Assembly (NCBI GenBank): GCA_046759445.1
Contig: JBHICG010000014.1
Location: 1-62,040 of the forward strand
Reading direction: 5' to 3'
Origin: Candidatus Scalinduaceae bacterium
GTDB taxonomy: Bacteria; Planctomycetota; Brocadiia; Brocadiales; Scalinduaceae
Length of the DNA stretch: 62,040 nucleotides
Part shown: piece after piece, positions 1 through 62,040 of the stretch
How positions within the stretch are numbered: position 1 is the stretch's first letter
Layout: the number at the start of each line of letters is the position of its first letter
The notes under the pieces: generated by a model
Told to the model about the DNA's origin: nothing
What the model saw: only the letters and a program-made list of their open reading frames with translations
Database searches by the model: none
Translations under genes and position numbers: made by a program

Positions 1-1691
1 CAATACTGTTCGGCACGATAATTTCTAGAATCGAAATATGATATTTATCATACCCCTGTCATATCTGATGATGTCAGTTTAGCTCTTCACAAATCATCTC
101 CCCCACTATACCAAAAATTGTTTTCTGTATTTTTGCTCACTTTCTGCATCACCTTAGTTTACAAAAGAAAATTATGAAAATATTTTTAATGTCACAAGTT
201 GTAAAATTCCATAACTTATGACATACTAATATGTTATACGGTATTTTATAGTTGATTTCCTCCCTTACTCCTGTTATCAATTCCATTTATGAGTAATTCA
301 AATAACGCCAGCAAGAGCAAAGAACTCAAGGAACAAGACATACAAAAACTATCCATCCTGCGCTCTTTTAAACCACTACTTGAGCAGCTTCACGGCCATG
401 CCGATTGCTTCAATCGGAGACTACATTATGATCAATACGTAAGCCTTACGTTACTATATTTCTTTAATCCAATCCTTACGGCATTGCGCTCAGTACAGCA
501 GGCTAGCACCTTAAAGAATGTGCAAAACAAGCTCGGTATCAAAAGAACCAGCCTGGGAAGCCTCTCGGCTGCAGGTCGAATATTCGACCCTGAACTCCTT
601 GCACCCATCATTAGCAAACTTGCCAGCCAGGTTGGTCCTTTAAGCCTGGACAAACGTTTGCAAGATCTTGATGTGACAGTAGTTGCTGTCGATGGTACTT
701 TGCTCAAAGCGCTTCCAAAGATGTTATGGGCTTTATGGCTTGACAAAGATCATCGTGCTGTAAAAATGCATTTAGAATTTGATATCCTTAAAGGAGCTCC
801 TCTTCGAGCTCAAGTTACCAATGCTAATGAGAGTGAAATAGCCAAACTTGAATCTGCTTTAGCAACAGGCAAACTCTATTGCTTAGATGCCGCTTATGCC
901 AAATATAGTTTTCTGGATAAGATTATCCAAAAATCTAGTTCCTTTGTTGTACGAATCAGAGACAATGCAAGTTACGAAATCATAGAGGAACATCAGCTTA
1001 GTGAAGCAGATCGTAACGCAGGAGTAGAGTTTGATCGAACTGTCTGGCTTGGTAGTAAGCAAAAACGAGACAATCTTTCAAAGCCCATAAGAATTATACA
1101 AATTCACTATTATGATGAACGAGTCCTCTCAGGATACAAAAGAAAATCCCGTGTTTCCAGCAAGAAGACATTCAGGACTCGATCTCCTGAACACACATTG
1201 TTAATAGCCACTGATCGTATGGATTTACCGGCAGAGCTTATTGGACTCATTTATCGTTATCGCTGGCAAATTGAGATATTCTTTAGATGGTTTAAGTGCA
1301 TTCTGGGTTGCCAGCATCTATTATCTCTATCACAAAATGGGATAAAGATTCAAGTCTACTGTGCTCTGATTGCCAGTCTCTTAATCAGATTATGGACTGG
1401 ACGTAAACCTACTAAACGCACCTTCGAGATGATATGCCTGTACTTTCAAGGATGGGCTACCATGGACGAACTCATGAAACATATCGAAGGGCTTAAGATT
1501 GAAGATAAAATCAAATAATCATTCTCAGGGAATCTTTCACCTTTGAAAGTTTCATGGGAGTGCTATGCCTTCATTTCTCCATCTCTTCATACATTAGTAT
1601 CATCTTGTATTTTCATTACCAATTAGTACAATAATCTCACTGAGCTTTATTTATTGAACTCATTTATCAAAGACCGTGCCGAACAGTATTG
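1..1691 (+). mobile_element. IS4-family insertion sequence with 17-bp terminal inverted repeats
   Basis: CAATACTGTTCGGCACG at 1-17 and its exact reverse complement CGTGCCGAACAGTATTG at 1675-1691 flank a DDE transposase. Target-site duplication cannot be checked because the left flank is outside the window. Confidence 0.9.
289..1518 (+). CDS. IS4-family DDE transposase
   Basis: VAVDGT, LDAAY and YRYRWQIEIFFRWFK (Y-x2-R-x3-E-x6-K signature of IS4). Confidence 0.92.
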   Translation: MSNSNNASKSKELKEQDIQKLSILRSFKPLLEQLHGHADCFNRRLHYDQYVSLTLLYFFNPILTALRSVQQASTLKNVQNKLGIKRTSLGSLSAAGRIFDPELLAPIISKLASQVGPLSLDKRLQDLDVTVVAVDGTLLKALPKMLWALWLDKDHRAVKMHLEFDILKGAPLRAQVTNANESEIAKLESALATGKLYCLDAAYAKYSFLDKIIQKSSSFVVRIRDNASYEIIEEHQLSEADRNAGVEFDRTVWLGSKQKRDNLSKPIRIIQIHYYDERVLSGYKRKSRVSSKKTFRTRSPEHTLLIATDRMDLPAELIGLIYRYRWQIEIFFRWFKCILGCQHLLSLSQNGIKIQVYCALIASLLIRLWTGRKPTKRTFEMICLYFQGWATMDELMKHIEGLKIEDKIK

Positions 1692-2202
1692 GGACAAGGT
1701 CATAAAAGACACTGCATATAGGTTGGCTAAAAAATTTGTTGATGGTATTCCTGAATGTAATACTAATGAAAGTTTAATGGAGTATGCTACTAATATTAAA
1801 TATGTAGGCAATGCAAAAGAGGTTCATTATAAGGTACAACCAAATGATACTTTATTTAAGATAGCAAGAAAATTTTACGGTCATGGTTCCAAGTGGAGGA
1901 ATATCAAGTTTGCCAATAATGAAATAGAAAGTGCATCATTAAGAATTGGTCACGATTTAGTTTTACCTGACGTGCCAGTTCTTAAGGATATAAATGATGC
2001 CAAACTATTGGATAAGGAACATTACAAAACTGCAGTGTATAAAGTGAAATGGGGAGATTCTTTGTACAACATTGCATCCACACTTTATCATGATAGTAGG
2101 AAATGGCACATTATCTATGAAGAAAATAAAGATGATATTAAAGATACGAACGACCTAAATGTTGGTCTGGTATTAGTCATACCCTTGACTTGTAACAACT
2201 AA
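1692..2202 (+). pseudogene. 3' part of a LysM-domain protein gene interrupted by the IS4 element
   Basis: Two LysM repeats (YKVQPNDTLFKIARKFYG; YKVKWGDSLYNIASTLY). The called start at 1654 is a TTG inside the IS right end. Confidence 0.75.
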
Positions 2203-2361
2203 TTCACTTTAAAACCTAGAATAGTTGTGTTTCACTAATTTATTTGTCTCAATAGTTTAACTAACTTGACTAATAATGAATTTTTCGTTAGTATATTTAT
2301 AAATTAACACATGGTTTTACACATTTTATTGTCAATTTATTAGAGAGGAGACAAATATGAT

Positions 2362-2619
2362 ATGAATAGAAATGGAAAAACTGTAAGAAAATGTTACGGT
2401 TGCATCTTAAATTTAGGTGATCGTTGCGCCGTTTACGAATATCCACATGAAAGATGGCATCATTCAAAGTGCTCAAATTATGATGATAAGGAACTATATA
2501 ATAAATATTTAGAAAACTTAAAAAAACATCCACCGGATAAGGCGAAAGAACAAAGAAAGAAAACAACTAAACTCCGTCATACAGAGGAGCATCATCAAGG
2601 AATGAAGAATAAGGGCTAA
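2362..2619 (+). CDS. small Cys/His-rich hypothetical protein
   Basis: GAGG RBS upstream; CxxC...C...C pattern; 85 aa. Confidence 0.6.
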   Translation: MNRNGKTVRKCYGCILNLGDRCAVYEYPHERWHHSKCSNYDDKELYNKYLENLKKHPPDKAKEQRKKTTKLRHTEEHHQGMKNKG

Positions 2620-2818
2620 AAGCAAAATGCCTAAGAAATAATATAACCTTAAACAAGTACCTGAAATTGTTTGTTGATTTACATTGCTTTTTGTAAATGA
2701 TTCGAAGAGAACTATAAATTCAATTTTATTGATTTTTTTTGTAAGTCTTAGAAGGAATTTATTTTTTGAATGTATCCTTGTGCTTTTATGAGTTGGTCAA
2801 TTACGATCAGGATTTAAA

Positions 2819-4168
2819 TTATATCTTAGGGGCATTAATTGTGCCATTTAATTTCTTAATGATTGTTTTTTCTGCCACCTCATATTCAGCAGGAAGTTCA
2901 ATTGGCATGTTAGCATATTTTGGATTGACTTCCTCCAGCTTATTCTCATGATAGTTTATTTTAAAATCTGTAAATTTTAATCCATGTGCTGTTGAAATAA
3001 TCACAATTCTGTCATTTCGTTTAATCTCATTTCTTTTTACGAGCTTAAATAACGCCGCTAATGCAACCCCTGTGTGCGGACAATTAAAAAGCCCTGTTCT
3101 GTCAGCAAACGCTGCTGCGTTAGCAAGCTCATCCTCTGTGGCCTGTTCAACGATTCCATTAAACATCTTCAATATCTTTACTGCTTTGTTAATACTAACA
3201 GGATTTCCTATTTGAATTGCGTTTGCAAGTGTTTTTTGGGCCTTTACGGGTTTAAATTCCTTAAAGCCTTTTAGGTAACTCAGATATAATGGATTTGCCT
3301 TTGAAGCTTGCACACATACAATCCTCGGAAACTTATTAATAATGCCAATATCTTTCATCAAGATGAATCCTTTGCCCAAAGCACTAACATTTCCCAAGTT
3401 ACCACCAGGAATTATAACTACATCTGGAACTTCCCAATCAAGCTGCTGGACTAATTCAATACTTACGGTCTTTTGGCCCTCAATTCTTAGAGAATTCATA
3501 GAATTAGCAAGGTAAATATTATTTTCACTACAAACCTTTTGAACGATTTCCATGCAACCATCGAAATCGGTATCCATTGAAAGTGTTAAGGCCCCATTGG
3601 CTATCGGTTGGATTAGCTGTGCGGTTGAGACCTTATTTTTTGGTAAGAATACTATTGCAGGGATTCCTGCGGCTGCGCAATACGCAGAAAGAGCTGCAGA
3701 AGTATCACCAGTAGAAGCACATGCTACGCCCAAAATTTCTTTACCTTCATAAATCATCTGCTTGACCATAGATACTAACACAGTCATCCCTAAGTCTTTA
3801 AAAGATCCTGTATGCGCATTACCACACTGTTTAATCCATAAATCTTCTATACCCAAAATCTTGCCTAGGCGTTCAGCCCAAAAAAGATTGCTACCTCCTT
3901 CATAGAGTGATACAATGTTTTCATTCGACACATTTGGGCAAACCATTTCTTTTTTGCCCCAAACAGAACTGCCAAACGGCCATTTAGTTCTCCTATATCG
4001 TTCATCAAAAAGCCTCATCCATGATTCAGGACTGCGATGTTTTAGTTTTTCAATATCATGCCGAACTTCAAGCAGACCCCCACACCTTTTACATTTGTAT
4101 ATAATTTCATTTAATTCATATCGCTCATCGCAACCTGAAGAACATTGAAACCATGCTTTATGTCCCAT
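2819..4168 (-). CDS. thrC: threonine synthase (PLP-dependent)
   Basis: [13 protein letters not shown]-lysine motif, [18 protein letters not shown]. Confidence 0.92.
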
Positions 4169-4401
4169 ATACCACCTTATTTTATGCTATTTTTTGAAGT
4201 ATTTTTCTATAATTTTACCTATGCATCCTTAATTCTGTAGACAGAGATAATCGAACGGGACTTACAACCCTATGTCAATATCTATGTTGTAGAATCTTTA
4301 GAAGAGTCGTCATAATTATAAGAGTGACAAATATTTATTACAAGAAAAATATACCTTCTTTCACCTTGACAACCACAATACCTAAAAGTATTCTAATTTC
4401 T

Positions 4402-5652
4402 ATGAAAGGTATATGTGTTTTTGAAGATAGTGAATATAAAAACTTTTTGCCCCTGGTTTATTGTAGACCTATTTATGGCCTGAGGTGTGGTATTTATTCT
4501 TTTCTTGAAAGAATAATCTTACAATATCACGATACAGAAATTAAACTATTTTGCAGAGAATATCTTAAAGAATTAACAAGTGAAAATTATCCTTATGCAG
4601 TAAACAAAACTAACTTTAGTAAGGAAGGTTGTCTGTTTATTAATGGCAGAATTATAATGTCTTCAACAATTCCTATTACTGGAAGTGAGGAAGTTGGTTT
4701 AAGTGATAATACGATTGTTTATGCTAGGCTTCGAAGGAAAAATTGTCTATCCATCACCCCAGATAATTTTTTAGATAGGGACTTCATAAATATTTTAAAA
4801 AAGAAGTTTAAGGTTAAGAAAGTTAACGCAACGTTATTGAAATATCCGTGGGATTTGGTTGCTAACAACAAGAAGCAGATAACAGTTGATTTCACATCAC
4901 ATGTCAAAACAGGGCTTATGCAGGGTAAAATACAGGAAGGCGTATTCCTTATCAACGATTCGCAAATATACATAGGTAAAAATACAGTAATTAAACCAGG
5001 ATGTGTTCTGGATGCAGAAGGGGGCCCGATATACATAGGTAATAATGTTAACGTATTTCCAAATTCTGTTATCGAAGGTCCCGCTTTCATTGGAGACAAC
5101 GTAATAATTCAGTTCGTTTCAAGAATCCGTGCCGGGTCAAATATAGGAAAGGTCAGTAAAGTAGGCGGAGAAATTGAAAACACAATTATTCAAGATTATA
5201 CTAATAAACAACATGACGGCTTCCTTGGTGATTCTTATATTGGTTCGTGGGTTAACTTAGGGGCGGGTACAACAACCAGCAATCTCACAAATACGTACGA
5301 AACTGTTAAAGTACAAATGACAGACAAAACAATCAAGACTGGTCAGATATTTTTTGGAATGATTATGGGTGATCATACCAAGACAGCCATAAATGCAAAA
5401 TTTATGGCTGGAAGTATTATAGGATTTGCTAATAACATACTCCTTACAGGAATACCTCCAAAGTTTATTCCGTCCTTTTCATGGTATTCTGATAATGTTA
5501 CGAGAGTTTATGGTGTAGAAAGAGAATTGCAAGTGGCAAAACGGATGATGAAAAGACGCAATAAGAAAATGACACGTAAAGAGGAAAAAGTCTTTAAAAC
5601 TATTTTTGCCTTGACTCAAAGGGAAAGAAAGCTGCACTATAAGAAAACCTGA
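4402..5652 (+). CDS. GlmU-like sugar-phosphate nucleotidyltransferase-like protein with hexapeptide repeats
   Basis: LRCGI N-terminus, left-handed beta-helix repeats, NKQHDGFLGDSYIGSWVNLGAGT. ATG 4402 preferred over GTG 4324. Confidence 0.75.
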   Translation: MKGICVFEDSEYKNFLPLVYCRPIYGLRCGIYSFLERIILQYHDTEIKLFCREYLKELTSENYPYAVNKTNFSKEGCLFINGRIIMSSTIPITGSEEVGLSDNTIVYARLRRKNCLSITPDNFLDRDFINILKKKFKVKKVNATLLKYPWDLVANNKKQITVDFTSHVKTGLMQGKIQEGVFLINDSQIYIGKNTVIKPGCVLDAEGGPIYIGNNVNVFPNSVIEGPAFIGDNVIIQFVSRIRAGSNIGKVSKVGGEIENTIIQDYTNKQHDGFLGDSYIGSWVNLGAGTTTSNLTNTYETVKVQMTDKTIKTGQIFFGMIMGDHTKTAINAKFMAGSIIGFANNILLTGIPPKFIPSFSWYSDNVTRVYGVERELQVAKRMMKRRNKKMTRKEEKVFKTIFALTQRERKLHYKKT

Positions 5653-5707
5653 TATAATTGTCCACATTTCTAATCCGAGGAATCCCGTGTGAAATCCTCT
5701 TCATATT

Positions 5708-6244
5708 TCAATTCAACATCTGTACGTTTCCCTTAAATACTCCACCCTTCTTGACAATCAACTTACGGCAGGTTATTTTACCATAAATCTCACCACGTTT
5801 TAATATCTCAACGGTTCCTAACGCGTTAAGATTACCATTAATTTTACCCTTTACGATAGCATTCCCAACCTTGATATTTGAGATTTCTATTTTGCCATTT
5901 TTCTTTAAATATAACGTACCATATGTCTCAATATTCTTACCTAAAATGGATTTAACCTTATAATTACTCAGATCGTTACGGTTGTAACAAAAGTTACATG
6001 TTACTGCCTGAGCTTTCTCATCTATAGAAATTTCCTTCCCACACTTGAAACAAAGAAGCCTTCTTCTCACAATAGAGGGTTTTTTCTTTTTTTTAGACGG
6101 TGAAAGAATTTCTTTGACATTGATGTGTTCGTTACAGTGAAGGCATGGCATTGACATACAATGAATCGACACTGTTAAATTGCCCTGGCAATAAGGACAT
6201 AATATGTCTTTATATTCGGTAGAATTGTTTGTTTTGGAACTCAT
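5708..6244 (-). CDS. zinc-ribbon + bactofilin (polymer-forming cytoskeletal) domain protein
   Basis: Four CxxC pairs followed by a bactofilin-like beta-helix (GKINGNL...GEIYGKITCRKLIVKKGGVFKGNV). Confidence 0.7.
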   Translation of the reverse strand: MSSKTNNSTEYKDILCPYCQGNLTVSIHCMSMPCLHCNEHINVKEILSPSKKKKKPSIVRRRLLCFKCGKEISIDEKAQAVTCNFCYNRNDLSNYKVKSILGKNIETYGTLYLKKNGKIEISNIKVGNAIVKGKINGNLNALGTVEILKRGEIYGKITCRKLIVKKGGVFKGNVQMLN

Positions 6245-6289
6245 AAGTAAAATATAAGTGTAAAAGTATTTTTCGCTCAATAATTTTTA

Positions 6290-6676
6290 CTAATCTTTTC
6301 TCTCTTCCTTTCTTCCTTCCTTAAAATTTGCATTTTCTGCTTTGAACCCATCAGGGTTTACGTTGCATTTTCCAACAAAGACAACCCCTTCTTCAATAAC
6401 CAGGGTTCTTGCTTTTAGATCACCGATAAGCTGTGCTTTTCTTTTAAGCTCAACTTTATCAGACGCCATAATGTTCCCGTCAACGTGGCCCTCAATAATA
6501 GCATTTTTAACCTTAACATTTGCTTTAACAATACCAGTATTACCAACTACAACTTCTCCATCATTCGTTATCATTTCTCCTTCAAACTTTCCATCAATTT
6601 TTAGTATCTTGTTAAATTTGATTGTGCCTTTGACTTCTACATCAGATGTCAGACTGGTTACATTTCCTTCTTTCAT
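6290..6676 (-). CDS. bactofilin / CcmA family protein
   Basis: VKGTIKF...IDGKFEG...IEEGVVFVGKC bactofilin pattern; GGAG RBS. Confidence 0.88.
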   Translation of the reverse strand: MKEGNVTSLTSDVEVKGTIKFNKILKIDGKFEGEMITNDGEVVVGNTGIVKANVKVKNAIIEGHVDGNIMASDKVELKRKAQLIGDLKARTLVIEEGVVFVGKCNVNPDGFKAENANFKEGRKEERKD

Positions 6677-7261
6677 TTTAGTCTCCTTTCTATATTTATT
6701 CTTTTTTTCGTGTCTATCATGATTGTTAACCGTTAACTTGGTTACAACCGCATTTTTTGGAACAATTTAATCATATTCTTCTTTACATCTTAAATGTTCT
6801 AAGTCAGCGAATTTACCCAATTATGGTAATGAAATGTATTTTATTATCCATTAAGCAACGGACAAATAACAATAACTGGTATTTCTTGTTGTGCTCAATA
6901 ATTCAAGAAAAACAACATAACCAATACCGGCTAACTTAAAATAATTCCAACAGTAATTTTATTTTTGGGCAATATGGTAGGGTATATTAAGTACACTATC
7001 CTTGTGCTACGCGGCATCTAAATATATAGAGGATCAAATCATTTGTCAAGCAAAACAGGTCTTTTCGTTGATTTGATTGTTTAAGATGTAAAGATAAATG
7101 ACAAATTAACGCTATTGTTACCACTATTTGCCCATTTATTCCTTTACAATCCATGTATAACATAGTAGATTGAAAAAAGGTGAAATTAAGTTTAGTTGTT
7201 AAAAAAGAATCATTTTTGTAAATAAATTGGTGAATATTCTAGTAAAGCGAAAAGGAGGATA

Positions 7262-8218
7262 ATGAAATTGTTATCAATCCGAAACAATACAAAAAATATT
7301 ACGGTTTCAATGTTTTTAGTTTTCTTTGTTGTAGCTTGTGTAGCCATTGAAGAGTCTGATCAAAATGGAAAAGGAGCTCCTAAAGCCCATCGGGCCGCTT
7401 ATGTGAAGCCTGCAACACGGATGACAATTGAATCATATGAAGAAGCGGGAAAATGGTGGGGGTTACAATTAAAGAACAAGAAACCGGGATATATAGATAA
7501 GACATTTGCGGCCGCCCTTATAGATGAAAACGATCTCAAATACTTTACAATTCATCCTCAACTTAAAGAGGCGTTTAAGAAAGGGTTTAGGTTCGGTTAT
7601 GAAAATAGAATTGCAGACCTAGTTTTGGGCCCGCACTTTCAAATAGCAGCCGGACACATGGGAAAAGAGGCAGCAAATAATTTTGTAGACGTCATTCAAA
7701 CCTTCGAGAAAGGGTTGATTGAGATCCTTGAAAACGCTATCAATGTTTTTGTCACACTTATAGCCGAAGCTTCACAAGCTGAGAGGGGAGAATTTGTTGG
7801 TGATTTTATAGAGATATACAAGGAGAAATATAATAAAACACAAAAATTGATTAAATTAGGATCTGTCATGTTTTTAACATCACATGGTGGTCCACTTATA
7901 CATTTTGATATAAAAAAGACACAAGGCGCTCTTGATATTCCGTCTCCTCACTCCCTGAGAGATAAAATATATAAACGGACTTTTAAGGCAATGGGCGATG
8001 AAATGGGTAAAAGGTATAGTAATAACCTGATTAAAAGAGATGAATTGATAGAGTGGATGAGGCGTAGCAAGTCAGCCCTTAATATGGATTATAGTGTAAT
8101 TAATCCAAAAATAGTTGGAGAAAATTTAAAGCTTATTGAAGAAGCCTTTGTAAAGAGTTACGGGACTGACGCAAAAAATGTATTTGATGGAATAGTCAAA
8201 GAAGCTGGATATAAATAA
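7262..8218 (+). CDS. hypothetical exported/lipoprotein
   Basis: AGGAGG RBS; hydrophobic N-terminus ending VVAC; 318 aa. Confidence 0.6.
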   Translation: MKLLSIRNNTKNITVSMFLVFFVVACVAIEESDQNGKGAPKAHRAAYVKPATRMTIESYEEAGKWWGLQLKNKKPGYIDKTFAAALIDENDLKYFTIHPQLKEAFKKGFRFGYENRIADLVLGPHFQIAAGHMGKEAANNFVDVIQTFEKGLIEILENAINVFVTLIAEASQAERGEFVGDFIEIYKEKYNKTQKLIKLGSVMFLTSHGGPLIHFDIKKTQGALDIPSPHSLRDKIYKRTFKAMGDEMGKRYSNNLIKRDELIEWMRRSKSALNMDYSVINPKIVGENLKLIEEAFVKSYGTDAKNVFDGIVKEAGYK

Positions 8219-8307
8219 TAGGGGTCATTATATTTCAAATTGTATGAAAACAAACATACTTTTCACAAACCAATTGGTATGATATAACCATTTCCTTGAA
8301 ACAATTC

Positions 8308-9549
8308 TCATTCAGTCAAGTGTTTCGAGGATACAAAGCTTTTAATGGTCAGACCTTGCACCAGGACGGAAAATACTACTATAATATAGGTGGTTGTTAG
8401 TATGGTTTCTCGCTCCAGCCCTGATGGAATAGAAAGGGCCAGTGCCACGGAAATTCCGCCACGCAGACCACCCCATGTCATGATTTTTACGGCATTAGGG
8501 CTGAATTGCTTTAAGGGTCGCATGAGTGTGACTGGCAAACCTACGCTGATGAAGCGCGAGATCAGCACGACCGGAATCATTACCAGGCCGGCAATAATAT
8601 TATTTCCACTAATGGTAAGAACAAGAATTTCCATACCTATTAAGAGGAAAAGTACAGCATTAAGAATCTCATCCATTAATTCCCAGAAAGAATCCAGATG
8701 TTCTTGTGTGCGTTCGCTCATGGCCATAATACGTCCCCTGTTACCAATCAAGAGCCCGGCAACCACAATTGCGATAGGGCCTGAGACATGGACGGCATTT
8801 GCTAGTGCATATCCCCCCATAACCAGGGCCAGGGTGAGCAGTACTTCTACCTGATAATTATTCACACTCTTCAGCATCCGGTATGCCACCCATCCAATTG
8901 CCAAACCGAATAGCGCTCCTCCGATGGTTTCCTCAACAAATAAAAGTGCAATGTGTTCAAATGTAACTTCGTGACCACCTGCAACGATCCCCATAATAAT
9001 CAGAAACACAACCACTGCCACACCGTCGTTGAACAAACTTTCCCCTGTGATCTTGGTTTCAAGGCTCTTAGATACTCCAGTAGTTTTTAGAATGCCAAGG
9101 ACTGCTATTGGGTCTGTTGGTGCGATAACCGCACCAAACAACAGGCAATAGATAAACGGCAATTCGATGCCAACCAAATTAAAAACTATCCATGCCAGAC
9201 TGCCTACGATAAAGGTAGACATTACTACTCCCAGCGTTGCCAGGATACTGATGATCCACTTGTGCCTGACGAGATCTTCCAGATTAAGGTTCAGTGCCCC
9301 GGCGAATAATAGGAAACTTAGCATGCCATGCATGAGAGTCTCATTAAAATCAATGTTCTTAAGTACTGCCGTTGCCTGGTGGTGAATACCTTCCAAACCG
9401 AGGAAATTCAATATCACCAAACTCACAGACATGAGTATTGCTATCAGCATGATGCCGATAGTATTCGGAAGTCTGATAAGGCGGAAGTTAATGTAACTGA
9501 AAATCGCCGCCAGGCTTAAAACCAGGGCGGAAGTATCTAGTAATTCCAT
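8308..9549 (-). CDS. CPA1/NhaP-type Na+/H+ antiporter
   Basis: [30 protein letters not shown] motifs; multiple TM segments. Confidence 0.92.
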
Positions 9550-9571
9550 AAACGTTCATTTTCCTTATTTA

Positions 9572-9919
9572 TTATTTTGCTTCATTGATGTGTTTGCTTA
9601 GTAATTGTGAAGCAGTTTTCACACATCCAGGACAGGATAATTTTTTTAATTTACGAATTTCACGACATGTAGTTGCGCCTGCGGTAAGATTAAAACTATG
9701 TTCAATATGATCTGATTTCTCTTTATCGTCTAATAAATTTTTGATTACAAAAATGGCGCCGCATAGACCTCCTTCGGCTTTCCCTCCGCCGAATTGCTTA
9801 TATTCGTTTATCTGCTCATCCTTAATGTTTAAGTCATCCTGATGTGCTTTCAGGATGGCCTGCGCACAATTATATTGTTCCTTGCCACAAAAATATCTAA
9901 CAGCGTCTTTCTCTTTCAT
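9572..9919 (-). CDS. C-GCAxxG-C-C family putative redox protein
   Basis: YNCAQA, GLCGA, TCREI, CPGCV. Confidence 0.8.
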   Translation of the reverse strand: MKEKDAVRYFCGKEQYNCAQAILKAHQDDLNIKDEQINEYKQFGGGKAEGGLCGAIFVIKNLLDDKEKSDHIEHSFNLTAGATTCREIRKLKKLSCPGCVKTASQLLSKHINEAK

Positions 9920-10221
9920 TAATTATGTATAAATGATAATGTGGATTAAATGCTTCCTAAATCTTCAAAGAGGACTTGTCCGAAATTGCACATCTGCGTA
10001 ACATGTAGAGGAAGATTATGAAAAACTCTTCTTGAGATTCTCGGTATAGATAATAGTTGCATTATATCTGCTTTACGTATTAAGACAAATAAGAAAATTA
10101 CTCATATTTTCTGGAAGAGAAGGAAGTATATATCTATCAGAGAGAATATGAATTCCCTGATTTCCTGGATTCTTAAGTGTACTTTATAACTAAGGTTTCA
10201 ATCTTGATCCGGAATTTATAT

Positions 10222-10250
10222 AAAAAAAGCGGAGCAACAAGCTCCGCTTT
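10222..10250 (-). terminator. intrinsic terminator downstream of S8 protease gene
   Basis: GCGGAGC-ttgtt-GCTCCGC hairpin followed by a T7 run on the minus strand. Confidence 0.75.
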
Positions 10251-10290
10251 AAAATTAAATACAAAATGATATTTTTGCCTTATAGTGTCT

Positions 10291-11532
10291 TCATAATTCT
10301 GACGCATTAAGAAGAGGTTCTTGGAAAGTATCCGGGTCTCCCGTAAATCCTCCGTATTCACCTGTAATGATAAGAGTCAAAAGAACATCACCTGGAAGAA
10401 TGCCCTGATTATTTGAGATATATAATGCTGCAGCGCCTGTAACATGAGGGGCAGACATACTTGTGCCGCTAATGGTATTATATCCGCCTTTTTTCCAGCA
10501 AGAATAGATGTCCACGCCAGGGGCTGCTATATCCACGTCAGCCCCAAAATTGCTAAATGTAGCAAACGTATCATCAGCGCCATAGCTTGTGTTTGGTCCA
10601 TTACCTCCAGGCTGTCCATCAGAATCGGCAATTGCAGAAACCGTAATAACAGAATCATAAGACGCAGGAACAAAATCTTTGGCATCTCTAGCGCTATTAC
10701 CTGCAGATACTACATGAGTGATTCCAGACGCTACGGAATTGTCAATTGCCATACGAAGTGAAGATGCTGTATCCGAACCGCTCCCTCCAAGGCTCATATT
10801 TGCAACCTCGATCTGATCAGCCTTGCCTGTGACCCAATCAATTCCGGCAATGACACTTGACCATGATCCACTTCCTCTTCGATCGAGCACCTTTACTGCC
10901 CAAAGACGTGCACCGGGCGCTACTCCAACAACACCGATATTATTGTCCTTTGCTGCGGCAATTCCGGCAACGTGGGAACCGTGACCGTTATCATCATCTC
11001 CACCGTTTTTACTATTAACAAATGATACATTGGCAACAACATTCAGGTCAGGATGATCAAGGTCGATCCCCGTATCAATAATAGCAATATCAACATCCAC
11101 AGGACGGGGTGTCGTATTCTTTTCTGCATCAACTCTATCAACACCGGTAGACAATTCCTGTGGCGGAGGAGGTGTACTATCACCATTACCAGGTTTACCC
11201 TTCCCAGGTGGTTTTGGCATGGCATAAACCACTCTATCTACATCAATTCGTTTTACCCTGGGATCACTTTTCAAAACTTCCAGCCTCTGGTCTGGGATTC
11301 TAGCAGAAAATCCCTTTATAGCATGCCTGTATATGTGGCCTATGGTTAAGCCATGGGTCCTGGCCATATCATTTGCCACATCTGGCACGGTTCGAACTGT
11401 ATCATTATTCAACACCACGATGTAATGTTCTGGGATTCTACCTTTAGAAATTTCTACAGAAGCCAAGATACAGGGCGCACTTAATAATAAAATATTGATT
11501 AAAAAGCCTAATATTATTTGAACTCTTTTCAC
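10291..11532 (-). CDS. secreted subtilisin-family (S8) serine protease with I9 prodomain
   Basis: Catalytic IDTG, HGSHVAG, GTSMSAPHV; signal peptide. Confidence 0.93.
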   Translation of the reverse strand: MKRVQIILGFLINILLLSAPCILASVEISKGRIPEHYIVVLNNDTVRTVPDVANDMARTHGLTIGHIYRHAIKGFSARIPDQRLEVLKSDPRVKRIDVDRVVYAMPKPPGKGKPGNGDSTPPPPQELSTGVDRVDAEKNTTPRPVDVDIAIIDTGIDLDHPDLNVVANVSFVNSKNGGDDDNGHGSHVAGIAAAKDNNIGVVGVAPGARLWAVKVLDRRGSGSWSSVIAGIDWVTGKADQIEVANMSLGGSGSDTASSLRMAIDNSVASGITHVVSAGNSARDAKDFVPASYDSVITVSAIADSDGQPGGNGPNTSYGADDTFATFSNFGADVDIAAPGVDIYSCWKKGGYNTISGTSMSAPHVTGAAALYISNNQGILPGDVLLTLIITGEYGGFTGDPDTFQEPLLNASEL

Positions 11533-12265
11533 AATAATTCCTCCTAAGTTCTTTAAAATATAAATATTAGAATAGATAGTGAATATGTTTTGCTATGAAA
11601 ATTAGCAAATGTCAGAAAAATTTAACATAACAAGTATGTATGTTATTATTGTCGCACTATTTGAAATTTTCATTAGTAATTTCTAAAATTTAATTGTTGT
11701 TTAGGTTGTTAAGGTACATTGGCGAAATGAAAAATTTCGGTAAGATAATCTTACGTTCATTTGCCAAATTATTAATTATGTTTAAGCAAATTGTATACCA
11801 ATGATTTATTTACGCTGATGAAAAATTATGCTAATACATAAGCCTAGAAATAATGGGCTATTATAGCTTAATACGGGAAAATAAAAGAATTTCTTCAATA
11901 CTGTTAAATTTAATAGTTTTGAAATATTTTCTAAATCTCTTGAATTTGTGAAAATTATAGAATATTTTAATAAGAATGTCGAGAATGAACAAACGGGGAA
12001 AAGATATTTAGGTTAAATTGTGATTTTAAAGAAGGCCTTATGTGTCACCTTGTTTATGATTGGAAAGCCGTATTTGGGAAAACTGACTTATGGCTCAATA
12101 AGGGGAAGATGGAGATAGAGCACAGTTAGGCTTGCGATGATTTTATTTTAGTGTAATGAGGCGCTGTTACATGTTCGACTTAGTTAAGATAGGGGGGGGT
12201 AGAGAAATGGATTAGTCTTAAATGATGCAATATGATAATTCCCTGCCTTAATCCTGTCTGGGTTA

Positions 12266-12844
12266 TTATTGCTCTGGATCAGATTCCCATGTCTTTTTTA
12301 AGTATTGATCCCTACCTGATCCGGACTTGTACAACTTATATCTGACAGGGCATTTCTCGTAATATTTTTGGTGGTATTCTTCAGCTTTATAAAATGTTGA
12401 GGCGTAGGTAATTTCGGTAACAATTGGTTTGTCAAATTTGCCCGACTTAGCCAGCGCTTCTTTTGATTCTTCAGCTAAACGTTTCTGTTCTTTATTATGA
12501 TAAAAAATGGCCGTTCTATATTGCGTCCCATAATCAGCAAATTGTTTATTGAGTGTAATAGGATTGATATTTCTCCAGAAAACATCCAGTAATTCTGAAT
12601 AGGTAACCTTGGAGGGATCGTATAATATTTCAATGGCTTCGGTATGTCCTGTCCCGCCTGCGCATACTTCTTCGTAGGTAGGGTTTTCCTTATATCCACC
12701 TGCATAACCTACTGTAGTAGTGGCAACTCCCCTTAATTCATCAAAGGGATGTTGCATGCACCAGAAACAGCCCCCTGCGAACGTAGCCTTTTCTAACTTT
12801 TTGCTATTCATGACAGAATCTTTGCTCTCATTATCAGCATACAT
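12266..12844 (-). CDS. msrA: peptide-methionine (S)-S-oxide reductase
   Basis: FAGGCFWC, AEEYHQKYY motifs. Confidence 0.93.
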   Translation of the reverse strand: MYADNESKDSVMNSKKLEKATFAGGCFWCMQHPFDELRGVATTTVGYAGGYKENPTYEEVCAGGTGHTEAIEILYDPSKVTYSELLDVFWRNINPITLNKQFADYGTQYRTAIFYHNKEQKRLAEESKEALAKSGKFDKPIVTEITYASTFYKAEEYHQKYYEKCPVRYKLYKSGSGRDQYLKKTWESDPEQ

Positions 12845-12971
12845 ATAAAATCGCTCAATTTAGGTAAAAGAAAAATAGTTATGTCATACTGGCCAACGTG
12901 ACAAGCGAATGGTAAGAGTCTATACAATTCTTGCCCTCTTTTCTTAACGGCAATAAATTGGGTTCCGACTC

Positions 12972-14279
12972 TCAACTTTTCTTCAGATACTTGAAACGGT
13001 GTGTTAGCCTGCCGTTTTGTGTAACTACGGCGTTACGAATGACATCAGGTAATGCGTGATGATTGGTAATGTCAATGATTCCATGGGCTGCGATTTGATA
13101 CACAAAGTCCCGGACCTGTTCGGCAAATTCCATTGAAGATTCTTTAGGAAATTCACAGGGCAAATTATCAATGGCCATCACCGCAATCCCACTACCGGAC
13201 AAATCATTGCTGATTTTTCTAGAAACAGGGTCATAAACGAAAGCGGGTTCTGATGATGTTGTCGCCCTTTTCGTAATTTCTATTGTTCCCTTAATATCAC
13301 AGGACAAATCACCAATCACTGAAAGACGAAAATCAGGATTTGCACCGTAAGTCCTGCGAAGCATAGTTTCCGATAACAATCGCGGATAGCGTCTATCCCA
13401 GTAACTGGCATTAACGAGTATGTTAAGAAATGGCAGAAACTTATCCAAATTTGATTCGAATCGTTCAGGATGATTAAGATATTCTTCAAAATAAAAGCCC
13501 TTTCCCTTTTTAGACCTGAGTTTTTCTTCCCGTTGAAAGACCAGCTTGTAAATTTTTTTTTTGTGGGAGATACGGCTTCTGGCCAAAATATCTATGTCCC
13601 TGGGATGTATGTCAACGGCCCCTACGTGTTCAAGAACCTCCTGTGCGCCTCGCGAGACATTCCCATGTCCCAAAATTCCTATCACAAAAGGAACAAGTTT
13701 TTTATCTAAACCTTTTCTTTTTATTTTGCCTGCCACACGATCAAGCGCAGTCTTTGCAGAACCATAATTACCGTAATAAACTGCGGTTTTCAAATCTGAG
13801 AATGGATTAGGAATCCCCTGGAGTTTAAGTTTCTGGCCAAACACGTGTAGCGTGTCAATCATCCCACATGTACCCGCATATCGTCCAAAATAAACCAGTC
13901 TCTGTCCAAGAGAACCTGTTATGTGCTCATAATCAATGAGAGTGATTTTCTTTTTAAGAAATTTAGCAAGAAGTTTCTGATTATATTCCTGCCCTTTAGT
14001 AGCGTGGGAGAATACCATGTACACACTATTAGGTATTAGTGTATCAACGGAGGGTTCTTTTATGCCTATAAGGAGATTGGCTTTTTGAAAATTTGTGACA
14101 ATTGAGGCTCCGGAGCGTAGGTATTGTGAGTCCTTAAATATACGCAAGGGACTGTGAGCGACTTCAACCTGAATCTTTTTTTTTACCAACCATGCAACGT
14201 CCTTTGGTATCAAGGGGGCCCTTCGCTCCCATATATTCTTTGACTCAGGTAAAATGCCGACTACAAGGTTCTTTCTCAT
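12972..14279 (-). CDS. lysine-ketoglutarate reductase / saccharopine dehydrogenase-like (AlaDh/PNT fold)
   Basis: WERRAPL, FSHATKGQ, IDYE, FGRYAG, MAIDNLPCE. Confidence 0.8.
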   Translation of the reverse strand: MRKNLVVGILPESKNIWERRAPLIPKDVAWLVKKKIQVEVAHSPLRIFKDSQYLRSGASIVTNFQKANLLIGIKEPSVDTLIPNSVYMVFSHATKGQEYNQKLLAKFLKKKITLIDYEHITGSLGQRLVYFGRYAGTCGMIDTLHVFGQKLKLQGIPNPFSDLKTAVYYGNYGSAKTALDRVAGKIKRKGLDKKLVPFVIGILGHGNVSRGAQEVLEHVGAVDIHPRDIDILARSRISHKKKIYKLVFQREEKLRSKKGKGFYFEEYLNHPERFESNLDKFLPFLNILVNASYWDRRYPRLLSETMLRRTYGANPDFRLSVIGDLSCDIKGTIEITKRATTSSEPAFVYDPVSRKISNDLSGSGIAVMAIDNLPCEFPKESSMEFAEQVRDFVYQIAAHGIIDITNHHALPDVIRNAVVTQNGRLTHRFKYLKKS

Positions 14280-14319
14280 AATATTATTGATAGTATTCTT
14301 TTATTTAAAAGTTGTTTTA

Positions 14320-15219
14320 TTACATGTCCTTTACTACATTTCTTACAAAACCCTCGCATTCATCAAGTCTATTTTTTGCTTCTTCGTAGTCGATTTGCAG
14401 TTTGTGCATAACGATGGCTATCTTCACATTGCCTTTTGCCTTTTTTAATAGTTCACTGGCAGAATCTCTGTCAAGGTCTATAACCGTCATTATGATCCTC
14501 TCTGCACGGTCTTTGAGTTTTTCGTTTTTTACCTGAAGATCAACCATGAGGTTTTCATATACCTTGCCCATCTTTATCATTGATGCAGTCGTAAGCGTGT
14601 TCAGTACGTACTTGGTTGCAGTACCCGCCTTCATGCGTGTAGAACCCGTTATTACCTCAGGACCCGTGATTGGCCTGATAATAACGTCAACGTCCTCAGC
14701 AGGGTCTGTATCTGGATTACAGCATAGGAATATGGTTGTCGAACCAATCCTGTTTGCCTGAACTAAAGCTCCATGAACGAATGGTGTAGTGCCGCCTGTG
14801 GCTATGCCGACAACGGTATCTTGAGCAGTTATGCCATTGTCTTTGATTGCCTGCTCTCCATCCTCATGTTTATCCTCGGCTCCTTCTATTGATCTTGTAA
14901 GTGCTTCTGTTCCTCCCGCTATTATGCCTTTCACTAACTCGGAATCTGTTCCGAAGGTAGGGGGGCATTCAGAGGCGTCAAGTACGCCCAGCCTTCCGCT
15001 TGTTCCAGCACCCACATAGAACAAACGACCACCTTTTTTGAATGACGCAACAATCAAATCAACGGCCTTTGTGATGTTCTGGCGCTCTTTGCGAACGGCA
15101 TTTATTACGTTTGAATCCTCGTCATTAATTATTTCTACGATTTCTGAGGTGGATTTGCAGTCGATTTCGAGGGTATTTGGATTACGTTGTTCGGTGATTA
15201 GGTTTGAACGATCTTTCAT
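14320..15219 (-). CDS. murQ: N-acetylmuramic acid 6-phosphate etherase
   Basis: GAGTSGRLGVLDASECPPTFG, GPEVITGSTRMKAGTA. Confidence 0.95.
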   Translation of the reverse strand: MKDRSNLITEQRNPNTLEIDCKSTSEIVEIINDEDSNVINAVRKERQNITKAVDLIVASFKKGGRLFYVGAGTSGRLGVLDASECPPTFGTDSELVKGIIAGGTEALTRSIEGAEDKHEDGEQAIKDNGITAQDTVVGIATGGTTPFVHGALVQANRIGSTTIFLCCNPDTDPAEDVDVIIRPITGPEVITGSTRMKAGTATKYVLNTLTTASMIKMGKVYENLMVDLQVKNEKLKDRAERIIMTVIDLDRDSASELLKKAKGNVKIAIVMHKLQIDYEEAKNRLDECEGFVRNVVKDM

Positions 15220-15462
15220 TCTTCTTTAGACAGGATTACAGGATAAAGGCATTCAACAGATTTTAGTAAAACGCTTGGATAAGGATAAATAATAAAAATA
15301 GGTTTGTAAATTATAAACAAATAATCCATTATAAAAAGAATAAAAAGTCTTGTAAATGCAGTTAATCCAGTCTAAAGAATTAAAAACTAATTTATAGACG
15401 GTATGTTTTTTGGTATTATCAAGTTCAATATAATTTAATGTCTAAGAATTTCAATGTATTTT

Positions 15463-15543
15463 GGTAGGAGCCGTCTCCCGACGGCGAGTAGCATCCCACA
15501 ATGTTGTGCAAGCCCCTGTCGCCAGCGGGAGTTGGCTCCTACC
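15463..15543. repeat. REP-doublet (REPIN-like) palindromic element
   Basis: GGTAGGAGCC...GGCTCCTACC inverted ends with GTAG tetranucleotide and imperfect internal hairpins. Confidence 0.7.
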
Positions 15544-15788
15544 GTGTAAAATTATATTAAAGCTGCCGAAGGCTTAATTTATGATTTACCACGCAAATAC
15601 ACGGAATATCACAGAGAATAAATTTACCCAGTATAAAAGCGATATTTAAAATGAATAAGCAGACATAAACGGGAATCTGATATAAATTTCCGATCAAGGT
15701 CGGAGTGTGATTCTGAGATTGAGGAATTGCCAATGACATGGGTGGATGATACCTTAATTATTTCGTCTAATATAATATTAAAAATTAT

Positions 15789-17684
15789 ATGAAAATGGTT
15801 GTGAAAAAGAACACAAATTTATCAAAGAAACTGAAAACTATTCCCATCGGCACGGGCATATATCTTATGAAGGATTCTAAGAAGGAGGTTATTTACGTAG
15901 GTAAGGCAAAGAATCTTAGAAGCCGTGTCAGGAGTTACTTTCAAGGTTCAAGGGACGAAAGGTTATTTGTGGACTTCCTCGTAAAGAGGATTGCAGACAT
16001 TGACTTTGTTTTAACTGATACTGAGAAAGAAGCGCTCATTCTTGAAAATAATCTGATTAAACAATTCAAACCTCGATTTAACATTAACCTCCGCGATGAT
16101 AAGACATTTGTGTCCATCAAACTGGATTTAAATGAGAAGTTTTCATACCCGGTTGTTGTAAGGCAAATAGAACCTGCCAGTGCCACAGAGAAGAAACCAG
16201 GTAAGAAAAACGGTGTCTTATATTTTGGACCTTATTCTTCTGCAAAGGCAGTGCGTGAAACCTTGAGGTATGTAAACGGCTTGTTTCCTATCAGAAAATG
16301 CTCGGACAATGTTTTTAAGAGTAGAGTAAGGCCTTGTCTATATCACCAGATAGGAAGATGTGTGGCGCCGTGTTGTGATCTGATTGACGAGAAGACATAT
16401 AAAGAAATACTGCAAGAGGTTATCCTCCTGTTAAGGGGTAAGAATGATGAGTTGTTGAAAGTATTGAGGAAAAAGATGGATGAGGCATCAAAGGCGATGA
16501 AATATGAAAAGGCTGCAAAGATCAGGGACCGCATAACGGCTATAGAAAAGACGGTTGAGAAGCAAAAGATCAGGACAATGGAGTTTGTGGACAGGGACGT
16601 TTTTGGTTATTACGGTGAGGGGAACAATATCCAGATTCAGGCAATGTTTATACGGAGCGGCAACCTTGAGGATATAGCATCGTATAGATTCCCAACCATT
16701 GATAATACTCCGAATGATATCTTCCGTTCCTTTCTCAATCAGTTTTACGGGCATACAAGATTTATTCCGGATGAAGTAATTATACCTGTTGAGAGTGAGG
16801 ATAAGGGGATATTAGAAGAATTGCTTAGCGAACAAAAAGGGCACAAGGTTAATGTTATATGTCCAAAGCGTGGTGGGAAGATGAAGCTGGTAGAAATGGC
16901 AATAAAGAATGCGGAAAATGCATTTAAGATTCGTCACATGATGGGTGAAGATATCGAATCTGTTACGGTTTCCTTAAGGAAACACTTGAACCTGAGGAAT
17001 TTACCAAAAAAGATAGAGTGTTTTGATATTTCAAATATTGGAGGGAAACAATCTGTAGGATCCATGGTTACGTTTGAAAATGGCGTACCCGTAAAGCGTA
17101 GATATAAAAGGTACAAGGTCAAGACTGTGCCACAATCGGACGATTACGCAATGATGTACGAGGTGTTAACGAGAAGGTATTCACGGGCATTCAGGGAAGA
17201 TGATTTCCCGGACCTTGCCGTTATTGATGGCGGGAAAGGGCAGTTGGGTATTGCCATGAGGGTGTTTGACGGGCTTGGCGTTGACGGGGTGGACGTTGTT
17301 GCGCTTGCCAAGAGTAAGAGAAAGTATGCTGGTGAAAAAACTTCAAAGCAAAAACTGGATGAGCGTGTGTTTGTATGTGGAAAGGCGGACCCGATTGTGT
17401 TAGATCAGGAATCTTCTGAACTAAGGCTTTTGGTAAATATTCGTGATGAGGCGCATCGTTTCGCATTGGCGTATCACAGGAAATTGCGTAAGAAGCAGTA
17501 TCAACCAGAATCCCCCCTGGATAAGATTACGGGTATTGGAAAAGTGAAGAAGAAAAACCTATTGAAGCATTTTAGAAATATACAGAAAATAAGAAATGCC
17601 TCAATGGATGAATTAAATAAGGTGAAAAATATTAGTTCAAAAGATGCAAAGGACATATACAATCATTTTCATCTTAAGCCTTGA
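15789..17684 (+). CDS. uvrC: excinuclease ABC subunit C
   Basis: GIY...YVGKAKNL GIY-YIG, ECFDISN, IDGGKGQL, RDEAHRFA, C-terminal HhH. Confidence 0.97.
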   Translation: MKMVVKKNTNLSKKLKTIPIGTGIYLMKDSKKEVIYVGKAKNLRSRVRSYFQGSRDERLFVDFLVKRIADIDFVLTDTEKEALILENNLIKQFKPRFNINLRDDKTFVSIKLDLNEKFSYPVVVRQIEPASATEKKPGKKNGVLYFGPYSSAKAVRETLRYVNGLFPIRKCSDNVFKSRVRPCLYHQIGRCVAPCCDLIDEKTYKEILQEVILLLRGKNDELLKVLRKKMDEASKAMKYEKAAKIRDRITAIEKTVEKQKIRTMEFVDRDVFGYYGEGNNIQIQAMFIRSGNLEDIASYRFPTIDNTPNDIFRSFLNQFYGHTRFIPDEVIIPVESEDKGILEELLSEQKGHKVNVICPKRGGKMKLVEMAIKNAENAFKIRHMMGEDIESVTVSLRKHLNLRNLPKKIECFDISNIGGKQSVGSMVTFENGVPVKRRYKRYKVKTVPQSDDYAMMYEVLTRRYSRAFREDDFPDLAVIDGGKGQLGIAMRVFDGLGVDGVDVVALAKSKRKYAGEKTSKQKLDERVFVCGKADPIVLDQESSELRLLVNIRDEAHRFALAYHRKLRKKQYQPESPLDKITGIGKVKKKNLLKHFRNIQKIRNASMDELNKVKNISSKDAKDIYNHFHLKP

Positions 17685-17778
17685 TTTAATTGCCGAGTTA
17701 ACATAGCATGATTTAGAGTAATAGTTTAAGACAGCTTTTGTTTAGCTCAAAAATTAATTGTTCTAGATGTTACAAGAA

Positions 17779-18102
17779 TTAGATGTGATTTTTCATCTCG
17801 TCTGAATCTAGGACTTGATGGATGAGCATTAGTCCTCTTACTATGTTGCCAATTGGAGTACGTTGATGAGTATACACTATACCATTGTGCTCAAAGCCTT
17901 TATAATGTAGCTTGAGAAAATCCTCGTCTTGAGTAAATATAATTCTTCCCTCCTTTTTTGCGAAAGCGATATGCTTCTCATCAGTCGTGCCTAACATATC
18001 TGCTTCTTTTGTTGTCAAAACATCAATACCTCGAAGCCTCAACCCTTTTACAACTGAATTAGGTATATGTTCGTCTGTGTAGAACTTAAGCTTTTTGCGC
18101 AT
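17779..18102 (-). CDS. DUF5615 PIN-like toxin
   Basis: FYTDEHIP...GIDV...IFTQDEDF. Overlaps the DUF433 gene; the sequence reads HI*FL*, suggesting a late nonsense change. Confidence 0.8.
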   Translation of the reverse strand: MRKKLKFYTDEHIPNSVVKGLRLRGIDVLTTKEADMLGTTDEKHIAFAKKEGRIIFTQDEDFLKLHYKGFEHNGIVYTHQRTPIGNIVRGLMLIHQVLDSDEMKNHI

Positions 18103-18397
18103 CCAGTTTTTTAGCTACTTTTGAGGGAGTTTTCTGCCTTAATGCTTCGATAAAAGCCTCGCTTTCCTGTATGGATTTATCAATTTCAGCTCGATGGTCA
18201 TGATAATAAACCAAAGCAGCATATACATCGGCTAATGTAAGATCATATTCTGCAGCAATTTCATCAGCACTATATCCTAACAAATCATGCCAAATCACAA
18301 TGTTTTGTACCGTGATACGGTGTCCAGTTATTCTCGGCTTACCACCAGCTATACCCTCAGTAATCTCAATGTGTCCATCCAGAGTTTTAGTAATCAT
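18086..18397 (-). CDS. DUF433 family antitoxin
   Basis: GGKPRITGHRITV...ADEIAAEYDLTLADVYAALVYY. Confidence 0.88.
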   Translation of the reverse strand: MITKTLDGHIEITEGIAGGKPRITGHRITVQNIVIWHDLLGYSADEIAAEYDLTLADVYAALVYYHDHRAEIDKSIQESEAFIEALRQKTPSKVAKKLDAQKA

Positions 18398-18597
18398 TCA
18401 ATCTACCTCTTAATAAAGTACAAAATCAGTTCATAGATAGTCTTCTATCATAAGTTTAACTACTTCAGCTAATGAATGTCAAGAAAATGTTCAATTTAAC
18501 GTATATTTCGAGAATTCTGGAATATTCATCACACAATTAAGGTTAATTTTACTTAAATAATTGAAATATGAAGGCGGTCACACTGAATGCACTGAAA

Positions 18598-18695
18598 AGA
18601 AGATACGAAATGCCTCACTGGATGAGCTGAAGAATGTGAATAGTATTACTTCTAAAGATGCAAAGGCTATATATAATCATTTTCATTCCAAACCT
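18598..18695 (+). repeat. displaced copy of uvrC 3' end (~100 bp)
   Basis: Encodes KIRNASLDELKNVNSITSKDAKAIYNHFHSKP, matching uvrC 17584-17684 and 19915-20011. Confidence 0.9.
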
Positions 18696-18977
18696 CTAAA
18701 TTGAGCAATTTATGCTCCCGCTTCTTGCTAAAGCAAGAAGCGGGGGCGGGCCTCTTGCCTCTTATTTCTTACTTCTATCTTCATGTTTCTTTCCTTTTTG
18801 TCTACTACCTTCTGCCTATGTTCGTTAGGCTCACCATTTAGCTTAATACTGAGCTTGTTGAAGTACTTACTTCTTGCATCAAGGATCGAACATCTAGCGT
18901 GGACCACACAACAGGAAGCCATCCGATAAATGGTTTTTTAACTTGACTATTGCATATATCCTCTATACACTACTCTT

Positions 18978-19256
18978 ATGATACAGAGCTTCCGACATAA
19001 AGGGCTGCAGCGCCTTTTTGAGAAGGCCGACCGCAGTAAGGTCTCAGCTCAAGATGTAAAGAAGCTCGAACATATACTTGTCGTTCTTAACCATGCCACA
19101 AAGCCAGAGGATATGGGTTTGCCAGGATTTCACCTGCACCCTCTAAAAGGCCGTATGAAAGGTTTCTGGTCAGTCACTCTACGGGCAAACTGGCGTGTGA
19201 TCTTCAGAATCAAGAACGGTGACATATACGATGTTGATTTAATTGACTACCATTAG
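18978..19256 (+). CDS. higB: HigB-like (RelE/ParE superfamily) toxin
   Basis: MIQSFRHKGL...LHPLKG...WSVTLRANWRVIFR; promoter TTGACT-17-TACACT upstream. Confidence 0.88.
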   Translation: MIQSFRHKGLQRLFEKADRSKVSAQDVKKLEHILVVLNHATKPEDMGLPGFHLHPLKGRMKGFWSVTLRANWRVIFRIKNGDIYDVDLIDYH

Positions 19257-19268
19257 GAGGAATATAAT

Positions 19269-19592
19269 ATGAAGATGAAGAACCCACCACATCCAGGAAG
19301 ACTCATCAAGCACGAATGTCTGGAACCGTTAGATTTGAACATAACCAAGGCCGCTGACATTCTTGGTGTAACCCGCCTTACCCTCAGCAATCTTGTGAAC
19401 GGCAAAAACGGCGTTTCACCGGAAATGGCTATCAGGTTGTCCAAAGCCTTCGGCAGTAGCCCAGAGGTATGGCTAGGTTTGCAGATGGACTATGACCTTG
19501 CACAAGCTGAAAAGAAGGCATCGCAGATCAAGGTGAAAAAGGTGAAGAAGGCGAAAAGGGTGAAGAAGGTGAAAAAGGTCATAAATGCATAA
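19269..19592 (+). CDS. higA: HigA-like antitoxin (Xre HTH)
   Basis: HPGRLI...VSPEMAIRLSKAFGSSPEVWLGLQMDYDL; Lys-rich repeat tail. Confidence 0.9.
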   Translation: MKMKNPPHPGRLIKHECLEPLDLNITKAADILGVTRLTLSNLVNGKNGVSPEMAIRLSKAFGSSPEVWLGLQMDYDLAQAEKKASQIKVKKVKKAKRVKKVKKVINA

Positions 19593-19603
19593 GGAGAAGT
19601 AAC

Positions 19604-20014
19604 AGGGTGGATCTTATTGCCCTTGCCAAAAGTAAGAGGAATGGTAAGAGGAAATATGCTGGCGAAAAGACCTCAAGGCAAAAACTGGATGAGCGTGTGT
19701 TCGTGTGTGGAAAGGCAGACCCGATTGTGTTGGGTCAGGAGTCTTCTGAACTAAGGCTTTTGGTAAATATTCGTGATGAGGCGCACCGTTTCGCATTGGC
19801 ATATCACAGGAAATTGCGTAAGAAGCAGTATCAACCAGAATCCCCCCTTGATAAGATTACGGGTATTGGAAAGGTGAAGAAGAAAAACCTGTTGAAGTAT
19901 TTCGAAAATACACAGAAGATACGAAATGCCTCACTGGATGCGCTGAAGAAGGTAAAGAGTATTACTTCTAAAGATGCAAAGACTATATACGATCATTTTC
20001 ATTCAAATGACTAG
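19604..20014 (+). pseudogene. displaced ~410-bp copy of uvrC 3' end
   Basis: Near-identical to uvrC 17287-17684 (ALAKSKR...RDEAHRFALAYHRKLRKK...), lacking the 5' ~500 codons. Confidence 0.92.
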
Positions 20015-20096
20015 TAACCCCGTAAACTCGCTTTTTTCGCACGGCATAGAGCCGCGCGGCGGCAGCGCCGCTTTGCGCGGGGCAAGCAAAATGACG

Positions 20097-20208
20097 AATC
20101 GGCATTGGCTATCATTTTCCTAGTTGATTTTAATGTTTAGCAGTACTATTATAAGTTCAAGAACTTCTACAATCTACTATCGGTTTGCTTAGTTTCATAA
20201 GCAAGGCT
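20097..20208 (+). repeat. degenerate copy of the recurrent promoter/hairpin module
   Basis: aatcggcattggctatcat...TTGATT-17-TATTAT...ttgctt agtttcat aagcaa; aligns with 31775-31944 and 38304-38478. Confidence 0.75.
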
Positions 20209-20262
20209 ATAAAACGGTCGCTGTCCCTATTTATCATAAAACGGTCGCTGTCCCTATTTATC

Positions 20263-20741
20263 ACATAATCAATAAATCAGAAGCGGTTAAGAGGGTTCGG
20301 AAGGAAAAGAACGATGAGGAGATGACAAAGAAAGAAAAGAAAGAATTGACTGAAGAAGAAAAGGAATACAAGAGCAAACGCAAGATGATTCAGGAAAAAC
20401 TCATTAAGTTTGCCACCCGTGTACCTGTATTTATGTATCTTACCGACTATCGCGAACGATGCCTTAAAGATGTTATCACTCAATTGGAACCGGGACTTTT
20501 CAAGAAAGTTACAGGACTGGCTGTAAAGGATTTTGAATTGCTTGTCAGCCTCGGCGTATTTAATAGTGCATTAATGAATGATGCTGTCTATAAATTTAAA
20601 AGATACGAAGATGCAAGCCTCATTTACACTGGTATAAACAAACATAAAGGAGAAGATATTGGTCTTTATGATACAGTTATAAGCTCAAAAGATTACAAAG
20701 CTACATTTGAGAATGTTGCTCAGAAAGCAGAAAACAAATGA
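20263..20741 (+). pseudogene. C-terminal remnant of a restriction endonuclease/helicase subunit
   Basis: KLIKFATRVPVFMYLTDYRERCLKDVITQLEPGLFKKVTGL resembles C-termini of helicase-type restriction subunits. The frame is open upstream of the called Met but has no N-terminal domains. Confidence 0.6.
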
Positions 20742-20925
20742 CGTAACAAGGTACATTCTCAAACAGCCTGTCAATAGGTGTCATCATTGAGTTTCTACTT
20801 AGATGAGTCCGATTATCTTGGTTTTAATTTAAAAAGAGAAAGAATACAAAAAGTTTGTCAACACGCTTTTAGTCTGCAATTTTGATGTCGATCGAAAGTT
20901 TCTTGATATTTAGCGAGAAAACAAA

Positions 20926-23900
20926 ATGTCAGATTCAAAAAAAGAAATTAAAGATATTTTGAGACAATATAAAGAATATCTTAATACTGAAGAAGCTAAA
21001 GAACATCTTCAAACCATGGAGAAAGAGAAAAAAGAAGTCCATGACTTAATGGATAAGCTATCTCAGATGGATAAAAAAGGTGATGAATTTACTGAATTAG
21101 TTTTGTATGGATTGCTTCCTTATTCTAACACAAAAGTTGCTAAAAGAGTGAGTTTGTTTCCTGCTTTTATGAATATAATGATTTTCTTCAAAGCGTATAA
21201 TTACTCTAATGATGAGTGGAATCTGATTGCGAATAGAATTTATACTTTATGCATTAAATTCAAAGAAAATCCAAAAAAAATGTCTGAATATATTGTAGAA
21301 TTTACAAAAGATAAATACCATAGGCGTTTGCAATGTGGATCAATAACTCCAATTTTATTTTGTATTAATGATAATTACCCAATAGTCAATAACAGAGCAA
21401 TAAGAACTTTTAGAAGTATTAAGATTATCTTAGGAGAAAAAGGGAAATTATCTCAAAAACTAATTGATTATACAGATAATATAAAAAAGATTGATAAGCT
21501 AATTGCACATTTGGGATTAGAAATATTAAAAAATCACAATTATCAAGATTTATTTTTCTATTGGTATGATTCTGAAATTCTGAGCGAAGAACGAAGAGCT
21601 TCAAAAAAAGAATCTGAAGAAGGAGAAACAGAAACTGAAACAGAAGAAGAAGTTAAAAAAGAAGAAATAGATATAATACAATTTATTGAAGATGTAAATC
21701 TTGAGAAGGGATTTGATTTTACTCCACACTCATTAGGTGATCCTCAGAGGATAAAGATTAATCAAATCATATCTTCAAGCTCTAAAGCAAGATGGGTTTT
21801 ACCTCATTTTCAGAGATATTTTGATTGGAATAAAAATGATGTTAGGGATTTTTGGGAATCTATTTTTAATGATTATTATGTCGGCTCTTTTCTGTTATGG
21901 GATACAGACAGAAATCCAGAATTGGGAATTCAGCCAATACTAGGGGTGATTAAAAGTGAAGAAGATATTAGGCCTGACTCAATTATTTTAGATGGCCAGC
22001 AAAGAATAACATCTTTGCATTACGCTATTAAAGCACCTAAATTTGCTCTTCGTGGAAGTAAGATACCTGTTTATTTATATGTGAATTTTAATCACTATCT
22101 TAACAGCAATTCTAAATATGGTGTTATTGAAATACATACAAAAAGAATAAGTGAAGAAGATTCTTTTAGACTAATGTTGTTTCCTCTTTATGAATTGGAA
22201 AAATATAGTCAATGGGTGGATAAATTTGAGGATTTTCTTTTATCTCAAACAGAAGACCAAAATAAGGTTAGAAAGATTAGGCGAATTGTAGATAAGAAAT
22301 TAAGACATATGTGGGAAGGTTTTGAAATTCCTTATATTGCACTTCCAGAAAGTATGGAATTGTTTCAGGTAACTGATATATTTGAAAATATAAACACTAA
22401 AGGAAAACTTCTAAGTGTTTTTGACCTTTTAATTGCAAGATTATACAAAAATAATATTGAATTAAAAAAAATTTGGGATGCGACATTAAAAGATTATCCA
22501 AATATAGCAAGATATTCAAAAACAATATCAAAAACCCCGATTTATATTCTTCAAGCGATGTCTTTGCTTTATGAGAAAACTAGCTCAGCAAAAAGAGCAG
22601 ATATTTTAGATATATATTCTAACGTTTATGAAAATTCTGATAGGGATTTTGAAGAAGACTGGGATGAAGTTGCAGAATTTACAAACAAAGCAATTGAAAA
22701 ATTGGAAAATATGAGAGATGGTTTTGGTGTTAAGGATGATAAAGAGCTTCCCTTTGCACCAATGATCCCTGTTTTAACTGCATTATTGAAAGTTATAGAT
22801 GAAAAAGATGCAAAAGCAAAATGTTACAAAAAATTAAGTAAATGGTATTGGTCTGCAATTTTTACAAATGCTTATTCTTCTGCTGCCGATTCCCAAATGA
22901 CACAAGATTTTAAGGAAATTAAAAAGTGGTTTGACAATGATGAAGAAATACCCAAAACAATTACTCAAATGACAAGGGAAGTTCCTAACTTATATTTTAG
23001 AGATATTCAATCTAAATCAAACGCCAAATATAGGGGAGTTATGTCTTTAATAGCTATTGAAGGAGCAAAGGATTTTGATACTTCTCAAACATTAGAAAAT
23101 GCAAGAGGAAATGATAAAGACCATATTTTCCCAAAATCCTTTAATTTTGGTTTTGGTTCAAATAAACACGTTCATTCTATTCTAAATATGACTTGGATGT
23201 CTGATTCAACGAACAGAAGAATAAAAAGATGTAAAAAACCCACTTTATACGTTACTGAGTTCATAAAAACAAAATATAACAATAATAAAGACCAATATCT
23301 TGATATTCTAAAAACGCATTTCATAAATCAAAAAGCGTATGACTATCTTATTGAAGATAACTTTGAAGAATTTATCTCAGAGAGGGAAAAAACTATAATC
23401 TCTAAAATTAAGAAAATCATTGATTATGATGAGGTTAAAAAGGAAAAAACTCTAATTTCACCGGCAAATCCATTTACAAATAGGATAATTTTTCTAAATA
23501 TGCTGAAATCCTGTGATGAATATGTCTATTGGCTAGATAAATATTTTTCTCATTATGGTCTAGAATTACTTGCAGAATCAATTACAAATAATGTGAAGGA
23601 AATTAAGGTTATAATGTCCATTGATAAGGTTGATGACAGTTTTAGAAGTTTATTTAAAAATTTTAAAAAGGAAATGGCAAACAGAAGTATTAATTCTAAA
23701 TTAAAAGTAATTATTGATTCCAAAACAAAATCTTCTATACATGATAGATTCATAATAACCGAATATGACTCTTATAATATTCCATCTCCAGATATAATTG
23801 CAAGAGGGCAATTAAGTGAAATATCTAAAAGTTCCAATAAAGACAAACTAAAAAAAGAATTTGATGATTTATGGAATAAATCAAAAGATATTATACAAGA

Positions 23901-23934
23901 TTGGAATGATATTAAAGATAAATTAAAACAATAG
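20926..23934 (+). CDS. GmrSD-like (DUF262 + HNH-like) modification-dependent nuclease with extra N- and C-terminal domains
   Basis: LPHFQRYFDW, DGQQRITS, FENINTKG (DUF262); DHIFPKS...N (HNH-like); C-terminal WLDKYF...IHDRFII (PLD-like). Confidence 0.78.
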   Translation: MSDSKKEIKDILRQYKEYLNTEEAKEHLQTMEKEKKEVHDLMDKLSQMDKKGDEFTELVLYGLLPYSNTKVAKRVSLFPAFMNIMIFFKAYNYSNDEWNLIANRIYTLCIKFKENPKKMSEYIVEFTKDKYHRRLQCGSITPILFCINDNYPIVNNRAIRTFRSIKIILGEKGKLSQKLIDYTDNIKKIDKLIAHLGLEILKNHNYQDLFFYWYDSEILSEERRASKKESEEGETETETEEEVKKEEIDIIQFIEDVNLEKGFDFTPHSLGDPQRIKINQIISSSSKARWVLPHFQRYFDWNKNDVRDFWESIFNDYYVGSFLLWDTDRNPELGIQPILGVIKSEEDIRPDSIILDGQQRITSLHYAIKAPKFALRGSKIPVYLYVNFNHYLNSNSKYGVIEIHTKRISEEDSFRLMLFPLYELEKYSQWVDKFEDFLLSQTEDQNKVRKIRRIVDKKLRHMWEGFEIPYIALPESMELFQVTDIFENINTKGKLLSVFDLLIARLYKNNIELKKIWDATLKDYPNIARYSKTISKTPIYILQAMSLLYEKTSSAKRADILDIYSNVYENSDRDFEEDWDEVAEFTNKAIEKLENMRDGFGVKDDKELPFAPMIPVLTALLKVIDEKDAKAKCYKKLSKWYWSAIFTNAYSSAADSQMTQDFKEIKKWFDNDEEIPKTITQMTREVPNLYFRDIQSKSNAKYRGVMSLIAIEGAKDFDTSQTLENARGNDKDHIFPKSFNFGFGSNKHVHSILNMTWMSDSTNRRIKRCKKPTLYVTEFIKTKYNNNKDQYLDILKTHFINQKAYDYLIEDNFEEFISEREKTIISKIKKIIDYDEVKKEKTLISPANPFTNRIIFLNMLKSCDEYVYWLDKYFSHYGLELLAESITNNVKEIKVIMSIDKVDDSFRSLFKNFKKEMANRSINSKLKVIIDSKTKSSIHDRFIITEYDSYNIPSPDIIARGQLSEISKSSNKDKLKKEFDDLWNKSKDIIQDWNDIKDKLKQ

Positions 23935-24958
23935 TTGCTTTGCTATTTACTACACAATTTATTAAGAAGCTAGGAACACATCTCGGCACTTGACAAATGA
24001 TTCAATCCATCATGCATTTATCTTTGATACTAGATAATAGATGCCTGATCTGCGATCAGGTTGAATGTTTGTATATGCCCGATCTATGGTTTATATAAAT
24101 ACTGTCTGTCTTTAATTATATACAATCATTTCCATTATAAAAGCTAACCACGGAAATACCAGTCCGATAAGCATTATGGTGGGCATTTACATTTTTGGCA
24201 GGTCCGCAAAAATATTCAATATTGAACATCAAAGATGTGCCCCATAATCTTTCCGAATATCCAATCTCTTAAAACCCTCTTCTTAGGAATTCCGACCCGG
24301 TTCACTCGAAAAGCCCTAAAATCGGAAGGGTTTATTATTACTCAGACATACAAATTGTAGTATAAAAATTGGAAAAAAACTATATATATAGTATATTTTA
24401 CTTGACAAACAATTCCTTTTTGCTTACACTTAGCGCTGGAATAGATAGAAACATTTTTTTTGGGGAGGTAGTTAAGGTTAAATTGGCTTATTAATTTATC
24501 AATGCGATGTTACTCAAGTTGGACACGTTGCCATTACATTAGTTTTTATGGAAGATTATTAGGTTGAATATCGAAATAGCTTTTGTAAGATTAGTAGCAA
24601 GTATATTTTTAGGATTTGATTTTGGCTTTTGTTTTTATAGAGAAGTAAAGTCACTTCTGAACATTTGAATTTCTTGCCTCTCATTTTCAGGCGTTTATAA
24701 ATCCTCTCGTATTCTTCCCAAAGCTACCGAACAGTCTACTTCTAGACATAGTTTTCTATTCTATCGTGACAATATTTTGATTGATAATGAATTGCATTAT
24801 CATGGGAAAATATTTTAATAATTAAATAATAGGTGCTATCCCTATTAAGCTCTGAATTGGATTACTGTTTTTCATTGTGCAGACGAATTTAATGGATAGC
24901 TACTCAACCGGTGAAATACTTGACACTTTTAAAACATCGTAATTTGCTTAATTATAAA

Positions 24959-25831
24959 ATGAGTGTAAGTGATAGGTTTGCAAGGTTGCTTGACAACCTG
25001 AAATTAACGAAAGATCAAAACGGCGATGGTATCACAAAGCATGGTGGTATACGAACCTGTTTAAACAAATACTACTACAACATTTACTCAGGTACCGCAA
25101 ATAGTATGCTTATTGGTTCATGGGGCAAAAAAACTCGTATTCGTCCTCCGAGAGATATTGATTTACTTTTCATTCTTCCTGTATCCGTTTATTATAGATT
25201 CGAGTCTCGTCCTGGCAACAAACAATCTCAACTACTCCAAGAGGTTAAACAAGTTTTGCAGGCTACTTACTCAACCACAAGAATGCGAGGTGATGGACAG
25301 GTTATCGTTGTACAATTCCAATCTCAATCAGTTGAGGTTGTACCCGCTTTTCTACTAACATCAGGGCAATACTGGATTTGCGATACACATAAAGGAGGTA
25401 TTTATAAGACATCGGATCCAAAAGCTGAAATTAATAGAGTGCAAATATCTAACAATGCAACATCTGGTAATACAAGAGACCTGATACGGATGTTGAAATG
25501 TTGGCAAAGTTACTGCAACGTACCAATAAAATCATTTTATCTGGAATTATTATCTATAGATTTTCTACAATCTTGGAGTTATAGAGGGAAAAGCACCGTT
25601 TATTATGATTGGATGACTCGTGATTTTTTTTCCTATTTAACAAGGAAGGTTCAGAATTATTTTTTTGTTCCTGGGACAAACGAACTAATAAATGTTGGAA
25701 GTGAATGGAAAAGTAAAGCCGAGACAGCTTACTCTAGAGCAGTCAAAGCCTGTCATTATGAGGGTAATAATATGTATGTTTATGCAGGAATTGAGTGGCA
25801 AAAGATTTTTGGGACATATATCCCAGCATAG
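24959..25831 (+). CDS. SMODS / CD-NTase-like nucleotidyltransferase
   Basis: GSWGKKTRIRPPRDIDL (GS...DxD), EVVPAF, IKSFYLELL, WQKIFG. Confidence 0.85.
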   Translation: MSVSDRFARLLDNLKLTKDQNGDGITKHGGIRTCLNKYYYNIYSGTANSMLIGSWGKKTRIRPPRDIDLLFILPVSVYYRFESRPGNKQSQLLQEVKQVLQATYSTTRMRGDGQVIVVQFQSQSVEVVPAFLLTSGQYWICDTHKGGIYKTSDPKAEINRVQISNNATSGNTRDLIRMLKCWQSYCNVPIKSFYLELLSIDFLQSWSYRGKSTVYYDWMTRDFFSYLTRKVQNYFFVPGTNELINVGSEWKSKAETAYSRAVKACHYEGNNMYVYAGIEWQKIFGTYIPA

Positions 25832-25839
25832 GATTGTAA

Positions 25840-26367
25840 ATGGCTTCTATAAATGAAGAACTAGCCACTGAATGTAAACGTCAATCTGAGAATTGTCTCT
25901 ATACCTCAACAGCTCTGTTTATTTGGCTAAAATTTCTAAGAGGATTGAGAATTTTCTTTGCTGTGGTTCCTCTTATTTTGGGCTCTTTAGCAAGTTGGAA
26001 GCTTCTTACATCTTTGGACTTAACTAATGTAAAGATTTTTATAGCGGTAATTTCGTTTATTGCTGGTATTATGCCAACTATCTACGCAGTACTAAAAGTT
26101 GATGAGTACTTAGGAAAAGCAGCAAATATTGCTGGAGATTTTAAAAACCTCCAGGACAGATTTAGACAAGCAGCCCTAGTATCTTCAAAGAAACCATTTA
26201 ATGAATTTGAAAAAGACTTTAATAAAATTGTTGAAAGTCTAGAAAGAGCTCGTAGTAATAGCATTACACCACCAGAGTGGTGTTTTAAGAGAGCCCAAGC
26301 AAAGATAAAGAGTGGGGACTATGATTTTGATGTAGATATTATCCGAGCTAAAGAAAAAGAAAACTGA
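25840..26367 (+). CDS. SLATT-family 2-TM effector
   Basis: Two hydrophobic helices plus helical C-terminus, 8 bp downstream of the SMODS gene. Confidence 0.75.
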   Translation: MASINEELATECKRQSENCLYTSTALFIWLKFLRGLRIFFAVVPLILGSLASWKLLTSLDLTNVKIFIAVISFIAGIMPTIYAVLKVDEYLGKAANIAGDFKNLQDRFRQAALVSSKKPFNEFEKDFNKIVESLERARSNSITPPEWCFKRAQAKIKSGDYDFDVDIIRAKEKEN

Positions 26368-26484
26368 ACTATTTTCTAAAGGGTCAGCGCCTGTTTTCAA
26401 ACAAGAGGGGATCTTTAATAGAAAATATTTTGTAATGTACACCAATCCTTGCTAAAAAAAATAAGGAGATAAACCTAGGTCCTT

Positions 26485-27375
26485 TTAATTTATCATAGAT
26501 GTTGAATCTGGATTATGATTCTTATGTAGATTCTTTGCCTGTTCGAAGCTGTTGGTAGCATAACAGTATTGGCAGCCAAACAAGCATGTGTTGTACATAC
26601 CGATGTCTTTGCTTACTACACAGCCACACGCCTTTCTTTGGAAAGGGTCTTTTTTGTGAGTAACACTTATTCCAAATACCCTTTCTATGTAATCATCATC
26701 AATACATTTTCCGTGGCGTATATTATATTTAATCAAATCAGGTTCTTCGGCACAGCTCACAATCTCCTTCGCGTTTTCGTCTGCAATCTGAGCTAAAGAG
26801 TACAGGAGTCCTTCAAGATGCCGATCATCCATTTCATTGAAGTCAATTATTTCTACACCATGGTCTCTTAATGTGCTTAAGCGTTTCTTTAGTTTGGGAT
26901 AAATGTCCACAAGGCTGATCACTGACCGTTGAGTATGTCCTTTCAGGCCTTCTGCAATTTTTTTATATGTGCTGATGTGAAATTCTATTCCCGTAATACT
27001 GCTCATAATAACAGGGTCATAACGCCATATAACCCTTTCATGCCCGATAAGGTCAGACAGTTTCTTAAATATATTTAACGATGATGGGAGTGGAGGGGTA
27101 TTGTTGTCAATCAGACGTGGATTATTCATAAGCGTATATTGGAAATAGTACAGATAACCTAGCTGGTCCAGTTCCTTTAAATACGGAATTAAAGGCTGTG
27201 GATTTCTCGTCCAGAAGACAATCATGTCGACATCTTCAGGGCGGAGAGATACATGTAATATCTGTTTTTTGTTAGAGGGATTGGGTACAGTACAATAACC
27301 CGCACGTATACGGTTCATGAACCACCGGGCATAAAATGCAGGAATGTCCGTTCTCCTGCTGGCGCTGATTATCAA
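26485..27375 (-). CDS. DUF1848 family protein (Fe-S cluster motif)
   Basis: MIISASRRTDIPAFY N-terminus; DIGMYNTCLFGCQYCYA. Confidence 0.9.
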   Translation of the reverse strand: MIISASRRTDIPAFYARWFMNRIRAGYCTVPNPSNKKQILHVSLRPEDVDMIVFWTRNPQPLIPYLKELDQLGYLYYFQYTLMNNPRLIDNNTPPLPSSLNIFKKLSDLIGHERVIWRYDPVIMSSITGIEFHISTYKKIAEGLKGHTQRSVISLVDIYPKLKKRLSTLRDHGVEIIDFNEMDDRHLEGLLYSLAQIADENAKEIVSCAEEPDLIKYNIRHGKCIDDDYIERVFGISVTHKKDPFQRKACGCVVSKDIGMYNTCLFGCQYCYATNSFEQAKNLHKNHNPDSTSMIN

Positions 27376-27437
27376 TAAGGTTCCTCCGGAATACAGAGAG
27401 TTAAATAAGGTTGTTGTTTGAGATGTAGATGGTCCAT

Positions 27438-28118
27438 TTATTTATTGTTTAGTACCAGTAACCTGCCGGGGATCTTTCCGTCCTTAAGTTCTACTATTGA
27501 GATGGAGGTGTTTTTGATACTTATTCTATTAGCGTACATTTCCAGAGGCAGATCAAGTGCGGCCAAAATCAGGCATTTCGTGACAAAAGAGTGTGAAACA
27601 ATCAGAATGTTGCCAGTACTGTTACTCTTGATAATTTCTGTTAACTCTTCCTTTTTTGTATTATGGAAATCGGTAAATCTATCGCCTCCCGGGGCCTCGA
27701 ACATGTAGAGTCTGTTCTTTCTTATATCTGCTAATTCCGGGTTTGAACGGTCCGCTTCCGTTAATGGTATGCCGCATAATGTCCCGAAATTAAAATCTCT
27801 CAGACCTCTTGAAATATGAATTTCCCGTAATGGTGGTTTCCATTCTTCGTTAATTAATTGAGCGGTATGTATTGCCCTGTGCCAGTCACTCGAATATATC
27901 CTTCTTATCGGAATCTGGCTCAGCTTCTTTCCCAGATTCCTTGCTGAAATCACGCCTTCTTCATTTAATTGATCTCCATCGGGTGTCCAGGGCTGAAATA
28001 TCCGTTTAGCGTTCAGGTGTGTCTTCCCATGCCTGGTAAAGATGAGGCGGATTATGTCCGTTTCTTCATTCTGAAGGATTCCCTCCGCTTCTTCAAAGGT
28101 TGAGTAGTTAGTTTCCAT
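27438..28118 (-). CDS. histidine phosphatase (phosphoglycerate mutase family)
   Basis: RHG motif, YSSDWHRAIHTA, LIVSH. Confidence 0.85.
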   Translation of the reverse strand: METNYSTFEEAEGILQNEETDIIRLIFTRHGKTHLNAKRIFQPWTPDGDQLNEEGVISARNLGKKLSQIPIRRIYSSDWHRAIHTAQLINEEWKPPLREIHISRGLRDFNFGTLCGIPLTEADRSNPELADIRKNRLYMFEAPGGDRFTDFHNTKKEELTEIIKSNSTGNILIVSHSFVTKCLILAALDLPLEMYANRISIKNTSISIVELKDGKIPGRLLVLNNK

Positions 28119-28119
28119 T

Positions 28120-28491
28120 TTATGTGCCATGGCTTTTCAAGATCGCCTTTAATGCAACAATCAGATTACTGGCGTCATGCTTGGTATAGGTTTCGAGCTC
28201 TTGGTTATGAAAATATTTGTGCATATAATTATGAAAATGGGCATCATCCCACTGAAGTTTCTCTTTCAACTGTCGCAGATAATATTTCTGCCGTAGGGTT
28301 ATCCCTTTCTTTGTTACTCGATAATGGCGGGTTCTGACAAAATAACGCATCAGTTTATTAAACTGATTGTCGGTCAAATCTTTTGCGGATCGAACACCAG
28401 TGACTCGTTCAAGAATATTCCGGTACTCGTCATCACTCAAGGATAATTCCTTTTTAACAATGTGAATAACCGCCAGTTTTTTATTATCCAT
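28120..28491 (-). CDS. GemA/Gp16 (DUF1018)-like protein
   Basis: IHIVKKELSLSDDEYRNIL...GVRSAKDLT resembles phage Mu GemA N-terminus. Confidence 0.65.
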   Translation of the reverse strand: MDNKKLAVIHIVKKELSLSDDEYRNILERVTGVRSAKDLTDNQFNKLMRYFVRTRHYRVTKKGITLRQKYYLRQLKEKLQWDDAHFHNYMHKYFHNQELETYTKHDASNLIVALKAILKSHGT

Positions 28492-28671
28492 TAAATAGAA
28501 ATATTTGGAAGGTAATGAGGGTTAAATCCCTGATTGAAGATCAGCCTTACTCATATTTATAAATGATTCAATTCATCAGGTCTATCCTTTATAGCTGCAA
28601 ATTATAAACAAATCAATCTTTGCTTTAAGAGAATGAGAAAATCGGCATCATTTTATAAACCCTTCCTATTT

Positions 28672-28708
28672 CCCCTTGATTTTGATATTTCGCCTTACTA
28701 TCATAAAC
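28672..28708 (+). promoter_or_regulatory. sigma70-type promoter, partial copy of recurrent module
   Basis: cccTTGATT-17 bp-TATCATaaac upstream of the rhodanese gene. Confidence 0.65.
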
Positions 28709-28751
28709 TGTCCGCTGCCGATTTTAACTTTTTTTAATAAAGGAGAAACAA

Positions 28752-29306
28752 ATGGCTAAAATCTTACAATTACTTCTTGTTCTGGGGTTTTTAGTTTTTG
28801 CAATGCCCCAGGCCTTCTCTCAAGAACAAAATAAACCCATATGCTCTTCCTGCGAACTGAGTGCAAAAGGTGGTGCAAAATGCCCGATTCATGAAAAGGC
28901 CATATGCAACCACTCAGGTAAAGAATCCTGTTGTAGCCATAAGGGCAAATGGAAACTGTATAAAAAGCTTAAACATGGCCCTTATATTAATACTACCGTA
29001 CTTGAAAACCTGTTGGAAAGTAATCTTCCCATGGTTCTTTTAGATGCCAGGACAGGAAAGTGGGATGATAAAACCCGAATCCCAGGAGCTCAGAGCTTAA
29101 ATGATAAATCTACCAAAGATGAAGTTGAAAAAGTGATTAAAACCAAAGATACCCTGGTGATCACTTATTGTGCCAATTTGAAATGCCCCGCAAGCAACAA
29201 GCTCTATATTCATCTTAAAAAGCTGGGTTACAAAAACGTCCTGGAATATCCCTTCGGTATTGAGAGATGGCTGGAATCAGGAAACGATATTGAGATGGCC
29301 GAATAA
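28752..29306 (+). CDS. exported rhodanese-like domain protein
   Basis: Signal peptide; LDAR...IPGA...YCANLKCPAS...GIERW. Confidence 0.8.
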   Translation: MAKILQLLLVLGFLVFAMPQAFSQEQNKPICSSCELSAKGGAKCPIHEKAICNHSGKESCCSHKGKWKLYKKLKHGPYINTTVLENLLESNLPMVLLDARTGKWDDKTRIPGAQSLNDKSTKDEVEKVIKTKDTLVITYCANLKCPASNKLYIHLKKLGYKNVLEYPFGIERWLESGNDIEMAE

Positions 29307-29438
29307 AATTGGAATTCCTTGCTTTAAGAGAGAAGAAGGCGTAGATATAAATGCAAACAAAAGGCTATTAAGGTGGGATAATGGTAAACATTATCACAAA
29401 GTGTAAGACTTAATCCAATCTTTAGTAGGAGGAACACT

Positions 29439-29741
29439 ATGAGTAATGATGTACCGGAGGACTGCATGAATCCGGATTACCTCAAAAAAGCGTTTAAAAC
29501 ATTCAAAAAGCGCCTCAGACTGACACGCCTTGACGCCGAGTCAACAATGGGCGGCAGTGCTCTAAGTGGTGGCCGAAAGTCAGGCATTGTAGCCATTCGG
29601 CCGCCAAATAATTTCCCTCAGGAGGTGTGGGACAAGCTCGTGGAAATGGGTAAGCTTCGTAGTGAAGGAATGGGCCTCTACGAGCTGGTCGAGGACCCTA
29701 CCCCCAAAAAGAAAGGGTCAAACGAAATTTATGACAAATAG
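29439..29741 (+). CDS. hypothetical protein
   Basis: AGGAGG RBS, 100 aa, followed by a hairpin at 29748-29770. Confidence 0.65.
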   Translation: MSNDVPEDCMNPDYLKKAFKTFKKRLRLTRLDAESTMGGSALSGGRKSGIVAIRPPNNFPQEVWDKLVEMGKLRSEGMGLYELVEDPTPKKKGSNEIYDK

Positions 29742-29915
29742 ATTCTGGCCCGCCAGAGTGATAGGCGGGCTAAGCTATTAAGGCAATCAGAGATTGCCCT
29801 AATAGCCAGATGCTCGTTTTTTTGGATATCATTACAATAATGGTATTATCCAGAAACTTTATAATAACTTGTTAGGCCGTGAGACTGATTGGCCATACGT
29901 GGAAGGGTAAATCGA

Positions 29916-30557
29916 ATGCTAGACCTGTACTGCGAACGCGTTGATCCAGGTCTATGGGCCGAGCCCGTGAACGCTTCGACCAACCTTGCGTTCTTCCTGG
30001 CCGCGTGCGCGGTTTGGAACTTGGCTCGCCATGCGCAGACCCTATCCGCTAGGATTTGGCTGTTGATCGTCTTGATAGTCACGATTGGAATTGGAAGCAG
30101 TTTGTTTCACACGTTCGCCACAACGTGGGCGAGAGTTCTCGATGCGGTGCCCATTCTGCTTTTTCAGCTCTCGTACCTGTGGCTCTACAGCCGCGAGATC
30201 ATCAGGATGAGGTTTGGATATGCTGCAGGGCTGTTGGCCACATTTCTTGTGGCCGCTTACTTTGGCAAACAGTTCCCGCACATCCTGAACGGATCGCTGA
30301 TTTACGCTCCCGCCGCTCTTCTCATACTGGGACTCGGGCTCTATCATTACCGCTCACGGAAGGATGAGCGGTTTGCTGTGCTCGCGGCAGCCGGAGTATT
30401 TTTCGTGGCACTCTTTTTCCGCAGCATCGACAATGCCGTCTGCCCTTCCTTTCCTGTGGGCACTCATTTTCTCTGGCATCTGTTGGTTCCCGTCGTTCTC
30501 TACCTTTGCATGCGGGGCCTACTCTTGAACTTGGCGAAGACCTCGAGGACGGCCTAA
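29916..30557 (+). CDS. ceramidase-like (CREST superfamily) membrane protein
   Basis: YCER...WAEPVNASTN, GSSLFH, HFLWH; markedly higher GC than flanks. Confidence 0.8.
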   Translation: MLDLYCERVDPGLWAEPVNASTNLAFFLAACAVWNLARHAQTLSARIWLLIVLIVTIGIGSSLFHTFATTWARVLDAVPILLFQLSYLWLYSREIIRMRFGYAAGLLATFLVAAYFGKQFPHILNGSLIYAPAALLILGLGLYHYRSRKDERFAVLAAAGVFFVALFFRSIDNAVCPSFPVGTHFLWHLLVPVVLYLCMRGLLLNLAKTSRTA

Positions 30558-30773
30558 CCTTTTAAGGGAAAATAGGAAAATAGGGTTCCGCCACACAAAC
30601 CGTCGGACAGGCAGCGCCTGTTTTTTGGCATAGAGAAAAGAAGTTATTCGGTATTTGCCTGTCCCGTACGAGCCCCCAATGCTTCCTTGTCAAAAGTAGG
30701 CTCTGTAAGAGCGGAAGCAAGGAATGGGGGCAAGTTTACGGGGTTATTTGATGCAATAAGCTAAAATGTGTAT

Positions 30774-30805
30774 TTATGTCTACCTCCATTCTCCATAATC
30801 CTTTG
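30774..30805 (-). repeat. short degenerate copy of pyrK 3' end
   Basis: ttatgtctacctccattctccataatcctttg matches 51454-51485 and 31408-31439. Adjacent 30610-30650 is identical to 51357-51396. Confidence 0.65.
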
Positions 30806-30951
30806 AAGAAATAGAAGCTAATATTAAAGAAGCATAGAGTGATTAGAGAGATAGAAAGTGCTAAAGATCGTTGACAACAATGAAAAAAAGCGATAGTATT
30901 ATTAGGTATTGTACTTTAAATATAGGTGTTACCAGGTAAAAAGATTTAAAC

Positions 30952-31155
30952 ATGAAGATAAAGGTAATTGTTGAAAAAGGGAAAGACGGTTATTTCACGG
31001 CCCATTGTCCATCATTGAAAAGTTGTTGGTCTCAGGGAAAAACCAAAAAAGAAGCATTAAGAAACATTCAAGAAGCTATTGAACTATATTTAGAACCTGA
31101 AATAGAAGGTTTTGTGCAAGACGAAAATCGTGAAATTCATGAACTTATATTATGA
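30952..31155 (+). CDS. hicB: HicB-like antitoxin
   Basis: CPSLKSCWSQGKTKKEALRNIQEAIELYL. Confidence 0.85.
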   Translation: MKIKVIVEKGKDGYFTAHCPSLKSCWSQGKTKKEALRNIQEAIELYLEPEIEGFVQDENREIHELIL

Positions 31156-31370
31156 AGCTTCCTCTTCTATCAGGAAGACAAGTGTTATCGACGTTAAAAC
31201 GTCTTGGCTTTATCGAACTTCATAGGAGGGGCAGTCATATTAAAATGAAACATCCTAATGGGAAAAAGATTGTTTTTCCTTATCACGATGAAATCGATCG
31301 TTATACTCTTAAAGGCGCTTTGAAAGATGCAGAAGTTGATATTGATGAATTTATTAAAAACATCAAGTAA
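31152..31370 (+). CDS. hicA: HicA-like toxin
   Basis: LKRLGF...RGSHIKM; ATGA overlap with hicB. Confidence 0.85.
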   Translation: MKLPLLSGRQVLSTLKRLGFIELHRRGSHIKMKHPNGKKIVFPYHDEIDRYTLKGALKDAEVDIDEFIKNIK

Positions 31371-31407
31371 AGACTAAGGTAGTCCTTATTAAAACGTTGA
31401 AGATTAT

Positions 31408-31681
31408 TTACGTCTCTCTCCATTCAGCATAATCTTTTGTTGAGACTTTCTGACCACTTTTCAGGAGTGAATATGTCCCACAGTCACTCATAGTACTGAG
31501 TGTCAGTGAGTCAAATACAGGCCCGTCTTTACATACCATCTGTCCGTCACAAACACATTGTCCGCATATGCCAATGCCACATTTCATATATCTCTCTAGT
31601 GACTCCTCACATTGAATATTATTCTTTTTGCAGAATTCATATACCTTGAACATCATGATCTCCGGCACACAGGTATAAATA
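31408..31681 (-). pseudogene. displaced ~270-bp diverged copy of pyrK 3' end
   Basis: PEIMMFKVYEFCK...LERYMKCGIGICGQCVCDGQMVCKDGPVF matches 54568-54841. Confidence 0.9.
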
Positions 31682-31774
31682 ATCTCAAGGTTTTATACAC
31701 CTCCGGGGTGTATTTGGTTTTCATTCAATTGTGTCTTAGATATTTATCAAGCCTTTAACGAATGACAAATAACT

Positions 31775-31944
31775 AATCGGCATTGACTATCATTTTTACT
31801 GTTGATTTTGGTAAACAGCATCACTATCATAAACCTCAGAATTTCTACAATTTTCTAAAATCTTGCTTTTATAAGCAAGACTCATTGCCATATCATATAA
31901 ACATATAATCCATCAAGTGATGGACGAGTAAGATTTTGCTATAT
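31775..31944 (+). repeat. full copy of the recurrent promoter/hairpin module
   Basis: TTGATT-17-TATCAT, aaacctcagaatttc, TCTTGC-ttttataa-GCAAGA, TCCATCA-ag-TGATGGA. Confidence 0.85.
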
Positions 31945-31988
31945 TTGCAACAAGTTTGCCTGCTCATATATTGCAATCATGTTAAAAA

Positions 31989-33212
31989 GTGAATGCCATG
32001 AAAAACAGTCGATTGTATATTGCGATGGTAGGTCTCCCGGCAAGGGGAAAGTCTACCATTGCGACCAAACTCAAAGAAAGCCTGGTGCATGAATCGGTAA
32101 AGACCAGAATCTTCAACAACGGTGATCTGAGAAGAAAGACGATCAGGGGGAACACGTCCTATGCCAAGTTTTTCGATTCAAATAATAGTGAGGGGGTTGC
32201 CATAAGGGAAAAGATCGCACTTATTAATATGGAAAAGGCTCAAAAGTTTCTCAATGGCGCAGGAAACGTTGCAATTTTGGATGCATCAAATGTCAGCCGG
32301 AACAGAAGGGAGAGAATCCAGTCCAGGTTAAATGACCACCCCATCCTGTTTATTGAGTGTGTGAACAAAGATGAAGAGATCCTTAGTGCGAGCATACTCA
32401 GAAAGATCGATCTGGCCGAATTCGGACATCTAACCGGGGAAGAGGCGATTAAGGGTTTCAGGGAAAGGATATCCTATTACCAATCCATTGAGGAACCCCT
32501 GGAAAGGGAAAGGAATTACATAAGGCTCGATTCCCTCCACAACAGTGTCATGGGGGAAAACCTATCCGACAGTATTCCCTACTATGACCAAATCAGGGAC
32601 TTCCTGGTCACAAACACGGTAAAGAACCTTTACCTGATTCGTCATGGTGAAACATACTATAACCTGGAGGACCGCATAGGCGGAGACTCGGATTTGACCG
32701 AAAAAGGCTGGGCCCAAGCTAGGGCACTTGCCAATTATTTTAAAAAGAAAAGAATCCCTTTGATATTCACCAGTCAGAAAAAACGGACACATCAAACCGC
32801 TTCACCCATCAAAGAAGTTCAGGAAGAGTGTACCATCATCCCCCTGGCAGAATTTGACGAGATCGACAGCGGAGTCTGCGAATCTATGAGTTACGAGAAA
32901 ATCAGGACACAGATGACGCATGTGTACTCTGAAAGGAAAAAGGACAAGTATAATTATGTCTATCCGGAGGGAGAAGGGTATGTCACCATGCAGGAGCGGA
33001 TAAATCGTGGTATCAAAAAAGCCCTGTACCTGAGCAACCCTTCGGATAACATTATGATTATTGGCCACAGGGCCGTGAACCGTATGATCCTTTCTCACTT
33101 TATGTTTCGTAGAGAAGAGGACGTTCCCTTTATCTACATTCCCCAGGATAAGTTTTACTACATCTCCACCACGCAAAACAAAAAACATTTTCAATTAAAG
33201 AGGTTCAAGTAG
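31989..33212 (+). CDS. bifunctional 6-phosphofructo-2-kinase/fructose-2,6-bisphosphatase-like protein
   Basis: N-terminal MVGLPARGKS P-loop, FNNGDLRR, ILDASN; C-terminal RHGE phosphatase with DKYNYVYPEGE. Confidence 0.85.
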   Translation: MNAMKNSRLYIAMVGLPARGKSTIATKLKESLVHESVKTRIFNNGDLRRKTIRGNTSYAKFFDSNNSEGVAIREKIALINMEKAQKFLNGAGNVAILDASNVSRNRRERIQSRLNDHPILFIECVNKDEEILSASILRKIDLAEFGHLTGEEAIKGFRERISYYQSIEEPLERERNYIRLDSLHNSVMGENLSDSIPYYDQIRDFLVTNTVKNLYLIRHGETYYNLEDRIGGDSDLTEKGWAQARALANYFKKKRIPLIFTSQKKRTHQTASPIKEVQEECTIIPLAEFDEIDSGVCESMSYEKIRTQMTHVYSERKKDKYNYVYPEGEGYVTMQERINRGIKKALYLSNPSDNIMIIGHRAVNRMILSHFMFRREEDVPFIYIPQDKFYYISTTQNKKHFQLKRFK

Positions 33213-33399
33213 TTTTTTTAACTTCCCCCACAACACATCTTGCCTGTAATAGCCCTGTGAGTGAATCCTGATATAGTAAGAGGCAATTTTACAAAATAGC
33301 CATAAGGTAAAAAGGGTAACCTCGCCTGACGGACGGGCAGGTAAAATCTGCTTGCTCTACTATTAGTTTTGCGGGAATTAAGATTTGACAACAATACAA

Positions 33400-33512
33400 A
33401 CAGTATTCCAGGGAGATTTGATAAAGGTAAGGTTTTTCTTTAGGTTTGAGCCATTCGGAATTGGTTATCATTGTGATTCCCCTTGATTTTGATAGTATTT
33501 AGTTTATCATAT
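33400..33512 (-). pseudogene. 5' fragment of an unknown gene (MITNSEWLKPKEKPY...) with its divergent promoter; longest version of the recurrent gene-start motif
   Basis: ATG at 33471 reads MITNSEWLKPKEKPYLYQISLE; same start motif at 20115, 31793, 34144, 34466, 36226 and 38330. Confidence 0.55.
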
Positions 33513-33671
33513 AGTATATGAGAATAGAAATTTCATATAACAAGATTGAATATAGAAATATTTTGAGGGGAAGGTGATTTTATGGGAGTTTCTTTATAGA
33601 GGCGAATGTGTTTATAACACGTATGCCTGTTTTTATTTTTTTAAATTTTAATGATTTTAAGGAGATAGAAG

Positions 33672-33980
33672 ATGAGTAAATACTTAAAACTTGGCTACCT
33701 TTCAATGATTCCTGTAATCTTTGGAATAGTAATAGTAGTAATGAGTGCGTCTGTGGTTAAAGCTGGCGAAGAAGAGGTTGTACTAAACGTCAAGGGGATG
33801 ACGTGCAGTATGTGTTCTGGTGCGGTATATACTGCACTCATGAATTGCAAGGGTGTTAAGGATGCTGAGGTTAGCCATGAAAAAGGGAAGGCAGTTATAA
33901 AGGTTGAAGAAGGCAAGGCAAATACCGAGGAACTTATTAAGGCTGTCGAAAAGGCAGGATTCACAGCATCGAAAAGCTAA
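33672..33980 (+). CDS. exported heavy-metal-associated (HMA, MerP/CopZ-like) protein
   Basis: GMTCSMC metal-binding motif after a signal peptide. Confidence 0.88.
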   Translation: MSKYLKLGYLSMIPVIFGIVIVVMSASVVKAGEEEVVLNVKGMTCSMCSGAVYTALMNCKGVKDAEVSHEKGKAVIKVEEGKANTEELIKAVEKAGFTASKS

Positions 33981-34180
33981 CAACATGTTTAAGGTGCAAA
34001 AGTTTCATCCTCTGGCAATGTCTTAATATAAAGTAAGATTATTTTTAACTATGACCACCCCCTTTCCTTTTCCACATCTTTTGCAAGGAGAGGAAGGGGG
34101 TATGGTTTTCACTCAATATCGAGCCAGCCGGGATTGAGTATCATGATTGATACTTTTTGGGTTGATCAATGGGCATTTTT

Positions 34181-34378
34181 CTAAAGAACGTTATCTATTT
34201 TTTCTCGTGCTTTATTTAAAATGTCTGAATACAATTCAAATTTTATAGAAGTTTCTTTGTCTTGCCCTTTTAAATCATCTGCTTTTAATCGGCAGATTTT
34301 GCTTAGACTGGTAACAATTTCTGGCAAAAAATATTCATCAACAAGATATTCAAGTTTTTCCATGTCGGTATCATTCAT
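34181..34378 (-). CDS. small hypothetical protein
   Basis: GGGAG RBS upstream; 65+ aa; flanked by two copies of the gene-start repeat. Confidence 0.5.
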   Translation of the reverse strand: MNDTDMEKLEYLVDEYFLPEIVTSLSKICRLKADDLKGQDKETSIKFELYSDILNKAREKIDNVL

Positions 34379-34462
34379 TTCTTCATTTCTCCCATAAAAA
34401 AGTTAAAGTTACATTCTAAAACACCTGTCAAGTTCTTCATTTGAGCCAGTCGGGGTTGATTA

Positions 34463-35980
34463 TCATTTTTCCTCACTTTTCCTTTTCCACCCTAAATAAA
34501 GGTCTGTATATTCACCGTGTTTCCAGAAGTCATAAGCAGAATGTTCTATGCCTAATTTCTTTTCTATCTCTGCAAAGCGTTTGAGTCGGCTGGCCTCTGC
34601 CTTTATCTGCAGCAGCCATCTATCCTGAGCCCACTCCCAGTAACCGTAAATGGGGCTGTAGACTGCACCATGAGCCTTAGCCTTGTAGATAGCATCTGTA
34701 ATGTCCACAAGAAGTTCGTAGGCCAACCTTTCTATTTCAGAAATGTTGTATTTCCTAACTGAGCCACCTGGGAGAAGGCTAAAGTTATGGCCACCCATCC
34801 AGTCTGGAGCTAAATCAACAGGCATAGGGTCGAGCAGTTCGTTTTTATATAAATCCACAAGCAGTGCCATAGCCTCCCTGTATTTAGTGAAACTGAGTTT
34901 GACCGATTCATCCATGGCCGAAAGCTGATCCCTGGCAAATCGCTGGGAGTGACATCCCTTACATAGTGTCACCCACCACTCCCGTATTTCTTTATATCTA
35001 TTTGCATTTCTATCCACCAGGGAAGTGCCCATATAGGTGTACACAGTGGAAGCATTTCTCACATTGTGATCGCCGTTGTTCATGTGACAATATGCACATG
35101 TAGGCACCTTATAGTTTTTGGCATTTAAGGGTTGTGTCCAATCCCATTCATGCATTTCAGACTGGTATATTTGCCCATGATAAGACTGCATATACATCTC
35201 GTGCTCGTACTGCTCAGGGCCTGAATGGCAAACGGCACAACTATTAGTCTTACGCGCCTCTGTGACTGAAAACTCATGTCTGGAATGGCAACCATCACAA
35301 CGGTTTTCTGCGATAGCGTGGCAAGTAAGGCAGCCGGCAACTTCCTCCGGTGGCTTCTCAATCTGACAGCCTTGCTCACACAGGTCAAGGCTGTAGGCAT
35401 GTGCATGGCTACCCTGTCCACCGTCTCTGTGCCCTTTGAGCTGCTGTGGATGACATTCACCACAAGTGTTGTATGAAGGCATGGTGAGCTTTATATGATT
35501 ATTGCCGTGACATTTGTCACACCCCACCACTTCCTTTCCCTCGCCTGGTGAGGCATGTTTACTACGCTTCCACAATGCCACTATGCCAGGGTTTTCCACC
35601 GTATGGCAGACTATGCACTGATGACCTTCGTACCATCCTTCGACAGAACTTCCAGGATGAAATTGATCATTATTATAATAGTAGTCTGGATCATACCATC
35701 GTATAAGGGGTAAGAAGTTGTAAAGATCACCGTATTTTCCCTTCCCAGGAAATAGCTCTTTAGGGCCTGTATAATAAGCTGTAAGCCCGCCCAAGTGATA
35801 AACATCACCGGAATCATCTGGACCTACTTTTTGGTGTAATAGCTTGGCCATCTCTTTCTGGAAGACGTGCGTCTTTTCGACAGCATAAGTATCAGGGATC
35901 TTACAGAGAGTTAGTATTAGAAAAACAACGACCCACGTACCTCCTGCGACAAGGGTGTTTTTAGTTTTTTTCATTATCAT
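34463..35980 (-). CDS. octaheme hydroxylamine oxidoreductase (HAO/HOX)-like cytochrome c
   Basis: Eight CxxCH motifs (CIVCH, CDKCH, CGECH, CLTCH, CDGCH, CAVCH, CAYCH, CKGCH), signal peptide, DFWKHGEY C-terminus recalled from anammox HOX. Confidence 0.88.
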   Translation of the reverse strand: MIMKKTKNTLVAGGTWVVVFLILTLCKIPDTYAVEKTHVFQKEMAKLLHQKVGPDDSGDVYHLGGLTAYYTGPKELFPGKGKYGDLYNFLPLIRWYDPDYYYNNDQFHPGSSVEGWYEGHQCIVCHTVENPGIVALWKRSKHASPGEGKEVVGCDKCHGNNHIKLTMPSYNTCGECHPQQLKGHRDGGQGSHAHAYSLDLCEQGCQIEKPPEEVAGCLTCHAIAENRCDGCHSRHEFSVTEARKTNSCAVCHSGPEQYEHEMYMQSYHGQIYQSEMHEWDWTQPLNAKNYKVPTCAYCHMNNGDHNVRNASTVYTYMGTSLVDRNANRYKEIREWWVTLCKGCHSQRFARDQLSAMDESVKLSFTKYREAMALLVDLYKNELLDPMPVDLAPDWMGGHNFSLLPGGSVRKYNISEIERLAYELLVDITDAIYKAKAHGAVYSPIYGYWEWAQDRWLLQIKAEASRLKRFAEIEKKLGIEHSAYDFWKHGEYTDLYLGWKRKSEEK

Positions 35981-36611
35981 CCCTCCTATTCTGTTTTTTT
36001 CTTTTTATTAAAAATAAACCGAGCTTTCTGTTAACTATTGCTAAATGGATAAACAGAAAAATTATAGTTTTTACAGAATTAATACTTATATCATAAATTG
36101 ATTGTTTTAGAAATCTGTATTTATCTTTAATACACCTTTATTCAATATAAAAAAATAAATGAGAAAGGGAAGAATAGGTAGTTTTCCTAGAACTTTAGGT
36201 TTCTGACAGTCGGGGTTGACTATCATAATTGATAAATGACTTGTTTGATTATTGAGGATTAAGCACAAGGATTTTAAAACTTGCATTAATCTGAGGAAAT
36301 AGAGCTCTACTAATTTATTATAACAAAATAACAAAAAATGTTATGGTTTAGTAACAAAATGTAATATTGGGATTAGCTGGATTTTATAAGTGTTAAACTA
36401 ACATACACTTAAAAACTTGCCATTTTTGTAAAATTTTTGGCATCACATTTGTTATTAATTACTTTAGAACAATTTAATTACTTGCAATAAGGGCAAACCC
36501 TAAGTGATCAGGAAGCATATTCAACATTTTCCTTTATTACCAGAAAGTGTCCCGCTGAGATACAATATGACTACTGAACTTTTAATAAAAAGGGAAGAAG
36601 GGATACGATTT

Positions 36612-36791
36612 ATGAAAATAGGTGAGTTTCTTGTTAAAAATAATTATGTTACACAAGAGGAGGTAAACGAGGCATTGGAATTTCAAAAACGTAACAAAGA
36701 TCAATATATAGGAGAGATTCTTGTTAAGATGAATGTAATTACAAAAGAACAGTTAATTGAATATGTTTGTGAATATGAAGAGAAAGTATGA
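36612..36791 (+). CDS. small MshEN/GspE-N-like repeat protein
   Basis: KIGEFLVKNNYVTQEEVNEAL and YIGEILVKMNVITKEQL tandem motifs. Confidence 0.6.
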   Translation: MKIGEFLVKNNYVTQEEVNEALEFQKRNKDQYIGEILVKMNVITKEQLIEYVCEYEEKV

Positions 36792-36879
36792 ATCAATGGG
36801 AACAGCGATTGCAAAAACTTCCAAACGATTATGAGCATTATTCTGTAAACTTAGTGTAATTCCAATGCTATTGATTTAA

Positions 36880-37107
36880 ATGACATCTATCGAAAAAACT
36901 TATAAACACTGTAAATGTTTTGACACATATATATGCCTACTTAGAAAATACCATGACCTGATGGACCAAATAAAGTTGTTTTGTATATTATCCATTAACC
37001 GTAGATTGCCCCACGTAGTAACCGCTGAAGAATACTTTGAAGTCATAGAAAAGTGCAACAAGGTTTGTACTAGTTGTGATAAATTCAAAAGTAAAAAAAC
37101 TGATTAA
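36880..37107 (+). CDS. Cys-rich hypothetical protein
   Basis: 75-aa ORF; no recognised family. Confidence 0.35.
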   Translation: MTSIEKTYKHCKCFDTYICLLRKYHDLMDQIKLFCILSINRRLPHVVTAEEYFEVIEKCNKVCTSCDKFKSKKTD

Positions 37108-37377
37108 AGTAAAGGAAATAACCGTTAAAAGCGATTGTAATGACCCTAACTTTTTTGCAAAGGAGACAATCCTATGTGCTACATAAAATCAACTTGCCCT
37201 TTTCCCCTGATTGCGGGGAAGGGAATATATGAAATATCGTATACAGCGACACACTGTCTGCATGGTTCAGTGTTAAATTCAAGAGAAAGAAAGAGAGGGT
37301 TGTAGAAATAACTTTTCAGTTTCATGATTGATTATTATACTGCAAATAAACGATAATCTGTTAAGGAGGGTGGAAAA

Positions 37378-37803
37378 ATGTCAGCACTGATTGATGAACT
37401 TAAGAAAGAACATTCTGGAATCATTGCCACACTCAACGAAGTAAAAGAAATTGATATTCTTTCAAAAGAAGGACATAACAAGCTCATGTCTGTAAACGCA
37501 CTTTTGCTTACACATCTCCAAAAGGAGGACGAGCAACTTTATCCAGTTCTCAGAAAAGAAGCGGAAAATGATAAGCAGCTAGAACACACATTAAATTTAT
37601 ACGCAATGGATATGGAGAATGTTTCAAGAGCTGTGCTAGAATTCTTTGACAAATACTTTAGAGGAAAAATTCCAGACAAGGAGCTTCAAAAAGAGTTTGA
37701 AAACCTTTCTGTAGCTCTTAGTAAGAGGATAAGGAATGAAGAGGATATTCTTTATGATGAGTATGAAATGATGAATTTACAATACATTGGTGGCATTGAT
37801 TGA
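37378..37803 (+). CDS. hemerythrin-like domain protein
   Basis: ELKKEH...HLQKEDEQLYP...RIRNEEDILY; AGGAGG RBS. Confidence 0.8.
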   Translation: MSALIDELKKEHSGIIATLNEVKEIDILSKEGHNKLMSVNALLLTHLQKEDEQLYPVLRKEAENDKQLEHTLNLYAMDMENVSRAVLEFFDKYFRGKIPDKELQKEFENLSVALSKRIRNEEDILYDEYEMMNLQYIGGID

Positions 37804-37891
37804 ATCGAATGAAAGACAAAACGAAAAGCAATTAGAGGATTCTAAGAAGGAAGGAAAAGGATTGCAGTAAAGTCCGTGAAGTTTTATTTCC

Positions 37892-38170
37892 CTACTCTAA
37901 AACTTCCTGAGCGGTTGTATTTATCATTTCTTTTTTTATGTTCTTCAATGTCCTTTTTTTAGACCTGACCCAGAAGCGATAACCGTAAATAATGACGGTA
38001 ATGATAATATATGGACTCATAAAAATAATTAGATTTCCTACTGTAGTATTCCATAGTCTATGGAAAAAAATTAATGCAGTACCACCAAGAAAAATATATA
38101 TTAAATAAATAATAAAATTACCATAAATTTGTTTATACTTGTTTTTTCTTATCATATTCCCCATAACCAA
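37892..38170 (-). CDS. small membrane hypothetical protein
   Basis: Two hydrophobic segments and a basic tail. Confidence 0.4.
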   Translation of the reverse strand: MVMGNMIRKNKYKQIYGNFIIYLIYIFLGGTALIFFHRLWNTTVGNLIIFMSPYIIITVIIYGYRFWVRSKKRTLKNIKKEMINTTAQEVLE

Positions 38171-38303
38171 ATTTCTTTTGCATATCAGTAATTATATTCT
38201 CTGTGTTGCCTTCCTTCTAAATTTCTTCAGAATTTCTATATGATTTTGTTTATTTAATTATCGACTGCTGAGTTGATTATTTAAGAAGTTATTTTTTTTT
38301 GAG

Positions 38304-38478
38304 TTTGAGTCATTCGGAATTGGTTATCATTTTACCCTTGATTTTGATGATTGGCTGACTATTATAAACCTCAGAATTTTCAAATCTACTAAAGTCTTGC
38401 TTTCATAAGCAAGACTCATTAACATACCTTTTAGAAATATAATCCATCAAGTGATGGAAGAGGAAAATTTCTCATATA
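38304..38478 (+). repeat. full copy of the recurrent promoter/hairpin module
   Basis: gagtcattcggaattggttatcat...TTGATT-16-TATTAT...AGTCTTGC-tttcataa-GCAAGACT...TCCATCAAGTGATGGA. Confidence 0.85.
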
Positions 38479-38518
38479 CACATATTCGTGGGCAAGTTGG
38501 TCTCTTATCTTTGTAATC

Positions 38519-39250
38519 ATGCCAAATGATTCAAAATTAATAAAATGCTTCAATTGTGGCCAGACTCACCGTCTTGGTGATTACGGCCAAAATACGGGTA
38601 TCATATGTACGGGCTGTGGTAAGAAAATGGAACCCTTGATTTTTGATAAAATATGTGAAGGTGATAAAAGGGGATTTCTTACGCTTCTCGGATATTTTTC
38701 AATCACCGCCCTAATTGGTGTAATGGGTAGCATGATGATGGTGCATGGCTGGAACTTTTTGGTAACTTTTACCATGTTGGGTGGGGTTGTTTACCTGATA
38801 GGTAAAATATTTATGAGTAAGTATAAGATTATCGAAATAGAAGAATACCTGCCGGATAAGATAGCGCATGATAACGCGGATGCTCATTGTTCCAGCAGTT
38901 TCGATCGTTTGGTTGTCGCTTCCGTGAATGAATTGCCGCAAAAAATAAGAAAACGCTTAGAAGATGTATCAATAGTAGTAGAAGACAGGCCAAATCCTTT
39001 TGTGCTGGGAAAACTAAAATTGAAATCGAACCGGGTATTACTTGGTTTATTTCAAGGGGTGCCTTTAAATAAAAAGAGTGTATGGCATTCTGCTACTATG
39101 CCGGAAAAGATCACTATATACCAGAAAAATATAGAGGCCATCTGCCATTCTGATGAGGAGATTAAACATAGAATAAAAAAAGTGGTTCGCCACGAGGTGG
39201 CACATTTTGTTGGATTTACTGAAGAACAAGTAAGAAGGTTGGGTTATTGA
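38519..39250 (+). CDS. membrane-anchored zincin-like metallopeptidase (DUF1025) with N-terminal zinc ribbon
   Basis: CxxC/CxxC, two TM helices, LLGLFQGVPL, ITIYQKNI, HEVAH. Confidence 0.8.
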   Translation: MPNDSKLIKCFNCGQTHRLGDYGQNTGIICTGCGKKMEPLIFDKICEGDKRGFLTLLGYFSITALIGVMGSMMMVHGWNFLVTFTMLGGVVYLIGKIFMSKYKIIEIEEYLPDKIAHDNADAHCSSSFDRLVVASVNELPQKIRKRLEDVSIVVEDRPNPFVLGKLKLKSNRVLLGLFQGVPLNKKSVWHSATMPEKITIYQKNIEAICHSDEEIKHRIKKVVRHEVAHFVGFTEEQVRRLGY

Positions 39251-39326
39251 TAGGCGTCTTCTTAACTGCAAAAATATACAAATATTTTTAAATTGTGAAC
39301 AACCTAAAATAAATTGAGGAACAACT

Positions 39327-39911
39327 ATGACAAATGAAAAGGGACATATCCGTCGGGACATAGAGAAGCTGAGACCCGGTGAGCTTACGATTCTGGGGGC
39401 CATTGTTACAGCTATGATTGCAGTCGTTATTGCAGTTGTGTTAGAGCAGAATAAAGCCGGGACAGAAATTGATCCAGAGAAAGACGTCTATCTATTCCTT
39501 CACGGGAGAACGGATCTGCGGGAAAAAGCCGAGACCGCTCTCGTTGCATACGGATTTTCAAAGGAGAAGATTACCGTGGCATCGTCAGAAAACATTGGAA
39601 GCGTGGGCGATTATATGGCAATGCTCTGGATGCCGCCAGCCCCGGATCACATAATAATTCAACAGATAACCAGGGTTGATGAAGTAGAGCCGGAAAAAAT
39701 CTTTGGACTCTGGAAAGGCGTTTCAAAAAAGGACATAGATACTGTTTCTTTAGAAAAGGATAAAAGAGAAGAAAGAATTCACCGCAAAGGCGCAAAGAAA
39801 AGAATATTTCGGCCGGGATTACAGGATAATCAGGGATTAATACAGATACACACAGAAGATGTAACCCCCCAAAAACCTGTTGATTTTAGTAAACGGCATA
39901 ACTATTATTAA
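39327..39911 (+). CDS. hypothetical membrane-anchored protein; C-terminus reads through repeat DNA
   Basis: One TM helix; last ~45 codons overlap simple repeats and the recurrent module. Confidence 0.55.
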   Translation: MTNEKGHIRRDIEKLRPGELTILGAIVTAMIAVVIAVVLEQNKAGTEIDPEKDVYLFLHGRTDLREKAETALVAYGFSKEKITVASSENIGSVGDYMAMLWMPPAPDHIIIQQITRVDEVEPEKIFGLWKGVSKKDIDTVSLEKDKREERIHRKGAKKRIFRPGLQDNQGLIQIHTEDVTPQKPVDFSKRHNYY

Positions 39912-40032
39912 CCTCAGAATTTCCAATTCTTCTAAAGTCTTGCCTTCGGCTGAAGTAAATTCAGACATAAGCAAGACTCATTACCATATATCATATAGAC
40001 ATATAACCCATCAATTGATGGATAAGAAAATT
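39877..40032 (+). repeat. copy of the recurrent promoter/hairpin module with ~20-bp palindromic insertion in the first hairpin loop
   Basis: TTGATT-17-TATTAT, aacctcagaatttc, AGTCTTGC[cttcggCTGAAgtaaaTTCAGacataa]GCAAGACT, CCATCAATTGATGG. Confidence 0.85.
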
Positions 40033-40127
40033 ACACCTGCGAGGTGTATTTATGGTCATCTTTAAAAACGGACGCTGTCCATATTTAATCCATCCATGGC
40101 ACAATATTTAAGAAACAAGTAAGGTAA

Positions 40128-43100
40128 ATGAACACTGACCTATCTTTTATCACCAACGAAGAAAATCAAACCCTTAAAGAGCGGTTTAAAGTCCTGATTA
40201 AAGACACTTCATTCTTTGACTGCCTTGTGGGTTACTTCTATTCCAGTGGATTTTACGCCATATACCATTCTTTGGAAAACACAGAAAAGATAAGAATTCT
40301 TATTGGAATCAGCACAAGCAGACAGACTTTCGAATTACTGGAAAATGCCAACCTGTCTGCGTGCAACGCACAGGCAGATAAACCCAAACATCAACAAATT
40401 GATTTCTCACACGCCGAAACTAAACAAGAAGTGGAAGATCTCGTTCAAAAAGAAATGGAGGATTCTGAGGACAACAGGAAAGTCGAAGAAGGTGTAAATA
40501 AGTTTATAGAATGGGTTGGTAACGGCAAATTAGAAATAAAGGCTTTTCCGTCACAGAACATACACGCTAAACTCTATATTATGACATTTATGGAAGGCGA
40601 TCGTGATGTAGGAAGAGTTATAACTGGATCGAGCAATTTCACACAGGCTGGTCTGGTTGATAATCTTGAATTCAACGTGGAACTGAAAAACAGAAGTGAC
40701 TATGATTTTGCAAAAAATAAATTTGAGGAATTATGGAGTAACGCTGTAAATGTCAGCGAAAAGTATGTTCAGACCATTCAGGGTAAGACCTGGTTGAGTC
40801 AAAATATCTCCCCATATCAATTATACCTGAAATTTCTCTATGAATATTTCAAGGATGAACTCAGTCAGACAGACGAAGTGTTTGTTAAGTATCTCCCGCA
40901 GGAGTTTAAAAAGCTTGAATATCAAGAGCAGGCGGTTTTAAACGCTAAAAAGATACTCCTGGAATACGGCGGAGTTTTTGTCTCGGACGTTGTAGGGTTG
41001 GGAAAAACATATATTTCAGCAATGCTGGCAGGTCAACTGGTAGAAGGAAGAACACTTGTCATCGCTCCGCCGGTACTTTTAGAAAAATCTAACCCTGGCT
41101 CTTGGCCAAATGTTTTTTCAGACTTCCGAGTTCCGGCAGATTTTGAATCACTCGGCAAACTGGACGACCTGTTGGACAGAGGAACAGACAAATACACAAA
41201 TATTATCATAGATGAGGCACACCGCTTTCGAACCGAAACAACAATCACCTACGAAAAACTGGCTGAAATATGTCGTGGAAAAAGAGTTATCCTGGTAACC
41301 GCAACTCCTTACAATAATACTCCGAAAGATATTCTAAGCCTTCTTAAGCTGTTTCAGAAAGCCAAAAAAAGCACTATTCCAAATCTGCCTGACCTGGAAG
41401 CATTCTTTAACGGTTTGGACAAAAAACTTAAAAATCTGGACAGAAAGAAAGACTATACCGAATACATAAGTACTGTAAGAGCAAATGCACGAGAAATACG
41501 CGATAAAGTTCTTAAATATCTAATGGTACGCCGAACCAGGACCGAAATCGAAAAATATTTTAGTAAAGACATAAAAGAACAGGGTCTTAAATTTCCGGAT
41601 GTAAAAAAACCGAAACCGTTATTCTACGAACTCAATCAAGAAGAAGACGGTATTTTTAATAAAACCATCGATCTGATTGCCAATAAATTCAAATATGCCA
41701 GGTACATGCCTATGCTTTATTACGAAGGAGAAAAAGAAATTGACCAGCTTGAAAAGCAGTCCCAGAAAAACATGGGGCGGTTTATGAAAATCCTGCTTGT
41801 CAAACGGTTGGAAAGTAGTTTTTTTGCCTTTAGGAATTCGGTGGACAGATTCCTGTATTCTTACAAAAAGTTCATAAAAGAGTTGGATAACGGCAATGTG
41901 TATGTAAGTAAAAAACATACCAACAAGATATTTGAACTGTTAGAGAACGATGATGACGAAGCAGTTCAGCGATTAATAGATGAAGGCAAGGCGGAAAGAT
42001 ATGAGAGTAAAGATTTCAGAAAAGAGCTTAAAATAGATTTGCAGCTTGATCATGACATCCTTATGGAAGTCAAAAAACTGTGGCAGAAAGTAAACCGTGA
42101 CCCGAAGCTTCTAAAATTTACAAACGAACTTTCAAAAAATGCAGTCTTAAAAAACAATCATCTTATTATTTTTACGGAGTCAAAGGAAACAGCCAACTAT
42201 CTATTTAAAAATATAAATTATGAATACCAAGACAAGGTTCTTTTGTTTACGGGTGATTCAGGCGAATCTGTTCGCGATAAAGTGATTGAAAACTTTGATG
42301 CCAGGGCCCGTCATCCTAAGGAAGAATACCGAATACTTGTTTCCACCGAAGTCCTGTCGGAAGGTGTAAACCTGCATCGTGCAAATGTGGTGATTAATTA
42401 CGATATCCCCTGGAACCCGACCAGAATGATGCAGAGAGTGGGACGCATTAACAGAGTTGATACACCCTTTGATATTATCCATACCTTCAATTTTTTTCCC
42501 ACCACACAATCCAATGACCAGATAAAGCTGAAAGAAGCGGCAGAGGGGAAAATCAATGCCTTTTTGACTCTGCTTGGCGGTGATGCGGAGCTTCTAACTG
42601 AAGGTGAGCCTATAGGCTCACACGAGCTGTTTAACCGGTTGACATCAAAGAAAACACTGGAAGGCGAAGAAGAGGCAGAGGAAAGCGAACTAAAATATCT
42701 TCAGGTTATCCGGAACATCCGCGAAAAGGAACCTGACCTTTTTGAAAAAATAAAACGCCTGCCTAAAAAAGCACGCACAGCAAAGCTTAACAATGATTTA
42801 GCACAATCGCTTATAACTTACTTCAGGCGCGGGAAACTGCAGAAGTTTTTCATGGCGCTGGATAGGAAATCAACAGAAGAACTTGATTTTATATGCGCGG
42901 CAAAATTGCTTGAAAGCCAGCCTGATGAAAAAAGGAAGAAGCTCCCTGGAGAGATTTATGATCTCCTGGACAAAAACAAGGAGGCCTTTATTATCGCTAC
43001 AACCGAAGAAATGGCTGAACCGCAAATAAGAAGAGGACGCGACAGCGCTGCTAATATCCTGAGAATTCTAAAAGCAACCTTGAAAAACACTCAGAAACTC

Positions 43101-43355
43101 ACTGAGGATCAGGAATTATACCTAAAAAAAGTATTGATCCAGCTTGAAGAAGGTGGTTTGCCCAAGCAGACGGCAAAAAATACATTAAAAACCCTGGACA
43201 CACTTAAAGATGAACTGAAAAATCCTTTCAAGGTGCTGGCAGTACTTCAATCCCATATACCCGAAAGGCTGTTGGAAGAACATTATGCCGAGCAGAACCC
43301 GACAATATTCGGAAAACGTGAAGTCATACTCTCATTATATTTATCAGGTGAATAA
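40128..43355 (+). CDS. PLD-nuclease + SNF2-like SF2 helicase (RM-associated)
   Basis: HAKLY...GSSNFT (PLD), DVVGLGKT, IIDEAH, TATP, SEGVNL, QRVGRINR. Confidence 0.88.
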   Translation: MNTDLSFITNEENQTLKERFKVLIKDTSFFDCLVGYFYSSGFYAIYHSLENTEKIRILIGISTSRQTFELLENANLSACNAQADKPKHQQIDFSHAETKQEVEDLVQKEMEDSEDNRKVEEGVNKFIEWVGNGKLEIKAFPSQNIHAKLYIMTFMEGDRDVGRVITGSSNFTQAGLVDNLEFNVELKNRSDYDFAKNKFEELWSNAVNVSEKYVQTIQGKTWLSQNISPYQLYLKFLYEYFKDELSQTDEVFVKYLPQEFKKLEYQEQAVLNAKKILLEYGGVFVSDVVGLGKTYISAMLAGQLVEGRTLVIAPPVLLEKSNPGSWPNVFSDFRVPADFESLGKLDDLLDRGTDKYTNIIIDEAHRFRTETTITYEKLAEICRGKRVILVTATPYNNTPKDILSLLKLFQKAKKSTIPNLPDLEAFFNGLDKKLKNLDRKKDYTEYISTVRANAREIRDKVLKYLMVRRTRTEIEKYFSKDIKEQGLKFPDVKKPKPLFYELNQEEDGIFNKTIDLIANKFKYARYMPMLYYEGEKEIDQLEKQSQKNMGRFMKILLVKRLESSFFAFRNSVDRFLYSYKKFIKELDNGNVYVSKKHTNKIFELLENDDDEAVQRLIDEGKAERYESKDFRKELKIDLQLDHDILMEVKKLWQKVNRDPKLLKFTNELSKNAVLKNNHLIIFTESKETANYLFKNINYEYQDKVLLFTGDSGESVRDKVIENFDARARHPKEEYRILVSTEVLSEGVNLHRANVVINYDIPWNPTRMMQRVGRINRVDTPFDIIHTFNFFPTTQSNDQIKLKEAAEGKINAFLTLLGGDAELLTEGEPIGSHELFNRLTSKKTLEGEEEAEESELKYLQVIRNIREKEPDLFEKIKRLPKKARTAKLNNDLAQSLITYFRRGKLQKFFMALDRKSTEELDFICAAKLLESQPDEKRKKLPGEIYDLLDKNKEAFIIATTEEMAEPQIRRGRDSAANILRILKATLKNTQKLTEDQELYLKKVLIQLEEGGLPKQTAKNTLKTLDTLKDELKNPFKVLAVLQSHIPERLLEEHYAEQNPTIFGKREVILSLYLSGE

Positions 43356-43357
43356 AT

Positions 43358-46300
43358 ATGGATAAGCATCAAGCCCAGGAAATCATTAAAGGAACCTTTG
43401 AAAGCTCATTTGATAAAAACGTTTATACCGGATTTATAAAGAACCTTCTTAACAGGATTGACGGTTCGCCTTTTACTTACAAGGGGAACTATATTCCCGA
43501 TGCCTATAAGCAATACATAAGAACACTGGAGCGTATCGGAAAGTTCAGCGATGGTGAAAACAGTATTGATATACTTGTAATAAATCTCCAGAAAGAAACA
43601 TCCCTTGAACGCGCCCGTACCATGCAGAGAAACTTTATTGCCTGGTACTTAAACGGCAGCCGGGGTGGAGAGTTGAAAGACGCTGCTCTTGCCGCCTTTG
43701 TATCTCCCGATAAAGAAGACTGGCGGTTTTCACTGGTAAAGATGGATTATAAGTTCGAACCTGCCTGCGCCACAGACGCGGCAGGCAGTCAAAATCCGGC
43801 CTGTCTGCGTGCGGAGACGCACAGGCAGGCCAAAATGAAGGTAAAAGAAGAATTTACCCCTGCCCGGCGCTGGTCGTTCCTTGTTGGTAAAAACGAAAAA
43901 AGCCATACCGCGCAAATCCGTCTTGTTGATATCCTGAAAGACGATGAGCAAGACCCTACTCTGGAAGAGATTGAAAAAGCCTTTGATATTGAAACTGTCA
44001 CCAAAGAGTTTTTCCTCGAATACCGTGGACTTTTCCTTCGCACCAAAGATGAGCTGGACAAGATAGTAACTCAAGCTTCCAGCTTGAGAGATGAATTTGA
44101 ATCTAAGGGAGTTGATACCGTAAACTTTGCCAAGAAACTTTTGGGACAAATTGTGTTTCTATACTTTCTACAGAAAAAAGGCTGGTTTGGCGTGAGACGC
44201 GATAATGAGTGGGGCACCGGCTCAAAACATTTTCTAAGGGAACTGTTTGAGAAAAAAGTAACTCAAGCTTCCAGCTTGAGCAAAGAAAACCACAAGCAAG
44301 ATGCTTGCGATACTACAAATTTCTTCAATGACATTCTGGAGCCGCTTTTCTATGACGCATTATCTAGAGATCGCTCTGATATTGATCATTGGAATGATCA
44401 TTTTAAATGTAAAATTCCCTTTTTAAACGGCGGACTATTCGACCCTATTGGTAATTATAGCTGGTATAATACTGACATTCTGCTACCCAATGAACTTTTC
44501 TCCAATAATGTAAAAACTAAAGAGGGTGACAAAGGTACCGGAATACTGGATGTCTTTGATCGCTACAACTTTACAGTAAAAGAGGATGAACCCCTTGAAA
44601 AAGAAGTAGCCATCGATCCAGAGCTTTTGGGAAAGGCATATGAAAAATTCAATGCCATCCGCCCGGATAATTATGCTGAATTTAAGAAGGCTCTAAAGAG
44701 TGGAAAGGCTGGTGAGGAAAACAAGTTTAACAAAAAGTTTGGTGTCTATTACACTCCCCGAGAAATTGTCCACTACATGTGTCAGCAGAGTCTGATGAAT
44801 TACCTGCACACAGTAACTCAAGCTTCCAGCTTGAGAGGTGATAGTTCACACAAGCAAGATGCTTGTGTTACTATAGCCAAAGAAGACATCGAATCCCTGA
44901 TACATCTCGGAGAACAGGTAAGTGAAAATGAGGCAACCGCTCTTTTAAAGGAAAAATTGATTGCTGAAGGAAAACAGAAGACTACTAAGAACAAGCCGGT
45001 ACTGCCAGAAAGCATAAAAAACAACGCAACTATGATTGACAATAAACTGGCGGAAATCACAGTCTGCGATCCGGCAGTAGGCTCCGGTGCCTTTCCGGTG
45101 GGCATGATGAGCGAGATTGTAAAAGTCAGGAACGTGCTGTCCGTTTTCCTTTCCAAAGTAATTCAAGCATCCAGCTTGAGAAACCACAAGCAGGATGCTT
45201 GTGATACTGAGCAGAGAACAATCTACGATTTCAAACGTACTTGCATTGAGCACTCCCTTTATGGCGTGGACATCGACCCAGGCGCAGTGGAGATTGCCAA
45301 ACTTCGGTTGTGGTTGTCTCTGGTAGTAGATGAAGATGATATTAAGAATATCAAACCGTTACCAAATCTGGACTATAAAGTGGTTTGTGGAAATTCTCTG
45401 CTTGGGGTAGAAAAAAACCTTTTCAATTTAAACTCTTTCAATGAACTGGAAAATCTGAAACCTCTCTTTTTCAATGAAACCAATCCAACAAAGAAACAGG
45501 AATATAGAGTTAAAATTGATGATCTGATTAGTAAAATAACCAACGGCCATAGAGAATTTGATTTTGAGGTCTACTTCTCGGAAGTGTTCCATCAAAAAGG
45601 CGGGTTTGATGTGGTCATTGCCAATCCGCCGTATGTTCAGATAAAGCAAATACCGTTGAATGATAGAAAAATATTTATTAAAAAATACAAATCTGCAGTT
45701 GGACGTTTCAATCTATTCTATTTTTTCTTAGAAAGATCCAACGATATTCTTAGACCTTCCGGATTTTCAACCTATATTGTTCCAGATAGGTTACTACTAA
45801 ATACTCAATGCGATAAATTACGAAAATGGTTACTAAAAGAGCAAACTATACTTGAAATAGATTCATTTGCAGAAGGGGTTTTCCAGGCGGTAGTTGATAA
45901 TATTATTATTTTTTGTTGCAATATGCGTTGTCAGAATAAACTTATCATAGCTAAGAACAAAGTAGACATTGATGCTTTAAAAAATATATCTCCAGTTGAA
46001 ATACCTATTACTTATTTTTTAAATTCTCCAAGTAATCAATTTGATTTGACATACAACCCAAAGATTGCCAATCTAATTAACAAGATTAAAAGCAATTCAT
46101 TGTCTCTCGAAAGAATAAGCGAAACAAAAGATGGAATTATTCAAGGCAAAGTAGCTGATAAGCTTTTTTTAAACATGCCGTTGGATAAAGATTCCAAGCC
46201 TTTGTTATTTGGGGAAGATATAAATAGGTATTCAATTAAATTTAGAAATAAATGGGTTAATTATAAACCAAATGAAATGATGCGCTTGGAAGTAAAACGT

Positions 46301-46795
46301 AGAGGACCAGGTGTTAGGCACGGTCTATGGATGAGAACTCCGGTAATCTTTGAAAGAAATAAAATACTTACACGTCAGACCGCTGACGAAATAATTGCTG
46401 CTTACGACACTGATTGTTTTTATTATTCCAATACGCTTCATGGTACAACTATCACTAATGATAAATATAATCCATTTTATGTGCTAGCTCTTTTAAATAG
46501 TAAACTGATTTCATGGTATTACAGAAGTACTACCGCTGAGGAAGGTAAAGTATTCGCACAAATTAAGATCGATCTTTTAAGGAAGTTACCGATAAAAGAA
46601 ACTTCTGACACAGAGCAGCAACGTATAACTAATATCGTTGAGCACATTCTCCCAATTACTAAGGACAAAGATTATCTGCAAAACCCTCAAAAACAATCCA
46701 AAGTAAAAGTCATTGAAGCCGAAATCGACCAGCTCGTTTACAAACTCTACGACCTTACGCCGGAAGAAATCAAAATCGTGGAAGGAGAAAAATAA
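43358..46795 (+). CDS. Eco57I/type IIG-like N6-adenine DNA methyltransferase with C-terminal TRD
   Basis: FLNGGLF, GVYYTPREIV, CDPAVGSGAF (motif I), ANPPY (motif IV), EIDQLVYKLYDLTPEEIKIVE tail. Confidence 0.88.
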   Translation: MDKHQAQEIIKGTFESSFDKNVYTGFIKNLLNRIDGSPFTYKGNYIPDAYKQYIRTLERIGKFSDGENSIDILVINLQKETSLERARTMQRNFIAWYLNGSRGGELKDAALAAFVSPDKEDWRFSLVKMDYKFEPACATDAAGSQNPACLRAETHRQAKMKVKEEFTPARRWSFLVGKNEKSHTAQIRLVDILKDDEQDPTLEEIEKAFDIETVTKEFFLEYRGLFLRTKDELDKIVTQASSLRDEFESKGVDTVNFAKKLLGQIVFLYFLQKKGWFGVRRDNEWGTGSKHFLRELFEKKVTQASSLSKENHKQDACDTTNFFNDILEPLFYDALSRDRSDIDHWNDHFKCKIPFLNGGLFDPIGNYSWYNTDILLPNELFSNNVKTKEGDKGTGILDVFDRYNFTVKEDEPLEKEVAIDPELLGKAYEKFNAIRPDNYAEFKKALKSGKAGEENKFNKKFGVYYTPREIVHYMCQQSLMNYLHTVTQASSLRGDSSHKQDACVTIAKEDIESLIHLGEQVSENEATALLKEKLIAEGKQKTTKNKPVLPESIKNNATMIDNKLAEITVCDPAVGSGAFPVGMMSEIVKVRNVLSVFLSKVIQASSLRNHKQDACDTEQRTIYDFKRTCIEHSLYGVDIDPGAVEIAKLRLWLSLVVDEDDIKNIKPLPNLDYKVVCGNSLLGVEKNLFNLNSFNELENLKPLFFNETNPTKKQEYRVKIDDLISKITNGHREFDFEVYFSEVFHQKGGFDVVIANPPYVQIKQIPLNDRKIFIKKYKSAVGRFNLFYFFLERSNDILRPSGFSTYIVPDRLLLNTQCDKLRKWLLKEQTILEIDSFAEGVFQAVVDNIIIFCCNMRCQNKLIIAKNKVDIDALKNISPVEIPITYFLNSPSNQFDLTYNPKIANLINKIKSNSLSLERISETKDGIIQGKVADKLFLNMPLDKDSKPLLFGEDINRYSIKFRNKWVNYKPNEMMRLEVKRRGPGVRHGLWMRTPVIFERNKILTRQTADEIIAAYDTDCFYYSNTLHGTTITNDKYNPFYVLALLNSKLISWYYRSTTAEEGKVFAQIKIDLLRKLPIKETSDTEQQRITNIVEHILPITKDKDYLQNPQKQSKVKVIEAEIDQLVYKLYDLTPEEIKIVEGEK
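44258..44313. repeat. REP-doublet in-frame in the MTase gene (other copies 44066-44088, 44813-44871, 45158-45207)
   Basis: GTAACTCAAGCTTCCAGCTTGAG ... CACAAGCAAGATGCTTGCGATAC; translated as VTQASSL...HKQDACDT. Confidence 0.9.
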
Positions 46796-47040
46796 AATAT
46801 CTGATTGAGCAGATAGATAAAATAATGATAGCTACCATTAAGAAATATTATGCCAGAGCCTGAATCTTTTTTACTACTGTTTAATATCTGCACAACGACT
46901 TAATACTTACTTGTTACACAAGCCATATTTTCATATACTATCATCGCAACAAATTGTCTACTTGAGCCGTAAGAGTAATCGTTATTTGTATCAGAGTAGC
47001 TGAGAGATTTAATTGGTTTTTGTAAGAAAGATTCTTAACT

Positions 47041-48297
47041 ATGTATTTAACAGAAGTAATAATAAAAAATGTTCGTTGTTGTAAAAATTTAAAACTATCA
47101 TTTGATGGGAAACCAGAATCTATTTTAATTGTTGGGGATAATGGCGATGGTAAATCTACAGTTGTACGTAGCATCGCTATGGGATTATGTGATGAGTCTA
47201 GTGCTGCCGCTTTATTACGAGATTTGCCGGGTGATTTTGTTAGGGAAAATGAGCAAGAGGCTTTTATTAGCGTTACTTTTAAGAATATAGATGGTAAACT
47301 TTATAAAATTGAAACAGAAATTAAATCTTTGAAAGCATTTGAGAAAATTAGGCAAAGAGTTTACAAGGTAATCAAAGGTAAGAAAGAAAAGGTTGATCCA
47401 GATTTGTTTCCTTGGGAAGATATATTTGTTTCTGCTTATGGTGCTGGTACTCGAACTCAAGGAACAGAGGATTACAATTACTATGTCCCTGTTGATGCTG
47501 TTTATCCTCTTTTTAAATACGATGTTCCTCTTTTACAGAATCCAGAACTAGCGTTTAGAAGAATTGCTGACGATGCCCAAAGGCGAGGTAGAAATACTGA
47601 GGATAAAATTAAAAGGGCGAAACAGATGTCAAGCTATTTGCTAGATTTGCTAAAAAAGGCACTTAATCTTGATTCGAAAGATCGAGTGTATTTAACTTCT
47701 ACAGGGTTGAAAGTAAAAAGCACGCGCTGGGGAAAGGTTGAACTAGGAGCGTTAGGAGATGGATATAGAGCAGTTACTACTTGTGTTTTAGATTTGCTAT
47801 CATGGTGGATGCTTTCTCTTAAACTTCATGATAAAAGTATTTACACAAATAGAAGTGTGAAAGGAATTGTTCTTATTGACGAAGTCGAACAACATTTACA
47901 TCCCAGATGGCAAATAAAAATGGTTCAGATATTAAGTGAACTATTTCCGGATGTTCAGTTTATACTCACATCGCATTCTCCTCTTGTCATCTCTGGCTAC
48001 AAAGGAACGTCTATTTATCAACTGGAAAAGGGAATTTGTACAGTTAAGAAAGCCTATGGTTGGTTGCCTGAAAATGTTTATCGCGAAATCATGGGGCTGG
48101 AAAAGTTGAGGTCTCTTAAAATGGAAGAAGAAATACAAAGATATAAGGAGCTTAATTTTCTTTACCTTAAAGATAAGCTTTCTAATAAAGATAGAAATGA
48201 AATGAATAGAATAAAAAAGGAACTCTTAAGAATTTTGCCCAGCACTGATCCAATAGTATTGACTTCTGAATTAGAAAATCTTAGTAAAAAGTTTTAG
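47041..48297 (+). CDS. ABC/AAA_21-type ATPase (PtuA/Septu-like)
   Basis: GDNGDGKST Walker A, AYGAGTR, LGDGY signature, LIDEVEQHLHPRWQ, QFILTSHSP. Confidence 0.85.
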   Translation: MYLTEVIIKNVRCCKNLKLSFDGKPESILIVGDNGDGKSTVVRSIAMGLCDESSAAALLRDLPGDFVRENEQEAFISVTFKNIDGKLYKIETEIKSLKAFEKIRQRVYKVIKGKKEKVDPDLFPWEDIFVSAYGAGTRTQGTEDYNYYVPVDAVYPLFKYDVPLLQNPELAFRRIADDAQRRGRNTEDKIKRAKQMSSYLLDLLKKALNLDSKDRVYLTSTGLKVKSTRWGKVELGALGDGYRAVTTCVLDLLSWWMLSLKLHDKSIYTNRSVKGIVLIDEVEQHLHPRWQIKMVQILSELFPDVQFILTSHSPLVISGYKGTSIYQLEKGICTVKKAYGWLPENVYREIMGLEKLRSLKMEEEIQRYKELNFLYLKDKLSNKDRNEMNRIKKELLRILPSTDPIVLTSELENLSKKF

Positions 48298-48300
48298 AAA

Positions 48301-48957
48301 ATGAGAAATGTAAAACGTAAAATAAAACCGCCCGAATTGGCAAGAAATGCGAGTTCTTGGAAGAAAGAGTTATTAAGAGAATTAGATAAAGGAACAATGG
48401 TAAATAAGAAAAAGCTCGAAACTATTTACCGTAGATATAACATTCCTAATGTGAAAAAAACCTTAAACAGCATGTATAACAATCATTGTTGTTATTGTGA
48501 AAGTAAAGTAGGAGTTGTTGATTATCCCCATATCGAGCATAGGAAGCCTAAAAGAAAGTATCCTGAATTAACCTTTGATTGGGATAATTTGAATTTAGCT
48601 TGCGAAGTATGTAATAAGAATAAGGGAGAGAAGTATAATAAAAAAGCACCTATTTTGGATGCGGTAAAAGATAATCCTATTACTAAACATTTATCATACC
48701 GAATAGGAGTTGGGAGTATTGACAGAACATATAATACCGAAAGGGGGAAAACAACAATAGAACATACTAAACTTAACCGAGACTTATTGAGCAGAAGTAG
48801 GGTAGATGTTTTTTGGCATGTAATGAATGTTATTGATTTTATTAAAAGTAATCCTAGAGATTCAGATAACGAACTTAGAAAGGATGATTTAAAACGATTA
48901 ACTAAGGGTCAGTATGGTTCAATGATAAAATGGTTAATGGGTTGTTATTTGAATTGA
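48301..48957 (+). CDS. HNH endonuclease (PtuB/Septu-like)
   Basis: CCYCES...HIEHRKPK...WDNLNLACEVCNKNKG. Confidence 0.85.
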   Translation: MRNVKRKIKPPELARNASSWKKELLRELDKGTMVNKKKLETIYRRYNIPNVKKTLNSMYNNHCCYCESKVGVVDYPHIEHRKPKRKYPELTFDWDNLNLACEVCNKNKGEKYNKKAPILDAVKDNPITKHLSYRIGVGSIDRTYNTERGKTTIEHTKLNRDLLSRSRVDVFWHVMNVIDFIKSNPRDSDNELRKDDLKRLTKGQYGSMIKWLMGCYLN

Positions 48958-48973
48958 AGGAATGAGATAAAAT

Positions 48974-49342
48974 ATGGCATATGGTAAGGAATTAATTTTG
49001 GATATGCATAATTGCGATCCTACAACTTTCACTAGAAAACATATACGGAATTATTTTAAAAAATTATGTTCTTTAATAGACATGGAAAGATCAGATTTAC
49101 ATTGGTGGGATGATTTGAAAACCCCAGAAGAGGAAAAAGAAACAGAACCTCACTTAAAGGGGACAACAGCAATTCAGTTTATTAAAACGAGCAATATTAC
49201 AATCCATACATTAGATTTGCTGAAAAGTGTTTATTTAAATATATTTTCTTGTAAAGATTTTGACTCTGAAATAGTTAAGCAGTTCACGCAAGAGTGGTTT
49301 AAGGGTAAAATAGTAAACAATCATGTTATCGAAAGGAAATAG
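48974..49342 (+). CDS. S-adenosylmethionine decarboxylase-like (pyruvoyl) proenzyme
   Basis: YGKELILDM, GTTAIQFIKTSNITIHT (Ser at the pyruvoyl position), NIFSCKDF. Confidence 0.72.
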   Translation: MAYGKELILDMHNCDPTTFTRKHIRNYFKKLCSLIDMERSDLHWWDDLKTPEEEKETEPHLKGTTAIQFIKTSNITIHTLDLLKSVYLNIFSCKDFDSEIVKQFTQEWFKGKIVNNHVIERK

Positions 49343-49344
49343 AT

Positions 49345-50703
49345 ATGCTAATAGTTGAAAAAGAAATAAAAATACCAAGTGAAGACGGCTATAGCGGATT
49401 ATTAGATTATTTCCGTAAAAAGGTACTGGAGAGCTTGTTATCAGATGAAACTCCTATTCGGTTTGTCATTACACAAACAGATAACGATGGGTATTCTTGT
49501 GAGTTAGGTGTTTTATCAGGTGGTGAAAATTTAAAAGGGTCAATCTTTGATTTCAATAGGCGGAAGTTTGAGAATGTAGATCAATTTAATACAGTTTTAT
49601 TAGTTCCTACAGGGATTGGCTGCGAAATTGGAGGTCATTCAGGTGATGCTGGACCAATTGCCAGACTTTTAGCTTCAGCTTGTGACAACTTAATTACTCA
49701 CCCAAATGTTGTTAATGCTTCGGATATTAATGAATTGCCGGAGAATGGGTTATATGTTGAAGGAAGTGTGATAACGCGTTTATTGATGGGAACGGTTGCT
49801 TTACAGCCAGTAAGGTCTAATAGGGTATTACTTGTTATAGATGAGCATTATGAAGATATTCTATTTGATGATTCGGCTATCAATTCTGTTTCTGCTGCGC
49901 GGGCAGCTTTCGGACTTGATTGTGCTGGTGTTGTTAAAATGCCAGAGCAGATTCTAATGAGAGCTTTGTGGTCAAAAGCCGGTAGAGCAGTTGGAAGAAT
50001 TGAGTTCTTTGATAAATTATGCCAAGTAATAGAAGAAAATAGAAATAACTTTGACGCACTTGCTTTATCATCAGTAATCCAGGTGCCAGAACATTTCCAC
50101 AAGGATTATTTTGATAACGAGAAGAATATGGATGTAAATCCATGGGGTGGTGTTGAGGCGATATTGACACATGCAGTTTCAAGTATTTACAATATTCCAT
50201 CCGCTCACTCTCCAATGATGAATTCAAAGTCTGTTTTAGACTTGAAAGTGGGAGTGGTTGACCCTCGAAAATCTGCCGAAGCAATTTCCATGACTTATCT
50301 ACATTGTATACTTAAGGGATTGCATAAAAGTCCAAAAATTATTAATGATTCCGAATTAGTTTGTCATCCTGATTTATTGAATGTATCTGATATTTCTTGT
50401 CTAGTCATTCCTGATGGCTGTGTTGGCTTACCAACATTGGCTGCTATGGAGCAAGGCATTCCGGTAATAGCTGTAAAAGAAAACAAAAATAGGATGAAGA
50501 ATAATTTAAACGAACTTCCATTTTTACCCGGGAAACTATTTATAGTCGAAAATTACTTAGAAGCTGTTGGTGTTATGCAGGCTCTAAGAGCAGGTGTAGC
50601 ACTGGATACTGTGAAACGTCCCATCGAATATACAAAAGTAAAACTAGCCAAATCCAAAGTTGAAGACTTTGTTAACAATGTTCTAACAAAACATGCCCAA
50701 TAA
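49345..50703 (+). CDS. DUF3326 family protein with N-terminal extension
   Basis: VPTGIGCEIGGHSGDA, LITHPNVVNA, YVEGS, PWGGVEA, DPRKSAE, NYLEAVG. Confidence 0.78.
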   Translation: MLIVEKEIKIPSEDGYSGLLDYFRKKVLESLLSDETPIRFVITQTDNDGYSCELGVLSGGENLKGSIFDFNRRKFENVDQFNTVLLVPTGIGCEIGGHSGDAGPIARLLASACDNLITHPNVVNASDINELPENGLYVEGSVITRLLMGTVALQPVRSNRVLLVIDEHYEDILFDDSAINSVSAARAAFGLDCAGVVKMPEQILMRALWSKAGRAVGRIEFFDKLCQVIEENRNNFDALALSSVIQVPEHFHKDYFDNEKNMDVNPWGGVEAILTHAVSSIYNIPSAHSPMMNSKSVLDLKVGVVDPRKSAEAISMTYLHCILKGLHKSPKIINDSELVCHPDLLNVSDISCLVIPDGCVGLPTLAAMEQGIPVIAVKENKNRMKNNLNELPFLPGKLFIVENYLEAVGVMQALRAGVALDTVKRPIEYTKVKLAKSKVEDFVNNVLTKHAQ

Positions 50704-50879
50704 ATAGGGACCGTTAACACATAAATTGACAAATGATTCAGTCCTTCAGCGATATCTTTTGTACACATATTGACAACTGAGAATTTTCTTTTAATCTTTT
50801 TATTTAGTTGGTACTCTTTATTAAACTTGTACAAGAGTATTTTATTGGCAGTGTGTCATTTGAAATAGGAGGGATTAGA

Positions 50880-51104
50880 ATGTCTCAAAAAGTCGGTGTA
50901 GTTATAGAAAAAGATGAACATGGTTATTATGCATATTGCCCAGAGCTTGAAGGCTGCCAGACACAAGGTGATTCTTTGGAGGAAGTTTTGAGTAACATAA
51001 AAGAAGCTATTGAACTTTATTTAGAAACATTATCAGAGGACGAAAAAAAGGTATCACTAAGCAAAGAGATTCTAACAACTACCTTAGAGGTGGGAATTGC
51101 CTAA
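50880..51104 (+). CDS. hicB: HicB-like antitoxin
   Basis: YYAYCPELEGCQTQGDSLEEVLSNIKEAIELYL; AGGAGG RBS before ATG 50880. Confidence 0.85.
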   Translation: MSQKVGVVIEKDEHGYYAYCPELEGCQTQGDSLEEVLSNIKEAIELYLETLSEDEKKVSLSKEILTTTLEVGIA

Positions 51105-51297
51105 GTTGCCACGATTAACACCGCAGGAAGCAGAAAAGATGTTATTAAAAGCTGGTTTTGAAATGATTAGAAGCAAAGGTAGCCATAGAATATACGCAAA
51201 AGATAATAGAAGAATTGTTATTCCATTTCATAGTGGAAAAATATTGCACCCAAAGATAGTTAAACAAGTACTTCAAAAAACAAAAAATACCAAATAG
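51097..51297 (+). CDS. hicA: HicA-like toxin
   Basis: LLKAGF...KGSHRIY...VIPFH. Confidence 0.85.
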   Translation: MPKLPRLTPQEAEKMLLKAGFEMIRSKGSHRIYAKDNRRIVIPFHSGKILHPKIVKQVLQKTKNTK

Positions 51298-51453
51298 AAA
51301 TAGTATCCCATCTTGCCTCAGAGAAATTGAGATCCGCCAAGCAAGACGGCGGGCAAGCAGCGCCTGTTTTTTGGCATAGAGAAAAGAAGTTATTCGTTTA
51401 TTGTTATTTGATGCAAGAAGCAAGAAGCTAAAGGCAAGAAACTAAAATAATAT

Positions 51454-51503
51454 TTACGTCTCTTTCCATTCGCCATAATCCTTTGTTGAGACTTTCCAGC
51501 CCT
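51454..51503 (-). repeat. short displaced copy of pyrK 3' end
   Basis: Reads ...KVSTKDYGEWKET* on the minus strand, matching 31408-31450 and the pyrK tail. Confidence 0.75.
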
Positions 51504-51537
51504 GTTTTTTGCACCATTCAAAGTCCGATACCATTTA

Positions 51538-54510
51538 CTATCCAATTTCTGGAGAAAAGCCCTTTCGAATGGTGTTTTCTGTTATGGTGAGAGGTTCCAT
51601 GAACTGAAGGACATAATCTGGGCCTCCTGCTTTAGAACCGATACCGGACATCTTAAATCCACCGAATGGCTGTCTGCCCACAAGTGCCCCCGTAATCTTG
51701 CGATTAATATACAGGTTACCTACTCGAAATTCACTTATCACCCGCTTGATATTATCAGGACTGCGAGAATAGAGGCCTCCGGTGAGAGCGTATTCAGTTC
51801 CATTGGCGACTTCCAGGGCTTCATCTAAGTCTTTCACTCTCATGATTGCCAGAACAGGTCCGAATATCTCTTCTCTGGCTAAACGGTGATGAGGAAGAAT
51901 CCCCTCAAAAATGGTTGGTCCAATAAAAAAACCTTCTTTCGGGCACTCTGCCTGGAAAAGCATCCGACCCTCTGATTTCCCTATCTCAATGAAATTCGAT
52001 ATCTTTTTCAGTGCTTTATCATCGATGATGGCGCCTATCTGAGTGGCCGGGTCCATCGGATCTCCAATCTGTAAACTTCTGGTGGCTTCTACTGTCCGTT
52101 CCCTGAATCTATCGTAAGTATCTTCCAGCACAATAACCCTGGAGCATGCCGAACACTTCTGTCCCTGAAACCCGAATGCTGATTGTACCACTCCTGTAAC
52201 TGCAGCATCAAGGTCAGCATCTTCATCAACAATGATAGCGTTCTTTCCACCCATCTCTGCCACCACTTTCTTAATTCCCCTCTGCCCCGGTTGAATGACA
52301 GATGCCTTCTGGTTTATCTCCAGTCCGACCTCTTTGGAACCGGTAAAAGCGATAACGTCTACGTCTGGATGCTCAACCATCCATGAAGTTACCTCAATTC
52401 CGGAACAAGGGAGATATTGGAAAATCCCATGTGGAATTTCTGTATTATTGACTACCCGTGCTAGAAAGGCGCCTGTGATGGGTGACAGACTGGATGGTTT
52501 ATAGATGACAGTGTTTCCCGTAACTAAAGCTGCCATAGACATGCCGGTTGAGATGGCCAGAGGGAAGTTCCAGGGAGCTATGACAAGAGCCACTCCACGG
52601 GGTTGGTACGAATAGAGATTGTTCTCTCCCGGCATAGGATCCATCTGACAGGGACGACCCAGGCGTATCATCTCCCTGGCGTAGTATTCACAAAAGTCAA
52701 TAGCTTCGCATACATCCGCATCTGCCTCTCGCCAGGTCTTGGAGACTTCCAAAACCTGTAATGCGGCCAATTCACCTCGGCGAGAGCGCAGGTTTTCTGC
52801 GATTTTCAAAAGCAGTCTGCCCCTTTGCCGGGTATCTGTTTCCCGCCACTCAATGAAAGCTTTCCTGGCAGCAGCCACAGCACGTTCAGCCTCTTCTTTT
52901 GAGGCCAGGAAAGTATGTCCGATAACCTGGGATGGCCGGGAAGGATTGATGGAGACTTGTTTATTTTCACCGTGAACTTCTTTCCCGTCAATCAGTAGAG
53001 GATATACTTTCCCTAACCGTGTCTGGACTTTTTCCAGGGCATTTCGAAAATAATTGCGTGAATTGATCCTGGCAAAATCGTGTAACGGCTCCTGATGGAA
53101 CGGTTTAATCTCTTCATCCGAGACCGCTTTTTCTTTCAATGCTTCCGGACTTACCTGAGGTGGTTCTGGCCTGCAAAGGAGTTCTTCGACATTGGTATCC
53201 TTAGTAAAAGTCTGTCGCAGGAATGATTCGTTGGAGGTATTTTCCATGAGTCGCCTGACGAAATAAGATATCCCGGGAAGGAATTCACCAATTGGCACAT
53301 ACTCGCAGACGTTGTAGCCCAGTTGAAGAATTGCCTTTTTGATCGGATCGGCCATCCCGTAAAGCATCTGGATTTCAAAGGCGGCAGGGGGGTGGTCAAG
53401 GTGCTTTGCGTATATAATGCCGTGTGCGAGGGAACGAACGTTGTGACTGGCGATAGCTGTGTAGATTAGGGGATAATTTTCAAGGCACTGTCGTGTTGCC
53501 TCCTCAAAGGCGTTATCCGTCTCACGCTTGTCTAAAAAGACAGGGACTGGCCAGTTATCAAGCATGGCCGCTACCTGCTCGTAGTCCCAATAGGCTCCCT
53601 TAACCAGTCGCACGGTGAGAGTTCGTTTCCGTTCCCTGGCCCAATCTATCAATTCCTTAAGGTCTTTTCCTGAGTCTTTCAAATAGGTTTGAATCACGAT
53701 ACCGGCTCTTGGATTTTCACTGAATTCTTCCTCTTCAAGCAGGCTTTTGAAAATGGCAATGGTCAGGTCCTTGAACTTATAATGCTCCATGTCGATATTG
53801 ATGAAAGATTCGTACTCCTTTGCCTTCCTGAAGATTGGGCGCAGGCGTTCTTTGACCGTCTCAATGCTTCCAGCAAAATTTACGGGATCCATCTGGGAGT
53901 ATAAAGAAGATAGCTTGACAGAGATGCTGAGTCGAGGTAATCCAATGTCCTTGCGAGTGTCAGGAACAGGCCATTTTATAATCTCTGTTCTCAGCTCATC
54001 GAAGAGCTCCTGATAACGTTTCTGGTAGTCCAAAGCCTCTTTCTCACTGACTACAGCTTCACCCAGAATGTCCAGGGTGAAAAAAGTTCCCTGATCCCAA
54101 AGTGCGCGAAGACGTGGAAGAGCGTCCCGGGGAGTTGGCGCAATGATAAAGCGCCCGGCCATATCCTGGACGTTGTTTCTAATCATGCTAGCTGCTAAGG
54201 GTCCGGTAATGGGGTTGTTGATTAATGTATCTAAGACCAACTTTAGGAACGATGGAAGTTTTATGCCAGGTTGTGAGAAATACTCACGTATGTGCTGACT
54301 TATCTGATGCGGTGATTTTAGATTGGGAAGTACATCTACTAACCGAAACATCTGGACTTTGAAAGTCGGATGTCGTATACACCAATCAAGTATCTTGCCA
54401 CTCCACCAGTCTTTTTTAAAGATGGATGGGGTATCATCTCCTATTAATTGAAAGATTTTTAGACCAAGTTGTTGGATTTCTTCATCGAACAGGTGTTTGT
54501 TTTCACGCAT
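51538..54510 (-). CDS. putA: bifunctional proline dehydrogenase / P5C dehydrogenase
   Basis: VRLVKGAYW, ASHN, RRLMEN (PRODH); FTGS, EMGGKN, QGQKCSACSR, EEIFGP (ALDH). Confidence 0.93.
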   Translation of the reverse strand: MRENKHLFDEEIQQLGLKIFQLIGDDTPSIFKKDWWSGKILDWCIRHPTFKVQMFRLVDVLPNLKSPHQISQHIREYFSQPGIKLPSFLKLVLDTLINNPITGPLAASMIRNNVQDMAGRFIIAPTPRDALPRLRALWDQGTFFTLDILGEAVVSEKEALDYQKRYQELFDELRTEIIKWPVPDTRKDIGLPRLSISVKLSSLYSQMDPVNFAGSIETVKERLRPIFRKAKEYESFINIDMEHYKFKDLTIAIFKSLLEEEEFSENPRAGIVIQTYLKDSGKDLKELIDWARERKRTLTVRLVKGAYWDYEQVAAMLDNWPVPVFLDKRETDNAFEEATRQCLENYPLIYTAIASHNVRSLAHGIIYAKHLDHPPAAFEIQMLYGMADPIKKAILQLGYNVCEYVPIGEFLPGISYFVRRLMENTSNESFLRQTFTKDTNVEELLCRPEPPQVSPEALKEKAVSDEEIKPFHQEPLHDFARINSRNYFRNALEKVQTRLGKVYPLLIDGKEVHGENKQVSINPSRPSQVIGHTFLASKEEAERAVAAARKAFIEWRETDTRQRGRLLLKIAENLRSRRGELAALQVLEVSKTWREADADVCEAIDFCEYYAREMIRLGRPCQMDPMPGENNLYSYQPRGVALVIAPWNFPLAISTGMSMAALVTGNTVIYKPSSLSPITGAFLARVVNNTEIPHGIFQYLPCSGIEVTSWMVEHPDVDVIAFTGSKEVGLEINQKASVIQPGQRGIKKVVAEMGGKNAIIVDEDADLDAAVTGVVQSAFGFQGQKCSACSRVIVLEDTYDRFRERTVEATRSLQIGDPMDPATQIGAIIDDKALKKISNFIEIGKSEGRMLFQAECPKEGFFIGPTIFEGILPHHRLAREEIFGPVLAIMRVKDLDEALEVANGTEYALTGGLYSRSPDNIKRVISEFRVGNLYINRKITGALVGRQPFGGFKMSGIGSKAGGPDYVLQFMEPLTITENTIRKGFSPEIG

Positions 54511-54567
54511 CCAGACTTCTTCTCTCCCTTTTGACTTTCTTCAGTGCTAATCTGCGCCAATCTGCGG

Positions 54568-55476
54568 TTAAGCGCTTCTCCACTCACCATAATTCTTTAT
54601 AGAAACTCTCTGGCCACTTTTAAGTAAAGAGTATTTCCCGAAGTCATTCATATTATTAAGTGCCTGTGAGTTAAATACAGGCCCGTCCTTACATACCATT
54701 TGTCCATCGCAGACACATTGACCGCAAATACCTATGCCGCATTTCATGTATCTCTCCAATGATATCTCACATTGTATATCATGATTTTTGCAAAATTCGT
54801 ATACCTTAAACATCATTATCTCCGGACCGCAGGTATAAATATTGTTGTATCTATGTTTACCATGCAGGTCTTCCAGGATATCTGTGGGATATCCCTTCCT
54901 GCCTTCACTTCCATCGTCAGTGAAGATCGTTATGTCCTTAAATCGGTTTTTAAATAACAGCGTTGTCTTTGTAGTTGCACCAATGAGTATTGTTACCTCC
55001 CCTTTGTACCCTCCTTTTGAAGGAGGGGAGGAGGGGCGGCGCTTTTGTTTACTTTTGTTTGAGCCTCTATTTTTATTATGATTAGATTGCAAGCTTTCAA
55101 TAAGCACAGTCAACGATGCCATTCCACATCCGCCACCGATTATACATGCATTTCCATTGCCGTCTTTTATACTATCATGGATACTGAATCCTTTGCCAAA
55201 CGGCCCCCTTATTCCTATTTGTTCTCCTACACTCATGCTGTGCATGTATTTTGTAAATTTACCTCTCTCAAGTACTGTGATTCCGAAGAAATCATCGCCG
55301 AAATATGATACTGCAAAAGGTTTCTCGTCTATACCGGGTATCCAGACCATTATGAATTGTCCCGGGTTGTAATCAAGACAGTGCCTGAACAGAAAGGTCT
55401 TTGTATCATCAGATTCATTAATGATCTTGTCAATCTTCATCATTACTGGTTGTTCGTAATAAAAACCTTCATTCAT
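54568..55476 (-). CDS. pyrK: dihydroorotate dehydrogenase electron transfer subunit
   Basis: PGQFIMVW, RGPFGKGF, CGPEIMM, CGIGICGQC...CKDGPVF; overlaps pyrD. Confidence 0.92.
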   Translation of the reverse strand: MNEGFYYEQPVMMKIDKIINESDDTKTFLFRHCLDYNPGQFIMVWIPGIDEKPFAVSYFGDDFFGITVLERGKFTKYMHSMSVGEQIGIRGPFGKGFSIHDSIKDGNGNACIIGGGCGMASLTVLIESLQSNHNKNRGSNKSKQKRRPSSPPSKGGYKGEVTILIGATTKTTLLFKNRFKDITIFTDDGSEGRKGYPTDILEDLHGKHRYNNIYTCGPEIMMFKVYEFCKNHDIQCEISLERYMKCGIGICGQCVCDGQMVCKDGPVFNSQALNNMNDFGKYSLLKSGQRVSIKNYGEWRSA

Positions 55477-56389
55477 GGGCGATTCCTACTATTTCATTAA
55501 TGTTACTGAAACCGTTATCAGACATCCATGATTCTATTTCATGGCAGACCTTTTGGAATACATCCATTCCTCTTTGATATATTCCAGTACCAATCCCAAT
55601 AGCGATTGCTCCCGCCATAATCATTTCAATGGCATGACGTCCGGTGGAGATCCCTCCAACACCTATTATGGGAATCTTAACAGATTCGTATATATCATAA
55701 ACACATCTGGTCGCAATCGGCCTTATGGCATTTCCTGAAACCCCACCAACTTTGAAGGAGAGTACGGGCTTACGAGCTTCTATATTTATAATCATCCCCG
55801 GGCCCAATGTATTTACGGCCGTAATTGCACAAGCGCCCGCATCTTCGGCAACCTTTGCAAGCTCACCTATCTCAGGTGTATTAGGGGATAATTTCACGAA
55901 GATTGGTAATTTACTCGCTTTCCGAACTGCAGAGACTATTTCCTTTGTACTTTCGGGTGTCCCCTGACCGGCTAATAATCCGAATCCGGGCGTGTGAGGA
56001 CACGAAAGCGGGAGTTCTATGGCGGCAAAATTTATTTCTGCCAGTTTTTCTACAACACGTACGAAATCTTCTGCTTCTGTACCAATTATGCTCGCAATTA
56101 CGGGTACCTCTATTCCATCCATGTTAGAAAATTCTCTAGCTACTTCTTCCGCACCGGGGTTTGAGTACCCAACTGCATTTAACATACCTGCTTCAAATGT
56201 AATGACGGTAGGATTTTTGTGTCCTTCTCTTGGTTCAAGACTGACTGACTTTATAGTAACCGCTCCTGCGCCGTTATCGGCAACCCTTTTCAGCAAGGAT
56301 CTAGAAGTTCCTAGAAACCCTGATGGTAGGATAGTTGGGTTGGGTAGTCTGATTCCACATAGATCAATGGCGAGATTTAGTGCAGCCAT
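55469..56389 (-). CDS. pyrD: dihydroorotate dehydrogenase (family 1B)
   Basis: LNAVGYSNPG, LSCPH, VKLSPN, GGVSG, GVGGI. Confidence 0.92.
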   Translation of the reverse strand: MAALNLAIDLCGIRLPNPTILPSGFLGTSRSLLKRVADNGAGAVTIKSVSLEPREGHKNPTVITFEAGMLNAVGYSNPGAEEVAREFSNMDGIEVPVIASIIGTEAEDFVRVVEKLAEINFAAIELPLSCPHTPGFGLLAGQGTPESTKEIVSAVRKASKLPIFVKLSPNTPEIGELAKVAEDAGACAITAVNTLGPGMIINIEARKPVLSFKVGGVSGNAIRPIATRCVYDIYESVKIPIIGVGGISTGRHAIEMIMAGAIAIGIGTGIYQRGMDVFQKVCHEIESWMSDNGFSNINEIVGIAHE

Positions 56390-56674
56390 TTTTGTTTTTT
56401 AGACAGGATTTACAGGATGAGCAGGATAAAGTAAAATATAATGAAAGCTATTTGCTGAAATATACCAAAAAGTCAGAATTTATTGAAGACATATTTTAAA
56501 AATTGCAAAAGGAAGTTCTGACAGGATAATATTATATTATCCTTAAAATATTGACTTTTAGTGGAAAATGTGTTTTTCTATTTACTTATAATGTTGGGGA
56601 TAATTAATTTAGCAAATCCCCCTTTACTAAAGGGGGGGAGCTAAAAGAGATTATTTGATTTATCAATTATACTT

Positions 56675-57151
56675 ATGCGAGTTCTAGGGATAGATCCTGG
56701 TACAATAATAACCGGCTATGGTGTCGTTGAGGATGTTAATGGTAAGTTGTCTTTCGTAGATTGTGGTACTATTGCGGGCGGGAGAAAGGATTCGTTTCCA
56801 GATCGACTCAAAAAGATTTACGATGGATTGAATAAAATTATAGAAGAGCATAAACCAGGTCACATTGCTTTGGAAAAGGTGTTCTATGGGAAAAATGTTA
56901 AAACAACCGTTAAAATCGGAGAAGGTAGAGGCGTGGCAATATTGTGTGCGGCCTCGGCAAAGATACCTCTATCCGAATATGCACCTACAGTTGTTAAGAA
57001 ATCTGTTGTTGGTTTTGGTAGTGCTCAAAAAGTACAAGTAAAGGAAATGGTAAGGGTTATTCTGGATTTGTCTGAGCCTCCCGGGTTTGATGCCGCCGAT
57101 GCCCTTGCTGTAGCTATATGTCACTGCCATAGAAGGAAATTGATGGTTTAA
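56675..57151 (+). CDS. ruvC: Holliday junction resolvase
   Basis: LGIDPG, ALEKVF, DAADALAVAICH. Confidence 0.95.
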   Translation: MRVLGIDPGTIITGYGVVEDVNGKLSFVDCGTIAGGRKDSFPDRLKKIYDGLNKIIEEHKPGHIALEKVFYGKNVKTTVKIGEGRGVAILCAASAKIPLSEYAPTVVKKSVVGFGSAQKVQVKEMVRVILDLSEPPGFDAADALAVAICHCHRRKLMV

Positions 57152-57242
57152 TCTTGACACGTATACCGTAAAGGCTATAATCATAAGCTTATGATTTATG
57201 ATGATTAAGAGTATTATTTATTAAGTAAGTAATAGAGAAATA

Positions 57243-58247
57243 ATGAGTTTACAAGCAACAAGTAAAGACCCAAAACATAATAAAGGTGCTGATGCAATAT
57301 GTGAGGACGTCTTATCATCTGACGTTAATCCCAAAGCTTTGAAAGGTGCACATACAGAAAGCTTATCAATGGAAGAGGCAATACGTAAATCTAAGGTCCT
57401 AATAGAGGCGCTGCCATACATACAGTCATTCAAGGATAAGATAGTAGTAATTAAGTTTGGCGGTAGCGCTATGGGCAACATAAAGACCTTTCAAAGTATC
57501 TTGCAGGATGTAGTTTTTATGAAGACTGTAGGGATGAAGCCCATCATAGTGCATGGCGGTGGTCCTCATATAACCAAAGAAATGAACAAAAGAGGTAAAA
57601 AACCTTTTTTTGTAAATGGTTATAGAGTTACTGATAAAGAGACTTTAGAGATTGCAATAGACGTTCTCGTAAATAAGATAAGCAGTTTAATTGTAAATGA
57701 GATAAAAGAAATGGGAGCTGACGCTTTATGTGTATGGCATGGAAAGAGAAGTCCATTGAAGGCAAAAGAATATGTGATTAAAGAGCAGGACAAATCAAAA
57801 AAATTTAACATTGGTTACGTGGGTGAAATTACTGAAATTGAATGTGAAACATTTGCTAATTTGTGTGAAAGTGGCAAGATACCTGTAGTACCACCAATTG
57901 CAGAGGGAACAAACGAAGAAAACTTTAATGTAAATGCAGACAATGTAGCTTCTTTTATCGCACACTTTTTAAAAGCTGAAAAATTAGTATTTATATCAAA
58001 TACACATGGAATATTAACTGACCCATCTGATCAGGATTCATTAGCGTCTACCTTACATGAAAATGAGGTAAATGATTTAATAAAGCGTGACGTAATAAAT
58101 GGCGGTATGCTTCCAAAAGCACAAGCTTGTATGTCAGCTTTAAGAGCAGGTGTAAGAAAGGCGCATATTATTGATGGTAAGATATCTCATTCTTTGTTAC
58201 TTGAGATTTTTACGGATAAAGGAATTGGAACACAAATCATAGTATAA
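57243..58247 (+). CDS. argB: acetylglutamate kinase (true start may be ATG 57369)
   Basis: EALPYI, VIKFGGS, VHGGGP, NVNAD, GGMLPK, EIFTDKGIGT. Confidence 0.93.
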   Translation: MSLQATSKDPKHNKGADAICEDVLSSDVNPKALKGAHTESLSMEEAIRKSKVLIEALPYIQSFKDKIVVIKFGGSAMGNIKTFQSILQDVVFMKTVGMKPIIVHGGGPHITKEMNKRGKKPFFVNGYRVTDKETLEIAIDVLVNKISSLIVNEIKEMGADALCVWHGKRSPLKAKEYVIKEQDKSKKFNIGYVGEITEIECETFANLCESGKIPVVPPIAEGTNEENFNVNADNVASFIAHFLKAEKLVFISNTHGILTDPSDQDSLASTLHENEVNDLIKRDVINGGMLPKAQACMSALRAGVRKAHIIDGKISHSLLLEIFTDKGIGTQIIV

Positions 58248-58548
58248 CTTGTGATGGAGATAGTGAAGTAAATGTATTTCTGGCCTCTTGAAAAAACTAA
58301 AACACAAATATTTTCTAACAAATAATGTTTCTGGTTGTGCAACAACCTTCAGGGTAAAAGTGTTTTAATGGTAAATGAAGCGTAAGAAATTATTGAGGAC
58401 GTAATTCATCTGGCGTTTTAGGCGGTGTAGTTTTGAGGCATTTTGAGATTTGGTCTTTTTGATTATCACCCACTTCAAAAGGGCATACTAAATTAACCTT
58501 TCCGTTCTTTTCTCACATCTCACATAAGATTCGTATAAGGAGAATTAT

Positions 58549-59733
58549 TTGGTTAAAGATAGGGTTATAGAACTTTTTGACAATTTTGTAATTCCAAATT
58601 ATATTCGTAATCCTATGGTTCTGGTTAAGGGTGAAGGGGTGTACGTATGGGATGAAGGCGGAAAGCGATATCTGGATCTTTTTTCTGGTTGGGCCGTTAG
58701 CTCTTTAGGACATTGTCATCCCAATGTAACAAAGGCAATACAAAAGCAGGCTGCTACTTTGGTGCATGTACCCAATATTTATTATACGGAATCACAGGGA
58801 CTCCTGGCGAAATATATTTCTGAAAATTCCTTTAATGGCCAATGTTTTTTTTGTAACAGTGGCGCAGAGGCAAATGAAGCAGCCATAAAATTGGCAAGGA
58901 TTCATAATTCTCCTAAAGGCAAATATAAAATTATTACGATGAGAAATGCCTTTCATGGAAGAACACTTGCAACCGTAACGGCTACGGCACAACCAAAGTA
59001 TCAAAAAGGGTTCTCGCCCCTTATCGAAGGTTTCACATACGTCTCATTTAATAATCTTGGTGAAGTGGAAAAGGCTATAGATGATAAGACATGTGGTATT
59101 ATGCTTGAACCCATTCAAGGAGAAGGGGGTATTAATGTCGCTGATAAAGAATACTTAAAGGGACTGAGGCAGATTTGTGATGATAAAGGGCTTCTCTTGA
59201 TTTTGGATGAGGTTCAGACAGGTATGGGGAGGACGGGAGAGTATTTTGCGTATCAACATTATGATATAAGTCCTGATATTATGACACTTGCTAAATCCCT
59301 TGGCAATGGTATTGCCATAGGCGCTATGGAGGCCAAAAAAGATGTTGCTAGAAGTTTAGTACCAGGGAGTCATGCCTCTACTTTTGGTGGGAATTCCCTT
59401 GCATGTGCGGCTTCCGTTGCGGTGTTTGAAACAATTCAATCAGATAATTTGCTGAAAAATGTGAAAAAAGTTGGTGACTATGTTTTTCAAGAGTTAAGAA
59501 ATATGTCAAAAGAATTTAATATTATTAATGAAGTGAGAGGAATAGGGTTGATGATTGGCATTGAGCTGAAAATTGAAGCAAATGAAGCTGTAAAGAAATG
59601 TATGGAAGCGGGATTATTACTTAACTGTACTCAAGGGAATGTGATAAGATTCATGCCTCAGTTGAATGTGAAGAAGAAACACATAGATGAGGGACTGGAC
59701 ATTTTGAGAAATGTCTTAATATCAATAAATTAA
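58549..59733 (+). CDS. argD: acetylornithine aminotransferase
   Basis: NSGAEANEAAIK, FHGRT, EPIQGEGG, DEVQTG, HASTFGGN. Confidence 0.93.
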   Translation: MVKDRVIELFDNFVIPNYIRNPMVLVKGEGVYVWDEGGKRYLDLFSGWAVSSLGHCHPNVTKAIQKQAATLVHVPNIYYTESQGLLAKYISENSFNGQCFFCNSGAEANEAAIKLARIHNSPKGKYKIITMRNAFHGRTLATVTATAQPKYQKGFSPLIEGFTYVSFNNLGEVEKAIDDKTCGIMLEPIQGEGGINVADKEYLKGLRQICDDKGLLLILDEVQTGMGRTGEYFAYQHYDISPDIMTLAKSLGNGIAIGAMEAKKDVARSLVPGSHASTFGGNSLACAASVAVFETIQSDNLLKNVKKVGDYVFQELRNMSKEFNIINEVRGIGLMIGIELKIEANEAVKKCMEAGLLLNCTQGNVIRFMPQLNVKKKHIDEGLDILRNVLISIN

Positions 59734-59943
59734 ACGACCTGGAAATTCTATAACATATTGAAATATAAGGACTTTGTGCGTTAAAAAAATAGTAACTGTG
59801 TAACTAAGTAATTTAGTAATTAAATTTCGCAAAATTTATGTCCTGAATTCGATTCAGGATAAACAATGTTGCCATTTTCTCTCCAATTACTTAATTACCC
59901 AGCTACTCAATTACTAAGTTAGCGACTGAAGGGAGCTAATTTA

Positions 59944-60873
59944 ATGCAGTGTAAAAATTTGGTTACAATTGAAGATCTTTCAGTTGAAGACATCAAAGAA
60001 TTGTTTATGTTGACGGCTGAGATCAAAGAAGTTCATAAACAAAAGGAGTTTGCAACTTCCCTTGATGGTAAGACACTTGGTATGATTTTTGAAAAAAGCT
60101 CTATGAGAACAAGGGTTTCTTTTGAGGTTGCAATGACTCAGCTAGGAGGCCATGCAATATATCTAACTAAACAGGATATTAACCTTGGTGAAAGAGAAGC
60201 CGTAAAGGATGTGGCAGCGATTTTGTCTCGATATGTGGATTGTATTACAATTAGGACTTATGCTCATGAAACGGTTGTTGAACTTGCCAATCATTCGTCC
60301 GTACCTGTGATTAATGCGCTTTCTGATTATACTCATCCTTGCCAGGCTCTTGCAGACTTATTTACAATAAGAGAAAAAAAAGGGGACCTTGATAATGTTC
60401 AATTAGCATATGTTGGTGATGGGAATAATGTTGCCAGGTCATTGGCATTTTTATGCGCAAAGCTTAATGTTTCGTACAAGATAGCTTCGCCTGAAAATTA
60501 CGTGTTGTCCACAGAATTTTTAGAAAAAGTTAAGGATGTTGCAAGTCCAAACACCTGTATTGAGCAACATAGAGATCCAAAAGAAGCGATTAGGGATGCG
60601 GACGTTATTTATACTGATACATGGATTAGTATGGGCAAGGAAAAAGAGGCGATAACCAGGCGTAAAGATTTTAAAGGCTATCAGATAAATAATGAATTAA
60701 TTGCATTATGCAAAAAGGATGTTTTTGTAATGCATTGCCTTCCTGCCCATCGTGGAGAAGAGATAACAGATGAAGTTATTGATGGGCCAAATTCAATAGT
60801 TTATGATCAGGCTGAAAATAGATTACACATTCAAAAGGCACTATTAAAACTTCTAATGTGTAAACCCCGCTAG
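59944..60873 (+). CDS. argF: ornithine carbamoyltransferase
   Basis: SMRTR, HPCQALAD, MHCLP, QAENR. Confidence 0.95.
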   Translation: MQCKNLVTIEDLSVEDIKELFMLTAEIKEVHKQKEFATSLDGKTLGMIFEKSSMRTRVSFEVAMTQLGGHAIYLTKQDINLGEREAVKDVAAILSRYVDCITIRTYAHETVVELANHSSVPVINALSDYTHPCQALADLFTIREKKGDLDNVQLAYVGDGNNVARSLAFLCAKLNVSYKIASPENYVLSTEFLEKVKDVASPNTCIEQHRDPKEAIRDADVIYTDTWISMGKEKEAITRRKDFKGYQINNELIALCKKDVFVMHCLPAHRGEEITDEVIDGPNSIVYDQAENRLHIQKALLKLLMCKPR

Positions 60874-60989
60874 AAATTTTTTGTAAGGGGATACACTTGA
60901 GGAGGCATTAAACTATTTTTATTGTTTTTGTCTTCATCCCGTTTGATGGGGTATAATACAGAGTTTGTAGGTGAGTTTTTCTAACGGGG
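60865..60989. repeat. short inverted-repeat-bounded element (MITE/REP-like)
   Basis: CCCCGCTAGAAA at 60865 and TTTCTAACGGGG ending at 60989; supplies the argF stop codon. Confidence 0.55.
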
Positions 60990-61010
60990 CAAATAAAATA
61001 ATGGACGGAT

Positions 61011-61742
61011 ATGCCGAAAAATATGATCCGAAAAGACGGTAGAAAACCAGATGAGATGCGTCCTGTATCTATAGAAAGAAATTTTACTAAATTTGCATCT
61101 GGTTCTGTACTTATAGAGCTTGGAGATACTAAAGTAATTTGTACAGCCTCGGTGGATGAAAATGTACCTCCTTATTTAAAAAATACGGGTCAGGGTTGGA
61201 TTACGGCAGAATATTCTTTGCTTCCAGGGGCTACACAAAAAAGGGCAGCAAGAGAATCAACACGTGGCAAGGTAAATGGGCGTACTCAAGAAATTCAAAG
61301 GCTGATAGGCAGGTCTATGCGTACTATAGTTAATTTAACCGCGCTGGGTGAGAGAACAATATGGATAGATTGTGATGTAATTCAGGCCGACGGTGGAACA
61401 CGAGTTGCATCCATAACTGGTGGTTACGTTGCATTAGTTGATGCCATCAATTGGTTAAAGGATAGGGGGGAAATATCGGAAATTCCACTTTTGGGAAGTA
61501 TAGCAGCCGTAAGTGTCGGGATAGTAAATGGTGTATCTATGTTAGACTTAAACTATGAAGAGGACTTCGCAGCTCAAGTCGATATGAATATGGTTTTAAC
61601 AGGAGATGGTAGGTATGTTGAATTACAGGGTACTGGAGAGCAACATACATTTACTGAGGGTGAGCTTGCAGAAATGATTAGTCATGCCAAAAAAGGAATA
61701 AATGAATTGACAAGTGTACAAAAGAAAGTTTTAGAAGATTAG
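61011..61742 (+). CDS. rph: ribonuclease PH
   Basis: [39 protein letters not shown]. Confidence 0.96.
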
Positions 61743-61773
61743 TGTTGATAAGATATAGGAACTCCGAGACATT

Positions 61774-62040
61774 ATGTTAAAAACGAAGGAAATTGTAATA
61801 GGCACAAGTAACTGTAAAAAGAAATCTGAGATTAAGGAGATACTAAACGAGATCTCCGTAGATTTGATAGATTTAGAAAATTTTGAAAATCCACCTTGCG
61901 TTGTTGAAGATGGTACTACTTTTAGTGAAAATGCATCGAAGAAGGCGCTTGAACTGGCTAATTTTTGTAAAATGTGGGTAATGGCAGATGACTCAGGATT
62001 AGAAGTTGATGCCTTGAATAAACGGCCGGGTGTATTATCT
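61774..62040 (+). CDS. rdgB: non-canonical purine NTP pyrophosphatase (partial, runs off window)
   Basis: IVIGTSN.KK.EI, VEDGTTFSENASKKA, ADDSGLEVDAL..RPGV; follows rph. Confidence 0.88.
   Translation, partial: MLKTKEIVIGTSNCKKKSEIKEILNEISVDLIDLENFENPPCVVEDGTTFSENASKKALELANFCKMWVMADDSGLEVDALNKRPGVLS

Follow-up and report, generated by a model that had tools for sequence, protein, structure and literature searches.

The 62,040-nt window analysed here, from a Candidatus Scalinduaceae genome (G000), carries, between uvrC and pyrK, a variable island in which a short repeat precedes a series of genes. A repeat search and an nhmmer seed profile place six copies of this repeat, which we denote the module, at the coordinates given by a first-pass annotation, all on the plus strand, and pairwise BLASTN confirms the recurrent promoter-and-hairpin unit that it had described. 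Four copies are long (20087–20215, 31766–31935, 38304–38469 and 39876–40032; below, the 20097, 31775, 38304 and 39877 copies) and two are partial (28670–28708, nhmmer E = 0.0044; 33447–33494, E = 0.16). Their similarity is beyond chance: the 31775 copy is 80.6% identical to the 38304 copy across 160 nt (E = 1.7e-33), 75.7% to the 39877 copy across 148 nt (E = 8e-25) and 70.8% to the 20097 copy across 120 nt (E = 1.3e-9). Each copy faces a different downstream gene (6/6), the cargo being a 139-aa ORF with a GmrSD_N gene, then rhodanese, 6PF2K/His_Phos_1, HMA, Zincin_1 and PLD-SNF2 helicase genes. In the following list, p103 is a divergent orphan gene of about 100 amino acids.

17284–20007, plus strand: left edge of the variable island; the uvrC 3′ end (17284–17672) is repeated at 18598–18691 and 19602–20007, with toxin–antitoxin pairs between the repeats.
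20087–20262, plus strand: hybrid copy with a minus-strand p103 5′ stub, promoter TTGATT-17-TATTAT, a hairpin-1 variant and two tandem 27-nt units (ATAAAACGGTCGCTGTCCCTATTTATC, 20209–20262); upstream of the 139-aa ORF (20322–20741) and the GmrSD_N gene (20926–23934).
28670–28708, plus strand: partial copy consisting of the promoter alone, TTGATT-17-TATCAT; upstream of the rhodanese gene (28752–29306).
31417–31681, minus strand: duplicate pyrK 3′-end fragment, 81% identical to 54577–54841, directly upstream of the next copy.
31766–31945, plus strand: full copy with p103 stub (31766–31793, minus strand, stop after 6 codons), promoter 31802–31830, hairpin 1 31859–31882 and hairpin 2 31909–31924; upstream of the PFK-2/FBPase-2 gene (31998–33212).
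33322–33512, plus strand: p103 5′ fragment (33322–33471, minus strand, ~50 codons) abutting promoter 33483–33510; upstream of the HMA gene (33672–33980), with homology to the HMA paralogue locus on contig C1 beginning at 33530.
34106–34145 (11 codons) and 34428–34467 (9 codons), minus strand: solitary p103 start stubs, read as scars at cassette junctions; the second has the TTTTTCCTC junction and no promoter.
36188–36511, minus strand: p103 5′ stub and an alternative upstream region of its own; identity to the intact-p103 locus on contig C1 is 84%.
38292–38478, plus strand: full copy with p103 stub (38292–38331, minus strand, stop in codon 7), promoter 38338–38365, hairpin 1 38393–38416 and hairpin 2 38443–38458; upstream of the Zincin_1 gene (38519–39250).
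39783–40089, plus strand: copy with a differing upstream segment (39783–39876, common to contig C5, G024 and G020), promoter 39880–39908, hairpin 1 (39936–39978) holding a 24-nt hairpin inserted in its loop, hairpin 2 40007–40022, a terminator-like hairpin (40032–40048) and one AAAACGGACGCTGTCC unit (40063–40089); upstream of the PLD-SNF2 helicase gene (40128–43355).

Among the 59 of 67 window ORFs of at least 55 aa scanned against Pfam, integrase and resolvase families are absent, as the first reading had held; one DDE_Tnp_1 transposase gene is present (289–1518).

Putative promoter and leader

The sequence TTGATT-16/17-TAT(C/T)AT lies at 31802–31830, 33483–33510, 38338–38365 and 39880–39908, and is also readable at 20121 and 28673. 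Among the columns that never vary in 21 long copies are G-A-T of the −35 box and, in the −10 box, T, A and the final T. TAnnnT is kept at the −10 place in 85 of 88 distinct copies, with a second TAnnnT on the opposite strand, one base on, in 67, and the ~25 nt that follow the −10 box hardly vary between genera. A consensus scan of 31400–40200 shows no excess of promoter-like sites over shuffles (34 versus 29.0 ± 4.9), so it is only from conservation that we infer promoter activity.

Of the leader described in the first-pass annotation, AACCTCAGAATTT is found in three of the four long copies, the 20097 copy having AAGTTCAAGAACTTC instead; the first hairpin is AATCTTGC in the 31775 copy and GGTTTGC..GCAAGGCT in the 20097 copy. 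The TCCATCA..TGATGGA palindrome is likewise present in all long copies except that one, as had been stated. Across the 88 copies the 10-bp hairpin 1 is optional (present in 16, missing from 72). The 6-bp hairpin 2 is kept in 77 and shows a few compensatory changes around a variable 4-nt loop (for example CTCATC..GATGAG, TCTATC..GATAGA and CCCCTC..GAGG). Double-sided changes occur at 8 of 16 pairs versus 3.1 in shuffles (reached by 1 of 500), in an alignment that was fitted to the model's structure and whose slid controls also yield 4–6 such pairs; the covariation score is 0.057 versus 0.038 in shuffles (reached by 0 of 500). The first set of 21 copies contains no double changes at pairs. Leaders without hairpin 1, which most copies lack, gain no folding stability over shuffled sequences (z = −0.25 and −0.36); contrary to one earlier suggestion, the ~110 nt that are transcribed do not form one global RNA structure. 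In class-beta copies a short T-rich stretch, GGATATGCTTTTCAT, lies 3′ of hairpin 2.

The divergent orphan gene p103

The segment 5′ of the −35 box, overlooked in the first reading, encodes MIxN(P/S)(D/E)WLKPK when read on the minus strand, the 5′ stub of p103; we therefore take the module to be the intergenic control region of p103, probably bidirectional, reused elsewhere. Intact p103 is divergent from the module at 5 of 13 loci. The gene is found in 28/28 family genomes (mean column identity 72%) with 1–16 matches each, many of them N- or C-terminal fragments, and its profile matches 416 representative clusters at E ≤ 0.001, most of those listed matching only part of the profile. The 100-aa protein has no Pfam match, no recognizable nuclease or recombinase motif and no structural relative (Foldseek, none at E ≤ 0.001; VIA, best Z 5.5).

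Homology on the p103 side stops sharply at the stop codon. In eight 'mini' derivatives from seven genomes, the last ~20 codons of p103 are fused to the −35 box, and no homology links the flanks of these copies on either side. The minis are 56–82% alike and form no clear single clade; because their deletion is bounded by 7–8-nt microhomologies (TTTCCTTT and TTTCCTCT), it could recur. With their unrelated flanks, these eight copies fit copy-and-paste mobility better than recombination.

Distribution, mosaic structure and probable mode of spread

G000 holds 13 copies at E ≤ 1e-7 (nhmmer), at least nine of them outside the window on seven other contigs, and a covariance-model search yields 240 matches, spread over 27 of the 28 family genomes (1–19 per genome with any). 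By BLASTN the module is in 21 of 24 family genomes and in none of 16 from the order's other families; plasmid collections, phage collections and viral contigs give no match, nor does Rfam. The module is thus scattered genome-wide and not confined to this locus, which by the standard of the first reading itself counts in part against that reading; an ordinary MITE, however, it is not. It lacks terminal inverted repeats and fixed ends, its right end varies among copies, and no target-site duplication was seen. Co-oriented arrays occur in several genomes (the window, G005:C214, G014:C42, G024:C97, G020:C24 and G001:C152), and of 21 genomes only 4 have the module in the stretch examined downstream of uvrC. 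Copies within one genome reach at most about 91% identity (BLASTN), too little for a recent event to be caught directly.

Differing downstream genes support the earlier idea of a portable promoter and leader. Cargo overall includes GmrSD, PFK-2, HMA, rhodanese, zincin, PLD-helicase, KAP NTPase, RadC/HsdR, AbiEii-like, AbiU2, Mrr, Cas6, Cas_NE0113, Usp, the ammonium transporter (amt), aroA and many unknowns. Outside the window, a same-strand gene follows 8 of 9 G000 copies, the ninth being a partial match inside an ORF. Across 88 copies, 76 (86%) have a same-strand ORF of at least 60 aa starting within 400 nt versus 63–69% in controls, a moderate excess among related, not independent, copies.

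Compared between related genomes, cargo order differs and recombination breakpoints fall inside the module. PFK-2 orthologues in eight other genomes (87–93% amino acid identity) have no module (0/8), and their homology begins ~14 nt before the ATG, showing promoter swapping at this gene. The zincin cassette (~38448 to ~39290) is 95–100% identical in two other genera only from hairpin 2 onward: identity to G005 is 65–90% over 38290–38447 and 98–100% from 38448, and identity to G014 rises from 53% to 95–100% from 38460, compared with uvrC protein identities of 81% and 78%. In the PLD cassette, identity climbs after hairpin 1, not at hairpin 2, and class-beta copies have 50–60 nt beyond hairpin 2 in common before diverging. 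In the 20097 copy the module promoter is combined with a leader (hairpin 1 plus 27-nt unit) that belongs to a second promoter family, found on C50, C77 and C56.

We consider it probable that the module is a putative mobile promoter and leader, native to the p103 control region and reshuffled by recombination among accessory-gene cassettes. It would be a multi-copy promoter of sigma-70 type, specific to the family, followed by a conserved 80–130-nt 5′ leader, the two spanning 120–170 bases. Its native place would lie between p103 (~100 aa, minus strand) and the neighbouring gene, where one TATTATA box could act as −10 element on both strands. Copies of this region, often with the first 6–50 p103 codons, now precede dozens of unrelated genes, many of them horizontally exchanged accessory and defence genes, and would supply their transcription start and leader. 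The maintained hairpin 2 and the optional hairpin 1 would most likely act as a local RNA element (stability, processing or protein binding). Spread and reshuffling would need no dedicated recombinase or transposase; module copies would serve as homology patches between otherwise unrelated cassettes, hence the breakpoints inside them, and the six window copies would reflect promoter-bearing cassettes accumulated in the uvrC–pyrK island. Because the module precedes dozens of unrelated genes across Scalindua-family genomes, the window array appears to be one cluster of a genome-wide portable promoter, not an integron-like machine.

Two other readings seem unlikely to us. In one, p103 with its outward-facing promoter is a small mobile element, stub and mini copies are its non-autonomous derivatives, and transposition-like copying switches on the downstream gene. 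The multi-copy, often broken state of p103, its many partial cluster matches, the shared internal deletion at unrelated loci and the sharp homology end would all fit, but that end is also expected from purifying selection on old paralogues, the minis form no clear clade, terminal inverted repeats are lacking, the right end varies, no target-site duplication was seen, and p103 has no Pfam match, no structural relative and no recognizable nuclease or recombinase motif. Recombination by itself, for its part, leaves the first arrival at a locus without flanking homology unexplained. In the other reading, the leader is a regulatory device common to accessory, defence and stress genes, with hairpin 2, as RNA or DNA palindrome, bound by one regulator, and likeness reflects selection rather than mobility. 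Retention of hairpin 2, its compensatory variants, its excess of double changes and covariation, and the near-invariant stretch past the −10 box speak for this. Against it, double changes are absent from the first 21 copies and matched in part by slid controls, the module is not accompanied by any gene for a candidate regulator, and cargo running from restriction enzymes to amt and aroA forms no obvious regulon; moreover, 70–90% identity over 120–170 nt, including spacers and p103 codons, far exceeds what an operator or 16-nt hairpin needs and shows common descent of the module DNA.

That hairpin 2, whose palindromic halves flank a short spacer, is a site for cassette exchange by a recombinase encoded elsewhere, as in an integron, we think very unlikely. 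The three zincin cassettes differ to the left of hairpin 2 and agree to its right, so at least two independent exchanges have left boundaries within ~16 nt of it; this clustering hints at a preferred, possibly site-specific, break. Co-oriented arrays and the seven tyrosine and two serine recombinases of the genome also suit such a system. Yet none of these recombinases is on a module-bearing contig, breakpoints are not constant but already partly spread evenly over the module, as the PLD and class-beta copies illustrate, the zincin right-hand boundary has no matching palindrome, and few genomes have a module after uvrC. The integron analogy of the first reading finds partial support but is loose, because these cassettes carry their own promoters, with the repeat 5′ of the gene, no attC-like 3′ site and no platform. 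Most improbable, in our view, is an independent multi-copy small-RNA gene, with promoter, ~100-nt RNA and weak terminator at hairpin 2, merely sitting beside other genes: the T-rich stretch of class-beta copies and the terminator-like hairpin of the 39877 class would suit it, but orientation is biased toward the downstream gene, hairpin 2 has only 6 pairs (3 G-C), is separated from the T-rich stretch and is not called terminator-like on the plus strand, and the leaders are neither unusually stable without hairpin 1 nor matched in Rfam.

Relation to known systems

The portable promoter that we favour belongs to a published kind, the putative mobile promoters of Matus-Garcia, Nijveen and van Passel (2012; commentary PMC3575422). 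These are stretches of homologous non-coding DNA, at least 50 nt long and with an identity of ~80% or above, that precede unrelated genes both inside a genome and in genomes from different genera; Correia elements (CREE/NEMIS), ERIC and REPIN repeats are named beside them. The Scalindua module is likewise homologous non-coding DNA upstream of unrelated genes across genera, and neither it nor they have a known mobile element or Rfam family attached. It differs in being traced to a source, an orphan-gene control region whose stub it still carries, in its long conserved leader with a maintained hairpin, and in being counted over a whole family, where it clusters in variable islands.

Correia elements of Neisseria, ERIC and REPIN resemble the module: they are short repeats dispersed in intergenic DNA, they can act as promoter sources, and on transcription they enter mRNA leaders, where they form hairpins. 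Correia elements, however, are MITE-like, with terminal inverted repeats, TA target duplication and either orientation, whereas the module has no such repeats, variable ends and an orientation toward the downstream gene. In integrons the cassettes have no promoter of their own, attC sits at their 3′ end, and IntI recombines them at attI/attC; CALINs are attC clusters without an integrase. Both resemble the module arrays in their co-oriented, unrelated single-gene cassettes, recurring structured repeat and cargo that varies between related genomes, but the module lies 5′ of the gene, carries a promoter, has short perfect stems, is scattered genome-wide and has no intI nearby.

A bioRxiv preprint (10.1101/2020.01.31.928960) describes bidirectional bacterial promoters that arise from −10 symmetry. 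The module similarly has one AT-rich −10 box that reads TAnnnT on both strands, between divergent p103 and cargo; the known cases are single promoters, whereas the module is a propagated family with putative two-way activity. JUMPstart/ops elements, which recruit RfaH-type NusG paralogues, are short conserved sequences in the leaders of unrelated operons, often ones gained by horizontal transfer, and the module shares this leader arrangement. A NusG paralogue, for the module a lead only and near no module copy, occurs in 23 of 24 family genomes and also in 3 of the 16 outside-family genomes that are module-free by BLASTN.

Copies, distribution and putative promoter

The module, a 120–170-nt repeat that combines a putative promoter with a leader of two hairpins 5′ of unrelated genes, is present where the first-pass annotation placed it. 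A repeat search of the whole window recovered the annotated copies as families D4, D8, D10, D13 and D17, a six-way alignment of the window copies gave the common core TTGATTTT...TAT(C/T)AT...AACCTCAGAATTT, and an nhmmer profile built from eight seed copies returned the following matches.

Module copies in the window (nhmmer)
20087–20215, plus strand, long copy
31766–31935, plus strand, long copy
38304–38469, plus strand, long copy
39876–40032, plus strand, long copy
28670–28708, plus strand, weak partial match
33447–33494, plus strand, weak partial match

Chance is excluded as the source of the repeat because BLASTN E-values among the long copies range from 1e-9 to 1e-33. Relative to the 31775 copy, the 38304 copy is 81% identical over 160 nt, and copies on contigs C5 and C16 of the same genome are 87% identical over 142 nt and 91% over 97 nt, respectively (BLASTN). 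Each window copy precedes a different, unrelated gene, as originally described. The downstream genes are a 139-aa open reading frame (ORF) with GmrSD_N, a rhodanese, PFK-2/FBPase-2, HMA, Zincin_1 and a PLD-SNF2 helicase that is followed by an Eco57I-type methylase, and, over copies in and beyond the window, the cargo belongs to Pfam families that differ from one another (6PF2K, KAP_NTPase, RadC, Zincin_1, PLD-helicase, GmrSD_N and others). The reported lack of an integrase also stood: a Pfam scan covering 59 of the 67 window ORFs of at least 55 aa gave no match to integrase or resolvase families, and the sole transposase noted among the ORFs, a DDE enzyme at 289–1518, lies far from the module copies.

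Confinement to this locus, which the annotation had raised as a question, did not hold. The window is contig C14 of a 3.62-Mb, 145-contig assembly, and the same profile found strong copies elsewhere in it, on C19, C5, C16, C2, C15 (three), C140 and C32. With the 31760–31945 copy as BLASTN query, matches were obtained in 21 of the 24 other genomes of the family, spanning four genera, and in none of 16 genomes that represent four other families of the order. A search with a covariance model of 21 long copies gave 240 matches (E ≤ 0.001) spread over 27 of the 28 family genomes, and genomes with any match had 1–19. An exact-pattern scan of the genomes of 185,579 species returned six loci, two in records of Candidatus Scalindua rubra and four that approximate the chance expectation for a 21-mer; viral contigs, a plasmid collection and a phage collection contained no module match. 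The module is not a known Rfam family, with no match at the gathering score across the whole window and none at E ≤ 1 in 38200–40200, and among the papers listed on Scalindua repeats and promoters none, by title and opening of the abstract, concerns it.

The 21 long copies come from four genera; their invariant columns include G-A-T in the −35 box together with T, A and the last T of the −10 box, and TAnnnT is kept at the −10 position in 85 of 88 distinct copies. In 67 of these 88, the TATTATA −10 region reads as TAnnnT on both strands, a layout that has been described in symmetric bidirectional promoters (bioRxiv 10.1101/2020.01.31.928960). Of the nine copies that this genome has outside the window, eight have a same-strand gene behind them and one is a partial match within an ORF; in other genomes, a same-strand ORF starts within 600 nt of 30 of an initial set of 31 copies. 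In the larger set, 76 of 88 copies have a same-strand ORF of at least 60 aa starting within 400 nt, against 63–69% of random or intergenic-like control positions; the orientation bias towards the downstream gene is real but moderate. Taken with the conserved −35 and −10 boxes, this bias suggests that the module behaves as a putative promoter with a leader. Three RNA runs contain part of 31001–41000 as contigs. The joints at module edges in these contigs (31745>31981, 39923>39988 and 31845>39988) have sides of 20–28 letters and are excluded as evidence, and uncovered stretches, such as 20747–23414, carry no meaning. A second promoter, with a TATAAT right before hairpin 2, was rejected on inspection: several copies have C in place of its final T, and TTGTCA/TTGCCA, the best −35-like hexamer, lies only 13 nt ahead of TATAAT.

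Leader hairpins

Hairpin 1 (AGTCTTGCTT..AAGCAAGACT) is optional: it occurs in 12 of the 21 long copies and in 16 of 88 overall, with a loop of 4 to 28 nt. In the module before a zincin gene of one relative (G014:C42; L069 6729–7037), its slot is filled by an unrelated GC-rich insert of ~190 nt, which has an internal direct repeat (TCTTGAAGCT...) and could itself be a small mobile repeat. A second promoter family (TTGATTGACGATGAATTACGTTGTTATGGG) bears an identical hairpin 1 at equal distance (C50:1834–1912, C77:4729–4791 and C56:23289–23332), there followed by AAAACAGTCGCTGTCCC units. More than one leader family thus seems to use hairpin 1 as a module, and the 20097 copy is a hybrid that combines both families. 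Two further motifs were observed. The inner arms of a GC-rich nested palindrome family, CCCC(G/A)CT(G)CTTTCTTGC...GCAAGAAGCGGGG (30666–30730, 18723 and >40 sites genome-wide), resemble hairpin 1. The motif AAAACGG(T/A)CGCTGTCC lies just 5′ of start codons at 13 sites of this genome, three of them in the window, often as tandem 27–36-nt units (20209–20262 and 40063–40089; C6, C8, C16, C25, C45, C50 and C55), and could be an operator or leader element of its own.

Of 88 copies, 77 retain hairpin 2, (T/A)CCATC-NNNN-GATGGA. No pair has changes on both sides among 21 copies; among the 88 distinct copies, 8 of 16 pairs do, against 3.1 in shuffles (reached by 1 of 500), with 18 double-change cells against 4.1 (0 of 500). 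Because the structure had guided this alignment, and 4–6 double-change pairs also arise in slid controls, covariation argues for the putative stem with moderate force. Genuine compensatory variants do occur (CTCATC..GATGAG, TCTATC..GATAGA and CCCCTC..GAGG). Leaders with hairpin 1 are more stable than shuffles (z −2.2 to −4.0), whereas those without it are no better (z −0.25 and −0.36), and the leader consists of local stems only, without a large structured RNA. The weak stem and the orientation bias also make it unlikely that the module is an independent small RNA gene. A leader peptide from the hairpin-2 ATG was rejected on inspection, since neither frame nor length is conserved. A third, stand-alone NusG-domain gene (C39:29614–30144), considered as a leader-binding antiterminator, was demoted to a lead because its distribution, conserved in 23 of 24 family genomes and present in 3 of 16 outside, does not track the module. 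The nusG-rplK-rplA block itself appears twice on separate small contigs (C79:136–468 and C105:5061–5393), which may be assembly redundancy.

Probable origin from the p103 control region

The first-pass description missed a gene stub at the upstream edge of the module. The 20–40 nt preceding the −35 box, read on the minus strand, open with an ATG and encode MIxN(P/S)(D/E)WLKPK, the start of an orphan gene that we denote p103. An intact copy of 103 codons lies on contig C1, and numerous N- and C-terminal fragments are found across the genome. The gene is present in all 28 family genomes, with 1–16 matches each; an alignment of 11 sequences across genera has 72% mean column identity, and the predicted fold is confident (pLDDT 85.4). 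It has no match in Pfam at E ≤ 1, nothing in the PDB by Foldseek at E ≤ 0.001 and no usable match in the Atlas, and its best VIA-align result, a lipase foldase at Z 5.5, is within the stated noise range of the tool. A p103 profile compared with 1.84 billion representatives found 416 clusters at E ≤ 0.001, most covering the profile partly.

Intact or near-intact p103 is divergent from the module promoter in 5 of 13 loci, where its Shine–Dalgarno sequence (AGAGGAAAAATG) abuts the −35 box; at other loci it takes second place in an operon, between genes for a TPR protein and a rhodanese. The stub before the −35 box and this divergent arrangement lead us to conclude that the module is the intergenic control region of p103, reused. 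By tblastn, the 88 copies comprise 1 with intact p103, 20 with a stub, 65 with none and 2 at a locus edge, the stub count being too low because stubs under about 12 codons escape (the 38304 copy, for example, scored 'none'). Solitary stubs are further relics in the window.

Solitary p103 stubs in the window
34106, p103 stub
34428, p103 stub
36188, p103 stub

For annotation, the module accounts for a set of short spurious ORFs, which are the p103 stubs, and marks where cassettes meet in Scalindua defence islands.

A pure regulon, in which unrelated genes share a leader for common control, cannot account for homology that runs through spacers and p103 codons. Wide dispersal by itself recalls an ordinary miniature inverted-repeat transposable element (MITE), and the module is indeed scattered genome-wide; however, a MITE or Correia-like element is excluded because there are no terminal inverted repeats and the ends are not fixed, the left end being a p103 stub of varying length or another segment and the right end differing by class. 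An IS200/IS605 end or PATE, whose subterminal hairpins would flank or accompany a Y1 (HUH) transposase, is unsupported. This genome has 22 Y1_Tnp matches, several in frames of ~320–330 aa, longer than usual for the family. The C19 copy has one of them ~800 nt downstream, and in another genome (G022) a Y1 match forms the first ORF behind a module copy, but there is none near the other 12 of 13 module copies of this genome and no exact hairpin-1 site within 2 kb of a Y1 gene. The p103 unit might itself be mobile. Eight mini copies, in which the last ~20 codons of p103 are joined to the −35 box, occur at loci with unrelated flanks and look as non-autonomous derivatives of a mobile element would; yet the mini deletion falls between 7–8-nt microhomologies and the mini copies are old (56–82% alike), and we consider this reading improbable. 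The same identity matrix is uninformative about a single origin of the mini derivative. On inspection of the mini and long copies themselves, no target-site duplication was noticed.

Mosaic cassettes in a variable island

The zincin cassette recurs with the module in two relatives, G005 and G014. Identity to G005 is 65–90% over stub, promoter and hairpin 1 and 98–100% from 38448, and identity to G014 rises from 53% to 95–100% from 38460; the high-identity tract stops about 25–40 nt past the stop codon. Three different left contexts are thus joined to one near-identical gene, requiring at least two exchanges, and both end within ~16 nt of hairpin 2. The PLD-helicase cassette recurs with the module in G013, where identity climbs after hairpin 1, and class-beta copies have a further 50–60 nt in common beyond hairpin 2. 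These differing boundaries place the apparent breakpoints within the module and not at one fixed base. In the 39877 copy, the p103 stub is replaced by a segment (39783–39876) that also stands in copies whose cargo is a KAP NTPase (C5), a DUF4011 helicase (G024) or another gene (G020). Module copies within this genome are at most ~91% identical, so no very recent movement has occurred there.

The integron-like capture proposed at the outset is an attractive analogy but mostly unsupported. The unrelated cargo and the absence of a nearby integrase stand. An attC site is an imperfect 57–141-nt inverted repeat at the 3′ end of a promoterless integron cassette; the module, in contrast, is 5′ of genes, holds a putative promoter and has short, nearly perfect stems (6 and 10 bp), and its breakpoints vary. 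No intI was found beside the array among the 59 ORFs scanned, the 7 PF00589 matches of this genome all being on other contigs, and the right end of the zincin cassette has no palindrome matching hairpin 2. Only the zincin case, in which both exchanges end close to hairpin 2, hints at site-specific exchange there; the PLD-helicase and class-beta boundaries lie elsewhere and argue against it, as does the finding that no module-bearing contig has a recombinase gene. A broader reading would make p103 with its outward-reading promoter and leader a new minimal selfish gene-activating unit without transposase or inverted repeats, seeding itself and its minis at new loci, with the leader hairpin as a preferred breakpoint for whole-gene swaps between genera; together these would let anammox bacteria capture and express defence and accessory genes through an integron counterpart that is recombinase-free and promoter-first. 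We consider this improbable.

On sequence criteria, the module is a new, well-delimited putative mobile promoter (PMP) whose origin can be traced and whose mosaic history is unusually plain. It fits the published PMP definition of at least ~80% identity over at least 50 nt in front of genes that are not homologous to one another (PMC3575422). It is among few 'mobile promoter' families with a nameable origin, the control region of one orphan gene. As its mosaic junctions are also readable to the base, transposon-free promoter movement becomes testable in population metagenomes. Anammox bacteria have, to our knowledge, so far escaped genetic manipulation, and their promoters are essentially uncharacterised. 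A compact, family-wide putative promoter-plus-leader found before some 40 different kinds of gene is hence a candidate expression cassette for these bacteria and a handle on how they switch on newly acquired genes.

The module-rich stretch of the window lies between uvrC (15789–17684) and pyrK/pyrD (54568–56389) and is a patchwork of segments that have 75–95% paralogues in other parts of the genome. Three copies of the uvrC 3′ end are found (17284–17672, 18598–18691 and 19602–20007; 83–91% identity), with a DUF433/PIN-like pair and a HigB/HTH pair between the repeats, which looks like small toxin–antitoxin units having inserted serially at the uvrC end. Module-bearing arrays 3′ of uvrC also occur in G014, G013 and G016, and a uvrC fragment lies within an array of G005 (C214). 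As a general module-bearing hotspot, however, the uvrC 3′ end was rejected: in a survey of 2–12.6 kb downstream that omitted G002 (493 nt only), the module was there in only 4 of 21 genomes. Gene content at this site varies widely, in line with the expected variation of cargo between related genomes, and identical cargo order was not found. A pyrK 3′ fragment adjoins the 31766 copy; duplicates 20–23 kb apart and 81–86% identical, 31417–31681/54577–54841 (pyrK 3′ end) and 30578–30657/51324–51403 (a 73–80-nt segment), bracket part of the island.

PFK-2/FBPase-2 (31998–33212), a central-metabolism regulator gene, occurs in no more than 9 of the 28 family genomes, has 87–93% amino acid identity and is more conserved than uvrC, which is only 72–81% identical between genera; this patchy distribution and high identity point to recent horizontal spread. 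Its homology begins ~14 nt ahead of the ATG, behind three different upstream regions, and none of the eight orthologous loci elsewhere has the module. Defence genes of the island (20926–26367 and 40128–48957) comprise GmrSD_N (1002 aa), a SMODS nucleotidyltransferase with a 175-aa partner, the PLD-SNF2 helicase, an Eco57I/TaqI_C methylase, an AAA_15/AAA_21 ATPase and an HNH nuclease. The Eco57I-type methylase ORF (43358–46795) contains repeats at 44057–45208, four units of 39 nt and three of 28 nt, each with a short palindrome (CAAGCTTCCAGCTTGAG; CAAGATGCTTG). Also inside the island, flanked by p103 stubs, is a minus-strand multihaem cytochrome (34463–35980) with a weak match to Hao_C, the hydroxylamine-oxidoreductase C-terminal family (E 1.6e-05, under the Pfam cut-off).

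Follow-up and report, generated by a model that had tools for sequence, protein, structure and literature searches.

Septu, described as a working two-gene system, is among the commonest anti-phage systems, and the restraint and triggering of its PtuAB proteins are only partly understood. In the contig analysed here (the window, a stretch of 62,040 nt), two further enzyme genes directly follow ptuA and ptuB, raising the question of whether these enzymes belong to Septu and what they would make there. The four ORFs lie on the + strand at 47041-50703, separated by 3, 16 and 2 nt, in the following setting:

40128-43355, HKD+SNF2 helicase, upstream of the cassette
43358-46795, type IIG R-M enzyme, directly upstream of the cassette
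46796..47040, + strand, intergenic region of 245 nt before ptuA, presumed cassette promoter region
47041..48297, + strand, PtuA, Septu ABC/SMC-type ATPase, 418 aa (PADLOC and Pfam)
48301..48957, + strand, PtuB, Septu HNH nuclease, 218 aa (PADLOC and Pfam)
48974..49342, + strand, predicted SpeD-fold (class 1b AdoMetDC-like) pyruvoyl decarboxylase proenzyme, 122 aa (Pfam)
49345..50703, + strand, predicted DUF3326 enzyme, 452 aa (Pfam)
50808-51104, HicB, downstream of the cassette
51097-51297, HicA, downstream of the cassette

As the sequence-only reading of this DNA had proposed, PADLOC and Pfam profiles match PtuA, PtuB, AdoMet_dc and DUF3326, the genes are co-directional with the gaps claimed for them, and the region is AT-rich, with a GC content of 0.31-0.35 across 47-51 kb compared to 0.47-0.49 in the neighbouring putA gene. 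The defence-island setting also holds, with the type IIG R-M gene on one side and HicBA on the other. All four cassette genes are intact and retain their catalytic residues, and no terminator-like site was found on the + strand inside the cassette. Sigma-70-like matches in 46796-47040 are weak (9/12 at 46911-46944) and not more frequent than in shuffled sequence. The same region matches no Rfam family, and thus no retron ncRNA lies there; a search of 39500-52000 at E-values up to 1 returned only a chance sRNA match. On this layout, the decarboxylase and DUF3326 genes belong to a predicted tight operon, in which they are co-transcribed with ptuAB.

Judged by their sequence, the first two genes are an intact Septu pair. 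Specifically, PtuA matches the PADLOC PtuA profile PDLC00269 (E 7e-47) and the Pfam families AAA_15, AAA_21 and SMC_N, while PtuB, encoded 3 nt after it, matches the PADLOC PtuB profile PDLC00337 over residues 1-215 of 218 (E 2e-49) and Pfam HNH (E 1e-8). The Walker A (G32, N34, K38) and Walker B (D280, E281) residues of PtuA and its H312 are invariant in 14/14 PtuA proteins linked to the decarboxylase-DUF3326 pair, as are C63, C66, H80, N96, C101, C104 and N105 of PtuB (H80 and N96 together with two CxxC pairs, 14/14). The full-length PADLOC matches, the Walker motifs, the HNH and Zn residues, and the gene order and spacing are all those of Septu, from which the cassette differs by two extra downstream enzyme genes in the operon, neither of which has a PADLOC model. 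A second difference is that 15 pair-linked PtuA proteins group separately from 9 unlinked PtuA proteins of the Planctomycetota, the phylum of this genome. Most Septu loci are without the pair: among 401 sampled Planctomycetota genomes, a decarboxylase gene follows ptuB in 1 of 11 other PtuAB loci.

The third gene encodes a SpeD-like protein that matches Pfam AdoMet_dc (PF02675, E 4.6e-13) and phrog_3125 (E 2e-16), and whose nearest solved structure is the T. maritima AdoMetDC 1TLU (E 5e-11). The PF02675 fold is combined with the self-processing Ser, catalytic His and Cys of class 1b AdoMetDC/SpeD enzymes: Ser73 (codon 49190-49192), His78 (49205-49207) and Cys93 (49250-49252) align with the 1TLU processing residues, as these are named in the available text of PMC10407285, and are invariant in 18/18 aligned homologues, including the genome's own canonical SpeD. 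Ser73 is the serine of the KTSN motif that had been singled out as catalytic from the letters. No dedicated SpeE partner is present in the cassette and, as had been stated, no spermidine synthase is adjacent; the SpeE of this genome is encoded beside the canonical SpeD on another contig (C2). The protein is therefore an anomalous extra SpeD homologue that keeps its processing residues and has no SpeE partner, the profile of a neofunctionalised SpeD. According to the accessible part of PMC10407285, ornithine or arginine is the substrate of many SpeD homologues that have no SpeE gene next to them. SpeDA, SpeDC and the phage polyamine enzymes, as presented in the available portions of PMC10407285 and PMC9992855, share with our protein the status of second SpeD homologue, the absence of an adjacent SpeE, the Ser/His/Cys processing residues and the occurrence in phages. 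Here, the fixed partner is DUF3326, not SpeY, HSS, SpeE or CASDH/CASDC, and those portions hold no mention of DUF3326 that we could find.

The fourth gene, single-copy in the genome, encodes a protein matching Pfam PF11805 over residues 83-423 (E 9e-92), i.e. the full-length model (positions 2-336 of 337); the Pfam core corresponds to 49591-50613, and it is preceded by an N-terminal extension of ~80 residues (49345-49590). DUF3326 is a large family, found also in cyanobacteria, plastids and many phages, for which no mechanism has been described. The AF2 model of the protein (pLDDT 79.5, pTM 0.82) is predicted to consist of alpha/beta Rossmann-like lobes, and a fold search with this model retrieved no close solved relative, its matches being of a generic Rossmann-like kind (Z up to 10.8 over ~140 residues). 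DUF3326 has no sequence match to the saccharopine-dehydrogenase family, and the structural likeness is generic (Z 9.4 over ~130 residues).

Decarboxylase and DUF3326 form a fixed two-enzyme unit that moves between phyla and into phages. A decarboxylase gene lies immediately upstream in 85 of the 97 DUF3326 copies of the subfamily (64 SpeD-like and 21 PLP enzymes of the Orn/DAP/Arg type), usually at a spacing of 0-3 nt for the SpeD-like genes, whereas the PLP genes usually overlap DUF3326 by 14 nt. Of the 12 copies that lack such a gene, 10 are preceded by less than 700 nt of sequence. In 55 phage loci the partners are SpeD-like (35), PSD-like (11, of which 6 are Pfam-verified) and OCD-type (3). 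The partner decarboxylases thus include three unrelated kinds, SpeD-like, PLP Orn/DAP/Arg-type and PSD-like. Fused proteins were found as well, joining DUF3326 to PF00278 (P0001, P0003), a SpeD-like protein to DUF3326 (P0023), or either of the two to amine-type methyltransferases, GNAT or NRPS-like A-PCP domains. The pair occurs in three settings: alone in phages, in polyamine-type clusters, and at the 3' end of bacterial effector-type operons. The polyamine-type loci contain GSP_synth with DUF350/DUF1190/PspA (L159, L165), Spermine_synth (L117), GNAT (L151, L152) or MFS transporters, and the pair is also found in PspA-YjfC contexts. In phages and polyamine-type clusters, it clearly works without any effector.

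The sequence-only reading had staked its proposal on a recurrence of the SpeD-like and DUF3326 genes with PtuAB-like genes across taxa, and this is what we observed: the order PtuA-PtuB-decarboxylase-DUF3326 on one strand is present in 18 of the 71 informative loci of the DUF3326 subfamily, a count that includes three hand corrections, and the layout extends over many bacterial phyla. The gaps between PtuB and decarboxylase genes are of 4-125 nt, with a single exception of 358 nt. In all, the pair forms the operon 3' end in 44/71 informative bacterial loci, always on the same strand as an effector-type module upstream, which is PtuAB (18), U286+U509 (20) or U400 (6); as these loci share ancestry, and some contigs may represent one stretch of DNA deposited twice, these counts exceed the number of independent events. 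U400 is a polytopic membrane protein. In U286+U509, a small protein accompanies an HD-like one; to call U509 an HD protein is tentative (conserved motifs, Pfam HD in 5/16 members with a best E of 0.035, no fold match). In addition, a PRMT-like+cyclase/TPR module lies upstream of the pair in 7 loci. PtuAB, in two PtuB subtypes, is joined to both SpeD-like and PLP decarboxylases, and its label changes 9 times on the DUF3326 tree; at least 6 of these changes are forced by well-supported branches, so that the juxtaposition of PtuAB and the pair arose or was kept repeatedly. Therefore, because it recurs across loci, the Septu-pair link is not a chance adjacency, and Septu is one of several partners. 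Literature searches and PADLOC-DB v2 contained no described system of this composition, as had been supposed. The idea of a Septu-specific accessory did not survive, the pair being found also behind the three other modules, in polyamine-type clusters and alone in the phage contigs.

These data have to be weighed against the possibility, which we regard as real but doubtful, that the cassette merely brings together independent neighbours, namely an autonomous two-gene Septu and a mobile polyamine-type cassette, akin to auxiliary metabolic genes, that tends to be acquired at island-operon ends and is transcribed by read-through without any effect on defence. In line with this, the pair stands alone in the phage loci (a PtuA or PtuB match in 0/55 uncultivated phage contigs), it appears in polyamine, PspA-YjfC and transporter contexts, and 10/11 sampled Septu loci do without it; capture of this kind is harder to reconcile with the finding that in 44/71 loci the pair directly follows one of three module types, on the same strand and at short gaps, and with the absence, on either side across the compared loci, of a conserved backbone that would make the pair a hotspot flank. 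The association of PtuAB with both decarboxylase types, its at least 6 separate placements on the DUF3326 tree and the distinct cluster of pair-linked PtuA likewise argue against independence. The modules beside a pair that itself hardly changes are freely exchanged, as independence would predict. Specifically, in the same bacterial family a near-identical pair (SpeD-like 88%, DUF3326 84%) lies behind a PtuAB of 42-44% identity, and in the same genus the pair (SpeD-like 94%, DUF3326 87%) sits behind a membrane protein; such a near-identical pair behind different partners fits a generic diffusible product, not partner-specific protein contacts. In four runs, contigs 85-99% alike cover the SpeD-like-DUF3326-HicBA part, and in some of these contigs the sequence immediately before the SpeD-like start is dissimilar, loose ends falling at 48980 and 48992, the pattern expected of differing upstream neighbours and a further point for independence.

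As to what the pair makes, the closest analogues indicate that its product is probably a polyamine-type amine, and not dcSAM. In the pavettamine cluster, the available part of the report (bioRxiv 10.64898/2026.06.12.731819) describes a decarboxylase and a DUF3326 protein, PavA and PavB, which are both needed for the symmetric triamine N-(5-aminopentyl)pentane-1,5-diamine. Here too, a DUF3326 gene is coupled to a decarboxylase gene (2-nt gap), and decarboxylases in sister loci of our pair share their PLP fold with that of the pavettamine cluster, their genes overlapping DUF3326 or being fused to it. The two cases differ in that PavA/PavB comprise a PLP CANSDC-like decarboxylase with a Rieske domain, with a JmjC partner, PavC, whereas the cassette has a 122-aa pyruvoyl SpeD-fold enzyme, a DUF3326 protein with the extra ~80-residue N-terminal domain, a defence-island setting and, by Pfam, no Rieske or JmjC family. 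The CASDH/CASDC route to spermidine is a functional analogue only, with a comparable two-step logic of condensation followed by carboxy-polyamine decarboxylation; the source annotation of the PLP partners in sister loci reads carboxynorspermidine decarboxylase, while DUF3326 is by sequence not a member of the saccharopine-dehydrogenase family. An amine product is also favoured by the polyamine contexts of the pair and its fusions to amine-type domains, and we count as support the canonical SpeD-SpeE pair present elsewhere in the genome.

A different product had been envisaged in the sequence-only reading: SAM would be the substrate of the SpeD-like enzyme, and the two enzymes would either produce or detect a derivative of SAM by which the nuclease is gated, or protect the R-M system from SAM depletion by phages. 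The SpeD fold with its intact processing triad, the SAM-dependent type IIG enzyme directly upstream, the C-terminal methyltransferase or spermine-synthase-like domain of some homologues (P0010, E 5e-5) and the PRMT-like, SET or NNMT-type methyltransferase partners in other loci are all compatible with it. Nevertheless, sister loci and phages have PLP Orn/DAP/Arg-type or PSD-type decarboxylases in place of the SpeD-like one, which weakens the case for SAM. To our knowledge, decarboxylases of these two types have no action on SAM. Furthermore, the processing Ser is preceded by Thr and not by the Glu of the genome's own SpeD, an insertion of ~12 residues is evident in the alignment, other loci do not conserve the R-M neighbour, and no link between the pair and the R-M enzyme was found that would suggest guarding. 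The frequent ornithine or arginine specificity of SpeD homologues without SpeE (PMC10407285, available text) likewise speaks against SAM, and the fusions, together with the PavA/PavB precedent, point to an amino-acid-derived amine. dcSAM is thus an unlikely product, and we consider the SAM-based scheme as a whole very improbable. Of the earlier interpretation, families, island and recurrence stand; the Septu-specific role and R-M guarding are not supported, and SAM/dcSAM has a weak case.

We infer that the pair bears on defence, and propose a Septu pair with a co-transcribed amine module, whose product would act as a brake or safener on the effector, a mechanism to which we give about an even chance. 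Most likely, the pair would start from an amino acid or a carboxy-amine intermediate and yield a polyamine-type amine, with the decarboxylase taking off the carboxyl and DUF3326 performing the joining step, as reported for PavA and PavB in the accessible part of that work. The modules leading these operons are of a few harmful effector-type kinds (PtuAB, the HD-like protein with its small partner, the polytopic membrane protein), and a diffusible amine could restrain the co-expressed effector by direct inhibition, or by protecting the tRNA, DNA or membrane of the host. Such a brake would make the operon cheap to carry and to transfer; phage attack would lift it, or the sensing by PtuA itself would override it. 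Between the different modules found upstream, no domain is shared (hhalign probability <1%), hence no common ligand receptor, which counts against a brake. So do the description of Septu as functional with two genes, the 10/11 sampled Septu loci without the pair, the occurrence of the pair without effectors in phages and polyamine-type clusters, the tentative HD assignment of U509 and the generic fold matches of DUF3326. A PtuAB lineage repeatedly joined to an amine-making unit would indicate metabolite-level control of the nuclease or buffering of its cost, and DUF3326 would gain a testable role as decarboxylase partner in an undescribed route to polyamine-type amines.

A precedent for control by an adjacent module is offered by retrons, which co-opt PtuAB as a restrained effector, according to the available portions of PMC12819146 and PMC12673091. 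In retron type I-A (Retron-Ec78/Eco7), as in the cassette, PtuAB is joined in the locus to an unrelated, presumed controlling module, and our proteins also match the PADLOC ATPase_I-A and HNH_I-A profiles. Our locus is not such a retron: none of the window's ORFs matches a reverse transcriptase, 39500-52000 contains no ncRNA family, and the added module consists of two downstream metabolic enzymes.

In the phages, the amine-brake model would have the pair give a polyamine supply, and possibly a means to hold effectors down. Because phages also carry the unit, decarboxylase and DUF3326 are a candidate point of phage-host metabolic conflict. We think it rather unlikely, although worth stating, that the pair forms the conserved centre of a family of virus-host conflict systems not described so far, with an amine signal or 'metabolite antitoxin' for swappable effectors (Septu nuclease, HD-like enzyme, membrane protein) and phage copies that silence these effectors as counter-defence.

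Phage copies, and copies beside nucleases, would also be accounted for by a self-marking scheme akin to R-M, in which the enzymes put an amine-type mark on host tRNA or DNA against PtuAB and other effectors, and phages protect their own or the host nucleic acid. Phage thymidine hypermodification, in which amino acids are appended and decarboxylases then act, is a point for such a scheme, and the two Rossmann-like lobes of the DUF3326 model may be reminiscent of nucleotide-sugar enzymes. In addition, the accessible parts of PMC13096335 and PMC12673091 report that Septu cleaves tRNA-Tyr. We hold self-marking to be improbable, as Pfam and the fold search reveal a nucleic-acid-binding or transferase domain in neither protein, and the membrane-protein partner U400 is ill-suited to a mark on nucleic acid. 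Its presence in polyamine-type clusters, and the fusions with small-amine methyltransferase, GNAT and NRPS-like domains, indicate instead that the pair makes a free metabolite, and it is a free triamine that PavA and PavB yield in the part of the report available (bioRxiv 10.64898/2026.06.12.731819).

The cassette comprises four genes on the + strand, separated by intergenic gaps of 3, 16 and 2 nt:

47041-48297, + strand: gene 1, PtuA, 418 aa; PADLOC PDLC00269 (E 7e-47); Pfam AAA_15, AAA_21 and SMC_N
48301-48957, + strand: gene 2, PtuB, 218 aa; PDLC00337 (E 2e-49 over residues 1-215); Pfam HNH
48974-49342, + strand: gene 3, SpeD-like decarboxylase, 122 aa; Pfam AdoMet_dc PF02675 (E 4.6e-13)
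49345-50703, + strand: gene 4, DUF3326 protein, 452 aa; Pfam PF11805 (E 9e-92, residues 83-423)

Profile searches with PADLOC and Pfam thus bear out the four family assignments of the sequence-only reading. Since the Pfam DUF3326 match begins at residue 83, gene 4 is extended at the N-terminus by about 80 residues. The cassette is preceded by an HKD+SNF2 helicase and a type IIG restriction-modification (R-M) enzyme, and HicB, HicA and then putA, on the opposite strand, lie 3' of it; the GC content is 0.31-0.35 over the cassette, compared with 0.47-0.49 in putA. In the region 39500-52000 no relevant Rfam family was found, hence no retron ncRNA. A consensus promoter/terminator scan of the cassette remained at chance level, with no + strand terminator inside it. 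The whole window is contained in only two sequencing runs, possibly its source. In four runs (two RNA libraries, as contigs), few contigs cover ptuA-ptuB and many cover the stretch from the SpeD-like gene to HicA, a contig depth that shows neither gene ranking nor transcription.

Specifically, the alignment of 14 PtuA proteins from such loci showed that the Walker A residues G32, N34 and K38, the Walker B residues D280 and E281, and H312 are invariant; 14 aligned PtuB likewise share the HNH His80, Asn96 and two CxxC pairs without exception. Ser73, His78 and Cys93 are invariant in 18 aligned SpeD-like proteins, a set that took in phage copies and the canonical SpeD of the window's genome. These residues align with those for processing and catalysis in the Thermotoga maritima enzyme (1TLU, E 5e-11), named S63, H68 and C83 in the accessible text of PMC10407285. 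The residue before the processing Ser is Thr in the SpeD-like proteins and Glu in canonical SpeD, and the subfamily has an insertion of about 12 residues. A standard SpeD adjoins SpeE on another contig of the window's genome (C2), so that the SpeD-like protein of the island is an extra, 'anomalous' homologue; DUF3326 is present in one copy in this genome. In conclusion, the Septu pair and the two-enzyme unit are both intact and lie in one tight cassette.

DUF3326 is patchy in relatives of the window's genome, being found in 7 of the 41 genomes searched (6 above the Pfam cut-off). Relatives of the N-extended DUF3326 were collected by three scans, which yielded 19 loci on genome contigs (54-87% identity, many phyla according to record titles), 79 loci on metagenome contigs, from the best 80 of 557 relatives, and 55 viral contigs in IMG/VR. 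HMMs made from the first loci were run over all six frames of the locus contigs. The bacterial set of 97 DUF3326 copies (the window, locus L014, the genome loci and the metagenome loci, the latter from the best 80 of 557) has a decarboxylase gene immediately upstream in 85 cases: 64 are SpeD-like, usually at a spacing of 0-3 nt, and 21 are PLP-dependent enzymes of the ornithine/DAP/arginine type (Pfam PF00278/PF02784), with a usual overlap of 14 nt. Ten of the remaining 12 copies have less than 700 nt of upstream sequence; at locus L130 an interrupted PLP gene lies further off, and the first copy at L138 directly follows PtuB. On the viral contigs, the partner is SpeD-like in 35 of 55 loci (E 1e-4 or better), a phosphatidylserine-decarboxylase-like, pyruvoyl-type enzyme in 11 (6 Pfam-verified, 5 by BLAST cluster), and of the ornithine-cyclodeaminase type in three, one of them Pfam-verified; no partner was identified in six, one of which has a weak SpeD-like match.

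Fused proteins were also found, namely DUF3326 with PF00278 (P0001, P0003) and SpeD-like with DUF3326 (P0023, 562 aa). Further fusions join DUF3326 to NNMT/PNMT-type and SET methyltransferase domains (P0002) or to an adenylation-carrier module (P0005), and a SpeD-like domain to GNAT (P0012). Three unrelated decarboxylase families in the same slot, together with the gene fusions, show that the decarboxylase and DUF3326 belong to one pathway requiring decarboxylation.

In the annotated subset of viral loci, the pair lies among portal, terminase, head-completion and tail genes, and these loci are therefore real phages. Tblastn searches with DUF3326 gave zero matches at E 1e-5 in deposited phage genomes (50,697 records) and in PLSDB plasmids (72,556 records), and the family is absent from PHROGs v4 at E 1e-5, so that phage carriage rests on the IMG/VR contigs. 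PtuA or PtuB was found in none of the 55 viral loci. On two viral contigs of 241 and 173 kb (L037:9349-15801 and L090), a 2150-aa protein with no Pfam match directly follows SpeD-like-DUF3326.

The sequence-only reading had proposed a new four-gene defence system, and the pair does accompany an ATPase-HNH couple elsewhere, across taxa. The 71 loci with enough upstream sequence were classed by what lies immediately 5' of the decarboxylase on the same strand, three assignments being corrected by hand (L023 and L029 to PtuAB, by PADLOC; the first copy of L121 to U509).

Table. Genes accompanying the decarboxylase-DUF3326 pair in 71 loci (metagenome part: best 80 of 557).
PtuA+PtuB, upstream: 18/71
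U286+U509, a pair of uncharacterised proteins, upstream: 20/71
U400, a protein of about 400 aa, upstream: 6/71
PRMT-like methyltransferase with cyclase/TPR protein: 7/71
DUF350 group, downstream: 4/71
Other: 16/71

The four-gene layout therefore recurs. The gap between PtuB and the decarboxylase measures 4-125 nt, with one of 358 nt, and at L029 only a C-terminal PtuB remnant stands behind a transposase. PtuAB was found with both decarboxylase types, SpeD-like and PLP, and in two PtuB subtypes, the best profile being PDLC00337 in the window and L014, and PDLC00328 in L019, L023 and L025. On a DUF3326 FastTree of 147 sequences (143 distinct rows; duplicate contigs may be among them), 9 changes are required for the PtuAB label, at least 6 of them forced by starred branches, compared with a shuffled mean of 16.4; a value as low appeared in 0 of 500 shuffles. 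In addition, 15 pair-linked PtuA form a cluster separate from 9 unlinked Planctomycetota PtuA, and the pair-link label requires 2 changes on this tree, whose outgroup is small and long-branched; a single origin of the pair-linked PtuA is possible.

Members of the window's own family illustrate this strikingly. A genome of the window's family (G020) has PtuA 42% and PtuB 44% identical, followed by SpeD-like at 88% and DUF3326 at 84%. In a genome of the same genus (G001), U400 precedes a pair at 94% and 87% identity, with a type III R-M system as neighbour. A third genome (G005, locus L013) shares the HKD-SNF2 and type IIG genes, which are followed by an AAA_13 gene and an M78/DUF4411 pair; its DUF3326 is only a C-terminal remnant (L013:9581-10183), in the same place relative to HKD-SNF2/type IIG. 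The AAA_13 gene and M78/DUF4411 pair stand where PtuAB does in the window, a case of cassettes turning over at a single hotspot.

In the second PtuAB subtype, a 4-HFC-P synthase gene (MfnB-like, PF04476, E 1e-37 to 1e-43) lies directly beside ptuA (L019:4831-6816, L023:4741-6661, L025:1743-3608, L146:3589-4320, L154:3658-4386, L155:3678-4409, L166:3754-4509). In L019, L023 and L025 an uncharacterised protein of about 393 aa is also encoded beside them, tentatively suggesting a version of six genes that involves additional small-molecule chemistry. Two systems stand in tandem at L121:3894-12877, U509-PLP decarboxylase-DUF3326 and then PtuA-PtuB-SpeD-like, while L138:1657-7384 holds PtuA-PtuB-DUF3326 followed by a second pair, SpeD-like-DUF3326.

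Among 401 Planctomycetota genomes, 10 have a PtuB match, and a decarboxylase follows PtuB in one (L177) of 11 PtuB loci besides that of the window; Septu without the pair is usually the state observed. The loci share descent and some contigs are perhaps duplicates, so the counts are not independent events. On the main rival explanation, the pair would be a metabolic cassette in its own right, merely riding in island operons; this has to be weighed against the PtuAB recurrence described here, and we consider it rather unlikely. The pair was also considered as a conserved flank of a defence hotspot, an explanation rejected since the loci have no further conserved gene in common on either flank.

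By comparing PtuA, PtuB, U286, U509 and U400 with hhalign, no common domain was detected, every probability being below 1%. In U509 the H..HD-like motifs are invariant; the Pfam HD match is weak (5 of 16 members, best E 0.035), one Atlas cluster has HD in 16% of its members, and U509 gave no PDB sequence match and no Foldseek match at E 0.001 or better (AF2 model, pLDDT 69.5). The HD assignment, drawn from motifs, Pfam and the Atlas cluster, is thus tentative. U509 homologues occur in 3 of 401 genomes of the phylum of L021, two of them distant and without the pair. U286 and U400 gave no informative PDB or Pfam match, and hydropathy (Kyte-Doolittle windows, 5/5 members) indicates that U400 is a polytopic membrane protein. 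Because the alternative upstream modules (U286+U509, U400) adjoin R-M genes in five loci (L017, L021, L024, L105, L106), a putative defence role for them appears reasonable. That the pair itself serves to mark nucleic acids seems to us improbable. Another fixed partner upstream of the pair, in L027, L127, L130, L131 and L144, combines a PRMT-like methyltransferase with a larger protein (about 470 aa). TPR repeats occur in the L027 copy of this larger protein, and the L127 and L131 copies weakly match an adenylate/guanylate-cyclase domain.

As to the product, the accessible text of a preprint (bioRxiv 10.64898/2026.06.12.731819) reports that N-(5-aminopentyl)pentane-1,5-diamine, in the pavettamine route, requires two proteins: PavA, one domain of which resembles carboxynorspermidine decarboxylase, and the DUF3326 protein PavB. 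Several of the 16 bacterial loci without a recognised upstream module lie in polyamine-type contexts: DUF350-DUF1190-GSP_synth-pair (L159), DUF2170-PspA-GSP_synth-pair (L165), pair-x-Spermine_synth (L117), GNAT downstream of the pair (L151, L152) and MFS transporters upstream of it (L148, L150, L167). Moreover, SpeE-less SpeD homologues are described as often being arginine/ornithine decarboxylases, such enzymes also occurring in phages (accessible parts of PMC10407285 and PMC9992855). On the basis of this precedent, these contexts and these homologues, we infer that the pair probably leads to an amine of the polyamine type.

P0010 and about 16 similar proteins (276-307 aa) carry, C-terminal to a SpeD-like domain, a fused stretch of about 160 aa, with weak matches in P0010 to Spermine_synth (E 5e-5) and class I methyltransferase (E 6e-4); given these matches, SAM/dcSAM-type chemistry is possible for some SpeD-like members. 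For the cassette, the SAM/dcSAM-linked role suggested by the sequence-only reading is, in our judgement, very improbable. About 6.5 kb downstream of the cassette (57243-60873) lie genes for an amino-acid kinase, a class III aminotransferase and ornithine carbamoyltransferase (argB/argD/argF-like); the proximity of these ornithine-metabolism genes is probably a coincidence.

The DUF3326 model is confident (pLDDT 79.5, pTM 0.82) and shows Rossmann-like lobes with no close solved relative; a profile search of PDB sequences gave zero matches. Foldseek against the PDB matched a lumazine-synthase-like subdomain only (E 2e-4, TM to query 0.22), and the VIA wide fold search brought up GT-B glycosyltransferases, epimerases and saccharopine dehydrogenases, with Z 9-10.8 across roughly 140 of the 452 residues; neither result assigns a function.

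All together, these data are compatible with a coupled arrangement, in which the two-enzyme unit would make a free amine that restrains or buffers a harmful effector encoded upstream. Since nearly identical pairs stand beside unrelated partners, the link would be diffusible rather than a protein contact. A precedent is provided by retrons, in which PtuAB is held by a neighbouring module (accessible parts of PMC12819146 and PMC12673091). That the amine acts on the upstream effector has, in our estimate, about an even chance of being correct. A bolder reading would place the decarboxylase and DUF3326 at the centre of a new family of conflict systems. Neither the decarboxylase nor DUF3326 has a model in PADLOC-DB v2. 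The arrangement appears undescribed, as first proposed: a literature search found no Septu/PtuAB link to a decarboxylase of this kind, and no relevant description of polyamine decarboxylases in defence systems was found.

The window holds a second defence cluster (20926-26367), which includes a GmrSD-type restriction enzyme (20926-23934); there is also a SMODS nucleotidyltransferase (24911-25831) and, after it, a 175-aa ORF with no Pfam match. At 15789-20014, uvrC is present in full length (15789-17684), and the UvrC C-terminus occurs again as a second fragment (19607-20014). Between the two lie two gene pairs, PIN-like/DUF433 at 17779-18397 and HigB/HTH at 18978-19592, and the region resembles the outcome of an insertion in which the 3' end of uvrC became duplicated.
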